A stretch of 64,000 nucleotides of DNA from a virus, in IMG/VR virus record IMGVR_UViG_3300009523_000001, positions 32,001 through 96,000 of that record. The stretch is one strand, 5' to 3'. A program made the position numbers and the translations under genes. The notes under the pieces were generated by a model. The model ran no database searches and was not told where the DNA came from. It was given only the letters and a program-made list of their open reading frames with translations. The first letter of the stretch is position 1; the number at the start of each line of letters is the position of its first letter. Positions 1-64,000 of this stretch are shown piece by piece.

Positions 1-798
1 CGGGGTGAAGTAGATGTCGGCCTTGTCCGGCACGCTGTCGACCATTCGGCCGCCGGTGAGGTCGGCTTTGGCCGGTGCGCCGTTGACCGTGAACCGGATG
101 CCGGGCAAGTTGCACTTCTGGAGGAACCCGAGCGCAACGGGCGCGTCGGTCAGCTTGTCCGGCGGCATCACGACTTCGAGCCGGGTTCCTGTTCGCGCGG
201 GCCCGCGCACGACCGTGTAGTCGATTCCGGCCCCCTCCACGACCGTGTCGCGGCTGTGGACCTTCCAGGAGATCCACGGCAGGAGCAGCAGCTCCTTGGC
301 CTTGCCGAACCCACCCGCGGCGCCGCTCGGTCCGGTCTTGGTGGTGGCGCCGAGCACGAGGAACTTCGTGAGGATGGTCTCCTCGTCCATCCCCTTGCCG
401 TCGTCCTCGCAGGAGACGAGCATTGTGCCGTCGTCCTGCTTGATGGCGCCGAGCGCCACATTCTTTCCGCCGGCGTCGACCGCGTTCTGGACGGCTTCCC
501 GCCACCACTTGAGCGGCCAATCGTTGTAGTCCTTGAGCGCGGTGATGAAGAACTCGGGACCGATGGTGATGATCCGACGCTCGGACTGCTCGTGCAGCAC
601 GCGCCGCTCAGGCTCGGTCGTCACCTCGACGGTGACCGTGCGCCCGTGGTCGTCGTAGACCTCGCCGCGGAAGAGGGCGTAGCCACCCTCCACGATCGCC
701 ATCATCGGGAAGTACGCCTCGCTGCCCGAGTGAACGACGTAGAGTCCCGGCAGCGCGTCCAGCGCGTCCTGAGCGGTCTCGAGGAGGGTGGCCTTCAT
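1..798 (-). CDS. GHKL (HATPase_c; Hsp90/MutL/MORC-like) ATPase, runs off the left edge
   Basis: Not in the ORF track (no stop in window). ATG 798 overlaps the upstream stop (ATGA). Manual translation gives REAVQNAVDA (N-box), EDDGKGM (G1), TTK..GGFGKA (G2) and GTRLEV. Confidence 0.88.
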   Translation of the reverse strand, partial: MKATLLETAQDALDALPGLYVVHSGSEAYFPMMAIVEGGYALFRGEVYDDHGRTVTVEVTTEPERRVLHEQSERRIITIGPEFFITALKDYNDWPLKWWREAVQNAVDAGGKNVALGAIKQDDGTMLVSCEDDGKGMDEETILTKFLVLGATTKTGPSGAAGGFGKAKELLLLPWISWKVHSRDTVVEGAGIDYTVVRGPARTGTRLEVVMPPDKLTDAPVALGFLQKCNLPGIRFTVNGAPAKADLTGGRMVDSVPDKADIYFTP

Positions 799-1736
799 CG
801 CGGCCGATGCCGTGGACGCGACACCCGCGCCCGCGACTGCGCCACCCTGTAGTAGCTGGGGGAAGCCTCGCTCATCCTGGACGCGAATCGGACGTACCCG
901 CGCGCGCGGTCGGCCTCCCTTTTCGCCTCGCTGTAGTCGGTGAAGGGTCCGGCGACGGTGCGGCCCTTGGGGTCAACCGCAATGTAGTCGCGGACGACGG
1001 GGCGGCGGTGTTCGGCGACGGCTTCCACCGGCGCGATCCGGTACCCCTCGTACTGGAGAGCGTGGTCGACGCTGAAGCTGTGGTTTCTGTGCATCCAGGC
1101 CCAGATCGCGTTCTCGGTGCCCCGCAAGACTTCCTTGCCGTCGCGGGTGAGCACGTACTGGCCGATGGGTGACCGCGGGTAGGCTCCGCTCGGTGACTTG
1201 CGCGCGTGGTGGCGTCTCGCTTCGTGCGCGAGTTCGCTCTTCGGCGTGCCGCGCACCTCGTCGAGGTTCTCCAGGATCAGGTCGGCCAGTCCCTGCCGGA
1301 CGTTCGGACTCTTCAGCTCCTCGTCGAAGGCGCCGAAGAAGGCGTCGCTGACCTCTTCGTAGGTGATGCCGTAGTGGTCGCGGACCCAGTCGGCGCTCCC
1401 GCTGCCGAACACGCCCTTCGCCCCGCTGAGCTCGAGAACGGTGCTCGCATCCATGTCGCGCTTCGTGTCCCACTCGAGCTGCTGGAGCATGTTCCGGGCG
1501 ACCTTGCGCGCGTCGGCGGGCGACTCGAGTGGGATGACGCTGTTGGGGTCGCGCTGGCGCATCCGCTCGGCCTCGACCATCTGCTCCCACACCCAGTCGC
1601 GGAAATAGTCGCCGTTCAACTGCTCCTGGGCGTAGTCGGTGCCGGCCTTGGAGGCGTCGACCAGAATCTGTTCACCCTCTTGCTTGGGGGTGGGCTCGCG
1701 GGCGGCGCGGCGCTTGGCTTTCGGTTTGCGGGTCAT
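795..1736 (-). CDS. Hypothetical modular protein with Arg-rich leader and E-ARR linkers
   Basis: Coupled at both ends; KRRAARE, LAHEARR, VAEHRR. Confidence 0.75.
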   Translation of the reverse strand: MTRKPKAKRRAAREPTPKQEGEQILVDASKAGTDYAQEQLNGDYFRDWVWEQMVEAERMRQRDPNSVIPLESPADARKVARNMLQQLEWDTKRDMDASTVLELSGAKGVFGSGSADWVRDHYGITYEEVSDAFFGAFDEELKSPNVRQGLADLILENLDEVRGTPKSELAHEARRHHARKSPSGAYPRSPIGQYVLTRDGKEVLRGTENAIWAWMHRNHSFSVDHALQYEGYRIAPVEAVAEHRRPVVRDYIAVDPKGRTVAGPFTDYSEAKREADRARGYVRFASRMSEASPSYYRVAQSRARVSRPRHRPR

Positions 1737-3394
1737 CGGCGGCTCCGTATGCGTTCGCGGGTTGTGTGCGTGAAGTTCGGTGGGACCGTCTTGACGATCG
1801 CCGCCAGGTACTCGGAGAGGTGCCGCGCGACCACCTCGGGCGATCCGGTTCGTGCGCGAAATGGAACGGTTCGGCGAAAGACGTTGTTGCTCTGGTCGAC
1901 CTTGACCTTCGCAACGGGAACGGTCGGGTCGTACGCGAAGCCTCGGATGTGGAACGACGCGCGGTTGTTCTCGGCCTCGGCGCCCCCGCCTGCGTCCCCC
2001 ACGCCGGGCGGCAGGTTGATGAAGTTCACGTAGACGCTGCCGCCGCCCCGCTCGCCGGCGAGGCTCGGATCGAAGCGAACGCGTGCCTGCCGATCGAAGC
2101 GCTGCAGCTTCGACGAAAGAAGCTCGATGAAGGCGTCGGCGGACATGGGTTCGAGGCCGATGTGGCGGGCCTCGGCCACTGCAGGCAGTTTCCTCATGCC
2201 TGGCAGCTTCCTGACGAAGTGCTTGCTTCCACGCGAATGTTCGTACTCGTTGGGTCGAGGCGCACGACCCGATTGGTCGATCTCGATCGAACGCAGATCG
2301 AATGCAGCGCCGCCCAGTTCGTCCTCGAGACGACGCTTTGCTTGTCGCTCAGAGGTGGCCCAGATCCACCCGTCGATGGTGCCGTGCGTGGTTGTGAACG
2401 AGACTCGGTAGGGTTGCTCTCGCCGCGCCTCATCCACCTCGCCGCTCTCATCCTCCTGCCAGCTCGCCGCGTACCCGTCCACTGTTTCCCAGACCCACTG
2501 GATGTCCTTGACCATCTCCGGGAGATCGGAGGTGGTCGGGTAGGTGAAGTGTCCGATGTTCTCGTAGCGGGCGGTCTCCGACAGCCCCTCGTCCCCAAAG
2601 AAGTCGACGGCGACCGAGGCATCGTCGAAGAGGGAGACGACGACAACGACCTTCTGGCTGTACTCGGGACTGTGCGTCGTGAACTGCGCCGCCTCGTTGT
2701 GCTCGCTCCAGCGGAAGCCGCCGGGGATGTCCTTCGGCGTCGAGCCGTTCAATTGCTGCGACAGTTCGTTGGCCAGTTGCAGCGATCCGCCGATGCCCGG
2801 CCCTTCCGGCTCGCGGCGGCCGCGTGGGCGCGCCTCACCGACCGTGCGGCCGCTGCGAGCAGCGTCCTTCGCATCGGCCGCGGTGGGGTACCGACCAAGC
2901 TTCCTCGTCTGCACACCGGTCGTCGGGTTGACCGCCCACAGGATCCAGTCGCCGCCTGCAGACGGGTCGACGAGGAAGTGGCTGACCCCGTCGACCGTAC
3001 CGACGAAACTATCGCGGTGGTGATGCCACTCGAGATCACTCGCGGCTCCAGGTATCTTTGGCGGTGCGCGGCGCCGGCCCGCCTCGCTCGCTCGCCCTCC
3101 GACCCGCCGCGTGTGCGACCCGATCGGCTCGGCGCCGGCGGGCAGCCGGGTCACGACGGCGCGGTCGCCTGTGGCTGGAAAGTGCCAATACCCTCGTTCT
3201 TGCCACGGGCTCGCCGACTCGTACCGCCCGTCGGTGCGCGGGAAGAAGAGCGTCATCTGCCGGCCGGCGACGAGGATGTGGCTGGCGCCGTCGACCGTCT
3301 TGGCGTGCTCGATCAATTCGGGGAGCGTGGTGAAGTCGGCGACGCGGTGGTGGGGGGAGCGCAGGGGGCGGCGAGAGGGGCGGCGTCGTGTCAT
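1733..3394 (-). CDS. Hypothetical multidomain protein with domains separated by E-ARR linkers
   Basis: 553 aa, ATGA overlaps; ASEAGRRR, VGEARPR, VDEARR, VAEARH. Confidence 0.78.
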   Translation of the reverse strand: MTRRRPSRRPLRSPHHRVADFTTLPELIEHAKTVDGASHILVAGRQMTLFFPRTDGRYESASPWQERGYWHFPATGDRAVVTRLPAGAEPIGSHTRRVGGRASEAGRRRAPPKIPGAASDLEWHHHRDSFVGTVDGVSHFLVDPSAGGDWILWAVNPTTGVQTRKLGRYPTAADAKDAARSGRTVGEARPRGRREPEGPGIGGSLQLANELSQQLNGSTPKDIPGGFRWSEHNEAAQFTTHSPEYSQKVVVVVSLFDDASVAVDFFGDEGLSETARYENIGHFTYPTTSDLPEMVKDIQWVWETVDGYAASWQEDESGEVDEARREQPYRVSFTTTHGTIDGWIWATSERQAKRRLEDELGGAAFDLRSIEIDQSGRAPRPNEYEHSRGSKHFVRKLPGMRKLPAVAEARHIGLEPMSADAFIELLSSKLQRFDRQARVRFDPSLAGERGGGSVYVNFINLPPGVGDAGGGAEAENNRASFHIRGFAYDPTVPVAKVKVDQSNNVFRRTVPFRARTGSPEVVARHLSEYLAAIVKTVPPNFTHTTRERIRSRR

Positions 3395-3897
3395 ACCCAG
3401 CTCCGCACGATCTCGTACGTGACCTTGATGACCCTGCCCTTGTCCTTGACCGAGAGCAGGTCGACGTTGCCGCGCTCGTTCACGTAGAAGACGTTGGGGA
3501 AGTAGTTCGAGTCGTGCATCGCCTGCACGCCGACCTTGAGCGCCTTGTCGAAGTCGTCGAAGGTGCCGAGACTCTTCCCGCTGAAGGTTACCGAATAGCC
3601 GCCTCGCCGCGCACCGATGGTCAGTCCATCATCTATTTCCGACTGGTCGAGCTCCTCGTCCTCTTGTTCCTCGTCATCTTCTTCAGGCTCTTCGTCCTCG
3701 TCGTTTTCTCGTACGGTGCGTCGGCCGCCGGGCTCCCCGTAGACCGCCGACGAGAATCGCTCGACATCGAAGGAAGGATTGTCCTCTCGGAACAGGCGCG
3801 CGAACTCCTCGGCGAGCCGCTGCCGCTCGCGCGGATCGCGGACTCCGTTCAGGATGCGCGCGATCTCGATGTAGTGCCGCTTGGTGAAGGCCGCCAT
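3391..3897 (-). CDS. Hypothetical phage-type protein (TKRHY..DNPSFDVERF domain, acidic linker)
   Basis: RBS AAGGAG, TGATG overlap; N-terminal domain resembles a small phage protein family (recalled, unverified). Confidence 0.75.
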   Translation of the reverse strand: MAAFTKRHYIEIARILNGVRDPRERQRLAEEFARLFREDNPSFDVERFSSAVYGEPGGRRTVRENDEDEEPEEDDEEQEDEELDQSEIDDGLTIGARRGGYSVTFSGKSLGTFDDFDKALKVGVQAMHDSNYFPNVFYVNERGNVDLLSVKDKGRVIKVTYEIVRSWV

Positions 3898-4985
3898 CAA
3901 CGTCTCCTTTTCTGTCCTGGACGAAGCGCTCCGTGGAACCCACGAGGCATCGGCAACGGCACCCGCTGTCCCCTCGCCCCGGCCTGCGCCATGCTGTCGA
4001 GCGTTCGCTGCGCGACGGCGGCGTCGTGACCGGACCAGTACACGCTCGCCCGGGTGCCGTCCGGCTTCGTCACAACGTAGGAGTGGCCGACGAGCTCGAC
4101 CTTCGAGCCGCGCGGGATGTCACGCCAGTTGATGTTGGTGGTCGGGAGGTCGGCTTCGCCGGCGTAGCGGGGTCGAGGGGGTGAACGTACCTCGCCGGCG
4201 CGCGGAGAGGCACTTCCTGCTGGATAGTCGTGCTCGAGGTAATAGCGGAGACCCGCTACGATGGTACGGAGGTCGCGCGCGTCTTTTTTCGTCCAGCCGT
4301 GCTCCCCGCGTTCGGCCTTCGGGATATAGCTCTCGGCTTGCGCGATGGCACCCTCGACCCACTTGGGATCGGGGTACACGTGGCCGCCGTAGTAGTAGCT
4401 GCCGACCGGGCCGATGCCGCCATCGCCGTCCCCGCCCCAGGGGGACATCATCTCTCCGAGACGCTTGCGATCAATAAACCGCGCCTTGATGGATGCAGAC
4501 CGTGCTTCCAGTCTCGAGCGGATCATCGGCCGGCGAGCCTCGCTGACAGCGGGAGCCGGCTTGCGGTGGCTGCGGTACCAGTCGGGCGGGGGACCGTGGA
4601 TGAAAACCTCCCCGTCGGCGTCGGGGTCGCCGAGGTACAGGTCGAACTCGCCGTACGACTGCGCGGCCTCCTGGAGGGGATCTTGGAACTCCTCGTCGAT
4701 CGTGTCTTCGTCGAAGAAGCCGCTTCCTGCGCCACCGCGACTCAGCCAGAAGTCGTGTCCGGCTCGCGCATCATCGATCCCGCTCTCGGAGAGCAGCTCG
4801 GCGTATCGCTCCTGGAAGTCGGCGCAGTCCTCGATCATCAGCTCCATCGTCTCGGGCGCGATGTCGTCGATGCCGTAGTTCGCGTCGAGCGGTTCACCGC
4901 CCTGCTCGTCGCTGTTGTCTGTCGTGCTCCAGAGTGCGGCTTCGATGTACGCGCGGGTGAAGCTGTCGAGTCGTTGCGGGGGCAT
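3897..4985 (-). CDS. Hypothetical phage-type protein (AGHDFWL domain)
   Basis: AYIEAALWS...AGHDFWLSRGGAGSGFFD; VSEARRP linker; TGATG coupling. Confidence 0.78.
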   Translation of the reverse strand: MPPQRLDSFTRAYIEAALWSTTDNSDEQGGEPLDANYGIDDIAPETMELMIEDCADFQERYAELLSESGIDDARAGHDFWLSRGGAGSGFFDEDTIDEEFQDPLQEAAQSYGEFDLYLGDPDADGEVFIHGPPPDWYRSHRKPAPAVSEARRPMIRSRLEARSASIKARFIDRKRLGEMMSPWGGDGDGGIGPVGSYYYGGHVYPDPKWVEGAIAQAESYIPKAERGEHGWTKKDARDLRTIVAGLRYYLEHDYPAGSASPRAGEVRSPPRPRYAGEADLPTTNINWRDIPRGSKVELVGHSYVVTKPDGTRASVYWSGHDAAVAQRTLDSMAQAGARGQRVPLPMPRGFHGALRPGQKRRR

Positions 4986-5437
4986 CAGCGTCTCCTCGGT
5001 GGCGGTCGGCGCGCGGATCGTCCGCGCGGTATCGGTCGTCTGGGCGGTTCCTCGCGCACGGTCGGCCGCCTGGGTGGTGGGACGTGCGGCGCTGACCGCA
5101 CGGGGGGCCGCCGGGAAGGGGCTTCCCGCGCCATTGGGTTCCGTCGTCGCGCCTCCTCGACCTCCTCCTCCTCGTCGCCGATGAGCCCCTGGATAAGGTC
5201 TTCGACGTCGCGAGTGTCCTGGATGGCGTTCAGGGTGTCCCCTAACAGTTCGGCTTCTTTCCAGCCGAGGTTGAACGTCTCGTAGCCCATGTCTGCCGCT
5301 TGGTCGCCGCCAGGTAGGCTCGCCAGGATGCGCCAGAACAGAGTCGGGAAGTCCTCCGGACCGTGATCGTAATTGGGAAGCCAGGACTGCAGCTCGCCGA
5401 TGAGGTCGGCGATGGGTTTGCGCGGTTTGCTCGGCAT
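4985..5437 (-). CDS. Hypothetical protein, acidic core and Arg/Pro-rich tail
   Basis: ATG 5437 overlaps upstream TAA (TAATG); VEEARRRNP. Confidence 0.72.
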   Translation of the reverse strand: MPSKPRKPIADLIGELQSWLPNYDHGPEDFPTLFWRILASLPGGDQAADMGYETFNLGWKEAELLGDTLNAIQDTRDVEDLIQGLIGDEEEEVEEARRRNPMAREAPSRRPPVRSAPHVPPPRRPTVREEPPRRPIPRGRSARRPPPRRR

Positions 5438-6501
5438 TATCTTCTCCTCGTGCGCGTTCGACGTCGCGCTTCCTCGGTCCTGGATTCCTCTTTGCGTTTC
5501 GCCCAGACGTACGTCATGCCCGACGAGCTGCCCGGGATCTCTTCTTGCCATCCGTCGACGGACTTGGCGGCTTCCTCTACCTGCTCGCGCGACCGGTCGA
5601 GCTCCTTGGCGACGGCGTCTACGACGTGCTCGGCGTACGCGTAGCCCTCGGTCGACGGCACGCGGCCGCCCGACTTGTCGAGGTACTCGTAGCCGTTCTT
5701 GTCGAGCCAGTCGGTGAGCTCGTCGGTGCCAACTTCGCTCCAGAGGTCGTTGTGCTTGTACCCGAACACCTCCGCCCAGTGTGGGCCGACGATCAGGTCT
5801 CCGTTGACCGCCACCGCGTCGCCGAAATTCGCCTCGACGACGATCGACTCGGGATCGAACCCTGCGTCCTCCAGGTCACCCGCGAGCTGGTCGCCGGGCG
5901 TGCCCCAGCCCTCCGCCGCACTCTGGTCGACCATTCGCTCGATCGTTTCCTCGAGCGCCACCTTGATCTCGCCGTAGCCGAGCACGTCGTCGCGGAACGC
6001 CTCGTCCTCGTCCGCGAGGTACTCCGACCCCGAGATTTTGCCGCCCCACCACTTCACCTTCTCGGGGATGTTGATGTCACCAGACCATCCAGAGGGCCCA
6101 GGGTCACCGCGTCCGTAGTCGAGCAGTGCCTCCGCGATAGCGATGGCTCGATGCTCTGGTTCCATCTCTTCGAGCGCGTCTCTGGCTAGACCGACGGCCT
6201 GCATGGCGCTCTGGACTTCCTCGCTGCTCGGGTCGAGGTCGCTGAGATCGAAGTACCCCTCCTTCGTCCAGAATGGGAAACCCACATCGGCGGCTTCCCT
6301 GTCGCCGACGTTGTTGCGGACTGGGTCGATCCGAATTAGCTCAATGGCGTTCCCGTCGCCGGTGGCGATCGTACCGCCTGACGCTCCAGGGTCCATGTCC
6401 CCACCGATCTGCTCCCAGTCCATCGTCGGGATGATGATCTCGAGCGGTTCGTCGCCCGGCTCGATGCCGGGGAGGTGTTGCTGCCTTCGTCGGGAAGCCA
6501 T
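5437..6501 (-). CDS. Hypothetical acidic protein
   Basis: ATG 6501 (TGATG overlap); MASRRRQ leader; ends TEEARRRTRTRRR. Confidence 0.75.
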   Translation of the reverse strand: MASRRRQQHLPGIEPGDEPLEIIIPTMDWEQIGGDMDPGASGGTIATGDGNAIELIRIDPVRNNVGDREAADVGFPFWTKEGYFDLSDLDPSSEEVQSAMQAVGLARDALEEMEPEHRAIAIAEALLDYGRGDPGPSGWSGDINIPEKVKWWGGKISGSEYLADEDEAFRDDVLGYGEIKVALEETIERMVDQSAAEGWGTPGDQLAGDLEDAGFDPESIVVEANFGDAVAVNGDLIVGPHWAEVFGYKHNDLWSEVGTDELTDWLDKNGYEYLDKSGGRVPSTEGYAYAEHVVDAVAKELDRSREQVEEAAKSVDGWQEEIPGSSSGMTYVWAKRKEESRTEEARRRTRTRRR

Positions 6502-6920
6502 CAGTCCGACCCTCCCATGTCTTCCACCCCGAAGGCTTCCGCGATCTCCTCGGTGGTCGGCACCGAGACGCGTGCCACGCCGACGTTGACGTGAGCGGCC
6601 CAGAGCCGCTTGCGACCGGTCTTCCACGCCTCCACCTCGCGGTCGGTGGGCGGCACGTTGTCGTCGTCGACCATGAACTCGCAGGTGAGTCGGCCGTCGA
6701 ACGCGGCCCAGTTGTCTCGTTCCTGGGGGAGTCCGTAGGTGCTGGAGAGTTTCTTGATGAGCGCGGCCGGGCTAGTCGCCTTGACGAAGATACTCTCGGA
6801 CAGGACGGTCTGCGAGTTGTCCTGCTCACCGTGTTCGTAGCTGTCCTCGACCGATTCCCACTCGATGTAGGTCGCCGCCCAGTTATTGTCGGTCTCTCGC
6901 ATCCGTCTTCGAGTAGCCAT
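6501..6920 (-). CDS. Hypothetical protein
   Basis: ATG 6920 (TAATG overlap); MATRRRMRE leader. Confidence 0.72.
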   Translation of the reverse strand: MATRRRMRETDNNWAATYIEWESVEDSYEHGEQDNSQTVLSESIFVKATSPAALIKKLSSTYGLPQERDNWAAFDGRLTCEFMVDDDNVPPTDREVEAWKTGRKRLWAAHVNVGVARVSVPTTEEIAEAFGVEDMGGSD

Positions 6921-7621
6921 TAGTTCACCCTCCAGTAAACCAGCCCGCCATCGGTCGTGTACGACTGGCCGTCGTACGACGACAGGAAGTGCGACGCTCC
7001 GTCGGTGTCGACGGCCTCTTCGGCGGCGGCGTCGATGTCGATGCCGGCGATCCGGATGGCCTCTTTGACGGCGTTCTCCTTGCCGTAAATGTTCTCGAGA
7101 TACTCCATCGGGTCTTGGAGTTCGCTCTCGGTCAGCCGCTCGGCCAGTTCTTCGATCTGAGAATCGTCGGGCGATTCGAGCTCTCCGTCCTCGTTCTCCT
7201 CTGGCATGTCGAGCCCCTGCGCTTCCCACTCGCGCCAGAAGTCGCGGTCGCGCTCGTCGCGCAACCTCTCTTCGTTGCTGTCTCGCGTGTCGCCCCATAG
7301 ATCGCGCTTCAATCGGTCCGTGTCGATGTGCGACTCGATGAAGTCCTTGTTGAAGATTTCCGGCTGATCGTCGAGATCTTGCTTGACGATCTCGAGCGCA
7401 AGCTCCCGCTCATCGTCTTCGCTGGCGACGACCTTCCATTCCTTGCCGTGCTTGCCGCCGCGGATGGTGATCTCGTACGCCTGGACGCTGAAGCCGGATC
7501 GATCGTCTTGGATCTTCAGCTCGTCCGGGTCGATGTCGAGTTCCTTCGCCATCTCGGCGAGTACGGCGTCCTCGTCGCCGAAGTCGACCGTGTCGGATTC
7601 GTGGATAAATCGGCGGACCAT
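6920..7621 (-). CDS. Hypothetical highly acidic protein
   Basis: MVRRFIHE leader, then D/E-rich; ends HFLSSYDG...YWRVN. Confidence 0.78.
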   Translation of the reverse strand: MVRRFIHESDTVDFGDEDAVLAEMAKELDIDPDELKIQDDRSGFSVQAYEITIRGGKHGKEWKVVASEDDERELALEIVKQDLDDQPEIFNKDFIESHIDTDRLKRDLWGDTRDSNEERLRDERDRDFWREWEAQGLDMPEENEDGELESPDDSQIEELAERLTESELQDPMEYLENIYGKENAVKEAIRIAGIDIDAAAEEAVDTDGASHFLSSYDGQSYTTDGGLVYWRVN

Positions 7622-7989
7622 CACTCATCTCCTTCGAGGTCGGCAAACTCCTCTTCGATTTCAGCCCACGCTTCTTCGGCTTCGGCTAGGTCGTCGTACC
7701 ACTCGACCTCGACAATACCGTCCGATCGCTCGAAGAGGATGACCGCCAGACTCTCGTCGAGGAGTTCTTCCTCCTCCTTGGTGAGCCGGTCTTTGGCCTC
7801 GGCCGCATCCTCGAGAATGCGCTCGACCGTGTCTCGATCGAGCGCCATGAAGCCGTACCAGCCGCCCCCCTCGGGGTAGCTCTCTTCGTGGTCGGCGCCG
7901 AAGTCGATCGTCGCACCATGCACGTAGCTGTCGATGATCGTGCTGTACTTGCCGGGGCCGTACGATCGGATTCCTTCCGCTTTCGCCAT
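7621..7989 (-). CDS. Hypothetical acidic protein (GPGKY motif)
   Basis: Coupled within the operon; plausible composition. Confidence 0.72.
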   Translation of the reverse strand: MAKAEGIRSYGPGKYSTIIDSYVHGATIDFGADHEESYPEGGGWYGFMALDRDTVERILEDAAEAKDRLTKEEEELLDESLAVILFERSDGIVEVEWYDDLAEAEEAWAEIEEEFADLEGDE

Positions 7990-7990
7990 C

Positions 7991-8395
7991 TCACGCCTCC
8001 CACTTGATCCACTTGGGATCGAATTTCGTCGGGAGCTGCGCGGTCGACACCCCGATCGAGATTAGGATTTTGCGCAGGTCGTTGTATTCTTCGGCCGCGA
8101 CCTCCTCGATGTACACCTTGCCGTCGCTTTCTACGCCCCAGAGACCGCCGCTCGTGAGCGTCTGGAGGACACCCTGGATGTCGACGTCGGTCTCCGCGCG
8201 CACACCGACGAATGAGAAGTCGCCGCGCTCGTACTGTTTCCGGCGGTCCTCGTCTTGGTCCTTGTACTCGGGGTCACCGCTGTCGAAGAACGATGTGTCC
8301 GGGTCCTCGTCGTGCATCACGCGCACACGAATCTCCTGCACCGTCGGTGCGGACTTCTTGCGCGTGGCTTCGACGACTCGCTTGCGCGACGTCAT
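7991..8395 (-). CDS. Hypothetical phage-type protein, first gene of the operon
   Basis: RBS AAGGAGG upstream; MTSRKRVVEA leader; SGGLWGVESD motif. Confidence 0.78.
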   Translation of the reverse strand: MTSRKRVVEATRKKSAPTVQEIRVRVMHDEDPDTSFFDSGDPEYKDQDEDRRKQYERGDFSFVGVRAETDVDIQGVLQTLTSGGLWGVESDGKVYIEEVAAEEYNDLRKILISIGVSTAQLPTKFDPKWIKWEA

Positions 8396-8476
8396 TCGGG
8401 AACCTCCTTATCTTGTCGAGCCCATCCTCTCACGGCACCGAGGTGCGTGCAAGGGCGACAAAAAACCAAGGCCGCC

Positions 8477-8953
8477 ATGCTGGTCCAGCGCGGCGGCCTC
8501 GGCCCCATCCAGGAGGTACCCGTTACATGCCCACGACCAGCGTACGCCTGTGCGCGGCCGTGGCAAGATTATTTCGTGAGCGTCCTCGTTTATCGCGCCG
8601 GCAGCCGGCTCGGCGATCTCGCGATCGACGAGTGCACGATCCGCAGCGTACGGGACGCGGAGGGCCGCGCGTGGTGGCAGCTCTGGGCGTACGTCCGCCG
8701 GGCGGACACCGGACAGCCGTTCTACGTGGGGGTGCCCGTCAACCCCCACGGCCCGTACCTGGACGTCGGCCCGAGCGGCCGGCATTCGTGGGGGTTGAAT
8801 CCCGTCTCGGAGCGCGATTGGCAAATCTCGCCGTCGATCGACGTGGTCGGCGACGAGCGGCCGGACGGGACACGCGAGCCGAGCCCCTGGCACGAGACGC
8901 CCACGATCGTGGGAGTACCGGACGGCGAACGGTGGATCACGGAGGCTCCGTGA
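8477..8953 (+). CDS. Hypothetical protein with DUF6527-like C-terminus
   Basis: SWGL..WQISPSI..WH resembles the LSPSI..H motif of 10507-10773. Confidence 0.55.
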   Translation: MLVQRGGLGPIQEVPVTCPRPAYACARPWQDYFVSVLVYRAGSRLGDLAIDECTIRSVRDAEGRAWWQLWAYVRRADTGQPFYVGVPVNPHGPYLDVGPSGRHSWGLNPVSERDWQISPSIDVVGDERPDGTREPSPWHETPTIVGVPDGERWITEAP

Positions 8954-8989
8954 AGCGGCGCCGCCGTCACGAACCAGGACAGGTTCTGC

Positions 8990-9019
8990 TTGCCAAATTG
9001 ACTGTGCCTGCGTCATAAT
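8990..9019 (+). promoter_or_regulatory. Sigma70-like promoter, probably leaderless
   Basis: TTGCCA-18-CATAAT, with ATG 9026 six nt after the -10. Confidence 0.55.
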
Positions 9020-9025
9020 TGCAGC

Positions 9026-9205
9026 ATGAGTGCTGAACTCACGCCACATCAGGAACGCGAAGTTGCAGTAGCTGCCGGTTGTGATCCTCGATCGGTGCGC
9101 GCGCATCTTGCGGGTCGACCGCAACGATCAACCATTGCCGCCCGCATCGCGACCGCGCTTGTTCAGTTAGGATACACTCAAGCAAAGAGGCGTTCGCGTG
9201 GCTGA
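9026..9205 (+). CDS. Small HTH DNA-binding protein (59 aa)
   Basis: Below track cutoff: MSAELTPHQEREVAVAAGCDPRSVRAHLAGRPQRSTIAARIATALVQLGY; overlaps the next start. Confidence 0.65.
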   Translation: MSAELTPHQEREVAVAAGCDPRSVRAHLAGRPQRSTIAARIATALVQLGYTQAKRRSRG

Positions 9206-9467
9206 ATTGTCGCGCTTTTACGGCATCGTCGTCGCCATCTATTTCCGCGGCGAGATAGGCCGACACAATCGGCCACACGTGCACGTCACCTACAGCGGGG
9301 ATTCGGCGCAGGTGGCGCTCGACGGCGAGATTTTGGCTGGTTGGTTGCCGAAAACGGCACATCGCCTCGTCAAGCAGTGGCTACGGCTGCACGCGGACGA
9401 AGTGGAGACGGAATGGACGCACGCTCGGCAGGGACAACGGGTGCGTGGAATCGAGCCGCTGGAATGA
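9198..9467 (+). CDS. DUF4160 family protein (TA-like)
   Basis: LSRFYGIVVAIY..HNRPHVHVTY pattern. Confidence 0.88.
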   Translation: MAELSRFYGIVVAIYFRGEIGRHNRPHVHVTYSGDSAQVALDGEILAGWLPKTAHRLVKQWLRLHADEVETEWTHARQGQRVRGIEPLE

Positions 9468-9721
9468 AGAAGGGCGTACTTCTTCGTTTGGCGGAAGTGA
9501 TCGGACCGACCGAGGTGCGACTCTTTTTTTCGGACGGCACCGTCGTAGAGCGCTCCTTGCCAGGTGTGAGCAAGCTCCGAAGCGTTCGCATCGTTGACGA
9601 CGGGCTCGGTCTCGATCCAGGAGACGGTAAAGGCGAGATGAGCGCTCACATGCTAAATCGCCCGTGCAAGGGGCGTCGCGTTTATCATGTTGGGGAAGCG
9701 AGAAGGCGTCCAGTCCGATGA
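9464..9721 (+). CDS. DUF2442-like partner of DUF4160
   Basis: VRLFFSDG motif; ATGA-coupled to DUF4160. Confidence 0.65.
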   Translation: MKKGVLLRLAEVIGPTEVRLFFSDGTVVERSLPGVSKLRSVRIVDDGLGLDPGDGKGEMSAHMLNRPCKGRRVYHVGEARRRPVR

Positions 9722-9906
9722 TCCGCAAGCCTTGGCCGAAAGACAGAACGCTTCCGAACTTCGACTCGTACGAGGACGAGCTTGCGTTCTGGAACCGATA
9801 CTATGTTCCGTGGAATGATGATGCGTACTCGGAAGCCGTAGGCGGACCGCCAGCCGGTGTTCAGCCAGTGGAAGAGCAGTCGGTCATTCGACGCCGGAGG
9901 CCGTGA
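9718..9906 (+). CDS. Antitoxin-like fragment (PxFxSxxxExxFW motif)
   Basis: LPNFDSYEDELAFW; no obvious DNA-binding C-terminus. Confidence 0.5.
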   Translation: MIRKPWPKDRTLPNFDSYEDELAFWNRYYVPWNDDAYSEAVGGPPAGVQPVEEQSVIRRRRP

Positions 9907-10157
9907 TGCGGTCCAAGATCCGACGCCGTTACAACCTGCGGTCGTTGCGAATGGCGCTCGGCAAGACGCAGATCGACGTCTCGCGCGCAGCGAGGATGGC
10001 GCAGGGCGACGTGTCACTTCTCGAGTCGCGTCGGGATGTCAAGCTCTCAACGCTCGCGCGCTACGCCGCTGCCATCGGTGGCGCTACCGAGGTAGCGGTT
10101 GTTATCGATGGTCGACGCTACCTGCTCGACTTGTTCGACGGAGGCGCCAGAACATGA
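9903..10157 (+). CDS. XRE-family HTH (HigA-like)
   Basis: LRSLRMALGKTQIDVS..QGDVSLLESRRDVKLSTLARYAAAIGG. Confidence 0.85.
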   Translation: MMRSKIRRRYNLRSLRMALGKTQIDVSRAARMAQGDVSLLESRRDVKLSTLARYAAAIGGATEVAVVIDGRRYLLDLFDGGART

Positions 10158-10363
10158 GTCGCGTTCCATCTCGCGAGGAGTTGTCGCGGGTGTTGGTGAT
10201 GTACGGCGCGTTCGCTTCAAGCGGTCGGATCATGGACGAAGACGATGATCAGGCAACTCTCGAGCACCTCCAGCGGCTGCGCGCTAAGCTCGACGACGAG
10301 CGCGGAGAAGCGATCGAGCGGGTGATCCGTGGGCTGCGCAGTCTGATGACTACGGCTTCCTGA
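10154..10363 (+). CDS. Hypothetical protein
   Basis: ATGA-coupled helical 69-aa ORF. Confidence 0.5.
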   Translation: MSRVPSREELSRVLVMYGAFASSGRIMDEDDDQATLEHLQRLRAKLDDERGEAIERVIRGLRSLMTTAS

Positions 10364-10506
10364 GTGCCCGCCGTGTGCGGAACGCGTGACGCATGGCCCA
10401 CTCGAACACGGCGACGAGGTCCGCCGCCTCGTCCTCGGTAAACGTGACATGGTGTCGATTCTTCCGTCGATCATGCCGAGGCGCTGGCGTGAGCTAATCT
10501 GACAGG

Positions 10507-10773
10507 GTGGAGTGCACGAAGGACCCGATCGAGGGCTGCGGATCCGGGGTCCGGGTCGAACGCCGCTACCTCGACGGAGTTCTCGAGGGCATCGCCTGGT
10601 GGCACCTCTGCCACGGGGTCGAGTGCGAGGACTTCATGGGCACAGAGCCCCCGTGGCAGGACGGGTGGGTCGTAGAGCAGGTCCACCCGCTCACGCTGTC
10701 GCCCTCGATCCTCTGCCGTGCCTGCCAATTCCACGGGCACATCCGCGAAGGGAAGTGGATCCCGGTATCATGA
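10507..10773 (+). CDS. DUF6527-like metal-binding protein
   Basis: HLC..W..PLTLSPSILCRACQFHGHIREGKW. Confidence 0.75.
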   Translation: MECTKDPIEGCGSGVRVERRYLDGVLEGIAWWHLCHGVECEDFMGTEPPWQDGWVVEQVHPLTLSPSILCRACQFHGHIREGKWIPVS

Positions 10774-11291
10774 GCACCGATCCGAGCGCCCGCGATTTCG
10801 ACGTCCCAATTCGATTCCTCGTCGAGACGATCGACAAGCATCCGTGCCCGTACCCCGACTGCACGATCGCGGGCTGCACCACGAGCATCCCGACGTACCG
10901 AACGCTGGACGGTACGGTGGTCGACAAAGTCCCGGGCGATGTTTTCTTCCATCGCGCGCACGCGCTCGACGAAGCCGAGGGGGCATGCGCCTGGACCCAC
11001 TGCGACGGACAGCACCTCTTCGTCGTGACCCCTGCGAAGGACGAGTGGGGGATCGGCACACCGGAGTACGGCTGGCTATGGCACATCTGGAATCTCGACG
11101 CACGCGCGGCAAATTGTACCCTGCCGGCCGACACCCTGCATCGGTGCTGGTGCCGGAGCGGGGACCCGCGGGTCCCCGGATCACTGCACGTGGCCAAGGA
11201 CCCCGGACCGACGTGCAGCGCGGGCGGCGGTTCGTTCGGCCACCCCCAGTGGCACGGGGTGCTGCACCAGGGACGGCTCAGGACCGCGTGA
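10770..11291 (+). CDS. Cys/His-rich protein with DUF6527-like tail
   Basis: ATGA-coupled; NCT..HRCW.R.G.P..TCSAGGGS..WHGVLHQGRL. Confidence 0.65.
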   Translation: MSTDPSARDFDVPIRFLVETIDKHPCPYPDCTIAGCTTSIPTYRTLDGTVVDKVPGDVFFHRAHALDEAEGACAWTHCDGQHLFVVTPAKDEWGIGTPEYGWLWHIWNLDARAANCTLPADTLHRCWCRSGDPRVPGSLHVAKDPGPTCSAGGGSFGHPQWHGVLHQGRLRTA

Positions 11292-11699
11292 TGGAACGGT
11301 TGTCGCGGGGACGCAGGCGGCCGGCCAAGGACCGTAGAGGAAACGCAGCCCCAGCCTACGCTCCATCCGGTCGATTTGAAGTGCGCGCACCGCCTACCGT
11401 GCCTCGGGAGAAAGGACCCTCGAGCCCGAATTGGATCGAGGGAGGAAGCCCGAGGGTTCGAGGCGGCGCGCGCGCGACGAAGCGTAGCCGGTCAAGGGTC
11501 TCTTGGGATACCGTAAGGTCTCCATGCGAACACTCATTTGCCGCCGCTGCCACCGGCTCCGCCTTGTCAATGCGACACGCACGTGCGCGGCGTGCGAGAA
11601 GGATCTTCGAGCGCAGGAGCGGCCGCGCGCGGCGGCGGCGCCAGCGCAAGTCGATGGCCCTGCGCCGCCCGGCACCGGGGTCGAGGACGCGACGCACGA

Positions 11700-12260
11700 C
11701 TAGCGCGTCGCCGCGTCTTCGAAGAAATAAGCTGTCAGGTCCACGTCCACCCAGCGAAACCCGTGGTCGGTCATGTCCTTCTCCATTTGGGACCGAGACC
11801 ACCCGAACATCTTTCTGCCCTCGAGCGCGCTGACGAGGCCCGTCCGATCGCGGCCGTGCGAGCAGTGGAAAGCGACCACGTAGCCTTGCGTCCATGCGTA
11901 GTGGATGACTTGCACTGCGCCCATGACCTGCTCTACGGACGGTTTGATCAGGACGGACCACGGTTTGTCGTCCTCGGGCGGCATCGGGAATTTGAGAACC
12001 TTCCAGCCGAGCGTGGTGGCAGGATCGTCGGATCCCTCCTCGTCGTCGTTGAGCTTGACGATGACGACCCGCTCGCCGCTCGGGGCGATGCGCGCCGCGA
12101 GCTCCTTCCATGCCGCCTCGTTCGGTGGTTGGCCCATCCGCCACATGCGTGGGGCGAAGGAGACGAGGTTCGGGGTGCCTGCCGGCGTCACGGTCTCGTG
12201 AAACCCGAATCCACATCCGAAGAGGGCCAGGACGGACAGCACGAACCGGGGCAGCTTCAT
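11700..12260 (-). CDS. Tyrosine/dual-specificity phosphatase with lipoprotein-like signal
   Basis: HCSHGRDRTG (CX5R); N-terminus MKLPRFVLSVLALFGC. Confidence 0.85.
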   Translation of the reverse strand: MKLPRFVLSVLALFGCGFGFHETVTPAGTPNLVSFAPRMWRMGQPPNEAAWKELAARIAPSGERVVIVKLNDDEEGSDDPATTLGWKVLKFPMPPEDDKPWSVLIKPSVEQVMGAVQVIHYAWTQGYVVAFHCSHGRDRTGLVSALEGRKMFGWSRSQMEKDMTDHGFRWVDVDLTAYFFEDAATR

Positions 12261-12312
12261 GGGGTGCACTCCGCGAGGGCGGCCAGCAGCCAGGCCAGCA
12301 ACCGGAGGGGGT

Positions 12313-12720
12313 TCACGGCCTGCCCTCGACCATCGCACGGAAGTAAGGGTTCGTCAGGCCATCGCGGAGTTCTCGGATGCGGCGGACGGCGCGGTCCCGC
12401 GGCACCCCGAGCTCGACGAGCGCCAGGCCCGCAATGACCCCGGAACGGTTGCGGCCCTGCCAGCAAGTAACGATCACGCGATGTCCGATCCGCACATGGT
12501 CCGCCACCGTTCGCGCGGCGCTCCGGATGCGCAGGCGAGTCACCTTGTCCGGCGGGGGCCCATCGTCGAGCGGCACGTGCAGCACGCGGTAGCCGGGCAG
12601 ATCCGGCTGGTATTCCTCGGCCGCGAGCACGACGACGTCGAAGGGGATGCGTGCGCGAGGAGGCGGGGCGCTCCCCTGCGCGAGCCGGCCGCCGGAGAGG
12701 AGGTAGTGGTAGCCGCTCAT
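12313..12720 (-). CDS. Dual-specificity phosphatase
   Basis: PLDDGP acid loop; TCWQGRNRSG (CX5R). Confidence 0.88.
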   Translation of the reverse strand: MSGYHYLLSGGRLAQGSAPPPRARIPFDVVVLAAEEYQPDLPGYRVLHVPLDDGPPPDKVTRLRIRSAARTVADHVRIGHRVIVTCWQGRNRSGVIAGLALVELGVPRDRAVRRIRELRDGLTNPYFRAMVEGRP

Positions 12721-12740
12721 TCGGGAACTTTACCACCTCT

Positions 12741-14072
12741 TCAAGAATCGGCGTAGAAGACGCAGTTGTTCGGCGCCTCGAAGAGCAGCACCCAGTCGTT
12801 GTCACCAGCGGCGTTGGTGCCTGGAGTGGCGGCGAACGTGTGGCTGCCCGACGTCCCGAGTGTTCCGTTGACGGCCGATTGCACGCTACCGCTTGTGGGG
12901 TCCATCCAAAAGGCGCCGACGCGACGAGTGAACCCGGATAGGGCAACGGTCAACGATTCATTGGTGGGCACGTAGATGGCGCCCCATGAGCCGTCGGAGG
13001 CTTGCGCAGCGCTCGCGAAAGCGGCCCCGCTGTAGCTGCCGCCGTTGGTCAAGAAGGTGAATCCTGTATCGGGCACGAGGAGCCACCAGGCACGCGAAGC
13101 CATGAGGTTGTTGACGACGTTGCTGCCAAGGGCGCCTGTTGTTCCGAGCAACGTCGGCCAGCTCGTGAGAAACTCCCAGAGCGGCTTTGGGGCCACGGAA
13201 CCGCCGCTACCAAAGGTGTATCCCATTCCTCCGTTGAGTAGCGACTCCCAATTTTCCTGACGAATAAGCTGTTCGGTGCCGGAGTTATCGAACTCGTAGC
13301 AGCTTTCGATCATGAACGACGGTCGTGATTGACCGGTATACGACGACTGCATGTTCGTGTGGATCCACGGATGCCCATTTTGGACATCTGTGTACACACT
13401 GTCTACCGTGAGCCAGGATTGGCCACCCCACTCTGTGCTCGCGTTGGTACCGTCTGCGCAGTGGGCCGTCATCAGATGAGTCGAATCGGCCGCGACGATC
13501 GCGGTCGCTATGGCGATCGTCGAGCTCGTGTCGGCTGGATTATAATCACCGCCCATAACGTAAATAATGTTTGGAAAGCTCGTGTATCTTGACCCGAAGA
13601 AGTTGCCATAGGCTGTTCGTTTAGCACCGCTGTTCGCCTGGAGATCAGTGTACCAGCCTTGGTTACCCCCGTTGAACCCGAGGTATGCTGGGAATAGAAG
13701 TACCATCATTCCGTAGGTCGCGCATGTGTTGATTGCCAAGTCCCACTGATCGAAATAGGCTGTATTCCATGTGGAGAAATCGGCCAATTGGGATCGATTG
13801 GTGTACGTGCTCCCGTCGGTGGCTTTCAAAAACGGCTGATCTCCGTTGAGGTTGGCCGCCGTACTCCCGTCCGGTCCAACGGGCGCCATATACAGCAACG
13901 TGGTGTTGAACCCCCGAGCGATCCGATCCTGCACGTACTGTGTGATGCCGGAGCTATTTAGTGAAATGCCGATGTTCCAACCGGAGTCTCCACGCATCTG
14001 AAACGGTACTCCGAATTGATCGACAAGATACCGTTTTCCAGTAGGGATGACGAGTGGAAATCTGCTTGCCAT
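12741..14072 (-). CDS. DUF4038/apiosidase-like glycoside hydrolase with C-terminal collagen-binding-2-like domain
   Basis: RYLVDQFGVPF..GDSGW, RIARGFN, NIIYVMGGD, IESCYE, WMDPTSG..DWVLL. Confidence 0.85.
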   Translation of the reverse strand: MASRFPLVIPTGKRYLVDQFGVPFQMRGDSGWNIGISLNSSGITQYVQDRIARGFNTTLLYMAPVGPDGSTAANLNGDQPFLKATDGSTYTNRSQLADFSTWNTAYFDQWDLAINTCATYGMMVLLFPAYLGFNGGNQGWYTDLQANSGAKRTAYGNFFGSRYTSFPNIIYVMGGDYNPADTSSTIAIATAIVAADSTHLMTAHCADGTNASTEWGGQSWLTVDSVYTDVQNGHPWIHTNMQSSYTGQSRPSFMIESCYEFDNSGTEQLIRQENWESLLNGGMGYTFGSGGSVAPKPLWEFLTSWPTLLGTTGALGSNVVNNLMASRAWWLLVPDTGFTFLTNGGSYSGAAFASAAQASDGSWGAIYVPTNESLTVALSGFTRRVGAFWMDPTSGSVQSAVNGTLGTSGSHTFAATPGTNAAGDNDWVLLFEAPNNCVFYADS

Positions 14073-14755
14073 TAGTCGCTACCAAAGAAAATACAATTCG
14101 CGGCTGACGATTGTAGGGCCAACGCCACCATCGCCCAGATGTCCGATGTGTTTTGAGACATCGTCACGGCTTGGGATCCGACGGCAGCTCCTGCCTTGGT
14201 AGCTAGGAATGCACCATTGTTATCGATCCCTGCGCCAGGCACCTTTTGGGTATATCCTGCCTCAGCGGCCGTGATGTGCGATCCGACGATACCTGTCTCA
14301 ATAATCAAGTCGTTACTGGCTACCGGCACGACTGTGGCGCTCATCCCTTGCGCCGTTCCTCCCGACGCAGCCCCGCCAAACCCTACAGCATCGAATATTG
14401 CCGATGTCGTTTCGACGATCCACAGATCAGGGAAGTCGCCGCCGCCAGTGCCCCAGTTGACAGTCACCGTATTGGCGCCGGCCTTTATGTTGGAGGCCAG
14501 GTAGGCGTGTATCGAGCACCCTGACGCCACGTTTACGAAAGTACCAACCAGTGAGTATTTGTTGCTGGCACCCCCGCCGGGTGCGTCACTCACTGAGGTG
14601 TTGGTAAGGTTCGCTCGCGTGTCGAATGATGTGACAATAACCGCGATTGCATTGCCAGTGACGTTGTTGGATCCGAACGCTTGCGCAAGCGTAGCAACTC
14701 CAGTTCCGGCGCCGTCGCTGTTGACCGCCCCCTGAACGAATGTGGGTCCAGCCAC
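14072..14755 (-). CDS. Beta-rich virion surface/spike-like protein
   Basis: Small-residue beta-rich sequence; C-terminus NCIFFGSD parallels the neighbour's NCVFYADS. Confidence 0.6.
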   Translation of the reverse strand: MAGPTFVQGAVNSDGAGTGVATLAQAFGSNNVTGNAIAVIVTSFDTRANLTNTSVSDAPGGGASNKYSLVGTFVNVASGCSIHAYLASNIKAGANTVTVNWGTGGGDFPDLWIVETTSAIFDAVGFGGAASGGTAQGMSATVVPVASNDLIIETGIVGSHITAAEAGYTQKVPGAGIDNNGAFLATKAGAAVGSQAVTMSQNTSDIWAMVALALQSSAANCIFFGSD

Positions 14756-14758
14756 GAT

Positions 14759-15133
14759 CTATCCGAAGTTGGGGCTTAGGATTCCCCAGTAATTCGTCCC
14801 GTCCCACTTGAAGGTGATGATGTCCACAGCGGCCGCTGTGCTCGTCAGCGTCGGCGCCGCGCTTCCGGTCCACTTGACCGTGCCCGGCCACGTCGCCGTG
14901 AATCCACCGTTCTGGGTGAGGTAGATCGTCAAGTTCTCGTTGGTGACAGGGCCGATGGGGGCGGTGAATACGAACGTGCACGTAGCACTAAGGGTGATCT
15001 TGTGGGTCGCCCCCTTCGTCCAGTCGACTGTGAAGTTCGCACCCGAGTTCCCGTCGGCGACGGGAGCTGCTTGCCCGACGGCCAACGCGTTGGCGAGCGT
15101 GGCGTTGACGATGGGGGTAGCGGGAGCGGCCAT
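14759..15133 (-). CDS. Fibre-associated small beta protein
   Basis: VDW..G..ITL..LTQ..TWPGTVKW..APTLT..VDIITF..DGTNYWG, typical of phage fibre domains. Confidence 0.7.
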   Translation of the reverse strand: MAAPATPIVNATLANALAVGQAAPVADGNSGANFTVDWTKGATHKITLSATCTFVFTAPIGPVTNENLTIYLTQNGGFTATWPGTVKWTGSAAPTLTSTAAAVDIITFKWDGTNYWGILSPNFG

Positions 15134-15137
15134 ATTT

Positions 15138-17243
<2,106 letters not shown>

Positions 17244-17256
17244 ACGGCTCTGCTAG

Positions 17257-17285
17257 AGCCTCACGCTGCGCTCTTGACGGGTCAA
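17257..17285 (-). promoter_or_regulatory. Shared structural-gene promoter, copy 1
   Basis: TTGACC-cgtcaagagcgcagcgt-GAGGCT (17-nt spacer). Confidence 0.65.
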
Positions 17286-17607
17286 TCGAAGCTTTTTTCG
17301 GCTAGAACGTCGTCGCAGTGCGCGAGATGGGCATACCGCGGGATGCCCAGCGGAGGCCGCTAACTCATGGAATCGGCGGCTGTGTTCGCGATGCAGCCTT
17401 CGCGAGCCGCTCAAGCTGCGCTTCGTCGAGCGTGGCTCGGAGGGCGACTGCGCGGGGATTGGTTTCGTCCAACGGCTGCATGCGCGGCGGGATGTACGGT
17501 CGGCGGATCATGGCAGTCTCTTCCACGGAGGAGAACGTACCACCGGTCGCCGGCGGCGGGGTAGCGGTTGCGCGCCTCACGGCCGCTCAGGTAGTCTTCT
17601 CCCATTC

Positions 17608-17965
17608 GGGGTCGAAAGGATTCGACGGAGGAGAAGAACAGTCGTCTGCGTGCGACCGGCGCTCGACCCGGTCTTGATCAAGCGAGCCGTTTTTATCTGC
17701 GAACGACAACGCGCACCTCATCGCGGCCTAGAAATCCGCGGTGCGTCCCGGCAGCGAGGATCTCGAGTACCTGCCGGGGCGTCAATACACGAGACAGACA
17801 GCGCCCAGCCATCGGGTGGCTGAGGACTTCAGGGTGGCCGAGCGGCGGAATGCTCGCACGCGAAACACCGCGAGGCCGTCGGGAGCCTCAGACCGACTAC
17901 GCACGTGAAGAGGATGATTGCGGCGCTCTTGCGGACCGGGCTCTCGGATGCCCGCGACTCCACCA
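17608..17965 (+). ncRNA. ssrA: tmRNA
   Basis: 5' GGGGTCGAAAGGATTCGAC; acceptor GGGGTCG/CGACTCC-ACCA with G3-U; tag ORF 17699-17731 ANDNAHLIAA*; 358 nt. Confidence 0.93.
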
Positions 17966-18076
17966 AGGCTGGTCAGCGCGAACGCATGGAGAAGAGCGAA
18001 TGCAACCCGTGGGAGGCCCCGTAAAGGGGCCGTTACCACCACGGCCGTCGCTCTCATGGGGTAGGGTGGCCAATTC

Positions 18077-18301
18077 ATGCCTTGGGCGAAGGAGATCACG
18101 CGCAAGCTGTCCTGCATCATCTGCGGGGAACCGATCACGGCTTACTCGACCACCTCGCCGCATCCGGAGGCCCCCGAGATGGTCCAGCTCCTCTCCGACC
18201 AGGCGTGGATCGGCATCGAGGGTCCTGCGTACGAGGGTGAATCGCCGAAGTTGCTCGTCGTGTGCTCGGTAAGGTGCCTAGACGAACTGCTTGAGGAGTG
18301 A
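18077..18301 (+). CDS. Small Zn-binding protein
   Basis: CIICG..VVCSVRC. Confidence 0.6.
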   Translation: MPWAKEITRKLSCIICGEPITAYSTTSPHPEAPEMVQLLSDQAWIGIEGPAYEGESPKLLVVCSVRCLDELLEE

Positions 18302-18302
18302 C

Positions 18303-18602
18303 TTAGAACTGCTCACGCGGCAAGCCGTGGAATCGCTCGTAGTGTGCCATCCATGACTCGAGCTCCGCCCGCGTCATCGATCCCTGCCCTCGGCAGCCGC
18401 CCCACACGCGGGACGGACACCCTTCGAAGGTGTGCTCCCCGCAGCAGCAGCCGCACCCCGCCATTTCGCAGAGCCGGTCGACGTCGCCGGCCCACATCGC
18501 TTCCTCGAGCTCGCGCGCGAATGCTTGTTCGTCGCCTTCGCGGCCGGCGAGCCGCACGGCCTCTTCGAACGCCCACGGGTGATCGCGCAGCAGTGAGTTC
18601 AC
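18303..18602 (-). CDS. Small Cys-rich protein
   Basis: GTG start adjacent to upstream stop; CGCCCGEHTFEGC. Confidence 0.55.
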   Translation of the reverse strand: MNSLLRDHPWAFEEAVRLAGREGDEQAFARELEEAMWAGDVDRLCEMAGCGCCCGEHTFEGCPSRVWGGCRGQGSMTRAELESWMAHYERFHGLPREQF

Positions 18603-18603
18603 C

Positions 18604-18783
18604 CTAGACCTCGCACGTGCAGACATACCCGCACGACCAGCACTCGAACCACCACCAGACTTCCGAGTCCATCGCGTCCACTGCCTCTCTTCGTGCGTGT
18701 GCGAGCTCCACGAAGGACACGGGGGACGGCCGATCGCAGCAGCATCGGATGCGGCAGCGGCGCCCACCGCGTGAACGGCTCAT
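18604..18783 (-). CDS. Small Cys-rich protein
   Basis: ATGA-coupled; CCC..CWSCGYVCTC. Confidence 0.4.
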   Translation of the reverse strand: MSRSRGGRRCRIRCCCDRPSPVSFVELAHARREAVDAMDSEVWWWFECWSCGYVCTCEV

Positions 18784-18938
18784 GGCAGTGGGATCTCCCG
18801 AACGCGACTCGCGACCGCCGCGAGGGTTTGCGCCAGATTGCGCATCTCGTCGCCGGTTAGCCGGCGCTCGGTGAAGAGGCGTTTGGCTGCGCGCTCCACG
18901 ATGGCGACGTCGGTTTCTTCGACAAGGTACTGCCTCAC
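18780..18938 (-). CDS. Small hypothetical protein
   Basis: GTGA-coupled; helical RLFTERRLTGDEMRNLAQ. Confidence 0.45.
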   Translation of the reverse strand: MRQYLVEETDVAIVERAAKRLFTERRLTGDEMRNLAQTLAAVASRVREIPLP

Positions 18939-19177
18939 CACGACAGCTCCCGCGTGTACGCCTGGAGCTGCGGCTCGAACCGTCCGAGCAGGATGCGCGC
19001 AGGCGTCGTCGTCGTTCGCCCGCACCACGGGCAGGTGCCGGCGCGCGCGAGCTCTGCGGCGCGCTCGCGACCCATGAGGTTGTCCCACCCGCGCGCCGTT
19101 CGGTTGCAGAGCAGGCCGAGTGCGGTCTCCGTTTGCTTGCGACAGCAAGGGCACCGTCCATTTCCCCATTCGCTCAT
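18935..19177 (-). CDS. Small Zn-finger protein
   Basis: CPCC..C..CPWCG. Confidence 0.5.
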   Translation of the reverse strand: MSEWGNGRCPCCRKQTETALGLLCNRTARGWDNLMGRERAAELARAGTCPWCGRTTTTPARILLGRFEPQLQAYTRELSW

Positions 19178-19282
19178 GGCGGGCAGCTATCGCAAGAGCG
19201 CGGCCAACAGGAAGATCGCGGAGTTGCGAGCGGTTTCGGGTCGTGTGAGGAGAAGAACCGTTACGGATCGGAAGATTCCTTC

Positions 19283-19951
19283 TCATGCCGCCTGGGTGAA
19301 GTAGGGCGTCTCTCCGAGCAGATCCGGGGCCACGTCGTTCGGATCGAACGGCAGACCGAGGATCCTGATCGTCGCGCGCTGGACGATCGCCGTCCCGCGT
19401 TTGGCCACTTTGCGTTTGGCGAGGTCGGACCAGTACGCATCTGCATCGTGCAGGTCGTAGAGATCGACGGCGGTCAGCGCGTCGTCGTACCCGGCGTAGC
19501 CGCCGGCTCGGAAACCTTCCTCGACGAGCACGTGGCAGTACGGGTTGTAGTAGGCGATGGCTTCCGCTTCCGTCACGGGGCTCGCCATCCCCTCGGCATC
19601 GAACCATCCGTGCGTTCCGGGCGCGTAGCCCGCGGCCTTGGCCCACCCCACGGAGGTCAGCGCATCCGCCTCGGGGTTGCACGCCGCCGGATGCCAGCCT
19701 GGGTCGCGCGGATGTTGGATGAACCCAGCGAGGAAGCGCGCCGGGTGCGTGAGGATCCGTTCGAGCTCATCCGGGTCGATGTCGTCCTTGGGGTTGTTGC
19801 CCGGCAGCGGCGTGTAGCGGAGGATCCCTCCGTAGCCCTGGTTGGCGATGGCGTCGAGGATCGATCCGTTCGTGATCTTTGTGTCGGTGTCGACCATCGT
19901 GCAGGTCGGTGCGCGCACAGCGATAAATGTCATGGGGTCAGTGTATCCCAA
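19283..19951 (-). CDS. DUF1906 (Rv2525c/GH25-like) glycoside hydrolase, putative peptidoglycan hydrolase
   Basis: GYGGILRY..ELERI..WFDAE..GFRAGGY; start may be ATG 19933. Confidence 0.7.
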   Translation of the reverse strand: MGYTDPMTFIAVRAPTCTMVDTDTKITNGSILDAIANQGYGGILRYTPLPGNNPKDDIDPDELERILTHPARFLAGFIQHPRDPGWHPAACNPEADALTSVGWAKAAGYAPGTHGWFDAEGMASPVTEAEAIAYYNPYCHVLVEEGFRAGGYAGYDDALTAVDLYDLHDADAYWSDLAKRKVAKRGTAIVQRATIRILGLPFDPNDVAPDLLGETPYFTQAA

Positions 19952-20017
19952 AGCAGGACGTCGATGGTCGCCACACCGGTTCTGACGATCATCGCGACGG
20001 TGAGGAAGAGAGCACGA

Positions 20018-20398
20018 TCACCAATCCGGTGTGCGGCGGATTAGGTCGACCAACGAGTCCAGGCCAATCGGCTTGCCGAGCATGATGTGGTGCAGCCCCT
20101 CGAAGGCGTTCTCTCTCGCCTTGGAACGGACGTCCTCGGGAGGCATGGCGCTCGTGATGATGATCGGGATCTCCTTCCATTTGTCGTCGTTTCGCATCAG
20201 CCGCGCGACGTCGATCCCGGAGAGCTCCATCTCTCCGGGGTCGATGTCGAGCAAGACCAACTCCGGCGATTCGCCGGCGAGCAGGCGCACGGCTCCGGCG
20301 CAGGTGGACGTGGAGGACACGTCGTGGCCGCATCCACGGAGAAACGTGGCGAGCGCCTGACGGGTGGATGGATCGTCTTCGACGATGAGGATCCTCAT
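20018..20398 (-). CDS. Stand-alone response regulator receiver domain
   Basis: MRILIVEDD, LVLLD, IIITSA and KP all intact; RBS AAGGAG. Confidence 0.92.
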   Translation of the reverse strand: MRILIVEDDPSTRQALATFLRGCGHDVSSTSTCAGAVRLLAGESPELVLLDIDPGEMELSGIDVARLMRNDDKWKEIPIIITSAMPPEDVRSKARENAFEGLHHIMLGKPIGLDSLVDLIRRTPDW

Positions 20399-20474
20399 CT
20401 CCTTGATTCTGTCAGAAAAAAGCCCACCCGGACACCATGTCCAGGCGGGCTCCAGGCTGCGAAGATCCGGAAAG

Positions 20475-21161
20475 CTAAGGCGCGGTAGCGCCCGCAGCAA
20501 TCCCCGGCGCCGGATGCGCTGCGAGCCACTTTGCGCAATCGGGGTACCCGGTCCACGGATGGTTCTTCGGCAACGACCACGACGAAGTCGGCTCGTGGAC
20601 GAGCATGTCAAGCGCGGTTGCCGCGCTGAACCGATCGGCATGGTCTCGTCGTTCCCAAATCTGCCAGTATCCAGCGGCTTTTCCGTTGTCTTGGTCGCCG
20701 AGTTTCGACGGGTTGCTCGAGATTCGTGTCTCCTTGTGTGCGATGCATGCGAGCGTCACCGCGTACTTCCATGCCGCATCCGGTCCGAACTGCGCCAGCT
20801 CCCCGGCCCGCGCCCGCACGGCGCCGAGCACGTCGTGGGTGAAGGCGTCGAGCCGCACCGTGCGTGTCGCCGTTGGCTCTCCACCCACCCGAATCCCGCG
20901 ACTGACATGCGGCGTGTCCATGTAGGCGTCGCTCAGTTGCTCGACCCGCCCGCGCAGCGGCGCGAACCACGGGTCGTCCTCTGGTTGTGACGGTTGTGCA
21001 ACGGGCGGTTCGACCGTCGGCGGCGTGTCGATGGTGGCGGTTTGGGCTGCTGGTTCGGCTGTGGGTGGCGGCGATCCCGCGTGAACCGAGGGGGTCGCGA
21101 GCGGGATCGTGAGACCCGCCAAACAGAGTGTGAGACCGAGTAGCAGGGTTGTTTTCAGCAT
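20475..21161 (-). CDS. Secreted lysozyme-fold-like protein
   Basis: Signal peptide, Pro-rich linker, IAHKET..DNGKAAGYWQI. Confidence 0.55.
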   Translation of the reverse strand: MLKTTLLLGLTLCLAGLTIPLATPSVHAGSPPPTAEPAAQTATIDTPPTVEPPVAQPSQPEDDPWFAPLRGRVEQLSDAYMDTPHVSRGIRVGGEPTATRTVRLDAFTHDVLGAVRARAGELAQFGPDAAWKYAVTLACIAHKETRISSNPSKLGDQDNGKAAGYWQIWERRDHADRFSAATALDMLVHEPTSSWSLPKNHPWTGYPDCAKWLAAHPAPGIAAGATAP

Positions 21162-21232
21162 CCGGCGAGCCTGCCCTGGGTCCGCGCGCAAGGTCAAGCT
21201 GTCTCTGCTGGATGCGGTAAGGTTCCAAGGTC

Positions 21233-21532
21233 ATGCCCGACGTCCCGCTCGCCGACACGTGCGTGTGCGGGTCGTCGTATTGGCACCGGCCCGCCGGCAG
21301 TGTGGAGGCAACCGTCCGGACGGGCACGAGCAGCGGGAGTCTCGAAGCATCGCGGTTTCTCTGGTGCCGCAAGTGCGGGGCGATCCGTGCCGTCTTCGAA
21401 TCGCACTGGCAGATTCCGCTCGACCGCGCTGGCGACGTCCCGCACTCGGTGCCGCTCGAAACCGATGAGGTGCCGACCCGGCCAGGCACGCCGGGCGCGA
21501 AGAAGACCCCCGTGGGTACCAAGAAGGAGTAG
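21233..21532 (+). CDS. Zn-ribbon protein
   Basis: CVCG..CRKCG. Confidence 0.55.
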   Translation: MPDVPLADTCVCGSSYWHRPAGSVEATVRTGTSSGSLEASRFLWCRKCGAIRAVFESHWQIPLDRAGDVPHSVPLETDEVPTRPGTPGAKKTPVGTKKE

Positions 21533-21558
21533 CTACGGTTGCTGCTCTCGTACAACGC

Positions 21559-23172
21559 TCAATGGGAGAGAATGTAACCCGATCCGGTGTTCGGATCGAG
21601 CAGCGATCCGGCATCGACCAGGGCCGCGATCGTGATCGGCTGACCTAGCCCGAACGTCCCGGTCGTCTGGTTGAAGCTATTTCCGGTACCGGTCGAACCA
21701 CCGCCGAACGACAGGGGACCGTTCGTGAGAAGCGTGGACGCCCACGCGGCGGCGCCGAATGAGTTGTAGAAGTTGCCACCTGAGTTGGCGTTCATGGAGT
21801 AAAGGCCCCACTCGGAGTTGCTATTCAGGACAACCGTTCCGTTCTCCTCCACATTGAATTGGCCCGCTCCCATGTATACGCCGGCGTAGGATGCGACACA
21901 CCCCAACGTACTGGCGGACACGGAAGAACTCGGCAGTAGGATCGTCTGGCCATTGACGGCAGTTGTGCCGGATGTGCAGACAAACTCCGACCGAGAGGCC
22001 CCTGCGACGAATCCTGTATTGCCGGAGACCGCGGTGACTATCCCGGTCACGTCTGTACCTTCGGCCTGCGCGATGCCCGTTCCGCCCCGAATGTTCAATG
22101 TGCCGCTTACATTGGACAGGACAAGCAGAGATGAGAGCGCATAGTTCGTGAAGCTGTAGTTGCCACTGATCTGGGCCATCGCGACGGCCGAGACTCCAAC
22201 GTTGCCATGACCGGACCACTCTCCGACGTTGGCCAAGGACGGGTTCTCCAGTACGATCGTATCGCCTTGCGCCCACGAGCTGTTGGTGCTCACGCCTAGA
22301 GACGGCGGAACGAAGTTCAGTGGCTGCTCCACGGTCGCCGATCCAGCGTCGACGGACAGAATGTACGCGTAGGATTGGCGGCCGGCGGCGGTCGTGTTCT
22401 CGAGGAGCTGGCCAGGTGCCGCGCCATCCGGCATACCGGCAACCGTGAGCAGAGTTCCGCCCTCGACGATGACTGGCTGCGTGACCACCCCTGCCTCGAA
22501 TGTCGTGACCGTCTGCGGCGTCACGAAGAGAGCGGATCCACCTAGGGTGGAGGCATCTTGGCTCGTTGCGTAATTTGGCGTGAAGAAGATGACGTCGGTG
22601 TTCGGGATCTGGGGCGTCAGGAGGTAGAATGCCGTGAACTGCAGCAACGTCGGCGACTGCGTACCCAGTCTATGGGTAATGATTTCGCCGAACGTCGCGC
22701 ACGGCAGCGCGATCGTCGTGCATGGGTTGGTGTCCGACCCGGTGGAGGCAACGTACCACGCGGAGATTCCCCAGGCGGGCGGGAAGATCGGATTGAAGGC
22801 GCCAGCAGATCGCGGGCGCAGCGGCTTGGGCTTCTTGCATCTCCATTTCCCGTCAAATGCAATGCACGCGTCGTAGTCGATGACCGTCTGCGGGCGTTGG
22901 TCGACGTACGGTGCGGCCTCGGATTCGACCAACGCCCCCTGCGAGAGTCGGTAGATCCTAGCAAACACCGCATTCGGCGCGTCGGCCAGGATTCCGGCGT
23001 CGGACACCTGTGCTTCCGCCGATTTCTGAGCGTCGGACGACTCAGTGACTGGACTGCACGCGAGGAGCGCGAGGGACACGAGCGCAACAAAAGTGCGGGA
23101 CATCAACCGATTTTCTTCCATCGCCCGAATGTACTCTCGCGCGTACCGTCTGCGATCGATGACGTAGCTCAT
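21559..23172 (-). CDS. Beta-helix-like spike/adhesin
   Basis: WYVASTGSDTNPC..PCATF; G/N/S-rich C-terminal half; degenerate fibre tag MSYVIDRRRYAREY followed by lipobox-like LALLACS. Confidence 0.7.
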   Translation of the reverse strand: MSYVIDRRRYAREYIRAMEENRLMSRTFVALVSLALLACSPVTESSDAQKSAEAQVSDAGILADAPNAVFARIYRLSQGALVESEAAPYVDQRPQTVIDYDACIAFDGKWRCKKPKPLRPRSAGAFNPIFPPAWGISAWYVASTGSDTNPCTTIALPCATFGEIITHRLGTQSPTLLQFTAFYLLTPQIPNTDVIFFTPNYATSQDASTLGGSALFVTPQTVTTFEAGVVTQPVIVEGGTLLTVAGMPDGAAPGQLLENTTAAGRQSYAYILSVDAGSATVEQPLNFVPPSLGVSTNSSWAQGDTIVLENPSLANVGEWSGHGNVGVSAVAMAQISGNYSFTNYALSSLLVLSNVSGTLNIRGGTGIAQAEGTDVTGIVTAVSGNTGFVAGASRSEFVCTSGTTAVNGQTILLPSSSVSASTLGCVASYAGVYMGAGQFNVEENGTVVLNSNSEWGLYSMNANSGGNFYNSFGAAAWASTLLTNGPLSFGGGSTGTGNSFNQTTGTFGLGQPITIAALVDAGSLLDPNTGSGYILSH

Positions 23173-23187
23173 CCGGCTCCGTCTGGT

Positions 23188-23216
23188 AGTTTCGCAGTGC
23201 GCCCTTGACGGGTCAA
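23188..23216 (-). promoter_or_regulatory. Shared structural-gene promoter, copy 2
   Basis: TTGACC-cgtcaagggcgcactgc-GAAACT (17-nt spacer). Confidence 0.65.
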
Positions 23217-23600
23217 GTGCGAGTTTTCCCAGCTAGAACACTGTTGCCGCGCAAGGCACGGAGCATCCGACAGTCTAGCGGATGCTTCAGTGCGCGTGCT
23301 GCGAACAGTCTCCGCACCGTCCGCATACGACGCAGACGAGCACCTGCAGGCCGTTCGCTTGGTTCTGGCAGTCATCGCCCGAGCACGCCGCGACGATGGG
23401 GTCGACGAGCCCCTGGGGTCGTGCACGCAACCAACGGTGAGAACTCCGTAAGGAGCACCAGTACAAACCATCTCACAAAATGACTGCCCATCCGACACCT
23501 CCCGCATTCACGGTTCCTGTTGCCACACGTGCGGTCCGTCCTCGGTCCATGATGCGGCTCATGGTGCGGTACTCAGGCTACCACTAGGATCCGTGACCGG

Positions 23601-23640
23601 ACTAAGTAATACCTGAGACATACTTAGGTATGTCGGTTAC
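23601..23640. repeat. Dispersed ~40-bp palindromic site, copy 1
   Basis: actaagtaatac-ctga-GACATAC-ttag-GTATGTC. Confidence 0.85.
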
Positions 23641-23657
23641 GGTCTGGATTGCCAGCG

Positions 23658-26600
23658 TCAAGTCTGGGTCGAGATGAGGCGATCGACGGCGGCTGAATCG
23701 AAGAACGCCAGGTGCGCCGAGGCGTCGTTCACCCCGAAGCTGACCACCAACCGATCGCCGTCGCGAGCCAACCCGGCGGCGAATTCGATGCCCTTGCGCT
23801 CGAAGTAAAACGGCTCGGAGATGCTCCGGATCTCGAGCTTCTCGGTCAGCCGGACGAACCGGTGAAGGTAGATCCGTCCAGGGGTGTGGACGACCTCGTG
23901 CACGAGGCAGAGGAAACTGTCTCCGTGCGGGATGACCTGCGATCCGCCGCGCAGCTCAGTCAGATTTTCGTCAAGATCGGTGATGCGGAACCGCTCGGTG
24001 GTTTTCTCCGGCGCGCAGTCGATCACGATCGTTGGGTCGCACAGGTAGAGGAAACTGCCGGGTTGCCCGAGGATCGGCATCCAGTTCTTCTGCGCGCGGT
24101 CGTGCTCGTAGTCGCGAATGACGCGGACGTCCGTGATCTTCCACTCGTGGTCGATCGTGAGAATGCACTGTTCGCATCGTCCATCGCCTAGATCGCGGAC
24201 GACGGCCGACGCGCGAAACTTGTCGCCGTCGAGCCAGAGCCGGCAGTCCTCGAACCCTTCGACCGGGTAGCTCGTACGCGGGAGGCCTGTCGCGTCGGTC
24301 AGGAGTGTGGGCGATCCGGTCGGCTTCCACGTCTTGTTCATCTCGAGGATCCAGTTTTTGGTGCGGATGATGCCGCTGCCGTCGATCGTGGGGTACTGCC
24401 CCTCGGCGACCGTGTAGTTCACGGTGCGGACCAGCACGAGCCGCCGGTCGCCCACGACGAGCACCGACGGGTTCATCGGCGCGTACCCATCGTCCGATTT
24501 CCAGTCGATCGCGCGCAGCTCGGCGCCGCAGAGCTCGCGCGCGGTCTTGACGTAGTGAACGAAATTCCCTCGGGCCTCGCCGCGCACGTTGGCGTCCCGG
24601 TCGATGGTCAGTCGGGCGCACGCGTCGTAGCCGGCCTGCCGGCGCGCGGGGAGCTTGCTGTAGAACCCGCTGATGGCGACATCGGGCGCGTTTTTGCGTT
24701 CGTAGACATCCTTCTCGACGAAGAGGATTTCGTCCGGGCAGGGCATCCGTGCGACCTGTTCGGCGAGGAGGATCGCCGCATCGCTCTTGCCGTGCTCGCG
24801 CCACCACCGCGCGAGCAGCGCCAGCGGTTCCGCGCGGGTGGGTCGGAAGTTGTAGGCGTCGAAGCAGGCGAGGACGAGCGCCGGCTCGTCGTTCAACGCG
24901 GCATGGCTGCGCGCGATGCCGTAGTGCGATGCCCAGACTTCTTCGTCCCACCCGCCGGCGGCAATCCGGCGCGTGTACCACTGGATGGCCTCCTGCTGCC
25001 GTCCCATCTCGCGGTAGGTGTTCGCGAGGTAGAACATATAACGGGCGTTGTCCGGCTCCCGGGTGAGGCCGTCCATGAGCAGGCGGATGTCCCGATCGCC
25101 CTTGTCGCCCTTCGACCCGCCGTCGTTGCGGTCGTCGATGGAGCACGAGTCGAGGTTCGGCGGGGTGTCGCCGGGAACAGAGAGAAACTCGTGAGTGACG
25201 CCGACGTACTGCGCGACCACGTCGCGCCGAACGAGCCGCGTATTCCAGTAGTGAAGGGCTCCGGTCAACTGCTGGAGCCGGTACGCGGGCGCGGTGAGCG
25301 CCCGCTTGTCCAGCGACCCCCGGAGCACCATGTCGGCGTCGATAAGCAGGGCGTAGTCCCATCCGTCGTACGCTCGTGCTGCCTCGAGCGACTCGTTTCT
25401 GGCCTGGGCGAAGTTCTTGAACGTGGTGCGGACCAATTTGCCGGGGACTTGGTGCTCTTTGAAAAACCGCTGGATCGTCTCGAATGTCCCGTCGGTCGAT
25501 CCGGTGTCGGTGATGACCCACTTGTCGATGAAGGGCAGCGCGGCCGAGAGGCACCGCTCGATGATGGCGCTCTCGTTCTTGACGATCATCACGAGGCAGA
25601 TCCGGGTGACCGTCGATTTCTCCTCCTTGTGCTTGCCGCGGGCGGCGGTGGCACGGCGTTCAAGCCGATTCATGGGGGTGTCTCCGTCACGTGGAATATC
25701 GATGATGCTGTCGTCGTGGTCGGCCTGGTACCAGTCGAACCGCTGGCCCTCTCGTTCCATCTCAGCCCAGGTGTTGACCTCCCAGGTGATCTGCTGCATC
25801 CGCCGGAAAACGGCGTGGTAGCGCTCGACGAGCTCGGGGATCGATTCGCGGTCGACGAGCAGAAAGCCACCGCAGAATCGCCAGTTCACGTCGTCGTCGG
25901 TCGCGCGCGCTGCGGCGGTCTCCTTATTCCAGCAGCCCGGTGCAAGTACGCATACAGACGGGGGATGGAGCGCACGCAGTCGGTCGAGGAAGCTCGCCGG
26001 ATTCTTGACGACCTTCATCACCGCGAAGTCGATCCAGGCGAAATGCGAAGAGGAGTCGTCGAGCTCGCGGGCGAGCGCAAGGAGATCGAGCTTGGCGTTG
26101 ATGAGCAAGAGGGAACCGCGCGCGTCCTTTTCTGACGAGCGGGTGCCCGGAAGCGTTCGGGTGCCGTCGTCGTGCTGGAACGGCCACAACGATTCGAGGT
26201 CGGTCAGTTCCACTTGAACGTTCGGGTGCTTGGGCGCTCGCTCGGCGAGCTGCCGGTCGAGAAAGAGGAGGATCGGCAGGCCGCTCGCGGCGAGCTCGGA
26301 GAACCATCGAAAATACGCGTCTTCGTCCACGGTTCGATCCCGCAGCCGGAAGAACGCTGAGACAAAACGGGTGCTGGAGATCGGACGTTTCAGCAGGGTG
26401 AGCACATCATCCATCCGGGTCGGTCTTTCGGGACGTTTCTTCTGAGACGATCCGCGCTCTCTGGCGAGTGCGTGGAGCCGCTCGTTCCACTCAACGCCCT
26501 CGCGGGTCACCATCTCCGCGAGCTCCGGCAGCCGACTCGAGCTGACCTTTTCCGCGTGCCATGCGACGACGTCGCGCAACGTGACCGATTGGAAGCCCGC

Positions 26601-28358
26601 TTCGGCGAGCACGGTTTGGATCCACGTGTCGCCGTACCAGAGGCGCAGCTCCGGCGGGATCGGGAACGCGATCGTGACCGCTTCCCGTGTCAGGGCGAAA
26701 AACGCTCCGGCCGTGTGCTTTGGGTCGTTGGTCGATTCTCCGGACGGCCGCACGGCGCCGGCGGCTTCGGCTTCGGTGCCGACCCGTCGACCCACCCAGA
26801 CCTCTCGCCGGCCGCGCGCGCGGTCGAACCGCTGGAGCAGCGATGAAGACCATCCTGGACTGACGACGAGGTCGGCGTTCGCAATGACGAGGATCTCGGC
26901 GTTCGACTCGAGAAACCGTGCGGCAAGCTGATTCCAGGCGGGGTTGACGTAGACGTTCTCCGGATTGCGCAGGACCGTAATGGTGGCCCCCATTTCGTCG
27001 AGCGCCGATTTGACAGCCGGCGCGCCGCCGTTGTCGATCGCCACGACGTCGACCCCCGGCTCGCAGAACGACCGGAGCGCGCGCACGAGGAGATCGTGAT
27101 CCTCCGCGAAGCACGGTACGCCGAGTACGATGCGGGTGCGCTGGGTGCGCGTCAGCACCGTGAGGCCGTTGTTGTTGTGCAGGCGGACCTCGATCCCCCA
27201 TTCCGGATGCGCCGCAATGAATTCTTCGACCGCGGGCCAGAGGCCGGGACCGACGTCGCCCTCGTCGCGGGTGCCGTAGGTCTCCGTGTCGTGCAGCACG
27301 ATGTGCTTGCGTACTTTCGGTCCGTGCAGGGCGAGCTCCTGCCGGAGCTGCGCGTAGGTGTGGATCGTGTCGATGAACAGAAGATCGGTCTCGTCGATGC
27401 CGACCGACAGCGAGCTCACTCGCTGGAAATCAAAATCGATCCCCGCTTCTGTGGCCACCTTCTTCTGAAGATTCACCTTGTCCCGGATGTCGTAACAGCG
27501 CATCCGCTTCGGCCGGCCGTGGAGCAGACCCCATGTCGACAGACCGACCCCCAACTCCGTCACGCGTTCGCAGTCTTTGGCGTACATCGAGAGCATCGGG
27601 ATGTGCTCGTGGATGTCCGACGGGGTGTCCCGGGCAGCGACGTACTGGCGTTCGATCTCTCCAAGACTTCTGCAGGCTTTGCTGAGCCGAGACCACGCAA
27701 CCCGGTCGTGCGCCGTCATGGAATGAAACTCGGGCACGTGGCCGCCGCTGACGAATCCCTCGTGCCACACGGCCATGCCGTAAAGCGTTCGCTGCCGAAA
27801 GCCAGCCTCCGAGAGCAGCGAATGGATCCAGTCATCGCCGCAGTGGATGAGCAGCTCCGGCGGGATCGGGAACGCGATGGACACCGCCTCCCGCGTCATT
27901 GCAAAGAAGGCGCCGCTGACCGATCGGCCCGACGAACCATCGACCGTATCGATGGATGCGGTCTGCGCGCGCGAGGCTTCGTTCACGCTCGAGAGGGCTC
28001 GTCCGAACCAGAACTCTCGGTCGCCCTTGGACCGCGAGTGGTCGCGGCGCAGCAGCAGGGAGGCGGACCAGTGAGGGGCTGCGATGAGGTCCGCGTTCGC
28101 GAGGACGAGGATCTCCGAGTCGGATGCGAGGAAATGCGCGGCAAGCTGGTTCCACGCCGGGTTCACGTAGATGTTCGTTGGGTTGCGGAGGATTTCGATG
28201 GACGGTTCCATTTCGGCCAGCACGGCCTTCACGTCGGTCGCCGCACCGTTGTCCACGGCCACGACGGCGACCTCGTCCTCCAGGAAGGATCGAAGGGCGC
28301 GCGTCAGCAGCTCGCGAGGCTCCGCGAAGCAGGGGACACCCAGCAAGATGCGCGGCAT
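23658..28358 (-). CDS. Multidomain glycosylation enzyme: GT2 / SAM methyltransferase / GT2 / HtrL-WlaTC-like / GT2 / TPR / propeller-like
   Basis: Duplicated RI(L/V)LGVPCFAE..DNG..NxYVNPAWN; ELGVG..LFIDT.H..LHDT; AWIDF..WRFCGGF; CLVMIVKNE..DTGSTDGT..DAD; FYLANTY; NPS..EDCRL..KNW. Start at TGATG overlap. Confidence 0.88.
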   Translation of the reverse strand: MPRILLGVPCFAEPRELLTRALRSFLEDEVAVVAVDNGAATDVKAVLAEMEPSIEILRNPTNIYVNPAWNQLAAHFLASDSEILVLANADLIAAPHWSASLLLRRDHSRSKGDREFWFGRALSSVNEASRAQTASIDTVDGSSGRSVSGAFFAMTREAVSIAFPIPPELLIHCGDDWIHSLLSEAGFRQRTLYGMAVWHEGFVSGGHVPEFHSMTAHDRVAWSRLSKACRSLGEIERQYVAARDTPSDIHEHIPMLSMYAKDCERVTELGVGLSTWGLLHGRPKRMRCYDIRDKVNLQKKVATEAGIDFDFQRVSSLSVGIDETDLLFIDTIHTYAQLRQELALHGPKVRKHIVLHDTETYGTRDEGDVGPGLWPAVEEFIAAHPEWGIEVRLHNNNGLTVLTRTQRTRIVLGVPCFAEDHDLLVRALRSFCEPGVDVVAIDNGGAPAVKSALDEMGATITVLRNPENVYVNPAWNQLAARFLESNAEILVIANADLVVSPGWSSSLLQRFDRARGRREVWVGRRVGTEAEAAGAVRPSGESTNDPKHTAGAFFALTREAVTIAFPIPPELRLWYGDTWIQTVLAEAGFQSVTLRDVVAWHAEKVSSSRLPELAEMVTREGVEWNERLHALARERGSSQKKRPERPTRMDDVLTLLKRPISSTRFVSAFFRLRDRTVDEDAYFRWFSELAASGLPILLFLDRQLAERAPKHPNVQVELTDLESLWPFQHDDGTRTLPGTRSSEKDARGSLLLINAKLDLLALARELDDSSSHFAWIDFAVMKVVKNPASFLDRLRALHPPSVCVLAPGCWNKETAAARATDDDVNWRFCGGFLLVDRESIPELVERYHAVFRRMQQITWEVNTWAEMEREGQRFDWYQADHDDSIIDIPRDGDTPMNRLERRATAARGKHKEEKSTVTRICLVMIVKNESAIIERCLSAALPFIDKWVITDTGSTDGTFETIQRFFKEHQVPGKLVRTTFKNFAQARNESLEAARAYDGWDYALLIDADMVLRGSLDKRALTAPAYRLQQLTGALHYWNTRLVRRDVVAQYVGVTHEFLSVPGDTPPNLDSCSIDDRNDGGSKGDKGDRDIRLLMDGLTREPDNARYMFYLANTYREMGRQQEAIQWYTRRIAAGGWDEEVWASHYGIARSHAALNDEPALVLACFDAYNFRPTRAEPLALLARWWREHGKSDAAILLAEQVARMPCPDEILFVEKDVYERKNAPDVAISGFYSKLPARRQAGYDACARLTIDRDANVRGEARGNFVHYVKTARELCGAELRAIDWKSDDGYAPMNPSVLVVGDRRLVLVRTVNYTVAEGQYPTIDGSGIIRTKNWILEMNKTWKPTGSPTLLTDATGLPRTSYPVEGFEDCRLWLDGDKFRASAVVRDLGDGRCEQCILTIDHEWKITDVRVIRDYEHDRAQKNWMPILGQPGSFLYLCDPTIVIDCAPEKTTERFRITDLDENLTELRGGSQVIPHGDSFLCLVHEVVHTPGRIYLHRFVRLTEKLEIRSISEPFYFERKGIEFAAGLARDGDRLVVSFGVNDASAHLAFFDSAAVDRLISTQT

Positions 28359-29611
28359 CACGAAGCTCGGAAAATGAGGACGTTGTCCCCGTACCACGGC
28401 ATTCGAGTGAGTTTCGTCCACTCGGCTTTCACGGCGGCAGTCCTCGTTTCGTCAACCGAGAAGCCCTCCGCGCCGAACTTCGTGATCCAGTACGTCGGCG
28501 GTTGGCAATTGATATGATCGTGGCCCCCTTGGCCGATCGGTGCGGCTGTCAGCAGGATCGAACCACCCGGCGCGCATGCCCTGCAGAGCTTGCACACGAG
28601 CGTGTCTGCGTCCTCTACCGGCAGGTGCTCGGCCACCTCCATGCACGTCACGAGGTCGTAGGGAGGCGACGCCCCAAAGGCCGCATCGCCCGCCGTGATG
28701 TCCTCCTGCCATAGGTAAAGTCGGACGGCGGCGTCTGCCCGGTCGAAGGCGGCCGTGGAGCCTTCTAGCCCCCACGCATCCACGCCCAGTTCGCGCAATC
28801 GGCCCACGAATTGCCCCGGACCGGCCCCCACGTCGAGGACCCTCTGGGGCGAGAGCAGACGAAAGACCATCTCTGCGGCGGTTCGGATGTCCGCTTTCTG
28901 GAGACCCTGGTATGCGTCGAAGAAGTGGGCGTCGTAGATGCCGTCCAGGTTGCGGCGCGAACGGTGGTAACTCGCCAGGCGCGGGTACCTGCGCTTGCTC
29001 CGGAAGAACCGATCCGCCGCCAAGGTGGGCGCTCCTCCGGAAGGGTCGGTTCCGGATTCCCCGTACATGACCAAGACGTCCTCGACCCACCGCGTGCGGT
29101 CCCATCCCGCCATCTCGACCATCGGGAACATCGTGGCGTGATCGACCGCGCGTCCTGTCCATGTGCCGTCCGGGAGCTTCAGGTCGGAGGGGTCGATGCG
29201 CTGGAAGAGGCCTGCCCGGAACGTCTTCAGGTGCGAGCACCGCCACGGGGCCGTACGCACGTCTTCGTCCGGTGCGTAGGGGGCGTTCGTCGCGTGGGTG
29301 CGACCGTCCTCGGTCGCGAAGGACCCGTAGGTGAGCCACACGGCCGGGTCCTCATAGAGGCGGGCGATTCGCGCCGCAACGGTCGTGTGCGCAAACCAGT
29401 CGTCCCCGTCAAGCTGCAAGACAACGGCATCCGGATCGAGGTCAGAAACCGAGTCGACGAGGTTCTCCGAGTGCGTCTTCGGAGTCGGCTGCGACGCGGC
29501 TTCGATGAAGATGTGCCGCACCGGGACCGTCTGGGCTGCGACCGAGTGGCGGCATCGGTCGGTGGGCGACGCGCGAAAGCAAGTCGAGACGACAACAAGT
29601 TGCGCGCTCAT
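28358..29611 (-). CDS. GT2 glycosyltransferase fused to class I methyltransferase
   Basis: LDGDDW, WLTYGSF, HLKTFR; VLDVGAGPG..CMEVAEH..HINCQ. Confidence 0.85.
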   Translation of the reverse strand: MSAQLVVVSTCFRASPTDRCRHSVAAQTVPVRHIFIEAASQPTPKTHSENLVDSVSDLDPDAVVLQLDGDDWFAHTTVAARIARLYEDPAVWLTYGSFATEDGRTHATNAPYAPDEDVRTAPWRCSHLKTFRAGLFQRIDPSDLKLPDGTWTGRAVDHATMFPMVEMAGWDRTRWVEDVLVMYGESGTDPSGGAPTLAADRFFRSKRRYPRLASYHRSRRNLDGIYDAHFFDAYQGLQKADIRTAAEMVFRLLSPQRVLDVGAGPGQFVGRLRELGVDAWGLEGSTAAFDRADAAVRLYLWQEDITAGDAAFGASPPYDLVTCMEVAEHLPVEDADTLVCKLCRACAPGGSILLTAAPIGQGGHDHINCQPPTYWITKFGAEGFSVDETRTAAVKAEWTKLTRMPWYGDNVLIFRAS

Positions 29612-30159
29612 GGCACCTCGACGTACCACACCGGGTAATAGAGCCCGTTTGTGAATTGGCTTCCGCGCCAGATGTTGAAATGATCAAACGCTTCGATAAC
29701 GGCTCGAACCAGGCCGGGATACTCCCAGGTGAAATCGTGCCCCGCGAGGACCCCGCCCGATTTGATCTTCGGACCCCAGGCAACGATGTCATTCTGGACA
29801 TCCGAATGTTCATGGCCGGCGTCGAGGAACACGAAGTCGAGAGACTTATCGGCGTAGAAGCTGGCCGCTTCCCAGGATGCGCCGAGATGCACCTGATCGA
29901 TTGCATGCGCGATCGGATCGAGCGCGCGGCGGATTCCGTCCGTGCCCAGGTCGTTGAACCCCTGATCCACGAGATCGAGCGTGGCGCCCTTGTCGGCGCG
30001 AGAGAGCTCCACACCGAGAAACGCCGCGCTCCGACCGGCAAAGACCCCCACCTCGACGCAGCGTGCCTTCTCTGGCACTCGCTTGGCAATCCAGGCGTAG
30101 AAGTCTTCGAACGTAAAGTACCCAGGCAGGGTTTTGTAGAAGTGCTCGATCGTTTTCAT
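29608..30159 (-). CDS. Class I SAM methyltransferase (Methyltransf_24-like)
   Basis: VEVGVFAGRS, DFVFLDAGH, GGVLAGHD. Confidence 0.88.
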   Translation of the reverse strand: MKTIEHFYKTLPGYFTFEDFYAWIAKRVPEKARCVEVGVFAGRSAAFLGVELSRADKGATLDLVDQGFNDLGTDGIRRALDPIAHAIDQVHLGASWEAASFYADKSLDFVFLDAGHEHSDVQNDIVAWGPKIKSGGVLAGHDFTWEYPGLVRAVIEAFDHFNIWRGSQFTNGLYYPVWYVEVP

Positions 30160-30725
30160 AACCGAACGCACCAGCAGGGGAAGAAGTGCCCCTGCATCTG
30201 CGCATCTCCACCGTCGGTGATCCCGGGCCAGACCTCGAAGCGGGCGAACCGCTCGTTGACGGCACGGACGACGCCGAACTCTGGATTCTGCCAGTGGATG
30301 TAGTCGTGTCCGGCGAGCAGGCCACCCTTTTTGACCTTGGGTCGCCATGCGTCAATGTCTCTGGAGATGCTATCGCGGTCGTGGTTCGCGTCGAGGAAGA
30401 CGAAGTCGAGCGACTCATCGGGATAACGGGCTGCGACATTCCACGAGCAACCCTTTTGGATTCTCCACGCCACGGGAATCTTGGCGAGCCGGCCCATCAC
30501 GGTTTCTGGAGGGCTGTCGTGAAACTGGTCGACGAGATCCACCTGAGCCGAGACGCCTCGGTTGACCAGCTCCACCCCCAAGAAGGCGGCGGATTGCCCG
30601 TGGTAGATGCCGACCTCCACGAGGTGCGGCGACGGCTTGCCGATCATCTCTCCGGCCACCCACGCGTAGAAGTCCGGGAACGTGAAGAAGCCCGGGATCT
30701 CTTTGAAATAGTGCTCCATGCCCAT
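30156..30725 (-). CDS. Class I SAM methyltransferase, paralogue of 29608-30159
   Basis: VEVGIYHGQS, DFVFLDANH, GGLLAGHDY. Confidence 0.88.
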   Translation of the reverse strand: MGMEHYFKEIPGFFTFPDFYAWVAGEMIGKPSPHLVEVGIYHGQSAAFLGVELVNRGVSAQVDLVDQFHDSPPETVMGRLAKIPVAWRIQKGCSWNVAARYPDESLDFVFLDANHDRDSISRDIDAWRPKVKKGGLLAGHDYIHWQNPEFGVVRAVNERFARFEVWPGITDGGDAQMQGHFFPCWCVRL

Positions 30726-31687
30726 CAGCCTCCGAACACTTCGCGGGCGATCTCGGTTACGGCGAGCTGCACCGCTTCATCGGACGAGCGAGTCACGCGA
30801 AACCCGAGCGCCGCCAACTTGTCCGGCTTCAGGCACGAGTGGGGGACGTCCCCTCGCCACCCTTGCACGTCCGTGCCGAACGCGATGCGCGCGGACGGGT
30901 TCGGCGAGGCCGCAACGCACAGCTCGGCAATCCGCGCCACGCTCGTCGAGTTGGGCGGCGCAATGTTGTAGATTGCCGGCCGTAGCGCTCCACCCTGTGT
31001 GTGATCGAGCACGAAGAGCAAGCCCGCCACGCAGTCGCGGACGTGCAGGTACGGCTTGGACTGGTGGCCGTCGCCGAGCACGTCGAGATGGTCTGGATGA
31101 TCCTTGAGCTTCTTGCAGAAATCGAGAAGGACGCCGTGCGTGCCACGCGAGCCCACGACGTTGCCAAACCGACAGATAACCCCTTCGAGGGCGAAGCACT
31201 CCACGAAGGCGGCGAGCATCGCCTCGCTCGCGAGCTTGCTGGCGCCGTAGAGCGAGATGGGCAGGTGCCCGAGATCCCGTTCTCCGCACGGAACAGAGAC
31301 GTTGCCGTACACGGTTCCGCTCGACGCGAGCACGAATCGCTTCACGCAGCCGAGGCGGGCGGCCTCGAGCGCGTTGTACGTGGCGATCGTCCCCTGTTCG
31401 AGGTCGAGCCGGGTGTTCGTGAGGCCGTGGCGCGCTTCGGGGTTGGCGGCGAGATGGAAGACGACGTCGTGACCCTGCATGGCCACAGCGAGCGCAGGCA
31501 AGTCGAGTGCATCCCCGCACACAAGGGTCGCCCGGCCGGAAGCGATCGGTTCGGCGAGAAACGCCGACTTGCCGACGCTCAGGTTGTCGAACACGGTGAC
31601 GGGACCGCGCTCGACGAGCTGGTCCACCAGGTGGCTTCCGATGAAGCCGGCGCCGCCGATGACGAACGAATGCACTCTTTTACCCAT
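30725..31687 (-). CDS. NAD-dependent nucleotide-sugar epimerase/dehydratase (extended SDR)
   Basis: GGAGFIG, HLAA, SS..VYG, YGASK. Confidence 0.93.
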   Translation of the reverse strand: MGKRVHSFVIGGAGFIGSHLVDQLVERGPVTVFDNLSVGKSAFLAEPIASGRATLVCGDALDLPALAVAMQGHDVVFHLAANPEARHGLTNTRLDLEQGTIATYNALEAARLGCVKRFVLASSGTVYGNVSVPCGERDLGHLPISLYGASKLASEAMLAAFVECFALEGVICRFGNVVGSRGTHGVLLDFCKKLKDHPDHLDVLGDGHQSKPYLHVRDCVAGLLFVLDHTQGGALRPAIYNIAPPNSTSVARIAELCVAASPNPSARIAFGTDVQGWRGDVPHSCLKPDKLAALGFRVTRSSDEAVQLAVTEIAREVFGG

Positions 31688-31790
31688 CGCCGGCCGCGTA
31701 CGGCGGCTGCATGGCCATCCTCTCGAGGTCCGAACGGCGCATTCCGGCTACCGTAAACCGGACTGTCACCCACCGTCAATCGGGAGATAC

Positions 31791-31817
31791 TTAGCTGCGA
31801 CCGACGATGAAACTCAC
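31791..31817 (-). pseudogene. Truncated fibre-gene start
   Basis: GTG AGT TTC ATC GTC GGT CGC AGC TAA = (M)SFIVGRS*, matching the MSFIIGRG tag. Confidence 0.6.
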
Positions 31818-31847
31818 CCGATTCCCCAGAGGTGGATAATCACCCGA

Positions 31848-32255
31848 TCACCAGAGGATGTAGGCTTGCTCGGCGCCGGTTTGGCCCGAGTTGGCGGTGT
31901 ACTTCCACCGCGCCACTTCGCCGCTCGTGGACAAGGAAACGCTGGTGGCGCTGAAGTCGCCCGGAGCAGCCGGGTTCTCGATCGTGATCGGCGGGCTCGG
32001 GGTAACCACGCACGGGTTGTCCAGGCTGCGCACTTTGATGACGACCACGTCGGCCTCTTGGACGCTCGCGGCGGAGGGCAGGTTGACGGCGCTCTCCGAG
32101 GTGAGCAGGATCCATTGATTCCGTGAGCTCGGTGCGTTGTAGATGTTGGCGTTCGGCCTCGTCCACGGGACCGGTCCGGATGAACCGCTTCCACCCGTAG
32201 GCGCGGTCGGGTACGTCTCGCTTGCGCGTCGCCCTCGCCCGATGACGAAGCTCAT
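31848..32255 (-). CDS. Short fibre-family protein (tag plus small beta domain)
   Basis: [19 protein letters not shown]; VNLPSA..VVIK. Confidence 0.75.
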   Translation of the reverse strand: MSFVIGRGRRASETYPTAPTGGSGSSGPVPWTRPNANIYNAPSSRNQWILLTSESAVNLPSAASVQEADVVVIKVRSLDNPCVVTPSPPITIENPAAPGDFSATSVSLSTSGEVARWKYTANSGQTGAEQAYILW

Positions 32256-32259
32256 CGAG

Positions 32260-35200
32260 TTAGCCCACCCACATCAGGACGACGAGACCACTACCCCCAT
32301 TTCCACCCCCGCCACCCTCACCACCCGCCGAGCTGCCCGATCCTCCGCCGCCACCACCGCCGCCACCACTGCCGGAGTTCGCCAGCGCATTGGTTGCATT
32401 GGCACCGTCACCGCCTATGGTGCCTGAGACGGCGTTTCCGTTGCCTCCGGCCGCACCGGGCGACGCGCTGCCGCCGATGAGGTTGCTGCCACCGCCTCCA
32501 CCACCACCGAGACCGCCCATCTGGCCCGTGGAGGTAGCTCCCGCAGCACCTGCGGCTCCTCCTGAGCTACCAACCGCGCTATCGAGTCCTGCACCAAAAG
32601 GCGAACCACTGCCACCCGTGCCTGGACCGCCTTGCCCGAGGGCAACACTGTAAAAAAGGTATTCTACGGTGGCTGCGCCGGAAGTGATGGGGGGTCCACC
32701 GCCAGCCACCCCAGGAGCGGAGGTCGCAACGCTTAGCGGGTTGTTGGTCCCGCCAGAAGCGCCAGGAAATTCGGCGTACGTGGTGGCGTGCGCGACAGAA
32801 AAAACGGTTGACACATTGCCACGGCCTCCGTTGGCATTGGAAGCGGCGCCGGCGCCAGCGCCGCCCGCACCGATGCTGACGGTGAGCACGTCCCCAGGAA
32901 CGGTCGAAATCATGGGTTCATACTGCGGAGTGGCGGTTCCACCACCGCCACCCCCGTACGACTGGCTGGTCCCCACTTGACCCGTCGCACCGCAGGCCCC
33001 TCCGCCGCCACCGCCGTAGCCCCACGCCTGCATCGTCGTAACGCCGGCCGGGACGGCGAAGGTCCCTCCCGCGGTGAATATCTGCGACTTGAGTGTCGCC
33101 GTCGAGGCTCCCGCTCCGGTCGGACCCGTGGTTCCTTTGGTGCCCGTCGATCCGGTCGGTCCAGTGACCGTGGATGCCGCACCGGTCGGGCCGGTGACCG
33201 ACAGACCGGTCGTCCCCGTCGGTCCGGTCACAGTCGAAGCGGCACCCGTCGGACCTGAAGGGCCCGTCGGTCCGGTGACGGTCGATGCGGCTCCCGTCGG
33301 CCCTGTCGATCCTTTGCCCCCTGTCGGGCCTGTGACGAACGATGCAGCCCCCGTCGGCCCGGTTCCAAGCGCTCCCGTTGGACCGGTGACGGTCGACGCC
33401 GCTCCCGTGGGTCCGGTCGAAGTCGCGCCGGTGGCGCCTGTCGGTCCGGTCGCTCCCGTGGCGGACGCCGCGCCCGCCGGTCCCGTGGATCCGGTCGATC
33501 CCGATGCCCCCGTTGGACCGGTGATTGTTGACGCCGCTCCTGTCGGACCCGTGACGGTGGACGCACCCCCTGTTGGCCCCGTGACGATGGACGCTGCTCC
33601 GGTGGGGCCGGTGCTTCCGGTCGATGCAGCCCCCGTCGCGCCGGTCGGGCCGGTGACGGTTGATGCGGCTCCAGCGGCTCCCGTCGGTCCCGTGGCGATG
33701 GCGCCGGTGGCGCCCGCCGGTCCGGTCGCACCCGTGGACGATGCACTGCCTGCAGGTCCGGTCGACCCCGACGCACCTGTCGGTCCCGTGACTGTGGATG
33801 CAGCACCCGTCGGTCCTGACGTTCCCGTCGGGCCGGTTCCAAGCGGTCCTGTTGCACCCGTTGGGCCGGTGACGGTGGATGTGGCTCCCGTCGGGCCTGT
33901 GGACGCGTGGCCGGTGGCGCCCGTCGGTCCGGTGACGGTGGATGCGGCACCGGTCGGACCCGTGATCGATGCTCCGGTCGGTCCCGTGACGGTCGACGTT
34001 GCACCGGTCGGCCCGATCGGGCCACCGGACGGTCCGGTGGGGCCGGTCATTCCTTGAATGCCGGCACCCCACTCGAGGATGATCTCCGCGCTGCCGCCGT
34101 TGCCGCCCGTGCCGCCCACGCCGCCCGTGGAACCGTTGCCGCCCGCGCCAGCGCCTCCTCCTCCTGCGCCGCTGTTGGCGGGCGCGTTGGATCCTGCTGA
34201 CCCAGCGACACCGGTTCCGGCCGCACCGTTGCCGCCAGCGCCTCCGGCGCCGCCGATCCCCAGCGGACCGCCGCCGCCGCCGCCGCCGCCGAACCCGCCC
34301 GCCTGACCCGAGATGATCGACCCGTTCGCGCCGCCCGCACCCCCGATGTATCCCGCCGGGTTGTCGTTGCCGAACGAGGCTGTCGCTGTGTTCGTGAATG
34401 CGGCCGACCCGCCGTACCCGCCCTGCGCGGGCGCGAGCTGCGCGAGTGGACCGATGTTTACGACCGTGAGCCCGTCGGCTGTGACGGGAGGACCGCCACC
34501 AGGGCCGGTGCCACTGACGAGATCTTGGGCAGCCGACCCGCCGGAGGCCCCGGCCGCCTGCGCGTAGACCGTGAGGTGTGCGATCGAGGCGACGCTCGAG
34601 AGGCCGCCCGGCGATCCGTTCGATCCGGGCAATAGGGCCGCACCACCCACCCCGCCTGCGCCGCCGAGTCCGACGGTGAGCTGGAGTGTGTCGCCGGGGA
34701 TGACCGCGATCATCACCTGCGTGGATTCGAGCGCTCCGCCGCCGCCTCCCCCTCCGTTCGATCCGTCCGCACTGGCGTTGCCGCCGTTGCCGCCCGCGCC
34801 TCCACCTCCGGCGGGGACGATCGTCGCGCGCATGGTCGTGATGCCCGGCGGCACGACGAACGGTTGCGAAGAAGTGGCGACGAAACTCGCTCCCGGGAAG
34901 ATCGGTCCGGTGGATCCCGTCGGCCCGGTCGATCCCATCGCTCCCGTCGGGCCGGTGGCCCCCGTGGCGCCTGTATTCGACGCAGTGCCCGCCGGACCGG
35001 TGGATCCCGTCGGCCCGCTCGGGCCGGTCGCTCCCGTGTTGGTCGCTGCACCGGACGCTCCGGTTGGACCCGTACTTCCGGTCGGGCCCGAAGTTCCCGT
35101 CGCACCTGTGTTGGTCGCGCTGCCCGCAGGCCCCGTCGATCCCGTCGATCCCGTTGGACCGGTCGTCCCGGTGGCGCCGGTGTTCGATGCGGTGCCTGCC

Positions 35201-36234
35201 GGACCCACTGAACCCGTTGGGCCGGTCGATCCCGTCGCGCCGGTGTTGGTCGCTGCGCCGGACGCTCCCGTCGGTCCCGTGCTTCCGGTCGGACCTTTGG
35301 TTCCCGTCGCGCCGGTGTTGGACGCGGTGCCTGCCGGTCCCGTTGCTCCCGCTCCCGTCGGTCCGGTGGCGCCGGTGGCGCCGGTGTTGGACGCGGTGCC
35401 TGCCGGACCCGTGGATCCCGTCGTGCCGGTCGGTCCCGTCGCACCGGTATTGGTTGCGCTACCTGCTGGGCCGGTCGCGCCCGATGCGCCCGTGGGTCCC
35501 GTGACTGTGGATGCGGCGCCCGTGGTTCCTGTCGGTCCGGTTCCGAGCGGTCCCGTCACCCCGGTCGCGCCGGTGACGGTGGATGCGGCTCCGGTTGGGC
35601 CCGTGCTTCCGGTCGGACCTTTGGTTCCTGTCGCGCCTGTGTTGGTTGCACTGCCTGCGGGCCCGGTCGATCCCGTCGATCCCGTGGGCCCCGTGACGGT
35701 GGATGCGGCTCCCGTCGGCCCAGACGCTCCCGTCGGACCGGTCCCGAGCGCTCCTGTGGCTCCCGTCGGACCGGTGATGATCGATGCTGCTCCGGTCGGT
35801 CCCGTGTTCCCGGTGGCTCCGGTGGATGCCGCCCCTGTCGGGCCTGTCACTGTCGATGCGGCACCCGTCGCCCCCGTGCTTCCGGTCGGGCCCGTGGTTC
35901 CCGTTGCGCCGGTGTTGGTGGCGCTACCCGCCGGTCCCGTGGCGCCCGACGCGCCGGTCGGTCCCGTGACGGTCGATGCGGCGCCTGTCGCTCCGGTCGG
36001 GCCGGTGGTGGACGGACCGGTCGATCCCGTCGGTCCTGTTACGGTGGATGCAGCCCCTGTTGCACCGGTCGGGCCTGTGGTGGACGGACCGGTTGCACCC
36101 GTCGAACCAGTCGCCCCGGTCATTCCGGTCGGCCCTTGGCTCGGTCCGGTCGGCCCCGTGCCACCGCCGCCCGATCCCGGTGCGGTCGGGTACGTCTCGC
36201 GTGCGGTCCGTCCGCGGCCGATGATGAAACTCAT
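32260..36234 (-). CDS. Long collagen-like fibre with two glycine-rich domains
   Basis: True start ATG 36234 (RBS GAGGGAG; [16 protein letters not shown]); two GPT tracts, each followed by a FxVPx[11 protein letters not shown] domain. Confidence 0.9.
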
Positions 36235-36247
36235 TCGGATCTCCCTC

Positions 36248-37429
36248 TCACGCGAGCCACGCGATGCGCACTCCTCCCGAGCCTCCGTTGCCGCCCGCCC
36301 CTCCGGTGCCTGGAGTAACCGTTCCGTTGCCTCCGGCTCCGCCACCCCCGCCACCCGATCCGCTGTTGGCGACGGCGCTGTTGCCTGGGCTGCCGTTGAC
36401 CCCCGTGGTCGATCCTCCGTTACCCCCCGCCCCGCCGGTGGCCCCGTCGCCCGCACCGCCGAAGATGTTGGGTCCGCACCCACCTCCGCCGCCGCCGAAG
36501 CCGGGGGATCCGGGGGATGCAGTGCCGGTCGCGCCCCCGAGGCCGCCATGCTGCCCGGTGCTGTCGGGATTGTCGTTGCCGTCGAGGGCGGCGGTATTGC
36601 CCACGAGCAGCAGGCCCGACCCTCCTCCCGATCCACCCTGAGCGGGTGAAGTGCTCATGGGCAGGAAGTTCGTGACGGTGGTGGCGCGGGAGGTCACCGG
36701 AGGCCCTCCGCCGGGCGCTGCGGATGCGTCGCCCGATCCGATGGCGGTTCCGCCGGACGCGCCCGCTGCGACGACTAACGTGAGGGCGTGAGCCAGCGAA
36801 ACGATGGATGACTCTCCGCCGGGCGACCCGTTGGTGTTGGCCGCACCCCCCGCACCCCCCGCACCCACGGCGATCGTGAGCGAATCGGCGGGAGTCAACC
36901 CCGTCATCACCCCGGTGGCGAGCAGCGATCCGCCGCCTCCCCCTCCCCCATTGGATCCGGTTCCGCTCGTGGCTCCAGCCTGAGCTCCGGCGCCGCCTCC
37001 TCCGCCGCCGTAGATTTCGTAGCTGGCCCCCGTCACTCCTGCGGGCACCACCCACGCTCCGGTGGCTCCCGTAAAATTCAGCACGTGCAACGTGAGACCA
37101 CCAGCGCCGGTTGGTCCCGTCGATCCGGCACCGGTGGCACCCGTCGCTCCCGTAGCGCCCGTGGACGCGGCTCCCGTCGGACCGGTGGCACCCGTGCCCG
37201 ATGCGGTTCCTGCGGGACCCGTCGCGCCGGTCGGCCCCGTGACGGTGGACGCGGGGCCCGTCGCGCCGGTGGGCCCGGATCCTGTCGCTCCCGTAGCTCC
37301 AGTCGTTCCTGTTGCCCCCGACGGCCCCTGGCTCGGTCCGGTCGGGCCCGTGCCGCCTCCGCCGCCCGATCCCAGTGCGGTCGGGTACGTCTCGCGTGCG
37401 GTCCGTCCGCGGCCGATGACGAAGCTCAT
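36248..37429 (-). CDS. Short collagen-like fibre with glycine-rich domain
   Basis: [16 protein letters not shown]; [27 protein letters not shown]. Confidence 0.88.
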
Positions 37430-37492
37430 GGTGATGGATTGCCTTGATGACGGTGACTGAGGGGGTAAAAAAAGGACGCGTAAAGGTAAGAC

Positions 37493-37723
37493 CTATCCCG
37501 GAGGAGACTCGTGTTGGTTGGGGGATCGCAGACTGATGGCCTGATCACGAGGACGCGAAGCCCAGCTCCAGCCGGAGTACTCCGAGTCGTAGACCTTCTG
37601 TCCGATCAGGCCCGAGATGTGCGCGAGATGTTCGCGGTACACCGCCTCGTCGAGGAGCTGGCGGGGTGCGCCGTTCTGGGTAGCACCCGACTTGTTTTTC
37701 AGGTTTTTCAATTTTCGGCGCAT
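37493..37723 (-). CDS. Small paralogue 3 (QNG..YREH..SGW..RPRD family)
   Basis: RBS AAGGAG; motif shared with the two neighbours. Confidence 0.8.
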   Translation of the reverse strand: MRRKLKNLKNKSGATQNGAPRQLLDEAVYREHLAHISGLIGQKVYDSEYSGWSWASRPRDQAISLRSPNQHESPPG

Positions 37724-37742
37724 CGGTTCTCCTTTTTTCGTC

Positions 37743-37964
37743 TCATGACAGCGGCCGTACGTGCCGCAACGTGATGGCGAAATCGCGCGGGCGGGACGCG
37801 TTGCTCCAGCCGCTGAACTGCGCCGGCCAGTGGGTGTCGACGGCGACAAAGTTGCGGTGCTCGCGGTACGTTGACTCGTCGATGAGCGACCGAGGATGAC
37901 CGGCGCCGTTGCTGTTCTGCACACCACCGGATTTGCACTTCAAGGTCGTCATTTTTCTACGCAT
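37743..37964 (-). CDS. Small paralogue 2
   Basis: RBS AGGAG; MRRKMTTLK..YREH..SGWSNASRPRDFAITLR. Confidence 0.8.
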   Translation of the reverse strand: MRRKMTTLKCKSGGVQNSNGAGHPRSLIDESTYREHRNFVAVDTHWPAQFSGWSNASRPRDFAITLRHVRPLS

Positions 37965-38497
37965 GGGACTTCTCCTAATTTTGCCGATTCTCGATCTTCG
38001 ACGACCTTGTTCATGCTGGCCCGCACGGCCGCCGCCTCCTCGGCCGTGAGCTGCAGGGCCATGTGCACCCAGTGCGCTCCGGCCGGGGTCTGGGGGTTGG
38101 CGAGTCGGATGGCCGGGTCCGGCCACAGGCAGCCGCGGCCGCGAACGGCACCCTTCTGGACGGCTTCGTCGGTTTGCGCTTGGTACCGACGGAGCGCGTC
38201 GATCGGGACCCTCTTTGCGAGCTCCGTCCATTCCGTCATCGGGTCGGCGGGAAGCGCATGGGCAACGGCCACCGAGGGACCCATGCTCCCGATGTTCTTG
38301 ATGTTTCGTAAGCTGATGGCGAAATCACGCGGCCGCCTGGCGTTGGTCCAGCCGCTGTACGCTGGATCCCAAGGTGCCGCGAAACTATCCTGAACGGCCC
38401 GGTGTTCCCGGTACACCGCCAGGTCAATGAGGGCCCTTGGAGCGCCGTTCTGCGAATGCCCCTGCTTCGCGCGGAGGGTGGTGAGCCGTCGCCTCAT
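37949..38497 (-). CDS. Paralogue 1 with C-terminal extension
   Basis: ATGA-coupled; MRRRLTTLR..YREH..SGWTNARRPRDFAISLR. Confidence 0.8.
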   Translation of the reverse strand: MRRRLTTLRAKQGHSQNGAPRALIDLAVYREHRAVQDSFAAPWDPAYSGWTNARRPRDFAISLRNIKNIGSMGPSVAVAHALPADPMTEWTELAKRVPIDALRRYQAQTDEAVQKGAVRGRGCLWPDPAIRLANPQTPAGAHWVHMALQLTAEEAAAVRASMNKVVEDRESAKLGEVPCVEK

Positions 38498-38796
38498 GGG
38501 ACTTTCTCCTCGTCCGGATCGCCGAGCAGCTTCAAGAGCACGGCGTCCGTACCTATCGACAAAACACTGGTCGCCGCCCCCACCAGGACGGCGTCGACGA
38601 TGCGGCCGACCAAGACGGCATCCACGCCGTGGCCGTGGTCCACCGATGCGATTCCGCTCGCGCCCGCCGCGAGACCGATCCACATCCCCATGCACTGGCT
38701 GCACCGGAAAAGCGCGGGCCACACCCGCTGCAACGGCCGGAAGATCGTGCCGCGCACGAGAATGAGGGTCAGGCCGACGAGCGCGACGAAGATCAT
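38494..38796 (-). CDS. DUF1360-like membrane protein
   Basis: Hydrophobic segments with LFRCSQCMGMW. Confidence 0.65.
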   Translation of the reverse strand: MIFVALVGLTLILVRGTIFRPLQRVWPALFRCSQCMGMWIGLAAGASGIASVDHGHGVDAVLVGRIVDAVLVGAATSVLSIGTDAVLLKLLGDPDEEKVP

Positions 38797-38984
38797 CGCC
38801 GCTGCGTCGTCAGGAGGCGGACGAGTCGCTCGGCGGCTTCGGGTCGGAGCTTGATCGTGCCGACCGAACCGGCCTCAGTGTCGGCATCTATCAGCTCGAC
38901 GGAGCCGTCGTCGAAGAGCTTCACGGTCGGGCATCGGGCATACCCACAACAAAGTTCTTCTTCGTGAATCTTATTCGATTCCAT
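38793..38984 (-). CDS. Small hypothetical protein (LCC..CP motif)
   Basis: RBS GGAGG before ATG 38984; ATGA coupling. Confidence 0.65.
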   Translation of the reverse strand: MESNKIHEEELCCGYARCPTVKLFDDGSVELIDADTEAGSVGTIKLRPEAAERLVRLLTTQRR

Positions 38985-39066
38985 GATACAGACCTCCAGC
39001 ATTGAAATAGCCCCGCGCCGTGCAACCGGCCGGGGCCTGGCTCGACCTCACGGAAGGAGGCGAACG

Positions 39067-39756
39067 ATGGGAACGTACCACGCTTGTCTCGAATGCAACG
39101 CGTCGCTGGCTGGGAAACGGGCAGGAACCAGAAGCCCGAGACAGTTCTGCGACAAGAGTTGCGCGCAGAGTTACCGAAACAGACTTCGGGCTACGCGCAC
39201 CGCAACTCCACCACCATCGGTTGCCGGTGCTCGATGGATCGCACTGACGAAGAGCATGTTCGCTTTGGTCGACGAAGCCGATTTTGCCGACGTGTCTCGG
39301 TGGAACTGGTGCGCCATTCGTTCGCGCAGCAAAGCGGGCGGTCTTTACTCCTGGTACGCCATCCGCGGTAGAGCACCAAGTGACGCAGGCGGAAAGAAGG
39401 CTCCCGTTTCCTTGCACCGATACCTTCTCGGCGAACCACCCGAAGAGGTAGACCACTGCAACCGAGACGGTCTGGACAACCGCAGAGAGAACCTTCGTAA
39501 GGCGACCACTCAGCAGAACATGATGAACTCGCCGAGTCGTAGAGGTTCGTCGAAGTTCAAGGGTGTGTCGTGGTGGGTTCGAGATCGAAACTGGCGCGCA
39601 TCGATCCGATCCGACTACAAAACGATCCACCTCGGACGATTCACCACCGAAGAGGACGCCGCGCTGGCGTACGACGAGGCCGCGCGCCGACTGCACGGCG
39701 AGTTCGCCCGCGTCAACTTCCCTCGTGACGGTGAACGGTCCGCTCTGCATGACTGA
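39067..39756 (+). CDS. HNH-AP2 homing-type endonuclease with N-terminal Zn finger
   Basis: CLEC..FCDKSC; VDHCNRDGLDNRRENLR; FKGVSW..HLGRF..AALAYDEAA..HGEFA; RBS AAGGAGG. Confidence 0.93.
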   Translation: MGTYHACLECNASLAGKRAGTRSPRQFCDKSCAQSYRNRLRATRTATPPPSVAGARWIALTKSMFALVDEADFADVSRWNWCAIRSRSKAGGLYSWYAIRGRAPSDAGGKKAPVSLHRYLLGEPPEEVDHCNRDGLDNRRENLRKATTQQNMMNSPSRRGSSKFKGVSWWVRDRNWRASIRSDYKTIHLGRFTTEEDAALAYDEAARRLHGEFARVNFPRDGERSALHD

Positions 39757-39810
39757 TCTTCTTGTCCGTGTCTACGGTACCACGCGGCTCAACCGCGCTA
39801 CAATCACCGA

Positions 39811-39850
39811 ACTAGGGAATACTCAGGACATACTTGGGTATGTCCGTTGA
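39811..39850. repeat. Dispersed ~40-bp palindromic site, copy 2
   Basis: actagggaatac-tcag-GACATAC-ttgg-GTATGTC. Confidence 0.85.
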
Positions 39851-39882
39851 CGATTCGCTGAGTCCCGCGCTACCGTGACGGA

Positions 39883-40296
39883 ATGCTCGCAACCGCCCTG
39901 GAGTTCGCCCCCGGAACGACCCCCGACTGCAAGCGCCTCGTGACGCGACTCTTCCAAGAGCCCGGCGCGGTGCTCGGCGCGTACCGCGCGGCGCGTCAGC
40001 AGTTTCGAACCGGTGACATCGTCCTCGAGACCGCGGAGTACGATCCGTCCGGGTTCAAGGCGATGCCGCGCGCACGCTACGTCGACACCAAACGGAGCGA
40101 TCCCAACGGCGCCAAAATTATCAACGCCCTCACGATCGCGCACCAGTCAGCCCACAAGGTCGCGAGCCTGCCGTGGGAGGCGGACGCCTTCTGGCTCGTG
40201 ATCAACCTGCGCGACGACATGCCGGTGATGATCGCCCTCTTCGCGGCTCCGTACGCGACCGGTCGCGACGCGCGCGAGCCGATGATCCTGAGCTAA
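39883..40296 (+). CDS. Hypothetical protein
   Basis: Promoter TTGACG-18-TACCGT six nt before the ATG. Confidence 0.7.
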   Translation: MLATALEFAPGTTPDCKRLVTRLFQEPGAVLGAYRAARQQFRTGDIVLETAEYDPSGFKAMPRARYVDTKRSDPNGAKIINALTIAHQSAHKVASLPWEADAFWLVINLRDDMPVMIALFAAPYATGRDAREPMILS

Positions 40297-40348
40297 ACCT
40301 CACCGGTCTCGACTTGACCTAGACCTCAAACGCGACTACATTTGCGGC

Positions 40349-40696
40349 ATGCAGTTGACCATCGAGTTCGACCGTGAGGGAGGTCGGTACGTCGCTGACG
40401 TGCGGGAATTGCCCGGTTGCCATGCCTATGGCCACACACGGGCCGAGGCGGACGCACGTGTGCGCGTGTTGGCGCTGCGCATTCTTGCCGATGATGTAGA
40501 GCGAGGGGCGCTGCGAACGGAGGACATCGAAGAACTGTTCTTCGGTACAGCCAGTCTCCCCGGTCGAAGACCTCGCCTCTTCGAGGCGGCGAACGTACCC
40601 AATGCCAAGACGATCGCGGCGATGCGCGAGCCGCGTCGAGGGCCGCGTTTCGCCAGCATCGAGGAGCTTCTGGCGGATCTGCATGCGGAAGATTGA
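40349..40696 (+). CDS. Chimeric antitoxin: HicB-like N-terminus and DinJ/RelB-like C-terminus
   Basis: YVADVRELPGCHAYGHTRAEA; VPNAKTIAAMRE..FASIEELLADL; promoter TTGACC-17-TACATT. Confidence 0.75.
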   Translation: MQLTIEFDREGGRYVADVRELPGCHAYGHTRAEADARVRVLALRILADDVERGALRTEDIEELFFGTASLPGRRPRLFEAANVPNAKTIAAMREPRRGPRFASIEELLADLHAED

Positions 40697-40967
40697 GCGA
40701 ACCACCGCGTTCAAGCGTGACTTCAAGCGAGAGATGCGGGGACAGCATGGGCCAACTCTCGATCAGCGACTCGCAGCGATCTTGGTCCCATTGTCGAACG
40801 ACGCGCTGTTGCCTGAGTCCTGCAGAGACCACGCGCTGAGTGGCGAGTGGTCCGGTCACCGTGAATGTCACGTGCGGCCAGACCTGCTGCTCGTCTACGA
40901 CAAGCCAGACAAGAACACGCTGCTACTCGAACGCCTTGGGTCGCACGCGGAACTGTTCGGCAAATGA
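40683..40967 (+). CDS. yafQ: YafQ-family mRNA interferase toxin
   Basis: FKRDFKR..DHALSGEW..RECHVRPDLLLVY..RLGSHAELF. Confidence 0.93.
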   Translation: MRKIERTTAFKRDFKREMRGQHGPTLDQRLAAILVPLSNDALLPESCRDHALSGEWSGHRECHVRPDLLLVYDKPDKNTLLLERLGSHAELFGK

Positions 40968-41164
40968 AGACGGTTCCTCGGACAATGGCGCTGCGCGAGG
41001 TGAAGACTCGTCTCAGCGAGGCGGTCGACTCTTCACAAGGCAGTTACGTGCTGGTGACCAGGCACGGGCGACCTGTCGCGGTCCTTGTTGGCGTCGAGGG
41101 GATTGACCTGACCGAGGTGGCTACGCTCGGTGCCACGCTGGCTTCTCTCTACCCCGTCAAGTAA
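40964..41164 (+). CDS. Phd/YefM-family antitoxin domain
   Basis: EVKTRLSE..VLVTRHGRPVAVLV. Confidence 0.85.
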   Translation: MKTVPRTMALREVKTRLSEAVDSSQGSYVLVTRHGRPVAVLVGVEGIDLTEVATLGATLASLYPVK

Positions 41165-41173
41165 AACAAGGGA

Positions 41174-41476
41174 CTACTTTACGACGGCGCCGACGACGCC
41201 GCCCGCGACCGCGGTGGCAGCGAGGATTTTCCAGTTGCGCTGCAGGCGCGTGGCGACGCCGCGGACGCCGCCGAGGTTGGTCCCCTCCCCGAAGAACGTC
41301 GTCGCAAAGGCGGCGGCGGCGGCGGACATCGCGGCGCCGCCGACGAAGGCCCCCACCTTGCCAGCGGGCACGGAGAGGATGCTCGATTCCGCCGCAGGTT
41401 TGGCGAAAGTGCTCTGCGGCGCGAGGCCCACGCCGAACCCGGGAGCCGGTCGGCCGCCGAACTGGATGCGTTCCAT
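41174..41476 (-). CDS. Membrane protein with GRP-GFGVG motif
   Basis: IQFGGRPAPGFGVG; two hydrophobic helices. Confidence 0.75.
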   Translation of the reverse strand: MERIQFGGRPAPGFGVGLAPQSTFAKPAAESSILSVPAGKVGAFVGGAAMSAAAAAFATTFFGEGTNLGGVRGVATRLQRNWKILAATAVAGGVVGAVVK

Positions 41477-41509
41477 GCCCTCGAGCGTACGACGGTTCGG
41501 CGAGCGCGT

Positions 41510-42082
41510 CTACGCAGTCGCGCGGGTGCGGGCGGCCGCCGCCAGCGCCACGCCTCCAACGACGACGACGGCACCGCTCACAAGCAGGACGGTGGTCGTG
41601 TTCTCCGCGAACCAATCGAGAAAGCCGCCCTGCTGGGGCGCATCGGATGCAGGGGGAGACCCTCCCGGCAGTCTCGGAGGCGGCGCGGATCCTCTCGGCA
41701 CCGTCTTTGATGCGAGAGACGCCGCAAGGCTCGCTGCCTGCTGGTAGGCGTCGATCATGTCGTGGACGATCCCCTTCGCCATCTCCACGTCCGAACCGGT
41801 AGCCCCCGTGATGTTCGCGAGCTCTCCGTTCTTCTGCCACACGAGCTGCGTCCTCTTCATGACGTCGGGGCTGCCGCCGGACAGCGCGTCGATGGCGGGA
41901 CCCACGACACTGACCGCCGCGTTTCCCGCCGCCTGCAGGTCGGCGACTGCTTTGTTCGGATTGGTGATTCTCGGGCTGCGGTACTGCGCGAACGCAGCCT
42001 GCAGCGCTGCGATGCCCGGACCGATGACATCGGGCGCGCCCACGCCGAACCAGGCCACCGGTCGGCCGTTGAACTGGAGCAT
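41510..42082 (-). CDS. C-terminally anchored protein with GRPV-FGVG motif
   Basis: LQFNGRPVAWFGVG; C-terminal TM. Confidence 0.8.
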   Translation of the reverse strand: MLQFNGRPVAWFGVGAPDVIGPGIAALQAAFAQYRSPRITNPNKAVADLQAAGNAAVSVVGPAIDALSGGSPDVMKRTQLVWQKNGELANITGATGSDVEMAKGIVHDMIDAYQQAASLAASLASKTVPRGSAPPPRLPGGSPPASDAPQQGGFLDWFAENTTTVLLVSGAVVVVGGVALAAAARTRATA

Positions 42083-42102
42083 GCGGACCAGCGTACGCCG
42101 CT

Positions 42103-42819
42103 TCAGGCGGCTGGTCTACGCGGCGGCAGGTACGCGGCGGCTGCGACAGGAGCGAGTTTGACCGCCGCGACGACACCGCCGACCACCACCACCCCGACCA
42201 CGACCCAGAGCTGCCACGGGATCAGGTTGCTGGCAGCTTTCCCCGCCGCTGCTGCGGCCCCTTCGAGGGCTTCGGTCGCGATGTTCCCGATTTTCTGGAG
42301 TCCCCGTGAACCGACCAGGCCAAGGATCCCGAGAAAGTCCGCATCGATGGCCACAGACTGCAGGTCGGTGAGCACCTTGCGTTGCACGTCCGGCGACGGT
42401 GGATCCGGCCATTTCATGCCGGGCGCGAACTTGTCGACCTTTTCGTCGGCGGCGAGGTTGCTGATCCGCGTAATCGTGTCTTCCCAGGACTTGAGAATGA
42501 TGCCGGATTGTTCTTCGATCCGGTTCGGCGTCAGCCCGGCGAACTGGTTCCACGCCGCGAGCATGGTCTGCGCCTGATTGCGGTACGCGGCGCCCAGCTT
42601 CTTCAGCTCGTCGGTGGTGAATCCGGTCGGTGGGTGAGCCGCCACCATGTCGAACGAGTCGGCCACGGTCGTCATGTTTCGGAGCATTCCGAGGACGTAC
42701 GGATCCCACGCGCCGCGGTACGCGAGGACTGCGGCGACGACCGCGGACTGCGGCGGCGCGGCGGCTCCGAGAAAGCCAGCAACGGCACGGCCGCGGAATC
42801 GAATCGATTCGGTGATCAT
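42103..42819 (-). CDS. C-terminally anchored protein with GRAVAGFLG motif
   Basis: ATGA-coupled start 42819; C-terminal TM. Confidence 0.8.
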   Translation of the reverse strand: MITESIRFRGRAVAGFLGAAAPPQSAVVAAVLAYRGAWDPYVLGMLRNMTTVADSFDMVAAHPPTGFTTDELKKLGAAYRNQAQTMLAAWNQFAGLTPNRIEEQSGIILKSWEDTITRISNLAADEKVDKFAPGMKWPDPPSPDVQRKVLTDLQSVAIDADFLGILGLVGSRGLQKIGNIATEALEGAAAAAGKAASNLIPWQLWVVVGVVVVGGVVAAVKLAPVAAAAYLPPRRPAA

Positions 42820-43205
42820 TTTCGCTTCCTCCGAAACGTCCGCCGAGCAATTTCTTCGAGGGCCCATCCGGTCGCCGTAGAGACGAGGCTCATGACCAGG
42901 GCGTACTTCCACGGCGACGGGTGGGGAGGCGCAGCCGTCGCCGGCGCATCGAGGTGCCCCACTCCAGTGCTCATCCGTCCGCGCAAGAGATTCGCCATCT
43001 CGAGCGCGGTGCGCTGCGTGGGCACGATCCCGCCGCCCGGTTCGGTGCAGCCGCCCCCGTCGACCAGCGCGTCCCCTCGCCCAGAAGCGATGAGGCGATC
43101 CATGTCCTGGAGCTTGTTGCGCGTCGCGACCCACTCGGGCAGCGGCATCGATCCGAGGCCGAACCCGATGACCAGCCGCCCGTTGCGGTGGATGCCGTCT
43201 TGCAC
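42816..43205 (-). CDS. C-terminally anchored protein with GRLVIGFGLG motif
   Basis: GTG 43205 seven nt after a TACGTT -10; TM and basic tail. Confidence 0.7.
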   Translation of the reverse strand: MQDGIHRNGRLVIGFGLGSMPLPEWVATRNKLQDMDRLIASGRGDALVDGGGCTEPGGGIVPTQRTALEMANLLRGRMSTGVGHLDAPATAAPPHPSPWKYALVMSLVSTATGWALEEIARRTFRRKRK

Positions 43206-43225
43206 GCCGTTCAACGTACCACGGG

Positions 43226-43852
43226 CTAGTCCGGGAGTGTCGGAGGGTCGTTGCGGAGCTGCGCGGTGAGGCAGAACTCAATGAGATGCTGCAGGCGTGA
43301 CACGTCGATGACTCCGGAGGCCCAAGCGCGATCAGCGGCTTCCAGCGCTCGGACGTATGCAATGGGAGCGTACTTGATTCGCTGCGGTACGGGACTTTCG
43401 CCACCGAGTTCCTTGCCGAGTCTCTGGCACATGATCAAGTAGGATACGGCCCTGGCGGTTCGACCGTTGCCGTCGTCGAACGGATGAATCCACGCGATCT
43501 TCCACATGACGAAGGCAGCGAGAAACATCGCTTCACTCTCGTCCTCGGCATCGTACTCGTTGACGAAGGTGCACACGTCTTGCACAAGACGGTCGACGTC
43601 CACATACGGCGGAGGCTCATGGTGCGATCCGAAGATTTCGACGTCGCTTGTTCTCCATCGACCGGCGTTCGGAAGAATATCCTGCATTGCAACTTGATGA
43701 AGGCGGAGGATCATCCGCGGCGTCAGCGTTCGGTACGCAGGTGACCGTAGAGATTGACGCATCCACTGTCGTACCATCCGCAGTTGCTCAAGGCCGCCTT
43801 CGGCCTCACGGATCTCGGGTTCGTCCGAATCGTCGTCGTACCCCCACCCCAC
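43226..43852 (-). CDS. Fic-domain AMPylating toxin
   Basis: Canonical HPFDDGNGRTAR. Confidence 0.93.
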   Translation of the reverse strand: MGWGYDDDSDEPEIREAEGGLEQLRMVRQWMRQSLRSPAYRTLTPRMILRLHQVAMQDILPNAGRWRTSDVEIFGSHHEPPPYVDVDRLVQDVCTFVNEYDAEDESEAMFLAAFVMWKIAWIHPFDDGNGRTARAVSYLIMCQRLGKELGGESPVPQRIKYAPIAYVRALEAADRAWASGVIDVSRLQHLIEFCLTAQLRNDPPTLPD

Positions 43853-44031
43853 TAGCCGGACATGCGGCGGCGTTCGCGCAACCTCTCCGCTGCGATGTCG
43901 ACGATCTCACGCGTTACCCGAGGATTCTCCAGGCCGATGTTTCCGACGACGAAGTTGCGCGACTGCTCTTCGCGCTCCGCCTCGGTCATCGGGCGCGACT
44001 CTCGAATCAGTCGGGCGAGTTCGCGGGTCAT
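43852..44031 (-). CDS. Putative Fic antitoxin (59 aa)
   Basis: Below track cutoff: MTRELARLIRESRPMTEAEREEQSRNFVVGNIGLENPRVTREIV; stop overlaps the Fic start; promoter TTGCGC-17-TACACT. Confidence 0.72.
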   Translation of the reverse strand: MTRELARLIRESRPMTEAEREEQSRNFVVGNIGLENPRVTREIVDIAAERLRERRRMSG

Positions 44032-44079
44032 GGTCGTCTAGTGTAGCGGCTGCATAATTCTAGCGCAAATGCCGGAAAA

Positions 44080-44280
44080 TCACCGTATTCGCGCTGCCGC
44101 TGCTGTCTGTGTCTCGGATCCGTTCTTGGCTGCCTGGTACGCGCCCACGGCCTTTCTCGCCCGCTCGCCGGCCATCCCACGCACGCTCCCGGGTTCGCGC
44201 AGCTCGCGCAAGATCGATCGGGGGTCGACGTCGTGCGTGGCGGAGAGGCGGCGGAGGGTCGCGGCGGGGATGGTGGGCAT
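44080..44280 (-). CDS. Small HTH-like regulator
   Basis: LRRLSATHDVDPRSILREL, similar to the DPRSV protein at 9026. Confidence 0.55.
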   Translation of the reverse strand: MPTIPAATLRRLSATHDVDPRSILRELREPGSVRGMAGERARKAVGAYQAAKNGSETQTAAAARIR

Positions 44281-44413
44281 CGGTTTCTGGAGTTCATGTT
44301 TCCACGATGCGATCACGGTGTCTACACCATGCGAAGAATCGTGCGTGGACGCTCGTCGATCGATTGACGAGGTCACACGCACTACCGCAGAGTTCCCGGC
44401 GTAGGTCCGAGGG

Positions 44414-44623
44414 ATGTCATCGCGAGCCATCATCTATACCGAGGTTGCGACGATCAAAATGACCCCCGAACAGCGGCGGCTTATCAGCCAACGTGCGAAG
44501 CACTGCGGCGTGCGCGTCTCCGTGTGGATGCGATCGGTGCTCCTGCAGGCGGCGCAGTCCGCGGCCAGGCAGCCGAGCGATGGCTACATTCGAATCCGCG
44601 AACCGGACGGAGTGACCACATGA
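44414..44623 (+). CDS. Ribbon-helix-helix (MobC/CopG-like) regulator
   Basis: ATIKMTPEQRRLISQRAKHCGVRVSVWMRSVLL. Confidence 0.65.
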   Translation: MSSRAIIYTEVATIKMTPEQRRLISQRAKHCGVRVSVWMRSVLLQAAQSAARQPSDGYIRIREPDGVTT

Positions 44624-45069
44624 ACCGTTCGCAGCACATGATGGGGTTCGGCCCTGAACCGCGCACCACCGTCGACAATCGGGTCTGGTTCGGCCAGAAG
44701 CTCGCGCTCTGGAAGAGCAAGGTCGCCCTGGAGATTGCCGGCAAGCAAGCGGCCGAGATCCTCGCGCGCTGCGCGCACATGACGGGCTGCCCCGCCGAAT
44801 CGGTCGAGACCGAGTCCTGCCTGCCCGACTGCCCCGATCGCGAGATCCGGATGTCGGCGCTCGTGATCCTCAGCGCCGCCCACCAGTTGGCACCGCCCGT
44901 CGCCTCCAAGCTCGCGCAGCCGTACACGGCGCCGAGCCGGGAAACCTTCTCGGCCATCGTCGCGGATCTCGCGGCATGCCAGGCGGAGCTCGAAACCCTG
45001 CGCGGCGCCGCGGTGACGATGCCGCCTTTCGACGACCCCACCCCAAAGCTCAAGGAGAAAGCCCCATGA
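44620..45069 (+). CDS. Hypothetical protein with Cys/His cluster
   Basis: ATGA-coupled; CAH..C..C..DCPDRE. Confidence 0.7.
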   Translation: MNRSQHMMGFGPEPRTTVDNRVWFGQKLALWKSKVALEIAGKQAAEILARCAHMTGCPAESVETESCLPDCPDREIRMSALVILSAAHQLAPPVASKLAQPYTAPSRETFSAIVADLAACQAELETLRGAAVTMPPFDDPTPKLKEKAP

Positions 45070-45449
45070 AGTTCGAACCCCGACGCGGTCAGGCGATCGG
45101 CCGCATCGTCGTCCGGCCCCCCTCCTCGTCCATCGTGCGGACGGACGAGACGAAGGAGACGACGAAATTCATGCTGCTCGACGCCGTCGGTTCTGATTTT
45201 GAGGAGAGAGGGCTGCGGGCGGGCGACGTGGTGCTGCCAAGGAAGATCCACATCATCCAGATGGACGGAGGAACCTCGGTTCGACCGTTCGTCGAAGAGG
45301 ACGACGTTGTGCTCATCGTCCGAGACTGGACCAGCCTCGACGATTTCTACGTGCAGACCGAGAACGGCAAGGCGTACGTGCCGTTCGACGACCCGCGGGC
45401 GGCGCCGTCGCTCGGAATTGTCGTCGAGCGCGCGGCAGCGGCGGCGTGA
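45066..45449 (+). CDS. GroES-like co-chaperonin (divergent)
   Basis: MKFEP..SSIV..KE..AVG..LRAGDVV..DG..VEEDDVV follows the Cpn10 pattern. Confidence 0.65.
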   Translation: MKFEPRRGQAIGRIVVRPPSSSIVRTDETKETTKFMLLDAVGSDFEERGLRAGDVVLPRKIHIIQMDGGTSVRPFVEEDDVVLIVRDWTSLDDFYVQTENGKAYVPFDDPRAAPSLGIVVERAAAAA

Positions 45450-46156
45450 GGGGACCCATGATTACCCGGAGCGCGTACGACCCGTCGGCGATCAGCCGCC
45501 TGCGGCGCGGGTGCGCCTGCCACGAGCCGGCGTTGGCGCGAACCCTCGCCGAGCGCGCGGTGCGATCCAGTCAACGAACTGGCCGGCGTCCCCGGATGAA
45601 GGACGACGCCCACGAGGTTGCACTCGCGGACGCGGGAGCCGACCCGGTGGTCCTTGGAGCCGGCAACGGATCGAAGTGCCGCCCGTTTCTGACGGTCCAG
45701 AAGGACCAAGAGCGGTTCGCGGCCTGCAACGCACTCGCCGACTCGATCGGACCGCTCGATGATCCGAAAAAAGCGTTCAAGCTAATCCGCGAGGCCATCG
45801 GTGACGAGGTCAACGAGGTCTTCGGGATCGTCACCCTCGATCTGCATCTGAGGATGAAGAGCATCGCCGAGACCGGTCGAGGGGAACCGTCCGCCGTGAT
45901 GGCGCCAATGGTGCCGACGCTGCAGGCAGCACTTATTGACGGTGCGCACGCCATCATCCTCTGCCACTGCCACCCCTCTGGGGTGCCGGCCGAGCCGAGC
46001 GACGCGGACAAGGAGACGACCGAGGCGTTCGCAGACGCGTGCGAGGTCATCAACGTCCACCTGATGGACCACATCATCGTGGGTGGGACTGTAGAGAAAC
46101 CGTCGTACTTCAGTTTTGTTGAGGCGGGTCTTCTGCAACCACCCGAGGATTTGTGA
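45446..46156 (+). CDS. RadC-like JAB-domain protein
   Basis: E..HCHPSG..PSDAD..LMDHIIV. Confidence 0.88.
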   Translation: MRGPMITRSAYDPSAISRLRRGCACHEPALARTLAERAVRSSQRTGRRPRMKDDAHEVALADAGADPVVLGAGNGSKCRPFLTVQKDQERFAACNALADSIGPLDDPKKAFKLIREAIGDEVNEVFGIVTLDLHLRMKSIAETGRGEPSAVMAPMVPTLQAALIDGAHAIILCHCHPSGVPAEPSDADKETTEAFADACEVINVHLMDHIIVGGTVEKPSYFSFVEAGLLQPPEDL

Positions 46157-46195
46157 AGTTCGTCTGCACCCATTTCCCACGGAGCCAAACTTTCC

Positions 46196-46639
46196 ATGCC
46201 GCCTAGCAACCTCCCCCGCGATGTCGGTCCGTCCATCCTCCCGGTCGAACGTCTCTTGCCGCAACCGAGCCCGGACGCGACGGCGCTGGTCCGGTTGGTC
46301 ACCGCTTCGCTCACCGCGGATGGAGACAAAGAGCTCACGGTGTGGATCCTGAACCATCCGCACCCGCTCGCGACCGAGGCCAAGATCGTGCGGATGTACT
46401 CCCGCGAAGACGGCGGGATTGAGGTGTACTCGAGCGACGGCAAGATGTTCGTGCGCACGGTCATTCCGGAACGCTGCATTCGATTCTTCGACGAGGCCAT
46501 GAGCGAGGACACCTTCGTCGAGTTCATTACGATCGCCGAGGAAGACGAAGATGAGCCGGAACCGGAGGAACCGGAGCCGGAGCCGGAGCCGGAGCCCGCA
46601 CCGACCCCAGGCACCAACGGTCCGAGCGCAACGACGTAG
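46196..46639 (+). CDS. Hypothetical protein with acidic EP-repeat tail
   Basis: Operon context; (EP)n tail. Confidence 0.7.
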   Translation: MPPSNLPRDVGPSILPVERLLPQPSPDATALVRLVTASLTADGDKELTVWILNHPHPLATEAKIVRMYSREDGGIEVYSSDGKMFVRTVIPERCIRFFDEAMSEDTFVEFITIAEEDEDEPEPEEPEPEPEPEPAPTPGTNGPSATT

Positions 46640-46648
46640 GGGCCCACC

Positions 46649-48502
46649 ATGCCGCCGCCGGACGATCGCGACGAAGACAATCCTGAAGAAGAGGAGGAGG
46701 AAGAGGACCCGGACGAGACGGAAGATGACGCCGTCACGTCCACGACCGATCAGAGGCTGGTGCGACTTCCTCGTCGCCGACCCGATCCGCCGACGAACGA
46801 CTCCGGCGAGCCCGCCAACCGACCTCCAGCACCTCCCGATCGGCGACCTCGCCGCCGCCTCGACGCCCCCAACAACGCCGCTCCACCGCCTCGCCGTCGT
46901 CGTGCACCGCCCCCCGCGCCGCCACCCTCTCCCGACCCGATCCTCCCCATGAACACACCCGCTCCGCCCGCTGCCGGTCCGCCGCCCGCTCTGGCTATCC
47001 CGCCCGCGTCGCACGCCGCCGACGGCAACATCCTGCTCGCGTTCGAAGAGACGATCCGGCTCTTCCCGGCAGCAGCGCAGACCATTGCCGTCGAGAGAAA
47101 GACCGGCACGCCGGCGCAGTGGATGATCACCAGCCGCCCGCGCACGGCCAACGAGCTGTACGACGCGATCAAACTCTTGCACGGCCGAGCGGGAGAGACC
47201 ACCTACGAGGTCACCTTCCGCGACGGGGCCGGCCACGGCAACGGGGGGCAAGTCTCGATGCCGAGCACGCTGGGCGACCCCTTGCCGCCCGGCGCTCCTG
47301 CTGTGCCCCAGCCCTATCCACCGCCGTACGCGCCGCCGTACGCGCAGATGCCCACGGCGTACGCGGCGCCCCCGATGCCTCCTGCCGCTCCTATAGCCGG
47401 CGCGCCGTTCGACGCGAACACGCTGCTCACCATGCAGCGCCAGCTCTTCGAGATGATGCAGGCGATGGCTCCGAAGCCCGTGACCGCTCCGCCGCCCATG
47501 CCGCCTGCAGCTCCTCCCCAGGCACCGGTCGATCAGGCGACCCCGCTGCTCGCGATGCAGAAGCAACTGTTCGAGATGATGCAAGCAATGCAGGCGACGG
47601 CCGCCGGGCACGCGCCGCCGCCACCGCCGCCGCCCCAACCGATGGCTCCGCCGCCACCGGCGACCGCCCCGCCCGACCCGGCGGCGGCGATGCTCGCGAT
47701 GCAGAAGCAACTGTTCGAGATGATGCAAGCGATGCAGGCGACAGCGGCCGGGCACGCGCGACCGGCGCATCCCGCGACGCCGCCGGTGTTCGTCGCTCCA
47801 CCGCCAGCGACGGACCCGACCACGGCGATGCTGACGATGCAGAAGCAGATGTTCGAGATGATGCTGACGATGATGCAGACGGCCCAGCGCGGAGCCGGCG
47901 CATCGCCCGCGGGCGGACCGTACTACCGGCCGCGCTACCCGGGTCCGTCCGATCCGCGCGACCCGAATGCGCCGCCGTACGATCCCCGATCGCCCTATTC
48001 ACCGCCCGCGCGCCCGCAGACGCCATCCCAGCAGCTCCGCGAAGCGGCCAGTGTCTTCCGCGACACGATCGAAGTCGCGCGCGAATTCGGGTTCGGTGGC
48101 GCAGCCGCCGAACCGCCACCGCCCGAGGACGACGACAGCCCCGTCCGCGTCATCGACATGGGGCCGGCCAAGGGGGTCATCAACCGGGAGGACGGAAGCC
48201 TGCGCGGCGTCGAGACGTTCATGGCCAATCTGCCCGACATCCTCAAGTGGGTCGGCGAGCAGCGGGCGGAGATCCGCAAGGCCAACGAGAAACGGCAAGA
48301 GCAGCAGCAGTTGCCGCCCGGCTACGTCAGGGTAGGACCCGGCTACGAACCGCCGGAGGGCTTCGTCGCGGTCCCGGTCGACCAGATCCCATCGTCTGCG
48401 CAGGAGGCGTTGCCCGAACCGCCGGCCGAGATGCCGCCACCGATCGCAGAACCGCCGCCCGCAGCCGCACCGCCGAAGCGGGCGTGGGGGATGCCGCGGT
48501 GA
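46649..48502 (+). CDS. Pro-rich protein with four MQ(K/R)Q(L/M)FEMM helical repeats
   Basis: Repeats visible in protein and DNA (~47547 and ~47691). Confidence 0.8.
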   Translation: MPPPDDRDEDNPEEEEEEEDPDETEDDAVTSTTDQRLVRLPRRRPDPPTNDSGEPANRPPAPPDRRPRRRLDAPNNAAPPPRRRRAPPPAPPPSPDPILPMNTPAPPAAGPPPALAIPPASHAADGNILLAFEETIRLFPAAAQTIAVERKTGTPAQWMITSRPRTANELYDAIKLLHGRAGETTYEVTFRDGAGHGNGGQVSMPSTLGDPLPPGAPAVPQPYPPPYAPPYAQMPTAYAAPPMPPAAPIAGAPFDANTLLTMQRQLFEMMQAMAPKPVTAPPPMPPAAPPQAPVDQATPLLAMQKQLFEMMQAMQATAAGHAPPPPPPPQPMAPPPPATAPPDPAAAMLAMQKQLFEMMQAMQATAAGHARPAHPATPPVFVAPPPATDPTTAMLTMQKQMFEMMLTMMQTAQRGAGASPAGGPYYRPRYPGPSDPRDPNAPPYDPRSPYSPPARPQTPSQQLREAASVFRDTIEVAREFGFGGAAAEPPPPEDDDSPVRVIDMGPAKGVINREDGSLRGVETFMANLPDILKWVGEQRAEIRKANEKRQEQQQLPPGYVRVGPGYEPPEGFVAVPVDQIPSSAQEALPEPPAEMPPPIAEPPPAAAPPKRAWGMPR

Positions 48503-49167
48503 AGTTCAGCGTAAATATGGAGGTGACCGACGACGAGCTGAAGGAGTACGCGGCCGACGTGCTCCTGAAAGTACTCGGTGCCGCGTGGCGTAGCATGGAG
48601 GGCGCGCTTACCGACCCGCAGGCCGCCGCGTTCGCGATGAACCTGTTCCAGCAAGGCATGCAGGCTGGCAGCCGGGTGGTGATGCAGCAGCAGCAGCAAC
48701 GCAAGCGCGGTCCGGTTCCCACGCACCCGCCTGGGTACGGACCGGGATTCGGTCCGGGGATGGCACCCATTGGGTTTGGGTACCCACCCCCAGGTCCCTA
48801 CGGGCCTGGGGCACCCCCAGGTCCCTACGGGCCTGGGGCACCCCCAGGTCCCTACGGGCCTGGGGCAGTGCCGTACGGGACTCCTGGCGCGAACGGTCCG
48901 GCCAGTCCAGGCAACGTGCAGGGCATCCGCTCCGGTGGCACCAATGGAATCGAGCGATGCTTCCCCATCGAGGGGACTCGGCAGACCGAGGAGGGGGTCG
49001 GTTGCTGCCAGTGCGCGACGTTCAATGGGTTGCAGCGCACCGTCTGCCGGTACTGCGGGCACACGCTCTGTCACGAGAGAGAGCAGCCGCCGATCGTCAC
49101 ACCGCCGCCGATTCGCACGCCAGGGCCTGGGATGGGTGGATCGCCACCTCCCAACGAGGGGGCGTGA
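48499..49167 (+). CDS. Pro/Gly-rich protein with C4 Zn finger
   Basis: GTGA-coupled; (PPGPYGPGA)x3; CQCATFN..CRYC. Confidence 0.72.
   Translation: MKFSVNMEVTDDELKEYAADVLLKVLGAAWRSMEGALTDPQAAAFAMNLFQQGMQAGSRVVMQQQQQRKRGPVPTHPPGYGPGFGPGMAPIGFGYPPPGPYGPGAPPGPYGPGAPPGPYGPGAVPYGTPGANGPASPGNVQGIRSGGTNGIERCFPIEGTRQTEEGVGCCQCATFNGLQRTVCRYCGHTLCHEREQPPIVTPPPIRTPGPGMGGSPPPNEGA
48785..48865 (+). repeat. Perfect 27-bp x3 coding tandem repeat
   Basis: cacccccaggtccctacgggcctgggg x3. Confidence 0.9.
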
Positions 49168-49343
49168 TGCGGTTCACGATCTTTATGAAGGTCTCCGTCG
49201 ACGCGACTGGCTCGCAGCAGGCGGTCGACTGGGCAAAGAGGCTCGAGAAGCTCCTCAAGGATCCGATGGCGAAGACGGCGATCGTGGCCGAGGGCATCAA
49301 GATGGTCGGCGACCCGGTGGCGCTGCAACCGAAGCCGGAGTAG
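49167..49343 (+). CDS. Small hypothetical protein
   Basis: TGATG-coupled, 58 aa. Confidence 0.6.
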   Translation: MRFTIFMKVSVDATGSQQAVDWAKRLEKLLKDPMAKTAIVAEGIKMVGDPVALQPKPE

Positions 49344-49449
49344 CTCCTTCCCATGAACCACCGTCGTCCGCCGTACGCAGCGAGGGCGCGACGAGCGCAG
49401 GATGGACGAAGGCTAGACGCTCCGATGGGTCGCGCGTAGGCTACGAGCT

Positions 49450-50538
49450 GTGAGGACGTACGTCGTACAACATGGCGACTCACCGGCGAGCATCGCGGCG
49501 AAGGATTTTATGGCCGGGTGCCCGAAGTGCTCGATCGAGCTTGGACGCGTGAACGTCCACAAGCCAACGATTGTTCATCCAAACGGTTACGTCACTTTCA
49601 AAGAGCTCCGCGTCGGCGAGACTTTGCTGTTGCCCGACGAGTGGTTCCACCCGGCTCGCGAGAGCCTGCCGCCGACCTACTACAAGATCCTCCCCCACCA
49701 CGACGGAGTCACGCGGGGGTCGCTCAGTGGTATGCTCGACGGATCCCCCGAGCTCGACGTGGCCGTGCCCGCGGTCGCCCAGCTCGCGGCGCTCGGTGAC
49801 ACCGCGTTCACTCAAGCCGTGGGCGACGCGGGCGCGAAGATCGACGCAGCGGTGAAGGAAGCAGTCGGTTCGACGTCGGCGGATGCCGCCGCCAAGGCGA
49901 AGGCCGTCCAGGACGCGACGCAGTGGGCCTGGCAACGCAATCGCGACCTCGCAGCCGCCGTCGCAGCGAACGACAGAGCCACCGTCACCCGCGCGCGACT
50001 CGACATCCAGAACGCCCTCTCGACCGCACTCGGCAACGCGCACCTGGCGATCCAGGCGCATGCCCCGTCTGCGTCTCCTGTGCCGAGCAGTTTGCAAGCG
50101 GCCGCGAAAGCCGCGGTGGCCGCCCTCTCGGCCGACCCGAATTATTGCACTTCGGTCACCCATCCCGGGACTCCGGTCAATGCCGCGGTGCACCGCTTCA
50201 AGTTGGCGTGGAACGCTTCGCAGTCTCCGAAGGTCCCCGTCGGTACGGGCACCTACGAAGTGGCCACGACGGTGGCGCTCGCGCAGGTGGTCGGCCAGGC
50301 CCCGTCGGCGTGCGGTGCGGGTCAACGCCCGATGCCCGCACCGAAACCACCCCCACCGATCCCGTCGCCGAAGCAGGAAGCGATCACGCCGCCGAGCGAT
50401 GAGAGCGGCGGCTGGTCCTCTTGGACGATTGCTGCAGCCACGGTGCTCGGAGTGGTGGCCGTAGGCGGTGTCGCGTACGTGGCGACGAGACCGAGCAAGC
50501 CCGCACGCCGATCGAGTTTCGCGCCGGAGCCCGCATGA
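49450..50538 (+). CDS. LysM-domain protein with C-terminal membrane anchor
   Basis: YVVQHGDSPASIA..N..LRVGETLLLP; C-terminal TM then TRP. Confidence 0.82.
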   Translation: MRTYVVQHGDSPASIAAKDFMAGCPKCSIELGRVNVHKPTIVHPNGYVTFKELRVGETLLLPDEWFHPARESLPPTYYKILPHHDGVTRGSLSGMLDGSPELDVAVPAVAQLAALGDTAFTQAVGDAGAKIDAAVKEAVGSTSADAAAKAKAVQDATQWAWQRNRDLAAAVAANDRATVTRARLDIQNALSTALGNAHLAIQAHAPSASPVPSSLQAAAKAAVAALSADPNYCTSVTHPGTPVNAAVHRFKLAWNASQSPKVPVGTGTYEVATTVALAQVVGQAPSACGAGQRPMPAPKPPPPIPSPKQEAITPPSDESGGWSSWTIAAATVLGVVAVGGVAYVATRPSKPARRSSFAPEPA

Positions 50539-51734
50539 TCCGGGCATTTCGTTACCCACTTCGTCCAACGAAAGCGCAGGAAGCGACGCTTGAAGCATGG
50601 CTTACGGCGAGTTGCACACTTTACAACGCTGCTCTGCAAGAACGACGAGATGCGTGGAGCAAACAGCATGTGCGAATCAGTCGCTTCGATCAGCAGAAGG
50701 AACTAACTGAACTTCGGGCCACGGATCCAGAATGGGAGATGATCCCACTCTTGGTTCAGCGCAGTGCACTACGACGTCTTGACCGAGCGTTTCTGGCGTT
50801 CTTCCGACACGTAAAGCGCGGTGAAAAAAAAGGATACCCGCGCTTTCGGTCGCGCGACCGTTATGACTCATTTACTCTGCCTCCGCTTTTCGGGGTGCGC
50901 GCTGAAGGCGACCATGTACGCTTACCAAAACTAGGCCTGGTGAAGTTTCACCAGTACCGCGAGATGCGTGGCCGGATGAAGCAGGTCACGGTGGGTCGCA
51001 GCAGTACGCGCGGCTGGTACGTATCGTTCGTCTGCGACCTCGGCGAAGCGCCAACGAAAATCGCGGTCCGATCGGCTATCGGCATTGATGTCGGCCTGGA
51101 AGCGTTCGCTACGCTCTCTAACGGTGAGCGTGTCGAAAATCCGCGCTTCTTCCGCGCGTCGGAGAAGACGCTAGCGCGGCGCCAGCAGTTGCTCGCTCGC
51201 AAGCAACGTGGATCGAACAGTCGACGTCAAGCTCGTACACTGGTTGCTCGTACCTACGAGCACATTCGCAATCAGCGTCTGGATTTTGCCCGCAAGTTCG
51301 CGTGTGCGATCTTCAACCGGTTCGACCTCGTAGCGCACGAGAATCTAGAAATCGCCCGCATGATGCGCGGACATTTATCAAAATCCATTCGTGACGCCGC
51401 GTGGGGCGTCGCCATCAAAGCACTCAACTGCAAGGCGGAGGGTGCCGGCAAGTGGGTGGTGGCGACGGATCCGCGGCGTAGCAGTATCGACTGCTCAGGC
51501 TGCGGTGAACCAGTCCCGAAGGACTTGTCGCAACGTGAGCACCGATGCCCGCAATGCGGACTCATTCTCCATCGAGATGAGAACGCTGCGCGGAACGTTT
51601 TGGCGCGCGGCTTGCGCGCGGGGTCGTTGACCGAAGCCGTTACAACGGTAGGGCCGGAGTTTATGGCGTCGTTGACCGAAGCCGTTACAACGGTAGGGCC
51701 GGAGTTTATGGCCACTCTTGGAGCTTGCCAATGA
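50535..51734 (+). mobile_element. tnpB: IS200/IS605-family TnpB RNA-guided nuclease, no tnpA
   Basis: AFRYPLRPT, YNAALQER, GYPRFR, GIDVG, HENL, CSGC..CPQC, RDENAA: RuvC triad intact. Confidence 0.95.
51623..51712 (+). repeat. Perfect 45-bp tandem duplication at the tnpB 3' end
   Basis: gtcgttgaccgaagccgttacaacggtagggccggagtttatggc x2, each with a CCGTT-ac-AACGG inverted repeat. Confidence 0.95.
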
Positions 51735-52405
51735 TCATCATCGACAAGCCCGTAGAAGGTGTGAAGACGGACGTACGTTCGCACCCAGCCGGTCGTGATG
51801 GGTCGCTTCTCTCACTCAAGGAGGTTGCCGAGCGCGCGTGGAAGAGTCGTATGTCTCCGCGCCTGCGCGCGTGGACAACGCAGAAACTCGCCGAGGTGGG
51901 CGTATCGACGGGGTCGCGCCGGCAGAAGGGGCAAGCAGTTCTCGACGCGTTCCGCAAGAAGGTGCCGTATGTTGCTGACCCAGTTCTTGGCGAGTTCATG
52001 GAAACTCCGGAACAGACGCTCTGCTTGGACGAGGGAGGTCTTTGCTTCATCGGCACGGACTGCGACGGTGCAAGCATCTCGCTCGCCGCCGCGATGATGT
52101 CGATCGGCATCCCCGCGATGATCATCGGCTCGTCGCACAAGCACCCGCACGACGTGCCGACGCACGTCTTCATGGCCTTCCAGGACGAGCAGGACGACTG
52201 GGTCCGCATGGACGGCACTACGAAGCATCCGGTCGGTCGCGTCGCGCCGCACAAGCGCGAGTGGTGGTTCGAGCCGGGCGCGGAAGCGAAGAACCGCGGC
52301 GAAGGAGACTTCGTCGGGATGTCGGGCGGCAGCGAGGTCGGTGTCAGCGGAAGCGTCCGTGGGCTGGCGAGCGTGCTCGATCTGCTCTACCCGTCGATCC
52401 GGTAA
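51731..52405 (+). CDS. Transglutaminase-like (papain-fold) cysteine enzyme
   Basis: YVADP..E..P..TL; DCDG, HVF, WVRMDGT give a C-H-D triad. Confidence 0.85.
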   Translation: MIIIDKPVEGVKTDVRSHPAGRDGSLLSLKEVAERAWKSRMSPRLRAWTTQKLAEVGVSTGSRRQKGQAVLDAFRKKVPYVADPVLGEFMETPEQTLCLDEGGLCFIGTDCDGASISLAAAMMSIGIPAMIIGSSHKHPHDVPTHVFMAFQDEQDDWVRMDGTTKHPVGRVAPHKREWWFEPGAEAKNRGEGDFVGMSGGSEVGVSGSVRGLASVLDLLYPSIR

Positions 52406-52470
52406 GTTCTCGGATTGCACGCTGGCGCGTGGCGCCGCTGCATGGAGAAGCATCGGGCGCGCGTGCGCGA

Positions 52471-52540
52471 ATGCAACCCCGATGCAACCGTTGCATCGGA
52501 TGCAGCATGCAACGCCGTTGCATCGAGAGCACCATGCAAC
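52471..52540. repeat. ATGCAAC/GTTGCAT heptamer cluster
   Basis: ATGCAAC at 52471, 52482, 52507 and 52534; GTTGCAT at 52490 and 52517; perfect 10-bp-arm palindrome 52479-52499. Confidence 0.85.
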
Positions 52541-52559
52541 CGGCGATGTCTCTCATCCA

Positions 52560-52599
52560 AATAGGGAATACCCGAGACATACCTGAGTATGCCGTTTAC
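52560..52599. repeat. Dispersed ~40-bp palindromic site, copy 3
   Basis: aatagggaatac-ccga-GACATAC-ctga-GTATGCC. Confidence 0.85.
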
Positions 52600-52827
52600 G
52601 AGATGCGGATCGGGTGCGTGATCGAAATCGGATGAGCCGAACGGCGCACTGTTCTCGACGTGCAATACGGTTCGTTCGTCGCGCTCGGGCGCGCAGCGCA
52701 AGTCATTGACTTGATGCGGGTTTAGTTCAATCGCCGGCACGCCCTCCCGATCGGCCAACTCCCCCTCGGCTCCCCCGGTGCGCACACGCGGATTGGAGTC
52801 CGAATCACGCGTGCCAGAAATCACTTG

Positions 52828-52856
52828 TTGACGCTGCAAGAGCGCATTGTGAATCT
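52828..52856 (+). promoter_or_regulatory. Shared structural-gene promoter, copy 3
   Basis: TTGACG-ctgcaagagcgcattgt-GAATCT (17-nt spacer). Confidence 0.65.
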
Positions 52857-52873
52857 TGAAAAACGTTGAAGAC

Positions 52874-55800
52874 ATGGGCGTGTACCACTCCCGTCTCGCC
52901 GAGCTCTCCGCCGCGCACGAACGCGGTCAACGGCTTGGCGCAGGACGTCGACCTTCCCGGCCTCCCTATCGGCAATCGCTCCGCCCGGCGCCGCCCGGCC
53001 GCCGTGAGGTCCGCATCGGCACGGTCATCCCAAGCACGTACGTTCCGCCGCCCTACTCTCCCCCTCCCCCTCCTCCTCCGGATCCGGACTCGTTCGTTGA
53101 AGCCAAGCGCAAGGCCATGCAGGCGCAGTCGCTGCTTTTCGATCGCAGCGCCGGTTGGACCGTCGAGAAAGCGAAGCAGTGGGCCAAAAGTCACGGCTAC
53201 AAATCCGGCAAGGTGGACGTTACCGACCGGTACGTTCGCCTGCGGCAGCAAGACCCGAAGGGGTTCGCAGTCAAACGAACGGTTCCGTTCGGCAAGGGCA
53301 TTCGCGCAGTAGTCGCTCGTGAGGAGACCATGAAAAAGAAGACGAAGACGACCCGTCGTCCTGCTCGCAAGTCCGCGGCCAAGCCCAAGGCGGCCCATCG
53401 AGCCTCTCCGAAGCGCCGAACCGCGCCGAAGCGCCGAGCGGCGCCGAAGTCCAAAACGAGCGTCGTCACCGCGCGCCGGCGTCCGCGCCATGCGCGAGAA
53501 GTGAGACGAACCGCGACCGAGTCGCGGCGCCGTCCGCGCCGCATGCGGGAGACTCCCGTGGTTGCCGAGGCGCGCCGCCGTCCGAAGCACCGCAAGCCCA
53601 CCCACCGCAAGCCCACCCATCGCAAATCGACCCACCGCAAGCGGCCGTCGAGCTACGTGATGGCGAAACGTCGTCCGCACCACCACCGCAAGGTGTCGGC
53701 GTGGCGTGGCGACAGCGCAGGCCACAGCAAGGCTGCGAAGAAGGGGTGGCGAACGCGCAAGGGCGGCAAGACGACCAGGAAGGCCGCCGAGTCGCGGCGT
53801 CGCCCGCGTCGGCACGCTCGCGAGACGACGACCGTTCAGGCCCGTCGGCGCCCGCGTCGTCGTGTCCACGAGCCGATGACCGTGCAGGCCCGTCGCCGTC
53901 CGAAGCATCGGCGCGCTCGTGAGACGAAAGTCGTCCAGGCCCGTCGGCGCCCGCGCAAGTACACCCGAGAGACGACGACCGTTCAGGCGCGTCGGCGTCC
54001 GCGTCGTCATGCTCGCGAGACGAAGGTCGTCCAGGCCCGTCGCCGTCCGAAGCATCGGCGCGCCCGCGAGACGAAAGTCGTTCGATCCTACCGCGCGCAC
54101 AAGGTCCGCGCGCCGAGCTTCGGCAGTATGGCCCGCACGGCGGGCAACATGGCCCTCGAAGTGGGGACCGCCGCCGCCGCCTTCCTGGCCGCGGACGCCA
54201 TCGATCGGTTCCTCGCGGGCTACGATCCATCGGCCGCGAACAAGCCGGCGAACAAGTTCACTTCGGACGGGGTCGGTACGCTAGCCAATGCGCTCAACGT
54301 CGCGTCGGCGCCCGACCTGTGGCGCTACGGCAGCCTAGGAGTCCTGACCTTCGGACCGCTCATCGGCTCGCTCTTCATCAAGAAGGCTGCAATTCGATCG
54401 TCGGTCGAGGGGATGGGGGTCGGAGCCGGAATCAAGTTCGCCGCGACGCTCTGGTCGAGCGTGCTGATGCCGCTGCTCATCGGCAAGGACACGAGCACAC
54501 CGGCGCTGCAGAAGAGCTGGATCGCGCGCCTGTACCCTGCCGAGGTCTCGGCGGCCCTCAACATGAAGAGCGGAACCGCTGCTGTCTCGAGCGGCGGCGC
54601 CGCCAGCAAGGCCGGCACGCTCTCGGACGGATCCGAGCAAACCGGCGTCGGAAAGGACGCCGGCCCATTCGCGCTCGCCGACCGCTTCGGCCGCCACCGC
54701 GAGTGGGTCACGCCCTCTTCGTGGACGCCGCCCGCCATCCCTGGCGTTCCGGGGTACAACGATCCGGGTCCGACGGAGATGATTGTCGACGACGACGATC
54801 AACCCGCTCCCCCCGTTCAGTCGGCATGGCCGCCCCGCTGGGGTCATTGGCACCGCTGGGGCCTGCGCGGCGTCGGCGACGCGGTGCAGGACATGGCGCA
54901 CACCATCGCGGCGAAGACCGGCGTGCACCCGGCGCACGCCGTCAACGCGGCGATGCACGCGGTGGCCGAACCGCACGACCTCACGCAGGCGTTGCAGCGC
55001 GCGCTGCCGCACCTGCGTCGCGAGCTCCTCATCGAGTGCGCGCGGCACGTGCATCCGCACGTGGTCCGAATGCACGCGCACGCCAGGTATCCGCGCGAGC
55101 ACGAAGAGTGGACCGGCGCGCGGGCAGCCGAAGGGTTGCCGGCGCCCGAACACGACGCGCCCGAGAGCGAGTGGCGCGAGTGGCATGGCAAGCGGGCGTC
55201 CGCCGGATTGCCGTACGCTCCCCCACCGCCCGATCTGCCGGCGTCGACGCCCGCGCACTTGCGCGAGCGCCACGAATGGCACCCGAATTACGAACGAGAG
55301 ATCGCCTACGACCGGTACCCGACCGTTCAGCAGGTGATGGGGATCGGCGCCGGGGGGCCCGCAACGGGCGGCAATCCAGGGCAGCCTGGACTCGGCGAAG
55401 TGTTTTCGAACGCCGTGCAGGCTGCAGGAGCTTCGATCCCGGGCATACCGCTCGAGAACGCCGTCACCACGACCGCGTACGCAGCGGCCGAACCGTTCAA
55501 CTGCACGCGGGCGATCGAACGCGCGATGCCGCTCATCCGGAGTGAGCTCGCACGCTACTGCGCCGAGAACATGAGTCCGTACATCCAGCAACTGCACGCG
55601 CAGACGGGGGTTCCGGTGACCACCGCAGCGGTGCCCACTCCGCCCGTACCGGCACCACCTCTGTCCGTCATCGAGTTCGTGCCGTCTCCACCGCCCCCGA
55701 GCTGGACACGCGGTGAAGCGGAATGGCACACGCAAGAACGCCAAGACTGGGATCGCACACACGGCAAAGCCACGCCGGCCGTGGAGGCCGCCGCCACGCA

Positions 55801-56242
55801 CGCCGCAAAAGAGGCGGCTGCTCCGCATGCGGACGCCAAGAAGCCTGCCGTGGCCGCTGCCGTCCAGGCTGCAGCAACCGGAGCGGCGACCGCCGCATCC
55901 GCCGCTCCGCCCGGCACGCCCACTCCGGTCGTGCATCAGATCGCCAAGGAAGGGGCGCAAGCCGCCGCGGACGCACACGGTCCCGTGGCTGACCACCCTG
56001 CCGTTCAAGCGGCCGTCGTGGCAGCCGCACCGGCGGCGGCGGCGGCCCACGCCGCCGCACCGCACGCAGGCACCTCGGGCGTCGGGAACCCACCCAGGAA
56101 CCTCCCCGTCGGCCCCCCCAAGCTGCCGCATCCGGGACCGCAACCGCTGCAGTCGGAGTGCGGTTGCCTGGACGACAGCCCGTACCTCGGCTTCATCGGG
56201 GACGAAGTCGAGCAAGACCTGCTCTGGAACGCGGCCGAGTAA
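52874..56242 (+). CDS. Large core-like protein: protamine-like Arg repeats, hydrophobic helices, Ala/Pro/His-rich modules
   Basis: QSLLFD..WT..AKQW..HG..RQQDP domain; repeated RET..VQARRRP units; in-frame internal ATG 53330 with GAGGAG. Confidence 0.8.
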   Translation: MGVYHSRLAELSAAHERGQRLGAGRRPSRPPYRQSLRPAPPGRREVRIGTVIPSTYVPPPYSPPPPPPPDPDSFVEAKRKAMQAQSLLFDRSAGWTVEKAKQWAKSHGYKSGKVDVTDRYVRLRQQDPKGFAVKRTVPFGKGIRAVVAREETMKKKTKTTRRPARKSAAKPKAAHRASPKRRTAPKRRAAPKSKTSVVTARRRPRHAREVRRTATESRRRPRRMRETPVVAEARRRPKHRKPTHRKPTHRKSTHRKRPSSYVMAKRRPHHHRKVSAWRGDSAGHSKAAKKGWRTRKGGKTTRKAAESRRRPRRHARETTTVQARRRPRRRVHEPMTVQARRRPKHRRARETKVVQARRRPRKYTRETTTVQARRRPRRHARETKVVQARRRPKHRRARETKVVRSYRAHKVRAPSFGSMARTAGNMALEVGTAAAAFLAADAIDRFLAGYDPSAANKPANKFTSDGVGTLANALNVASAPDLWRYGSLGVLTFGPLIGSLFIKKAAIRSSVEGMGVGAGIKFAATLWSSVLMPLLIGKDTSTPALQKSWIARLYPAEVSAALNMKSGTAAVSSGGAASKAGTLSDGSEQTGVGKDAGPFALADRFGRHREWVTPSSWTPPAIPGVPGYNDPGPTEMIVDDDDQPAPPVQSAWPPRWGHWHRWGLRGVGDAVQDMAHTIAAKTGVHPAHAVNAAMHAVAEPHDLTQALQRALPHLRRELLIECARHVHPHVVRMHAHARYPREHEEWTGARAAEGLPAPEHDAPESEWREWHGKRASAGLPYAPPPPDLPASTPAHLRERHEWHPNYEREIAYDRYPTVQQVMGIGAGGPATGGNPGQPGLGEVFSNAVQAAGASIPGIPLENAVTTTAYAAAEPFNCTRAIERAMPLIRSELARYCAENMSPYIQQLHAQTGVPVTTAAVPTPPVPAPPLSVIEFVPSPPPPSWTRGEAEWHTQERQDWDRTHGKATPAVEAAATHAAKEAAAPHADAKKPAVAAAVQAAATGAATAASAAPPGTPTPVVHQIAKEGAQAAADAHGPVADHPAVQAAVVAAAPAAAAAHAAAPHAGTSGVGNPPRNLPVGPPKLPHPGPQPLQSECGCLDDSPYLGFIGDEVEQDLLWNAAE

Positions 56243-56337
56243 GGCCGAGAGAAACCAACCACGAGAGAACGTTTTAGCCACACACAACCCCCCGCGGCGG
56301 ACCAGGGAAACGGCGGGGATCGAAAGAGAGCGCGATC

Positions 56338-57654
56338 ATGGCAAGGAACCTGCTGCAGAAGAAGTCGATCAAGTACGGCGGCGAGAGCCGCGAGAAGGTG
56401 ATGCGCGTGCCGTTCGGCCTGGGCGCTCCGCCCGGCGACGAGAAGGCCGCAGAGAAGTGCCTGCGATGCGGGTTCGGCAACGTGCCCGTCGTCGAGGAGG
56501 TGGTCTGGACGATCCCCTTGCCGCTGACCGCGGAGCAGGCGCAGACGACGTTCGGCGACACGGTCAACCCGCTCAGCGGGTCGTCCGCGGTGCCCGGCGT
56601 CGCGAGCATCGACAGCACGTTCCTCATCAACGGTATCCTGCAGACGGATATCCTCGCCCAGGGCATCGGCGTGCACGTCTTCTGCGAGCCGATGTCGTTC
56701 TCCACGATCGGCAACGCGTTCATCGCCCCGACCCAGCAGCTCGCCACCGGCTCCCCTCCGAGCCCGGACGTCTGGACGGCCAACGACTACGCAAACGGCG
56801 CCTTCGGGTCCTACGTGACTGGTCCCGATCAGGTGACCCCCGCGGTTTTCGAGTTCGGCGCGGCAACCTGGCGCGCAGGCTGGAACTTCATCAACGCCTA
56901 CCAGTTCCAGTGGAAGACGTCGCAGCGTGAGCTCGTGCTCAACGAGCTTGCGGCCGACATCTCGTACTTCGGATCGTTCGCTGACGCCGAAGCGAGCGGC
57001 ACGAGCGAGCTACCGGTCATCGACTACGTCGCGCTCGTCAACGCGCAGTACCGCGCGCAGGGTTCCGACACGATCTTCCTGCCGGTCAACTTCCGGCGGG
57101 TCGGCAGCTTCACCCCGTCGGGAGCATCGACCGGCGTCAACATCGGCATCTTCCACCCGACGCGCGACTTCGACCTCGCGCCGGTCACCTGGGGAGGCCT
57201 GCGGTGGCAGGGGTACGGCTGCCGCGGACAGATGTACCGACCGGTCGAGAGCCCGTGCTTTCTCGAGCGCGGAATCCCCATCGGGATGATCTTCATCGCG
57301 CAGGACGCCGTGCACCAGGCGCAGATGATCGAGGCGCTCACGATCGACAACGAGCCGTTCGGGATCAACGTCCTTCCGGACGTCAACCTGGCCGCCGTCA
57401 CCTCTGGAGGCAGCACCAGCCTCAGCTCGGCCGCCGTGCTCGCTCTCCTGCCTACGCTGGCCCTGCCGATGATGGAGCAGACACTCGACGGGACGGCGCT
57501 TTACGCGTCGCAGGTCGTCAACGACAGCCGCCAAATCTTCAAGGGCGGCATCCTCAAGCTCGGCATCAAGATCAAGGGCTGGGAGATGCCTGGCGGATGG
57601 AAGTCGTACTGCTCGGAAAAGTACCCGAGCATGATGCGAGCCCACGCGGCCTGA
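56338..57654 (+). CDS. Candidate major capsid protein (beta-rich, possibly jelly-roll)
   Basis: ORF is solid; function inferred only from size (438 aa), beta-like pattern, position after the core protein and a downstream hairpin. Confidence 0.45.
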   Translation: MARNLLQKKSIKYGGESREKVMRVPFGLGAPPGDEKAAEKCLRCGFGNVPVVEEVVWTIPLPLTAEQAQTTFGDTVNPLSGSSAVPGVASIDSTFLINGILQTDILAQGIGVHVFCEPMSFSTIGNAFIAPTQQLATGSPPSPDVWTANDYANGAFGSYVTGPDQVTPAVFEFGAATWRAGWNFINAYQFQWKTSQRELVLNELAADISYFGSFADAEASGTSELPVIDYVALVNAQYRAQGSDTIFLPVNFRRVGSFTPSGASTGVNIGIFHPTRDFDLAPVTWGGLRWQGYGCRGQMYRPVESPCFLERGIPIGMIFIAQDAVHQAQMIEALTIDNEPFGINVLPDVNLAAVTSGGSTSLSSAAVLALLPTLALPMMEQTLDGTALYASQVVNDSRQIFKGGILKLGIKIKGWEMPGGWKSYCSEKYPSMMRAHAA

Positions 57655-57677
57655 TCTCGATCACCGCGTAGTGGATC

Positions 57678-57724
57678 AACGAGAGGCGTGGTCGCGAGAG
57701 CGCCGCGCCTCTCGTTTCAATTTT
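57678..57724 (+). terminator. Intrinsic terminator-like hairpin
   Basis: aacgagaggcg..cgcctctcgtt followed by tcaatttt. Confidence 0.6.
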
Positions 57725-57751
57725 GAGGTACGTTGATTCCGGAGGAAGCTC

Positions 57752-58348
57752 ATGCAGCCGCGAGACCACGACATCCGCAACCTTGCCCTCTATGCCCCAC
57801 GGATCGCGTATGGGATGGTCGCGGGCGTTCCTCGGGTGCCGTTCGTCGCGGACCTCCCGATCCAGTTCACGTCGAGCGTAGTCGATGCTCCCGCGATCAT
57901 CACGAGCTTCGACAACAACCTCGTCTCGGACACCGTCATCGACAACGTGTCGTTTACGCTGTTCCAGCAGAACTCGTTCCCTGGGAGCCCGTTCCAGAGC
58001 CTGTACTTCGCGTACCTCAAGGCCCAGACCGGCGTCGGCATCAAGCTCGACGTTTACGGGGGGCCGAAGTACGCCATCAGCGACGGACCCGTCGAGCTCG
58101 CAAACCTGTTTGACGTGATCAAGCTCACGTGGCCGTCTGGCTGGGTGATTTTCAAACAAAGTAACATCAAAATCGCCGCGGTCCTTTTCCAGACGCCGGT
58201 GAGCGTACCGTACGACGTACACATTTTGTTCAACGGGTTCCAATTCCTCGACAAGGTGATGGACGACATGAGCGATACCGACGCACGCTGCCGGCTGAGA
58301 AAGCTCGGCATCGAGTCCCCCGATCTGGCCGAGCTGCTCAAACCGTAA
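57752..58348 (+). CDS. Beta-rich putative structural protein
   Basis: RBS GGAGG; alternating hydrophobic pattern. Confidence 0.6.
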   Translation: MQPRDHDIRNLALYAPRIAYGMVAGVPRVPFVADLPIQFTSSVVDAPAIITSFDNNLVSDTVIDNVSFTLFQQNSFPGSPFQSLYFAYLKAQTGVGIKLDVYGGPKYAISDGPVELANLFDVIKLTWPSGWVIFKQSNIKIAAVLFQTPVSVPYDVHILFNGFQFLDKVMDDMSDTDARCRLRKLGIESPDLAELLKP

Positions 58349-58360
58349 GGGGATGAGCGG

Positions 58361-59347
58361 ATGCGCGACGACCAGGCGGCGGAGCTAACCGATCTGCAGG
58401 CCGAACCCATCGGGGTCGGTCAGCACGGGACAGACCCCAAAGCCATCGTGCCGCCGTCGAGGGGGCGGCGCGGCGACTTGGAGGTGAGGCTACTCGACCT
58501 GCAGCGCGACCCGAACGGGGTCGGCTATGGAGTCCGCACGCGCCTCTGGTCCGGTCGCCACGAGATCGTCCCCGCGACGATCGATCCGTTTGTCTCGCTG
58601 CTCGGCAGCGACCCGTGGGGATCGCCCGTCGGTACCGGCGTCCTCGTCCCCTCCACGCCAACGGCCACGCTCGTTCCGACCGGAGCACCCCCGTCGCAGT
58701 ACCGGTACCTCTTCTTGCTCGCTCGCGAGCAGTTCAATTCCGGCGAGCAGGGGGTGCGACTGACAGGCATCCGGATGTACGCGGAGCTCACCGCAACCGT
58801 TTCGGATGTCGGGACCTTCCGTAAGGAGATCATGAGTCCACTCTGGCATCCGCCCGACGGGAACATCTCCTGGCACATCGTGATGATCCCGAAGACCTGG
58901 ATGCTGACTCGCAACGTCCAGAACGCGGACAGTCTGAAGTTCCGCGACGCCTACGGGCCGTGCATGCTCTACGAAACGATCGCAGGCCCGCAGTTCGCGC
59001 CGACCGCGTACAAGCCCCCGAACGCCGGCCGGCCGTGGGGCAAGCCGCTTGGGAGCGTGAGCCTCGGCAACATGCACGACATGCGGTACCGCTGGCGTAC
59101 CGGCTACCTCGAACAGATGCTCGACATCCCGGTGCCGCTGCCGTGCGACATCGCGTTCTTCGCGAGCGTCCGGCAGAACGACCCGTCGACCAACCCGGCC
59201 GCGAGCGACCTGTCGGCCAATCAGTTTACGGCGCTCGGCACAGGGTCCGAAGACCAGTTTCTGACCGCCTTCAACACGACCGCGCAGTACGGCCGGATTG
59301 CGGGGTCGCTCGTCTTCGACGAGAATCTGGGAGAGGACGTGCCCTGA
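58361..59347 (+). CDS. Putative structural protein
   Basis: Operon context; 328 aa. Confidence 0.6.
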   Translation: MRDDQAAELTDLQAEPIGVGQHGTDPKAIVPPSRGRRGDLEVRLLDLQRDPNGVGYGVRTRLWSGRHEIVPATIDPFVSLLGSDPWGSPVGTGVLVPSTPTATLVPTGAPPSQYRYLFLLAREQFNSGEQGVRLTGIRMYAELTATVSDVGTFRKEIMSPLWHPPDGNISWHIVMIPKTWMLTRNVQNADSLKFRDAYGPCMLYETIAGPQFAPTAYKPPNAGRPWGKPLGSVSLGNMHDMRYRWRTGYLEQMLDIPVPLPCDIAFFASVRQNDPSTNPAASDLSANQFTALGTGSEDQFLTAFNTTAQYGRIAGSLVFDENLGEDVP

Positions 59348-60345
59348 TGACGAAGACAACCGGAGTCGGCGGGTGCGGAGGCGGATGCAGCGAGTTTCCG
59401 CGGATCCTGGTCCCCAAGGCCTGCGTCCTCGAACCGGGATCGCCAACGCCCCGGCAAGCCGCTCAGATCATGCACGACGACGGCACCTACGGCGATTGGA
59501 TCGACGATGTCCCCATCCAAGGACCGACCGACCGCGACATTCGCAAGGCCGACTGCTGGTGGAAAGACAACGTCCTCGATAAGGCCACTGACAACGCAGG
59601 GCGCATCGTGCCGCAGTGGACGCAGAACTCGCTCTGCATCGGCAACCGGTTCATGAGCTCCGGCATTGGCGGCATCGGCGAGACGGTCCGTCGTAGCGGC
59701 ACGCTCGGGCAGGCACCGGCAGCCGCCGCAGGACCAGGAATCAAGCTCTCCGACGCCGAGGCGCAGTGGGTGCTGTCCACCCTCACGCAGCTCAACGCGC
59801 TTATCCTCAAGGCCGGGAGCAAGCCCTGCGCAACCTGGCCATCGGACCCGACCAAGGCGCAGCCCGCGGCGGTCGCGTGCTTCCAAGGCTGGTTCAACAC
59901 GAACGTGAACCCGGGCCTGCGCACCGACGGGATGCTCGACCGCGACACGCTCTGCGCGCTCCTGACCGTCACAAGGCAGCACGCGACCGACTTCCCGACG
60001 CCGTACCCCGGCACCGTATTTTGCTTGTCGGCTCTGTCGACCCTGCCCATGCCCATGAAGATCGGCATCGGCGTCGCGGCAGCGGCGGTGGTCGGTGGGA
60101 CCGTGGCGGCGATCGCGGGGGCGTACGGCAAGAAGAAGCCGCGAACCGCACTGCCTGCGGCCAGCGAGGCGCGACGCGTAATCGGGTACCAAGTACTCGT
60201 CTTCAACCAGGGGTCTTCGCATCCAGAAGTGGTCGCGCCCGCGAACACCCAAGCGGAAGCAGAGAGGCTCAAGGATCACTACGAGAAGCAAGCCGACCGA
60301 CGCGGCTGGAACAAGCGCGTCGAAATCAGACCCGTGAGGGGCTGA
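59347..60345 (+). CDS. Membrane-anchored protein with peptidoglycan-binding-like domain
   Basis: AVACFQGWFN..LRTDGMLDRDTL; TM KIGIGVAAAAVVGG; ASEARR linker. Confidence 0.7.
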   Translation: MTKTTGVGGCGGGCSEFPRILVPKACVLEPGSPTPRQAAQIMHDDGTYGDWIDDVPIQGPTDRDIRKADCWWKDNVLDKATDNAGRIVPQWTQNSLCIGNRFMSSGIGGIGETVRRSGTLGQAPAAAAGPGIKLSDAEAQWVLSTLTQLNALILKAGSKPCATWPSDPTKAQPAAVACFQGWFNTNVNPGLRTDGMLDRDTLCALLTVTRQHATDFPTPYPGTVFCLSALSTLPMPMKIGIGVAAAAVVGGTVAAIAGAYGKKKPRTALPAASEARRVIGYQVLVFNQGSSHPEVVAPANTQAEAERLKDHYEKQADRRGWNKRVEIRPVRG

Positions 60346-60359
60346 AAAGGGGTTGACGG

Positions 60360-61157
60360 ATGCACGTCAGCTCGTGGGAAGACGTCGCCCCGCCGCGGAC
60401 GCTCATCAGTTGCGTCGTCCCGCCCCCGGGCCTCGGGAACTGGTGGAGCGGCAGCAAAGGTGGCGAAGAAACGCTCCCCGCCTTCCCAGGCATCAAGAAG
60501 CTCTCCGTAAGCGAACTGCAGTCCATCACCGAGACGGCCAACACTATCGGCATTGAACCGGACTGGCTCGCCACCATCATCAACTTCGAGACCGGCGGAA
60601 CGTTCTCCCCGACCCAGAAGAACGCGGCCGGGTCGGGAGCAACGGGCCTCATTCAGTTCATGCCAAAGACGGCCCAGAACCTCCTCGGCACGTCCACGCC
60701 GGAAGAGGCGATCCGGCAGCTCGAAGCGATGAGCTTCCCCCAGCAGATGAAGCTGGTCGAGCGCTACTTCGCGCCCCACGCGGGCAAGATGAAGAGCCTT
60801 TCGGACGCTTACCTGGCCGTCCTCTACCCCGCGTTCATCGGAGCGTCCGACGACGCAGTGATGGGCCGGACAGGAAGCGCCATCTACACGCAAAACGCCG
60901 GATTCGACAGCACGCACAAGGGCTACATCACGAAGGCGGACATCACCGGCAAAATCAACGCCATGCTCGACGGCACGAAGGAACGGGTCGCGACCGGGAT
61001 CCCGCTCGTCCGTCGACCGATCAAGCTGCGACCGATCCTGACGGGGATCGCGATCGTGGCCGCTGCCGGAGTCGTGGCCTGGGGAGCGGTCACCCTGACT
61101 AGCCGACCCGCGCGACGCGTGCCGGCACTGCAACGCGTACCTGCGGCGGCGACGTAA
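60360..61157 (+). CDS. Lytic transglycosylase (SLT) with C-terminal TM
   Basis: IINFETGG..N..SGATGLIQFMPKTA..AYLA. Confidence 0.88.
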   Translation: MHVSSWEDVAPPRTLISCVVPPPGLGNWWSGSKGGEETLPAFPGIKKLSVSELQSITETANTIGIEPDWLATIINFETGGTFSPTQKNAAGSGATGLIQFMPKTAQNLLGTSTPEEAIRQLEAMSFPQQMKLVERYFAPHAGKMKSLSDAYLAVLYPAFIGASDDAVMGRTGSAIYTQNAGFDSTHKGYITKADITGKINAMLDGTKERVATGIPLVRRPIKLRPILTGIAIVAAAGVVAWGAVTLTSRPARRVPALQRVPAAAT

Positions 61158-61167
61158 GAGGAACGTG

Positions 61168-62043
61168 ATGCACCTCGCAGAATCCATCTCGTTCGCCGGA
61201 AACCGAACCGTCGGCTTCGGTCTTGATGAAGTGACGCCGCATCTCTTTGTCATCGGCGACTCGCAGGCATGCGGCGCCACCGGTGCCCCGAACCTGACCA
61301 CCAAAACCATCGATCTCAACGGCACGCCCGCGCGCGTCCACTGCAAGGTCGGGGCACACACGTCCGAGTTCGCGGCCATCGTGCCGACGCTCGGCATTTC
61401 GAGAGGCGATACTGTGATCGTCTTCCTCGGCTCGAACGACTACGACAGCAAGCCCGACCCGACCGCGATCGTGAAAGCCATCGAGGCCGCCGGTGCGTCG
61501 ACCCTCTGGGTGGGACCGCCGTCGATTCGCGGGAAGGACGGCGCAGCACCGGCCCATCTCCAGTCCGTGCTAGGCGATCGGTACTTCGACTCGCGCACGC
61601 TCAACCTGCAGCTCCGCGACGGGATCCACCCGACCGCGAGTGAGTTCGCGCGGTGGAGAGCGGCCGTGCTCTCCGAGATCGCGAGCAAGCCGCCGATCGC
61701 CCCGACGACCCCTGTGAGCAGTGTGCTCGAGACGCTCCAGCGGCCGGCGGTTGCGGCGGCTGCCGCGTTGGGGATCCTCGCACTCGGCGGATCGATCTAC
61801 TGGATCGCCACGATGAGACGCGCACCGCAGCGCCTGTCGGCGGTCCGAGAAGGGGAAGGCAAAACTGTTAGCGCCAAAGATCTGAAGCCAGGCGATCTCG
61901 TTCGAGGCGAGAAGGGATCTCGTCGTTACCGTATCCTTTCGGTGAGACGCGTTGAAGGAGCGCGATCCGTTGAGGTTCAAGTTCAAAGCCAGGGGACGTG
62001 GCACTTCAAGCCAAACGATTCCGTAGAGGTCTTTCGATCATGA
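61168..62043 (+). CDS. SGNH/GDSL hydrolase with TM and small C-terminal beta domain
   Basis: IGDS, G, LGSND, DGIHP; N-terminal GNRTVGFGL. Confidence 0.85.
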   Translation: MHLAESISFAGNRTVGFGLDEVTPHLFVIGDSQACGATGAPNLTTKTIDLNGTPARVHCKVGAHTSEFAAIVPTLGISRGDTVIVFLGSNDYDSKPDPTAIVKAIEAAGASTLWVGPPSIRGKDGAAPAHLQSVLGDRYFDSRTLNLQLRDGIHPTASEFARWRAAVLSEIASKPPIAPTTPVSSVLETLQRPAVAAAAALGILALGGSIYWIATMRRAPQRLSAVREGEGKTVSAKDLKPGDLVRGEKGSRRYRILSVRRVEGARSVEVQVQSQGTWHFKPNDSVEVFRS

Positions 62044-62354
62044 ACACCATCTCGCGCGGTGGCCGACCCGTCGCCGGCTTCGCTCTTGGCCAGCCTCCCG
62101 AATGCCCTGCCGCGCTGCCGTCCGGCTCGAGTGCCGCTGCCCTGGTCGGCGGCGACCTCAGCGCGTTGCCGATCGCCGTCGGACACACGCTCGTCCGTGC
62201 GGCGCTTGTCGGAACGGGACTGCTCATCGCCGGCGAACGCGAGCACGTAATCAGAAACGCGGTTGCTGGCTCACTCGCGATCGAGGCGTTTGTCCTCGGT
62301 TGGGCTGCGTGGCTTCAACGGGGCCTCGGCAACAACGCCGAGGATCGCTCATAA
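62040..62354 (+). CDS. Small membrane protein with GRPVAGFALG motif
   Basis: ATGA-coupled; two hydrophobic helices. Confidence 0.75.
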   Translation: MNTISRGGRPVAGFALGQPPECPAALPSGSSAAALVGGDLSALPIAVGHTLVRAALVGTGLLIAGEREHVIRNAVAGSLAIEAFVLGWAAWLQRGLGNNAEDRS

Positions 62355-62430
62355 GGTTTTGCATCGCGGGAGACTGCCCGCAAAAAACCGCTGACCTTCA
62401 CTGTAGCAAAAAGGTACCATAAAGAACGCC

Positions 62431-63825
62431 ATGATCGCCAAACAGCCGCAGAAAACGTACAAGTTCGGCGACTCCCTGCCCCCCATCCCCGGCCCCGTTG
62501 CTTCCTGGCCGTGGCCCGGATCGGCCGCGCTCACGAAATGGAGCATCGACATGCTCCACTACCCGCTCGGGACCATCATCACCGACGTCGTCGACGGTCA
62601 TCCCGTCATCGCACAAATTCAAACACACTCTTGGTACGGCGCCCACCCCGACTGGCCCTCGACGCCTCACAAGGGGACCAGCGTATTTGTTCCGACCACG
62701 GTCAACGCGACCGGCAAGAAGATCCCCGTCGCCGATCCACCGGACGGGTGGGGGGAGGAATCACCGTCCGTGGCCGGCGTGGGGTCCAACGGGAAACCCG
62801 CAACCCCATGCGCGCCGGGAGATCCTCTCTGCACCGACCTTCCCGACGAATCTGCGCCGCACCCCACCAAGGAGTATTCAATGGACACAGTCTTCCTAAA
62901 CGGCCGTCCCGTCTCGTTCGGCGTGGGTGAGAACTTTTGCCCAACCCTTCCGTACGTGTGTCCGCCTCGCCCGTGGGGACCGGATCCGGGCCCGCGCGCC
63001 TCGATCGCGGATCGCCTCGGCACCGGCGACCGCGACGTGGGCGTCAGCGGATGCTGCCCGCGGCAATGGGAGCCCGATCCGGGCCAAACCCTCAGCGGGG
63101 TCGGCGACGTCGCTCCCCCAGCCCCCACGAACGTGGCGCAGATCCACAATGCGGCGCAGGCGGCCGTCAAAGGGCGCCCGCAGGCGCCGCATCCCGCCGT
63201 GCAGGGCTCGATCCAAGCCGCCGCGACCGGTGCCGCGCGCGTCGTCGCACCCCCCGGAACGCCCCCCGCTCAAGTGCACAGACTCGCGCGGCTCGGCGCC
63301 GAAGCCTCCGTGCTTCGCGCCGGCTCCCGGTTTGCTCACCCTCGTCACCCTGTAGTCTCCACCGCCATCCGCGCCGCCGCCCACGAAGCGGTCCTCGCGC
63401 ACGCGTGGCGGCCCGAGTGGGGCACCCGGCCCGCAGGGTTCGGCGCCACCCAATGGCGGCCCGAGTGGGGCGCTCGACCCGTGTGGTTCGGGGCCCGTCG
63501 ATGGAGACGCGAGTGGGGATTTCAGCCCGCGTGGTGGGCAGCGCATCAGACCGTGATGGACACGCCCCAACCGGACGATTCCACCACTCCGTCGGACGGT
63601 TCGCCCGCTTCGTCCGATGGTTCTCCCGCTCCGACGGACGGTTCCGCTCCGGCGGACGGTTCTCAGTCGCCCACAACGACAGCCCCCTCGGGCGGTCTAT
63701 CCACCCTCGCGAAGGTCGGCATCGGCGTCGCGGTGGTGGCGGTGGTCGGGGGGACGGTCGCAGCGATCTCGGCGAACGGCGGAAAGAAAAAGAAGTCCTC
63801 GCCGGCGGCAGGAACGTCGCCATGA
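62431..63825 (+). CDS. Modular C-terminally anchored protein
   Basis: Internal ATG 62881 with AAGGAG, then NGRPVSFGVG; WR(P/R)EWG x3; DGS repeats; TM then KKKK. Confidence 0.75.
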   Translation: MIAKQPQKTYKFGDSLPPIPGPVASWPWPGSAALTKWSIDMLHYPLGTIITDVVDGHPVIAQIQTHSWYGAHPDWPSTPHKGTSVFVPTTVNATGKKIPVADPPDGWGEESPSVAGVGSNGKPATPCAPGDPLCTDLPDESAPHPTKEYSMDTVFLNGRPVSFGVGENFCPTLPYVCPPRPWGPDPGPRASIADRLGTGDRDVGVSGCCPRQWEPDPGQTLSGVGDVAPPAPTNVAQIHNAAQAAVKGRPQAPHPAVQGSIQAAATGAARVVAPPGTPPAQVHRLARLGAEASVLRAGSRFAHPRHPVVSTAIRAAAHEAVLAHAWRPEWGTRPAGFGATQWRPEWGARPVWFGARRWRREWGFQPAWWAAHQTVMDTPQPDDSTTPSDGSPASSDGSPAPTDGSAPADGSQSPTTTAPSGGLSTLAKVGIGVAVVAVVGGTVAAISANGGKKKKSSPAAGTSP

Positions 63826-64000
63826 GCGAGGGTGCCGTCATTGCGGTGGCCGTGCTGGGAATCGCTGCGGTCGGAGGGGGGATCTACTGGATGGCCACCC
63901 GACCCACAGGCAGCTCGTCTCCTGCGCCTGCGGGATTGCTACCTCCCGCACCGGCACCCGCAGCGACCGCACCGGCACCCCACCCTGCGACTGCCGCACC
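63822..64000 (+). CDS. N-terminally anchored Pro-rich protein, partial
   Basis: ATGA-coupled; MSEGAVIAVAVLGIAAVGGGIYWMATRP; runs off the right edge. Confidence 0.7.
   Translation, partial: MSEGAVIAVAVLGIAAVGGGIYWMATRPTGSSSPAPAGLLPPAPAPAATAPAPHPATAA

Follow-up and report, generated by a model that had tools for sequence, protein, structure and literature searches.

A short peptide motif, an aliphatic residue two positions before a Glu that is followed by Ala or Ser and then Arg, is a selected, portable signal at module boundaries and near protein termini in a viral operon, and it is common to this operon and to the polybasic protein of a conserved block that holds a possible capsid gene. We tentatively read it as a site of proteolytic processing, of the Glu-Ala type. 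If this is true, the motif offers a handle for finding proteins that are processed in these viruses and perhaps taken into cells by them. The DNA analysed here, the window, is a 64,000-nt stretch from an uncultivated 118-kb bacterial virus, and positions are window coordinates.

A mosaic operon

Eleven ORFs were called on the minus strand at 1-8395 (Table 1). The initial annotation had described them as adjacent, almost all coupled and otherwise unrelated, and this holds: nine of the ten junctions are stop/start overlaps of 1 or 4 bases, the tenth is a 1-base gap, and no pair among the 11 proteins matched by BLASTP at E <= 0.01. They had also been called acidic, which is true of eight (net charge -7 to -42) and not of p2 and p3 (+5) or p6 (0); their D+E content is 12.7-30.3%. 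No module of the operon matched a Pfam family at E <= 0.1.

Table 1. Genes of the operon and of the core block (window coordinates).
Feature	Position	Strand	Remarks
p1, N-terminal 266 aa of a 599-aa protein	1-798	-	last operon gene; full gene runs past the window (L002:14000-15799, minus strand); RRVLHE 589-606
p2, 313 aa	795-1736	-	three modules; leader RRAARE 1695-1712; boundary motif AHEARR 1212-1229
p3, 553 aa	1733-3394	-	five modules, motif at all four internal boundaries: ASEAGR 3074-3091, VGEARP 2825-2842, VDEARR 2420-2437, VAEARH 2162-2179
p4, 169 aa	3391-3900	-	N-terminal module, RRTVRE 3706-3723, acidic run, C-terminal module
p5, 362 aa	3897-4985	-	N-terminal module, Pro-rich spacer, VSEARR 4530-4547
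p6, 150 aa	4985-5437	-	one module, VEEARR 5144-5161, Arg/Pro-rich tail
p7, 354 aa	5437-6501	-	net charge -41; TEEARR 5461-5478, six codons before end
p8, about 139 aa	6501-6920	-	start MATRRRMRE; ATG overlaps p9 stop by one base
p9, 234 aa	6920-7624	-	net charge -42; N-terminal RRFIHE 7598-7615
p10, 122 aa	7621-7989	-	net charge -28; no motif
p11, 134 aa	7991-8395	-	first operon gene; N-terminal RKRVVEA 8369-8386
Transglutaminase-like (papain-fold) protein, 226 aa	51725-52405	+	core gene; directly upstream of polybasic-protein gene
Polybasic protein, 1128 aa	52856-56242	+	core block; net charge +92
Beta-rich core protein, 438 aa	56338-57654	+	in 30 of 30 related loci
Core-block membrane protein, 332 aa	59347-60345	+	ASEARR 60160-60177

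Several of the modules can be recognized in other genomes. The HSPs of p2 against its relatives break at residues ~162-191 and ~240-247, the latter at a second boundary, AVAEHRRP, near residue 245, and residues 193-239 match phrog_38200. Residues 1-95 of p4 match phrog_2922 (E 1.3e-6). The N-terminal module of p5 (residues 5-~134) matches phrog_1915 (E 3.3e-19) and is a stand-alone protein of ~140 aa in other phages; tblastn matches of p5 in 42 phage records are all confined to its N-terminal 33-41%, and a Pro-rich spacer of ~15 aa lies between this fold and the motif. A homologue of p9 in the related locus L048 is 52% identical, and relatives of p11 carry RRP-x-VVEA in place of RKRVVEA.

In metagenomic relatives the same modules are found shuffled, fused or split, and the motif moves together with the module upstream of it. 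The ends of 62 BLASTP HSPs between p3 and 44 homologues cluster at motif positions, with 28 ending at residues 320-349, 16 starting at 160-219 and six starting at 400-419. One module, present in 29 distinct copies, is followed by [V/L/M/A]-[D/E]-E, with the Glu kept in 28 of them; beyond it the copies either enter one of at least eight unrelated sequences or end after a basic tail. The motif takes the form h-x-E-[A/S]-R-[R/P/G/H/Q] at module boundaries whatever comes next.

Enrichment of the motif

Shuffling shows the motif to be enriched. EARR occurs five times in five different operon proteins (11 proteins, 3,123 aa), against a shuffle mean of 0.18 and with none of 2000 shuffles reaching five, while two copies were counted in the remaining 138 called proteins (29,253 aa). 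It is also the commonest 4-mer of the operon when no word is chosen beforehand, and any 4-mer at all reached five copies in one of 500 shuffles. The pattern [VILMA]-x-E-A-R-[RHP] is found six times (0.11 in shuffles) and RR-x-[VILMA]-[RH]-E four times (0.06), neither count being reached in 2000 shuffles; the looser RR...E, with six copies against 2.17 (45/2000), is weak. In 22 proteins (6,920 aa) of seven related operons there are 13 motifs against 0.54 in shuffles (0/1000), counts that share ancestry and hence are not independent. An additional six-frame match, GEARRRPVR at ~9695 on the plus strand, lies in an ORF that is probably non-coding (GC3 0.54).

Synonymous positions vary among the codons of the seven EAR sites, so the signal is at the level of the peptide and a DNA repeat does not explain it. 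Conservation is strongest at the aliphatic residue at -3 and at the Glu with the Ala or Ser after it.

The core block

The two occurrences reported earlier outside the operon, a tandem repeat in a core protein and ASEARR in the protein of 59347-60345, are both present. The 1128-aa protein consists of a small N-terminal domain, a polybasic region, a hydrophobic region and an Ala/Pro-rich tail, in that order. The motif occurs eight times in the polybasic region (53513-54043). A tandem array with a unit of 48 bases (16 aa) accounts for five of these copies, and most array copies carry Gln, not Glu (V-Q-A-R-R-R). The homologues of this protein, drawn from 27 related contigs, have 190 Glu residues in their basic regions, and 90 of these stand in h-x-E-[AST], against 15.8 in shuffles (n = 200, maximum 26). 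In the 332-aa protein, ASEARR links the conserved part, which ends in a transmembrane helix and a KKK tail, to an extra module of ~55 aa that is absent from homologues.

Two neighbours of the polybasic protein deserve mention. The 226-aa protein is encoded in 26 of 30 related loci. It matches Pfam Transglut_core with E 3.3e-4 and 21.4 bits, below the cut-off of 23, and in 21 sequences its C113, H147 and D163 hardly vary. The transglutaminase-like fold is also used by non-proteolytic enzymes. The 438-aa protein is a possible capsid protein, a weak lead: its best PDB match is PRD1 P3 (Z 5.8, rmsd 5.5, 163 residues aligned), and Foldseek gave no match at E <= 0.001.

Proposed function and alternatives

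The operon may be pictured as a mosaic of small, mostly acidic modules, encoded either as separate coupled genes or as fused multi-module proteins, in which nearly every junction bears aliphatic-x-Glu-Ala/Ser-Arg-Arg/Pro/Gly/His/Gln and then a variable basic stretch. An endoprotease would recognize the motif and cut at or beside the Glu-Ala bond, freeing the modules and leaving the downstream one with a basic N-terminal leader like those of the free-standing family genes. Since the same site punctuates the conserved polybasic protein beside the possible capsid gene, the reader of the motif would belong to the core, probably morphogenetic, gene set and not to the operon. We infer that the transglutaminase-like Cys-His-Asp protein is the leading candidate for this protease, a better one than the zincin of p1; loading of the products into particles and their delivery to the host would follow as further parts of this proposal. 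Several facts count against cleavage. In addition to the Gln of the array copies and the below-cut-off match of the candidate enzyme, there are motif copies 5-12 residues from the stop, where a cut would release only a short basic tail. No T4- or HK97-type protease or HK97 capsid was found in the genome, and although excision of spacer peptides would call for a second Glu site downstream, such sites show no enrichment (11/64 vs 32% at random positions).

The basic residues invite a different reading, in which the linker is an Arg-rich, nucleic-acid-binding leader of the downstream module, merely capped by h-x-E-A, and the uncleaved proteins use their basic stretches to travel with the genome or to bind RNA. 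Free-standing family genes do start with basic leaders (MTRRRPSRR, MTRKPKAKRR, MASRRR, MATRRR), core-block membrane proteins have basic C-terminal tails, and 27 homologues of the highly charged polybasic protein have 59-77 Arg+Lys per 150 aa. It is the arginines, however, that change in relatives, to P, G, H, Q or S, while the aliphatic residue, Glu and Ala/Ser are best kept, and charge-driven binding does not need half of the Glu residues of the polybasic region in one fixed context; we consider such a tether rather doubtful. That the linker is a cassette boundary inherited with each module, a recombination joint having no peptide function of its own, would fit the reshuffling exactly at the motif and its travelling with the upstream module, and also a p3 module inserted between REQPYR and RKLPGM, two stretches that directly adjoin in L046. 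Yet the DNA identity at the motif is only about GAGGC, too short for homologous exchange, with Ala and Arg codons varying, and the same peptide is found after unrelated modules and inside the low-complexity polybasic region, all of which makes a mere joint unlikely.

Translational coupling does account for part of what was seen. The initial annotation had placed basic segments at termini and domain boundaries; the motif does sit there, whereas the C-terminal Arg runs of p5, p6 and p7 are Shine-Dalgarno codons of the next gene, reading AGG AGA (A/C)G(A/T) 5-10 bases before the next ATG. The last RRR codons of p6 hold the p5 ribosome-binding site, and the final AGG AGA AGA of p7 is that of p6. 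Family C-termini are often RSRR or similar, and one could imagine that such Arg codons of Shine-Dalgarno/ATGA junctions were retained as linkers upon gene fusion. The E-A-R-R core, however, is found far inside proteins or at least six codons before those signals, and an in-frame ATG follows soon after only two of the seven EAR sites (at 11 and 17 bases), with none near the others. The Arg fraction of the last six residues is 0.33 in the operon vs 0.10 in other coupled genes and 0.089 in uncoupled ones. On these codon positions and Arg fractions the by-product explanation, which covers only the last 3-4 residues of some proteins, was rejected for the internal motif and is highly improbable as a general account.

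An enzyme of the operon itself might be thought to cut the linkers, as proposed for the metallopeptidase domains of polyvalent proteins, for which passages of PMC5512222 suggest autoprocessing. p1 is predicted to combine a MORC/Hsp90/MutL-class GHKL ATPase with a Wss1-like zincin domain at its C-terminus: it matches Pfam HATPase_c_3 (29.8 bits vs a cut-off of 25), and in its model (pLDDT 87.0) residues 78-342 match MORC2 (Z 18.7) and residues 402-578 match Wss1 (Z 7.5 and 6.9). H544, E545, H548 and H556, that is HExxH and a third His, are invariant in 88 sequences, and p1 is the last gene of the operon both in this virus and in L042-L052 and L068. However, p1 was not found in any of five related genomes (G006-G010; G001 served as positive control), four of which (G006, G007, G008 and G010) keep motif-bearing modules, so the zincin is not the obligate reader of the motif. 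A distance of 85 kb separates the modules from p1 in G001. The regions upstream of 28 more distant p1 homologues show no enrichment of any linker word, and EARR is the top 4-mer in only L046 and L049 of 30 p1-homologue loci examined. Already weakened by these data, the idea of p1 as reader is very unlikely, and since the zincin is dispensable for the motif, a neighbouring protease gene lends no support to cleavage.

Comparison with known systems

The observations of the initial annotation are thus confirmed, and its interpretation, modelled on phage T4, is partly supported. In the parts of PMC9026906 drawn on here, gp21 sites are given as L/I-X-E, with a glutamyl-alanyl bond cut in gp22, and the internal proteins as unrelated, small proteins with a common short leader that are packed in the head and ejected. 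The unrelated proteins described here likewise share an aliphatic-x-Glu site and the Glu-Ala bond shape, and in 4 of the 11 operon proteins aliphatic-x-Glu falls within the first 14 residues. Here, unlike in T4, Arg residues flank the site, and most copies are internal or C-terminal to a module. No parallel was found for the enzyme or the capsid: the genome gave no match to the gp21-like protease (PF03420, searched without a positive control), the HK97-type protease (PF04586) or the HK97 capsid (PF05065).

For the giant phages phiKZ and SPN3US, sections of PMC10052503 and PMC9026906 describe ejection proteins cut at A/S/G-X-E by gp175/gp245, several sites per propeptide, and many head proteins delivered to the cell; the AXE sites (PMC10052503) have a small P3 residue and are cut after Glu. 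The motif shares with them the Glu, a P3 determinant and several sites in one protein. Nearly all of the giant-phage cuts, as those sections present them, remove N-terminal propeptides of single proteins, whereas the motif described here stands between exchangeable modules. The genomes, of ~110-125 kb, showed no tailed-phage hallmark genes, terminase and portal included, in Pfam or PHROG scans.

Polyvalent proteins of phages and conjugative elements (Iyer, Burroughs, Anand, de Souza and Aravind 2017; PMC5512222) are predicted, in the portions considered, to be released by zincins and delivered with DNA. They resemble our proteins in having many unrelated domains per polypeptide or in adjacent genes, with extensive mosaicism. 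Unlike theirs, the p1 zincin is dispensable and forms one protein with a GHKL ATPase, and the modules are without Pfam matches; the word 'linker' is absent from the main text of that paper, the part that this statement covers. The ArdC-type zincin of plasmid R388, as excerpts of PMC7213743 describe it, is a small HExxH domain that, among solved structures, comes closest in fold to Spartan-family proteases, and the C-terminal HExxH domain of p1 is similar in matching Wss1. Unlike ArdC, p1 has no ArdC-N domain; a His, as in Spartan, seems to provide its third ligand.

The operon and its shared peptide

The operon comprises eleven minus-strand genes, p11 being the first and p1 the last, which runs past the window edge to a length of 599 residues. 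The initial annotation had described them as adjacent, coupled and mutually unrelated, and this description holds: nine of the ten junctions are stop–start overlaps of 1 or 4 bases, the tenth is a 1-base gap, and BLASTP finds no pair among the 11 proteins at E <= 0.01. The proteins are mostly strongly acidic, with a lowest net charge of -42. At E <= 1, Pfam recognizes the GHKL domain of p1 and a lone sub-threshold DUF2226 match in p10 (E 0.0045) and nothing else in the operon; p2–p9 and p11 have no match at E <= 0.1. PHROG matches are solely to families of unknown function, and the ESM Atlas search with p7 gave no usable hit. At the DNA level, megablast of positions 1–8400 found no match among phages or plasmids, and Tandem Repeats Finder reported two short arrays in 1–8395 and no others.

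These proteins share a short peptide, aliphatic-x-Glu-[Ala/Ser]-Arg-[R/P/G/H/Q], at the boundaries of their modules, that is, of exchangeable segments that occur as free-standing genes or fused in multi-module proteins. Its core word, EARR, is present in five copies in five different proteins, compared with a mean of 0.18 in 2000 within-protein shuffles, none of which reached five; two more are found among the remaining 138 called proteins (29,253 aa). In an unbiased count, EARR outnumbers every other 4-mer of the operon, and any 4-mer at all reached five copies in one of 500 shuffles. Extended to aliphatic-x-E-A-R-[R/H/P], the motif is found six times (0.11 in shuffles). The enrichment over background thus withstood both the shuffles and the unbiased count, by which composition or chance is excluded as the source of the motif. 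The Arg-first form that had also been proposed stands in its strict version, RR-x-aliphatic-[R/H]-E (4 vs 0.06), and is weak as the looser RR...E (6 vs 2.17, reached in 45 of 2000 shuffles). Ala and Arg codons vary between the motif sites, so the conserved entity is the peptide, and a DNA repeat is excluded as its source.

Modules and their variable junctions

There were 293 metagenomic homologues of p1 at E <= 0.001 (the best 120 of the 293 listed). When metagenome contigs were scanned with an alignment of close p1 homologues, 80 loci were obtained, 15 of which hold homologues of p2–p11. In these 15 loci the modules are found in other orders, differently fused, duplicated or as separate genes, and the motif occupies junctions that vary from locus to locus. 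In L049, one such relative, the N-terminal module of p5 directly precedes the middle module of p2, and the two are joined at their motif positions. Seven of the loci, represented by 22 non-redundant proteins (6,920 aa), likewise have EARR as their top 4-mer, with 13 copies against 0.54 and no equal in 1000 shuffles; these proteins share descent and the counts are not independent. Among viral contigs, a single-protein scan gave no close p1 relatives; the p1 alignment found 37 viral loci, just one of which holds any operon module.

A protein search with p3 returned 44 homologues, which cover 16–96% of p3 in varied orders, and at least one EAR is present in 33 of them. The 62 BLASTP segments between p3 and its homologues break at the motif positions: 28 end at residues 320–349, 16 start at 160–219 and 6 start at 400–419. 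These breaks divide p3 into five modules, with a copy of the motif at each of the four internal boundaries. The module ending in YAASWQ, known in 29 distinct copies, keeps [V/L/M/A]-[D/E]-E, the position two before the Glu (P3) being V, L, M or A in all 29 and the Glu itself present in 28; basic residues follow, and then at least eight unrelated continuations, or a basic tail and a stop. C-terminal tails of the RSRR type are very frequent among family members. The fold of p5 and its motif are set apart by a Pro-rich spacer.

The p5 N-terminal module is also a stand-alone protein of about 140 aa in 42 phage records. It is a small separate gene in the giant phages of Caulobacter and Brevundimonas, and occurs as well in Serratia, Klebsiella, Erwinia and Acinetobacter phages of ~145–150 kb. 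The matches in Caulobacter giant phages fall within annotated terminal repeats. In the related genome G001, p6, p3 and p5 modules lie 85 kb from the p1 homologue in an altered order; the first p3 module is there fused to a RadC-like protein, and the boundary motif is degenerate (VDERAHEARG, VRERRRP).

The ATPase p1

The predicted model of p1 (pLDDT 87.0) aligns with MORC2 (Z 18.7, rmsd 3.3, 262 aligned) and GRP94 (Z 17.8), Foldseek returns TRAP1 (E 1.4e-10), and the Pfam match to HATPase_c_3 scores 29.8 bits against a cut-off of 25. Judged from this model, p1 is a GHKL ATPase of the MORC/Hsp90/MutL class, with a Bergerat ATP-binding fold followed by a transducer domain. For the C-terminal domain of p1, alignments to the zincin Wss1 (Z 7.5 with rmsd 3.5 over 123 aligned; Z 6.9) show a resemblance below the tool-advised Z of 8, and H544, E545, H548 and H556, an HExxH with a further His, are invariant in 88 sequences. 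ArdC offers a comparison for the zincin domain, as described in PMC7213743. No match to p1 was found in 50,697 phage records; plasmids gave four partial GHKL matches.

A processing peptidase has been proposed for polyvalent proteins (PMC5512222), and p1 initially seemed to fit this role. The case for p1 as the enzyme acting on the motif is now weakened. It is missing from five of the six related genomes searched, all five rated 100% complete (G006–G010; G001 was positive in the same search), and in four of these five (G006, G007, G008 and G010) there are modules of p3, p5 and p2 whose boundaries have the motif. Nor is any linker word enriched upstream of the more distant p1 homologues. All three results argue against the operon's own protease as the reader of the motif.

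The core block

The motif is not confined to the operon: it belongs to a core gene set. A scan with the 438-aa protein of this block found at least 30 related viral contigs (5–128 kb) that carry it. The 438-aa protein and two further proteins are present in 30 of 30, a transglutaminase-like protein in 26 of 30, and a polybasic protein in 23 of 30 by BLAST and 27 by position. The polybasic protein, 1128 aa with a net charge of +92, holds eight copies of the motif, five of them within a 16-aa tandem array. Across the polybasic regions of 27 homologues, aliphatic-x-E-[A/S/T] accounts for 90 of the 190 Glu residues (shuffle mean 15.8, maximum 26 of 200 shuffles); the six most distant loci have few Glu in these regions and a lower share, 5 of 21. 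The core membrane protein normally has a transmembrane helix and a basic tail at its end; in this virus an additional module of ~55 aa is attached via ASEARR.

The transglutaminase-like protein scores 21.4 bits in Pfam, just under the cut-off of 23. Its Cys113, His147 and Asp163 are conserved almost without exception across 21 sequences and may form the triad of a transglutaminase-like cysteine protease with a papain-like core. Every locus that extends far enough upstream has the protein, and its distribution is therefore unusable as a test. Outside the window, the record encodes two other possible proteases: one is subtilase-like (Peptidase_S8, E 4e-6), the other a second protein of the transglutaminase-like kind (E 6e-10).

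The predicted model of the 438-aa protein (pLDDT 85.6, pTM 0.84) has no Foldseek match at E <= 0.001, and the protein has none in phage records. Its best structural alignments, all below the tool-advised level, are to PRD1 P3 (Z 5.8) and then SPV1, HCIV-1 and P23-77; these partners are jelly-roll capsid proteins of membrane-containing viruses, and Atlas feature hits, with scores at or below 0.87, point in the same direction. A capsid protein of the PRD1 P3 type, with two jelly rolls in one chain, is a lead, not a finding.

What the motif may do

The motif is short and tied to particular positions, in linkers that appear disordered; it moves between unrelated modules and recurs within a low-complexity stretch of the core protein. 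In these respects it resembles the processing sites of polyproteins, and the residues that define it would be aliphatic at P3, Glu at P1 and then Ala or Ser. That it is a proteolytic processing site strikes us as quite possible, at somewhat less than an even chance; cleavage, enzyme and virion loading are all things we infer. Sites of T4 gp21 are L/I-X-E, with a Glu-Ala bond in gp22, and those of giant-phage proteases are AXE; both mature head proteins that are packed and ejected (PMC9026906, PMC10052503). The determinants of the motif match both kinds of site, and with the gp21 (Peptidase S77) substrates it shares an aliphatic P3 and Glu at P1, a likeness at the level of pattern only. Of the gp21-type cleavage first suggested, the site pattern fits; the families gave no match: in six-frame searches of the genome there was no match to PF04586 (control genomes positive), to PF05065, the HK97 capsid family (controls positive in 4 genomes), or to PF03420, the gp21-like family, for which the control genomes were likewise without a match. 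In phiKZ, too, divergent homologues escaped simple searches (PMC9026906). Excision of spacer peptides between two Glu sites is rejected, since a second h-x-E falls at +4 to +14 in 11 of 64 distinct motif contexts, compared with 1191 of 3750 random positions and 69 of 247 positions after other RR.

Other explanations deserve to be weighed against processing. One is an arginine-rich tether that stays uncleaved; we hold it to be improbable, if by no means negligible. A recombination joint would suit the varied junctions, and has to be set beside the varying codons of a conserved peptide; we think it distinctly unlikely. Artefacts of translational coupling account for one part of the claimed Arg-rich termini: the terminal RRR of p5, p6 and p7 is encoded by AGG/AGA codons that are the ribosome-binding site of the next, overlapping gene. 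The motif itself is left unexplained by this, because it lies at least six codons farther upstream or deep inside proteins, and because coupling in other parts of the genome brings no excess of Arg at gene ends (Arg fraction of the last six residues 0.33 in the operon, 0.10 in coupled genes elsewhere and 0.089 in uncoupled ones). A role for the motif as an internal ribosome-binding site is rejected too, with an in-frame ATG within 11–17 bases at just two of seven sites. Coupling as the explanation is highly improbable.

The polyvalent proteins (Iyer et al. 2017) are comparable to p3 in combining at least two unrelated, shuffled domains per polypeptide in a virus or conjugative element. They differ in carrying known effector domains (ArdC-N, methylases, nucleases and others), of which the Pfam and PHROG scans found none in p2–p11. 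They also have an associated zincin peptidase domain, for which the HExxH..H domain of p1, encoded in a separate gene, is a candidate.

Taking processing as the working interpretation, a wider and decidedly speculative picture may be drawn, which we think quite unlikely to be right. These would be viruses of ~110–125 kb other than ordinary tailed phages, with a particle built around a capsid protein of the beta-sandwich kind and a polybasic core protein anchored in a membrane. A conserved papain-fold enzyme would cut the core protein at the reiterated h-x-E-A into short arginine-rich peptides, much as happens in the maturation of adenovirus core proteins. The fast-shuffling acidic modules would have adopted the same site and a basic leader, which would let them enter the particle along with the DNA, be released and reach the host cell. 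If the motif were indeed a processing and sorting signal, it would provide a parser, working from sequence alone, for the otherwise unreadable ORFs of an uncultivated virus family: it would split them into functional modules, flag proteins that share the fate of a core particle component, and mark the acidic modules, which evolve fast, as candidate factors of host takeover and counter-defence that act early or are injected. It also draws attention to a lineage of at least 30 viral contigs with the core block, the examined ones being without recognizable capsid, portal, terminase or prohead-protease genes.

Genome and gene content

The virus record is a single record of 117,665 bases with 65.5% G+C and linear ends, estimated by CheckV as 100% complete. 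No tRNA genes were found in the window, and a search of genomes for a clue to the host gave a single uninformative contig of 1,052 bp. Genes outside the operon were called with our own codon-score caller and are approximate. Pfam and PHROG scans of the ~150 called proteins matched replication and recombination genes, toxin–antitoxin pairs, transposases, a glycosylation cluster, collagen-like fibre proteins and a lytic transglycosylase; capsid, portal, terminase and prohead-protease families had no match among them, and such profiles can miss divergent folds.

Positions of the features discussed (window positions unless a locus or genome is named)
Feature	Position	Strand
Operon p1–p11	1-8395	-
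p5, N-terminal module at residues 5-134 (phrog_1915)	3897-4985	-
Candidate host-manipulation genes	11700-12720; 43226-43852; 20018-20398	-
Candidate host-manipulation gene	45446-46156	+
Surface-decoration cluster	12741-37429	-
Core block	44620-60345	
27-base repeat, three copies	48785-48867	
TnpB-like gene	50421-51734	+
45-base repeat, two copies	51623-51712	
Transglutaminase-like protein	51725-52405	
Polybasic core protein	52856-56242	
438-aa core protein	56338-57654	
Core membrane protein	59347-60345	
Second transglutaminase-like protein	L001:15048-15998	+
HigB-like toxin gene and MNT/HepT pair	L002:11896-12222; L003:3806-4707	+
Subtilase-like protein	L004:10243-11496	+
p6, p3 and p5 modules (L123-L128)	G001: 94178-96112; 58981-60123	

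The large surface-decoration cluster encodes a pair of collagen-like fibre proteins, 701 and 1458 aa long, and a protein of 1587 aa in which three glycosyltransferase-2 stretches occur together with TPR repeats. Its other products are three methyltransferases, an NAD-dependent epimerase and an apiosidase-like hydrolase, and this gene content suggests that the fibres are glycosylated. The candidates for host manipulation include two tyrosine/dual-specificity phosphatase-like proteins, a Fic/DOC protein, a RadC-like JAB protein within the core block and a stand-alone response-regulator receiver domain. Outside the window there are a HigB-like toxin gene, directly followed by an ORF that matches a PHROG transcriptional-regulator family, and an MNT/HepT nucleotidyltransferase–ribonuclease pair. 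The core block itself is interrupted by a TnpB-like gene of the IS605 family (OrfB_IS605 and Cas12f1-like TNB domains), which sits between genes whose homologues adjoin in relatives; its 3' end carries the perfect 45-base repeat, and the perfect 27-base repeat lies upstream of it.

What the first reader, a model, noticed from the sequence alone, without database searches (positions are those of the whole stretch)
41174..62928. Shared N-terminal GRPVxGFG(L/V)G motif on seven membrane proteins in two distant clusters
Seen: IQFGGRPAPGFGVG (41476), LQFNGRPVAWFGVG (42082), IRFRGRAVAGFLG (42819), IHRNGRLVIGFGLG (43205), ISFAGNRTVGFGL (61168), ISRGGRPVAGFALG (62040) and VFLNGRPVSFGVG (62881). The sequences after the motif are unrelated and all carry TM segments. 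It is not a Sec, Tat or lipoprotein signal. Inference: a dedicated sorting or propeptide signal for virion membrane proteins.
Basis: partly seen in the sequence, partly recalled or inferred. Interest (0 to 1): 0.85.

Follow-up and report, generated by a model that had tools for sequence, protein, structure and literature searches.

The report
Shared N-terminal tag on viral membrane proteins
A 14-residue glycine-rich peptide sits at the start of several otherwise unrelated, membrane-anchored proteins of a new family of large peat and soil viruses, and most likely works as a common address or docking tag during virus assembly.

Summary
An eighth copy lies just past the window end (window-equivalent 64226). 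Consensus: [IV]-x-[RFLY]-[GN]-G-R-P-[VA]-x-G-F-[GA]-[LV]-G, usually with an acidic residue two positions before.

The contig is a complete 117.7-kb virus record. A profile of the motif finds exactly these 8 sites in it, and 3-7 sites in 9 of 10 complete relatives. In 11,804 six-frame ORFs there are 52 unique instances at 12 bits or more, against 0 in reversed decoys. Of these, 40 have an ATG within 8 residues upstream (background 14%). Codons vary synonymously between copies. Downstream sequences are mutually unrelated, and most proteins end in a transmembrane helix followed by a basic tail.

It is not a Sec, Tat, lipoprotein or prepilin signal. It is also not strictly N-terminal. One conserved neighbour family (p331) carries it internally, and some fused proteins carry two to four copies.

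My best reading (0.45) is a modular docking or virion-targeting peptide, probably a beta-hairpin, that ties tail-anchored membrane proteins into the assembling particle. Precedents are the T4 capsid targeting sequence and poxvirus A17-D13. Cleavage, binding and virion location are all untested.

The parts
41174..41476 (-). m1, a 100-aa protein. Motif core at 41467-41426, starting at residue 4. Two weakly hydrophobic segments.
   Evidence: orthologues in 3 loci
41510..42082 (-). m2, a 190-aa protein. Motif core at 42079-42038, starting at residue 2. Strong C-terminal TM at residues 165-183.
   Evidence: 5 orthologue clusters in the 5.8-billion protein collection
42103..42819 (-). m3, a 238-aa protein. 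Motif core at 42804-42763, starting at residue 6; this is the weakest copy (GF-LG). C-terminal TM at residues 204-222.
42816..43205 (-). m4, about 129 aa, GTG start. Motif core at 43193-43152, starting at residue 5. Short hydrophobic C-terminal segment followed by a basic tail.
   Evidence: homologues in 8 loci
61168..62043 (+). m5, 291 aa. Motif core at 61186-61227, starting at residue 7. Then an SGNH/GDSL-hydrolase-like domain from about residue 22, a TM near residues 195-213, and a roughly 65-aa C-terminal domain.
   Evidence: SGNH rests on Atlas features 0.82-0.87 and structure TM 0.44-0.66 plus GDS / GxND / DxxH blocks seen by eye. Pfam found nothing.
62040..62354 (+). m6, 104 aa. Motif core at 62049-62090, starting at residue 4. 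Then a Cys-Pro stretch and two hydrophobic segments.
   Evidence: orthologues in 6 loci and 3 further clusters
62881..63825 (+). m7, 314 aa counted from the internal ATG. Motif core at 62890-62928. Cys/Pro-rich region, C-terminal TM at residues 279-297, then a lysine-rich tail.
   Evidence: (AAGGAG 7 nt before the ATG)
62431..62880 (+). A 150-aa domain in the same frame directly upstream of m7, with no stop between. In the long form the m7 motif is therefore internal.
   Evidence: 80% identical over 149 aa in frame in L005. It is absent upstream of the orthologues in L006 and L008, where that frame reads as junk.
59350..60345 (+). p331, a conserved core protein with a C-terminal TM and basic tail. 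Its relatives carry an intact internal copy of the motif after an N-terminal region of 60-100 aa. In this genome that copy is degenerate.
   Evidence: PG_binding_1 in the L020 homologue (E 3e-12)
56338..57654 (+). Capsid-protein candidate, 438 aa. The family has a nearly invariant G-x-G in its N-terminal arm.
   Evidence: 29 IMG/VR relatives. 211 representative clusters. AF2 pLDDT 85.8. Only weak fold rows, enriched in jelly-roll capsids. Atlas neighbours are viral coat families at 0.83-0.87. G27 and G29 at 90% or more in 76 sequences.
51725..52405 (+). Transglutaminase-like protein with a putative Cys-His-Asp triad (cysteine-protease fold). It is the candidate processing enzyme.
   Evidence: Pfam Transglut_core E 3e-4, below the cut-off. 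Conserved at 65-89% in 26 loci. Triad read by eye.
57752..59347 (+). p198 and p328, two conserved proteins directly after the capsid candidate. They are possible minor capsid proteins.
   Evidence: 30 loci each; no Pfam or PHROG family
49450..50538 (+). LysM-like protein with a C-terminal TM. It is tail-anchored but has no motif.
   Evidence: 27 loci. LysM-like N-terminus read by eye; no Pfam hit.
60360..61157 (+). SLT-like transglycosylase with a C-terminal TM and basic tail, and no motif.
   Evidence: Pfam SLT E 1.7e-4, 21.6 bits against a cut-off of 21.3

Best explanation
The motif is a small, portable protein module. It is probably a beta-hairpin: hydrophobic strand, N-G or G-G turn, R-P-V strand, then G-F-G-L-G. 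I propose it serves as a common docking or virion-targeting tag.

The virus places the tag at the extreme N-terminus of many fast-evolving proteins that are otherwise unrelated. These proteins are held in a membrane by a C-terminal helix followed by a basic tail. A single partner in the morphogenesis module recognises the tag. The partner would be the jelly-roll capsid candidate, one of the adjacent conserved proteins p198, p328 or p331, or an assembly factor. Diverse cargo is thereby recruited to, or tied between, the membrane and the capsid of the assembling particle. Cargo includes an SGNH hydrolase, lectin-like and Cys/Pro-rich proteins, and 60-aa proteins that are just tag, linker and TM.

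Shown here: the motif's reality, modularity, position, clade-wide conservation, the tail-anchor architecture and the gene neighbourhood. Inferred: the hairpin, the partner, virion location, and whether the tag is later removed.
For: 1. Specificity. There are 8 of 8 sites in the own genome and nothing else. There are 52 unique instances against 0 decoys in 11,804 ORFs.

2. Conservation across a clade. I searched 10 complete relatives, some with terminal repeats. They have 7, 7, 7, 3, 3, 7, 3, 3, 0 and 5 sites.

3. Protein-level selection. Codons vary synonymously between copies.

4. Modularity. The eight downstream sequences are mutually unrelated. One is SGNH-like starting about 2 residues after the tag. 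Others have weak B_lectin matches or a PG_binding_1 domain. Some proteins are only tag, a linker of about 15 aa, and a TM.

5. Position. 40 of 52 instances have an ATG within 8 residues upstream, against 13.7% background. Five more probably use GTG starts.

6. Architecture. 38 carriers have a C-terminal TM. Net charge is +3.05 in the 15 residues after it and +0.42 in the 15 before.

7. Genomic place. The carriers form a divergent cluster upstream and a co-directional cluster downstream of a conserved module: GroES-like, RadC/JAB, LysM-like-TM, TGase-like, the 1128-aa protein, capsid candidate, p198, p328 and p331. The same layout holds in G001-G003.

8. Decay when buried. The copy in this genome's p331 lies behind about 110 residues and has lost the G-F core. 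Relatives keep it.

9. Hairpin. N-G or G-G at the central positions is the classic tight-turn signature. The only non-family hit of the profile is the strand-turn-strand of the neighbouring YefM-like antitoxin. This is inference.

10. Precedents. [quoted passage not shown] The N-terminal tail of the vaccinia membrane protein A17 binds the base cavity of the double-jelly-roll scaffold D13. That cavity also takes D13's own N-terminus (PMC13672803, passages). Cleavage of the A17 N-terminus accompanies scaffold release (PMC4213562, passage).
Against: No experiment or proteome shows these proteins in particles, or shows that the particle has a membrane.

The capsid candidate's fold is not confirmed. 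No Foldseek hit reaches E 1e-3 in the PDB or BFVD. No packaging ATPase or terminase family was found: FtsK_SpoIIIE, Pox_A32 and Terminase_6N all gave 0 matches.

I saw by eye a resemblance between the tag's G-F-G-L-G and the capsid candidate's N-terminal R-V-P-F-G-L-G. Profile-profile comparison does not support it (hhalign probability 0.1).

The motif is not obligatorily N-terminal. Seven p331-family instances are internal, and P0160, P0163, P0166, P0168 and the L020 homologue carry 2-4 copies.

Some carriers have no TM: the 8th protein and two proteins of about 200 aa in L037 and L039.

Conserved tail-anchored proteins of the module (LysM-like, SLT-like) lack the tag, so it is not needed for every membrane protein.

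The positive tail after the TM would, by the positive-inside rule, put the N-terminal domain outside the cytoplasm. That complicates a cytoplasmic docking model.
Confidence: 0.45

Rival explanations
1. Propeptide or cleavage signal. The motif marks a site cut by a virus-encoded maturation protease, most plausibly the conserved transglutaminase-like Cys-His-Asp protein two genes upstream of the capsid candidate. Short N-terminal leaders would be removed, and fused proteins would be cut into units. This can coexist with the docking reading, as in T4 and poxviruses.
For: A TGase-like protein with an apparent catalytic triad is conserved at 65-89% in 26 loci, next to the capsid genes. A second TGase-like gene (E 7e-10) and an S8 subtilase also exist in the contig.

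Internal copies sit exactly at junctions of fused units: the 150-aa domain plus m7, P0160, and p331's N-domain before its PG-binding part.

The capsid candidate's family has a nearly invariant G-x-G in its N-terminal arm.

Precedent: the A17 N-terminus is cleaved in an I7-dependent manner (PMC4213562, passage).
Against: Sixteen conserved positions are far more than a usual protease site needs.

The TGase-like gene is also present in L031, L032 and L035 (table). No motif instance was found in those loci, and none in the whole of G009. The enzyme therefore has another role at least.

The motif does not fit the adenain-type consensus when checked by eye. No cleavage data exist.
Confidence: 0.2
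2. Unconventional export or membrane-insertion signal. The tag directs translocation of the N-terminal domain across the membrane (N-out, C-in topology) without a Sec or Tat signal peptide.
For: Basic residues follow the C-terminal TM (+3.05 against +0.42), which fits a cytoplasmic C-terminus.

Several N-terminal domains look extracytoplasmic. There are Cys pairs soon after the tag in 13 of 56 proteins, an SGNH hydrolase, and a peptidoglycan-binding domain.

No classical signal is present.
Against: LysM-like-TM, SLT-like-TM and p331 have the same topology problem but no N-terminal tag. Internal and tandem copies cannot act as N-terminal signals. The tag has no hydrophobic core: only 2 of 56 proteins reach a mean hydropathy of 2.0 in the first 35 residues. 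No candidate translocase was identified.
Confidence: 0.1
3. A shared structural or oligomerisation hairpin with no targeting role. The N-terminal hairpins of different membrane proteins pair with each other, for example to build a hetero-oligomeric entry or lysis apparatus. Or they bind a host envelope component such as peptidoglycan.
For: The motif is embedded in a folded, peptidoglycan-binding core protein (p331 family) and occurs in tandem. Many neighbours are cell-wall-active: SLT, LysM-like, SGNH and Rv2525c-like.
Against: It is attached by short linkers to unrelated domains, and to minimal 60-aa proteins. That fits a tag better than part of a fold. It has a strong N-terminal preference.
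Confidence: 0.14
4. Chance, low-complexity sequence, or a nucleotide-level element (promoter, translation signal) whose translation is incidental.
For: The genome is GC-rich, so Gly, Arg, Pro and Ala codons are common. A short DNA word (GTACG[CT]T) lies exactly 14 nt before three of the starts.
Against: There are 0 decoy hits against 52 real ones. Synonymous codons vary. The motif is conserved in relatives at 59-80% capsid identity. The DNA word precedes only 3 of 8 genes.
Confidence: 0.01

Closest known systems
Capsid targeting sequence (CTS) of bacteriophage T4 internal proteins
   Same: A short conserved N-terminal peptide is the only thing shared by a diverse, fast-evolving set of proteins, and it directs them into the assembling particle (PMC3012670, passages). 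That the CTS is about 10 residues long and is cut off by the prohead protease is recalled, not seen in a call.
   Different: The sequence is different. T4 cargo is soluble and goes into a scaffolding core of an HK97-type head. Here the carriers are membrane-anchored, and the capsid candidate looks like a jelly-roll protein. Cleavage is not shown here.
Vaccinia virus A17 N-terminal tail docking to the D13 double-jelly-roll scaffold
   Same: The N-terminal tail of a viral membrane protein docks into a jelly-roll capsomer and ties membrane to lattice. The same pocket also takes the capsomer's own N-terminus (PMC13672803, passages). N-terminal cleavage accompanies release (PMC4213562, passage).
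   Different: That system has one membrane protein and a Tyr-rich tail with no sequence likeness, in a eukaryotic virus. Here 3-8 different proteins per genome share a Gly-rich tag. Binding is not shown.
Encapsulin cargo targeting peptides
   Same: Short Gly- and hydrophobic-rich peptides on unrelated cargo proteins bind the shell protein (PMC7925596, abstract in search listing only).
   Different: They are usually C-terminal, the cargo is soluble, the shell is HK97-fold and there is no membrane.
Classical bacterial N-terminal signals (Sec, Tat, lipoprotein, type IV prepilin)
   Same: N-terminal position, and a basic residue early in the peptide.
   Different: There is no hydrophobic core, no twin arginine, no lipobox and no G/F-T-L-I-E.

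Membership tests
Sec-type signal peptide | Hydrophobic h-region of about 7-15 residues after a basic n-region | tested here: not met
   The best 10-residue mean hydropathy in the first 35 residues has a median of 1.29. Only 2 of 56 proteins reach 2.0, against 40 of 56 in the last 60 residues. SignalP was not available.
Tat signal peptide | Twin-arginine S/T-R-R-x-F-L-K motif before the h-region | tested here: not met
   RR in the first 20 residues in 1 of 56 proteins. Tat-like pattern in 0 of 56.
Bacterial lipoprotein signal | Lipobox [LVI][ASTVI][GAS]C at the end of a signal peptide | tested here: not met
   0 of 56 within the first 40 residues, although 13 of 56 have a Cys within about 12 residues after the tag.
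Type IV prepilin (class III) signal | G followed by F/M-T-L-I-E and a hydrophobic helix | tested here: not met
   0 of 56. The sequence after G-F is G-L-G plus a polar linker.
Virion or capsid targeting peptide (T4 CTS-like, functional class) | Short conserved terminal peptide shared by otherwise unrelated proteins of one virus | tested here: met
Virion or capsid targeting peptide (T4 CTS-like, functional class) | Peptide is necessary and sufficient for incorporation into particles | not testable with these tools
   Needs an isolate or a heterologous assembly system.
Virion or capsid targeting peptide (T4 CTS-like, functional class) | Removal by a maturation protease | not testable with these tools
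   No proteomic data. Candidate enzymes only.
Membrane-protein tail docking to a jelly-roll capsomer (A17-D13-like) | Capsid or scaffold protein with a double jelly-roll fold | tested here: inconclusive
Membrane-protein tail docking to a jelly-roll capsomer (A17-D13-like) | Direct binding of the tail to the capsomer | not tested
   No usable test result. See Tried and rejected.
Adenain-type maturation cleavage site | (M/I/L)-x-G-G|x or (M/I/L)-x-G-x|G consensus (recalled) and a clan CE protease gene | tested here: not met
   Checked by eye on the alignments. The hydrophobic residue is out of register in most copies. No Ulp1/adenain family was seen in any Pfam scan.

The most novel reading that the evidence does not exclude
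A previously undescribed lineage of large (80-125 kb) bacterial viruses from peat and soil has a jelly-roll capsid protein and uses a dedicated beta-hairpin 'address tag'. The tag hooks a changing repertoire of tail-anchored membrane proteins onto the capsid lattice or into an internal virion membrane. This would be a prokaryotic counterpart of the poxvirus A17-D13 tether and a membrane-protein version of the T4 capsid targeting sequence. The tag would then be a ready-made handle for loading foreign proteins into such particles.
Probability: 0.3. Interest if true: 0.8.

Novelty: new variant of a known kind. Interest (0 to 1): 0.62.

Why it matters
Shared targeting peptides are how a few well-studied viruses and protein compartments load diverse cargo. 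None is known for membrane proteins of prokaryotic viruses.

Here the tag is defined precisely: 14-16 residues, with an invariant Gly and a near-invariant Phe. It is found on 3-8 proteins per genome across a whole clade, so the hypothesis can be tested directly with tag-reporter fusions and point mutants.

The carriers mark the accessory, fast-evolving membrane proteome of an uncharacterised group of large viruses with a jelly-roll-like capsid protein. This group itself deserves description. The genomes I searched lack a recognisable terminase or FtsK/A32 packaging ATPase.

If the tag is instead an export signal or a protease site, that would be equally new.

Tried and rejected
- **Complex prediction**. 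I folded the capsid candidate (A4) with the 34-aa tag alignment (A2). The verdict was 'no answer' (score 0.00, controls not run). It is neither for nor against binding. A trimer could not be sent because of the 1000-residue limit.
- **First capsid model**. From 22 close relatives it had pLDDT 50 and was useless. It was replaced by the 76-sequence model.
- **Fold and structure searches.** BFVD twice and PDB once gave no hit at E 1e-3. A PDB sequence-profile search gave 0 hits.
- **hhalign of tag alignment against capsid alignment** gave nothing. I therefore dropped the claim that the capsid N-arm carries the same motif. It remains a by-eye resemblance.
- **Motif breadth.** The word-indexed protein search with the m2 N-terminus found only 5 orthologue clusters among 8 candidates. 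With the 46-aa tag alignment and lengths set to 'longer', it found 15 proteins at E 10 or less among 8000 candidates scored. All are hypothetical and without Pfam families. This is weak evidence that the tag is confined to this virus group. I designed degenerate DNA patterns but did not run them, because too few bases were specified and too many chance hits were expected.
- **Family scans.** Pfam and PHROG scans of the carriers and of about 45 other ORFs gave no family for any carrier.
- **A different N-terminal tag in the divergent relatives** (L031, L032, L035). The look was uninformative.
- **Sequencing runs.** No RNA holder was listed, so there is no statement on expression.
- **Literature.** Searches for a description of this virus group ('double jelly-roll' with Myxococcota; with Varidnaviria, soil, prokaryotic and large genome) listed nothing relevant. 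No search for the motif itself is possible by words.

Full report
**What the sequence is.** The window is bases 32001-96000 of a single 117,665-bp contig with 65.5% G+C. The genome tool identifies it as a virus record that CheckV rates 100% complete. Near-identical DNA is held by peat metagenome runs.

**The observation.**
- A regex for the motif over the six frames of the whole contig returned those seven plus one off-frame hit.
- A looser pattern exposed an eighth genuine copy 226 bases beyond the window end. Like the seventh copy, it is followed by a Cys-Pro stretch.
- In every case the first hydrophobic residue of the motif is residue 2-7 of the protein.
- Shine-Dalgarno-like purine runs precede several of the starts, including an AAGGAG box 7 nt before the ATG of the seventh.
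- Codons for the conserved Gly, Arg, Pro, Val and Phe differ freely among the copies, so conservation is in the protein and not the DNA.
- With the first 24 residues removed, no two of the eight proteins are similar by BLASTP (best E 0.18).

**Is it more than chance?** I built a profile from the eight copies, taking the seeds from the genome by coordinates, and iterated it over all stop-to-stop ORFs of the contig and the related loci.
- Real hits score 12-30 bits, while reversed-sequence decoys never exceed 7-10 bits.
- In the final count there are 52 unique instances at 12 bits or more in 11,804 ORFs, and none in the 11,804 decoys.
- An independent HMM search with a 29-sequence alignment of N-termini (A2) returns exactly the eight sites in the own genome, E 2e-14 to 6e-8.
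- The consensus from 41 unique cores is [IV]-[SFQ]-[RFLY]-[GN]-G-R-P-[VA]-x-G-F-[GA]-[LV]-G. The central Gly is invariant and the Phe is present in 39 of 41. An acidic residue commonly sits two positions before it.

**Relatives.**
- Ten of these records were searched whole. All are rated complete, and four have direct terminal repeats.
- The tag profile finds 7, 7, 7, 3, 3, 7, 3, 3, 0 and 5 sites in them.
- The only record without any is the most divergent one, at 44% capsid identity. The two other divergent loci (L032, L035) also show none.
- In G001-G003 the sites lie as in this genome. One cluster is on the opposite strand 11-21 kb upstream of the capsid gene, and one is on the same strand 4-12 kb downstream.
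The motif is conserved both in orthologues and on proteins that have no counterpart in this genome.

**Who carries it.**
- Of 52 instances, 40 have an ATG-Met within 8 residues upstream, against 13.7% for random positions in the same ORFs. Five of the remaining twelve have a Val codon in the right place, probably a GTG start.
- At least 38 carriers have a C-terminal transmembrane helix within 60 residues of the end. Net charge is +3.05 in the 15 residues after it and +0.42 in the 15 before it.
- What lies between tag and anchor is diverse. It includes an SGNH/GDSL-like hydrolase that begins about two residues after the tag (the catalytic blocks are also visible by eye, but Pfam is silent). It also includes weak B-lectin-like regions (below Pfam's cut-off), Cys/Pro-rich stretches, helical domains of unknown family, and in several relatives nothing at all.
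- Those last proteins are about 60 residues long and consist of tag, a linker of about 15 residues, TM and basic tail.
- The carriers evolve fast. Each of the eight has BLAST-detectable homologues in only 1-8 of the 37 related loci, although many loci do not reach the clusters. The module between the two clusters is conserved in 17-32 loci.

**The neighbourhood.**
- Between the clusters lie a 181-aa protein, a GroES-like protein (by eye) and a RadC-like JAB domain protein (Pfam E 1e-24).
- Then come two Pro-rich proteins, a LysM-like protein with a C-terminal TM, and a transglutaminase-like protein. The last has Pfam E 3e-4, just under the cut-off. A Cys-His-Asp triad is visible by eye, and it is 65-89% identical in 26 loci.
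- Then come a 1128-aa protein, the capsid candidate, p198, p328, p331 and an SLT-like transglycosylase with a C-terminal TM.
- An IS605-type TnpB gene at 50421-51734 has no counterpart in any relative, so it is a recent insertion.

**Is the capsid candidate a capsid protein?**
- A profile search of 1.84 billion representatives found 211 family members.
- With 76 of them as alignment the AlphaFold model is confident: pLDDT 85.8, pTM 0.84, about 20 strands and two long helices.
- Foldseek finds nothing at E 1e-3. The weak rows are dominated by jelly-roll capsid proteins: papillomavirus L1, FLiP, STIV and PRD1 major capsid proteins, tectivirus capsids, and adintovirus and mavirus pentons.
- I therefore call it a probable jelly-roll capsid protein, with the double jelly roll unconfirmed.
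- No FtsK/HerA, A32 or large-terminase family is detectable in the contig. PHROG and Pfam scans of about 45 ORFs show no tailed-phage hallmark.
- Relatives of the capsid gene in genome collections occur only on contigs binned into a Candidatus Binatia MAG and Polyangiaceae MAGs. This is a weak host hint.

**What it is not.** Among 56 carriers:
- the best 10-residue hydropathy in the first 35 residues has a median of 1.29, and only 2 reach 2.0, against 40 in the last 60 residues;
- RR occurs in 1;
- a Tat-like pattern, a lipobox and a prepilin motif each occur in 0.

1. The p331 family is a conserved core protein with a C-terminal TM and a very basic tail, and in L020 a clear PG_binding_1 domain. 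It carries an intact copy after 60-100 N-terminal residues that are homologous across the family. In this genome that copy has decayed.
2. The seventh motif lies in frame behind a 150-residue domain that is 80% conserved in L005. In L006 and L008 the orthologue starts at the motif.
3. Database proteins show fusions with two copies (P0160) and tandem copies (P0163, P0166, P0168). The L020/L025 p331 homologue has about four.

The element is therefore a portable module that strongly prefers, but does not require, the N-terminus.

**Mechanism.** N-G or G-G at the centre, flanked by alternating hydrophobic residues, is the signature of a tight beta-hairpin. The only non-family sequence the profile picks up is the strand-turn-strand of the adjacent YefM-like antitoxin.

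A short hairpin at the tip of diverse membrane-anchored proteins, encoded on both flanks of the morphogenesis module, is best explained as a common docking or virion-targeting tag.

Two precedents were checked in the literature.
- In vaccinia, the N-terminal tail of membrane protein A17 binds the base cavity of the double-jelly-roll scaffold D13, a pocket that also accepts D13's own N-terminus (PMC13672803, passages). Processing of the A17 N-terminus accompanies scaffold removal (PMC4213562, passage).

By eye, the capsid candidate's N-terminal arm ends in a similar hydrophobic-G-hydrophobic-G, and its two Gly are at least 90% conserved in 76 sequences. Profile-profile comparison gives no support for this, so it stays a lead.

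**Rivals.**
- A protease-site or propeptide reading is attractive. Internal copies sit at fusion junctions, and a conserved Cys-protease-fold gene sits beside the capsid gene. But the motif is long for a cleavage site, and the enzyme persists in relatives that lack the motif.
- An export-signal reading fits the positive tail and the extracytoplasmic look of several domains. It fails to explain the untagged tail-anchored proteins and the internal copies.
- A plain oligomerisation or cell-wall-binding hairpin cannot be excluded.
- Chance or a DNA-level element is excluded.

**Novelty and verdict.** I found no description of this virus group in two literature searches. None of the 15 proteins returned by the tag search carries a name other than 'hypothetical protein' or a Pfam family. 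The concept of a shared targeting peptide is known. This sequence, its attachment to tail-anchored membrane proteins and its viral lineage are new.

Noticed in passing
whole contig (window 1-64000 and beyond); loci L005-L033: The contig belongs to an undescribed group of complete 80-125 kb virus genomes, four of them with terminal repeats. They share a probable jelly-roll capsid protein. This genome has no detectable terminase, portal, HK97 capsid or FtsK/A32 ATPase. It occurs in peat metagenomes. The capsid relatives in genome collections are binned with Binatia and Polyangiaceae MAGs.
   Followed up: partly
window 41490, 42096, 43219 (- strand): The word GTACG[CT]T lies exactly 14 nt before the start codons of m1, m2 and m4, out of 30 occurrences in the contig. 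It may be a duplicated 5' cassette or a translation or transcription signal of the upstream cluster.
   Followed up: partly
window 50421-51734 (+): An IS605-type TnpB gene (OrfB_IS605, Cas12f1-like TNB and HTH domains) is inserted between the LysM-like and transglutaminase-like genes. It is absent from all 37 related loci, so it is a recent insertion into the structural module.
   Followed up: partly
window 40349-41164 and 43226-43852: A Fic-domain gene (Pfam E 1e-18) and, by eye only, HicB-like, RelE/YafQ-like and YefM/Phd-like toxin-antitoxin genes sit next to the upstream motif cluster. Fic has a counterpart in only 1 related locus.
   Followed up: no
window 56338-56440 (capsid candidate N-terminus): The capsid family (76 diverse members) has a nearly invariant basic-x-hydrophobic-G-hydrophobic-G element 15-30 residues from the N-terminus. 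Some members have two or three copies. p198 shares a P-R-V-P-F stretch with it.
   Followed up: partly
L020/L025 12728-15106 (+): The p331 homologue is a 793-aa ORF. It has a long His/Pro-rich low-complexity region, a PG_binding_1 domain and about four motif-like copies.
   Followed up: partly
window 32260-36636 (-), 15138-17243 (-), 23658-28421 (-): There is a 1458-aa protein with collagen triple-helix repeats, a further Gly/Pro-repeat ORF, and a 1587-aa multi-glycosyltransferase (GT2 x3 plus TPR). Methyltransferase and epimerase genes lie next to them. This looks like a fibre-glycosylation island.
   Followed up: no
window 52856-56242 (+): A 1128-aa conserved protein directly before the capsid gene has an N-terminal run of Arg-rich 'RRRP...' repeats, a hydrophobic middle and a Pro/Ala-rich C-terminus. 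No family was found. It may be a DNA-binding, tape-measure or scaffold protein.
   Followed up: no
genome 15006-15998 (L001) and window 51725-52405: There are two transglutaminase-like genes in one virus genome. The first matches Pfam at E 7e-10.
   Followed up: no
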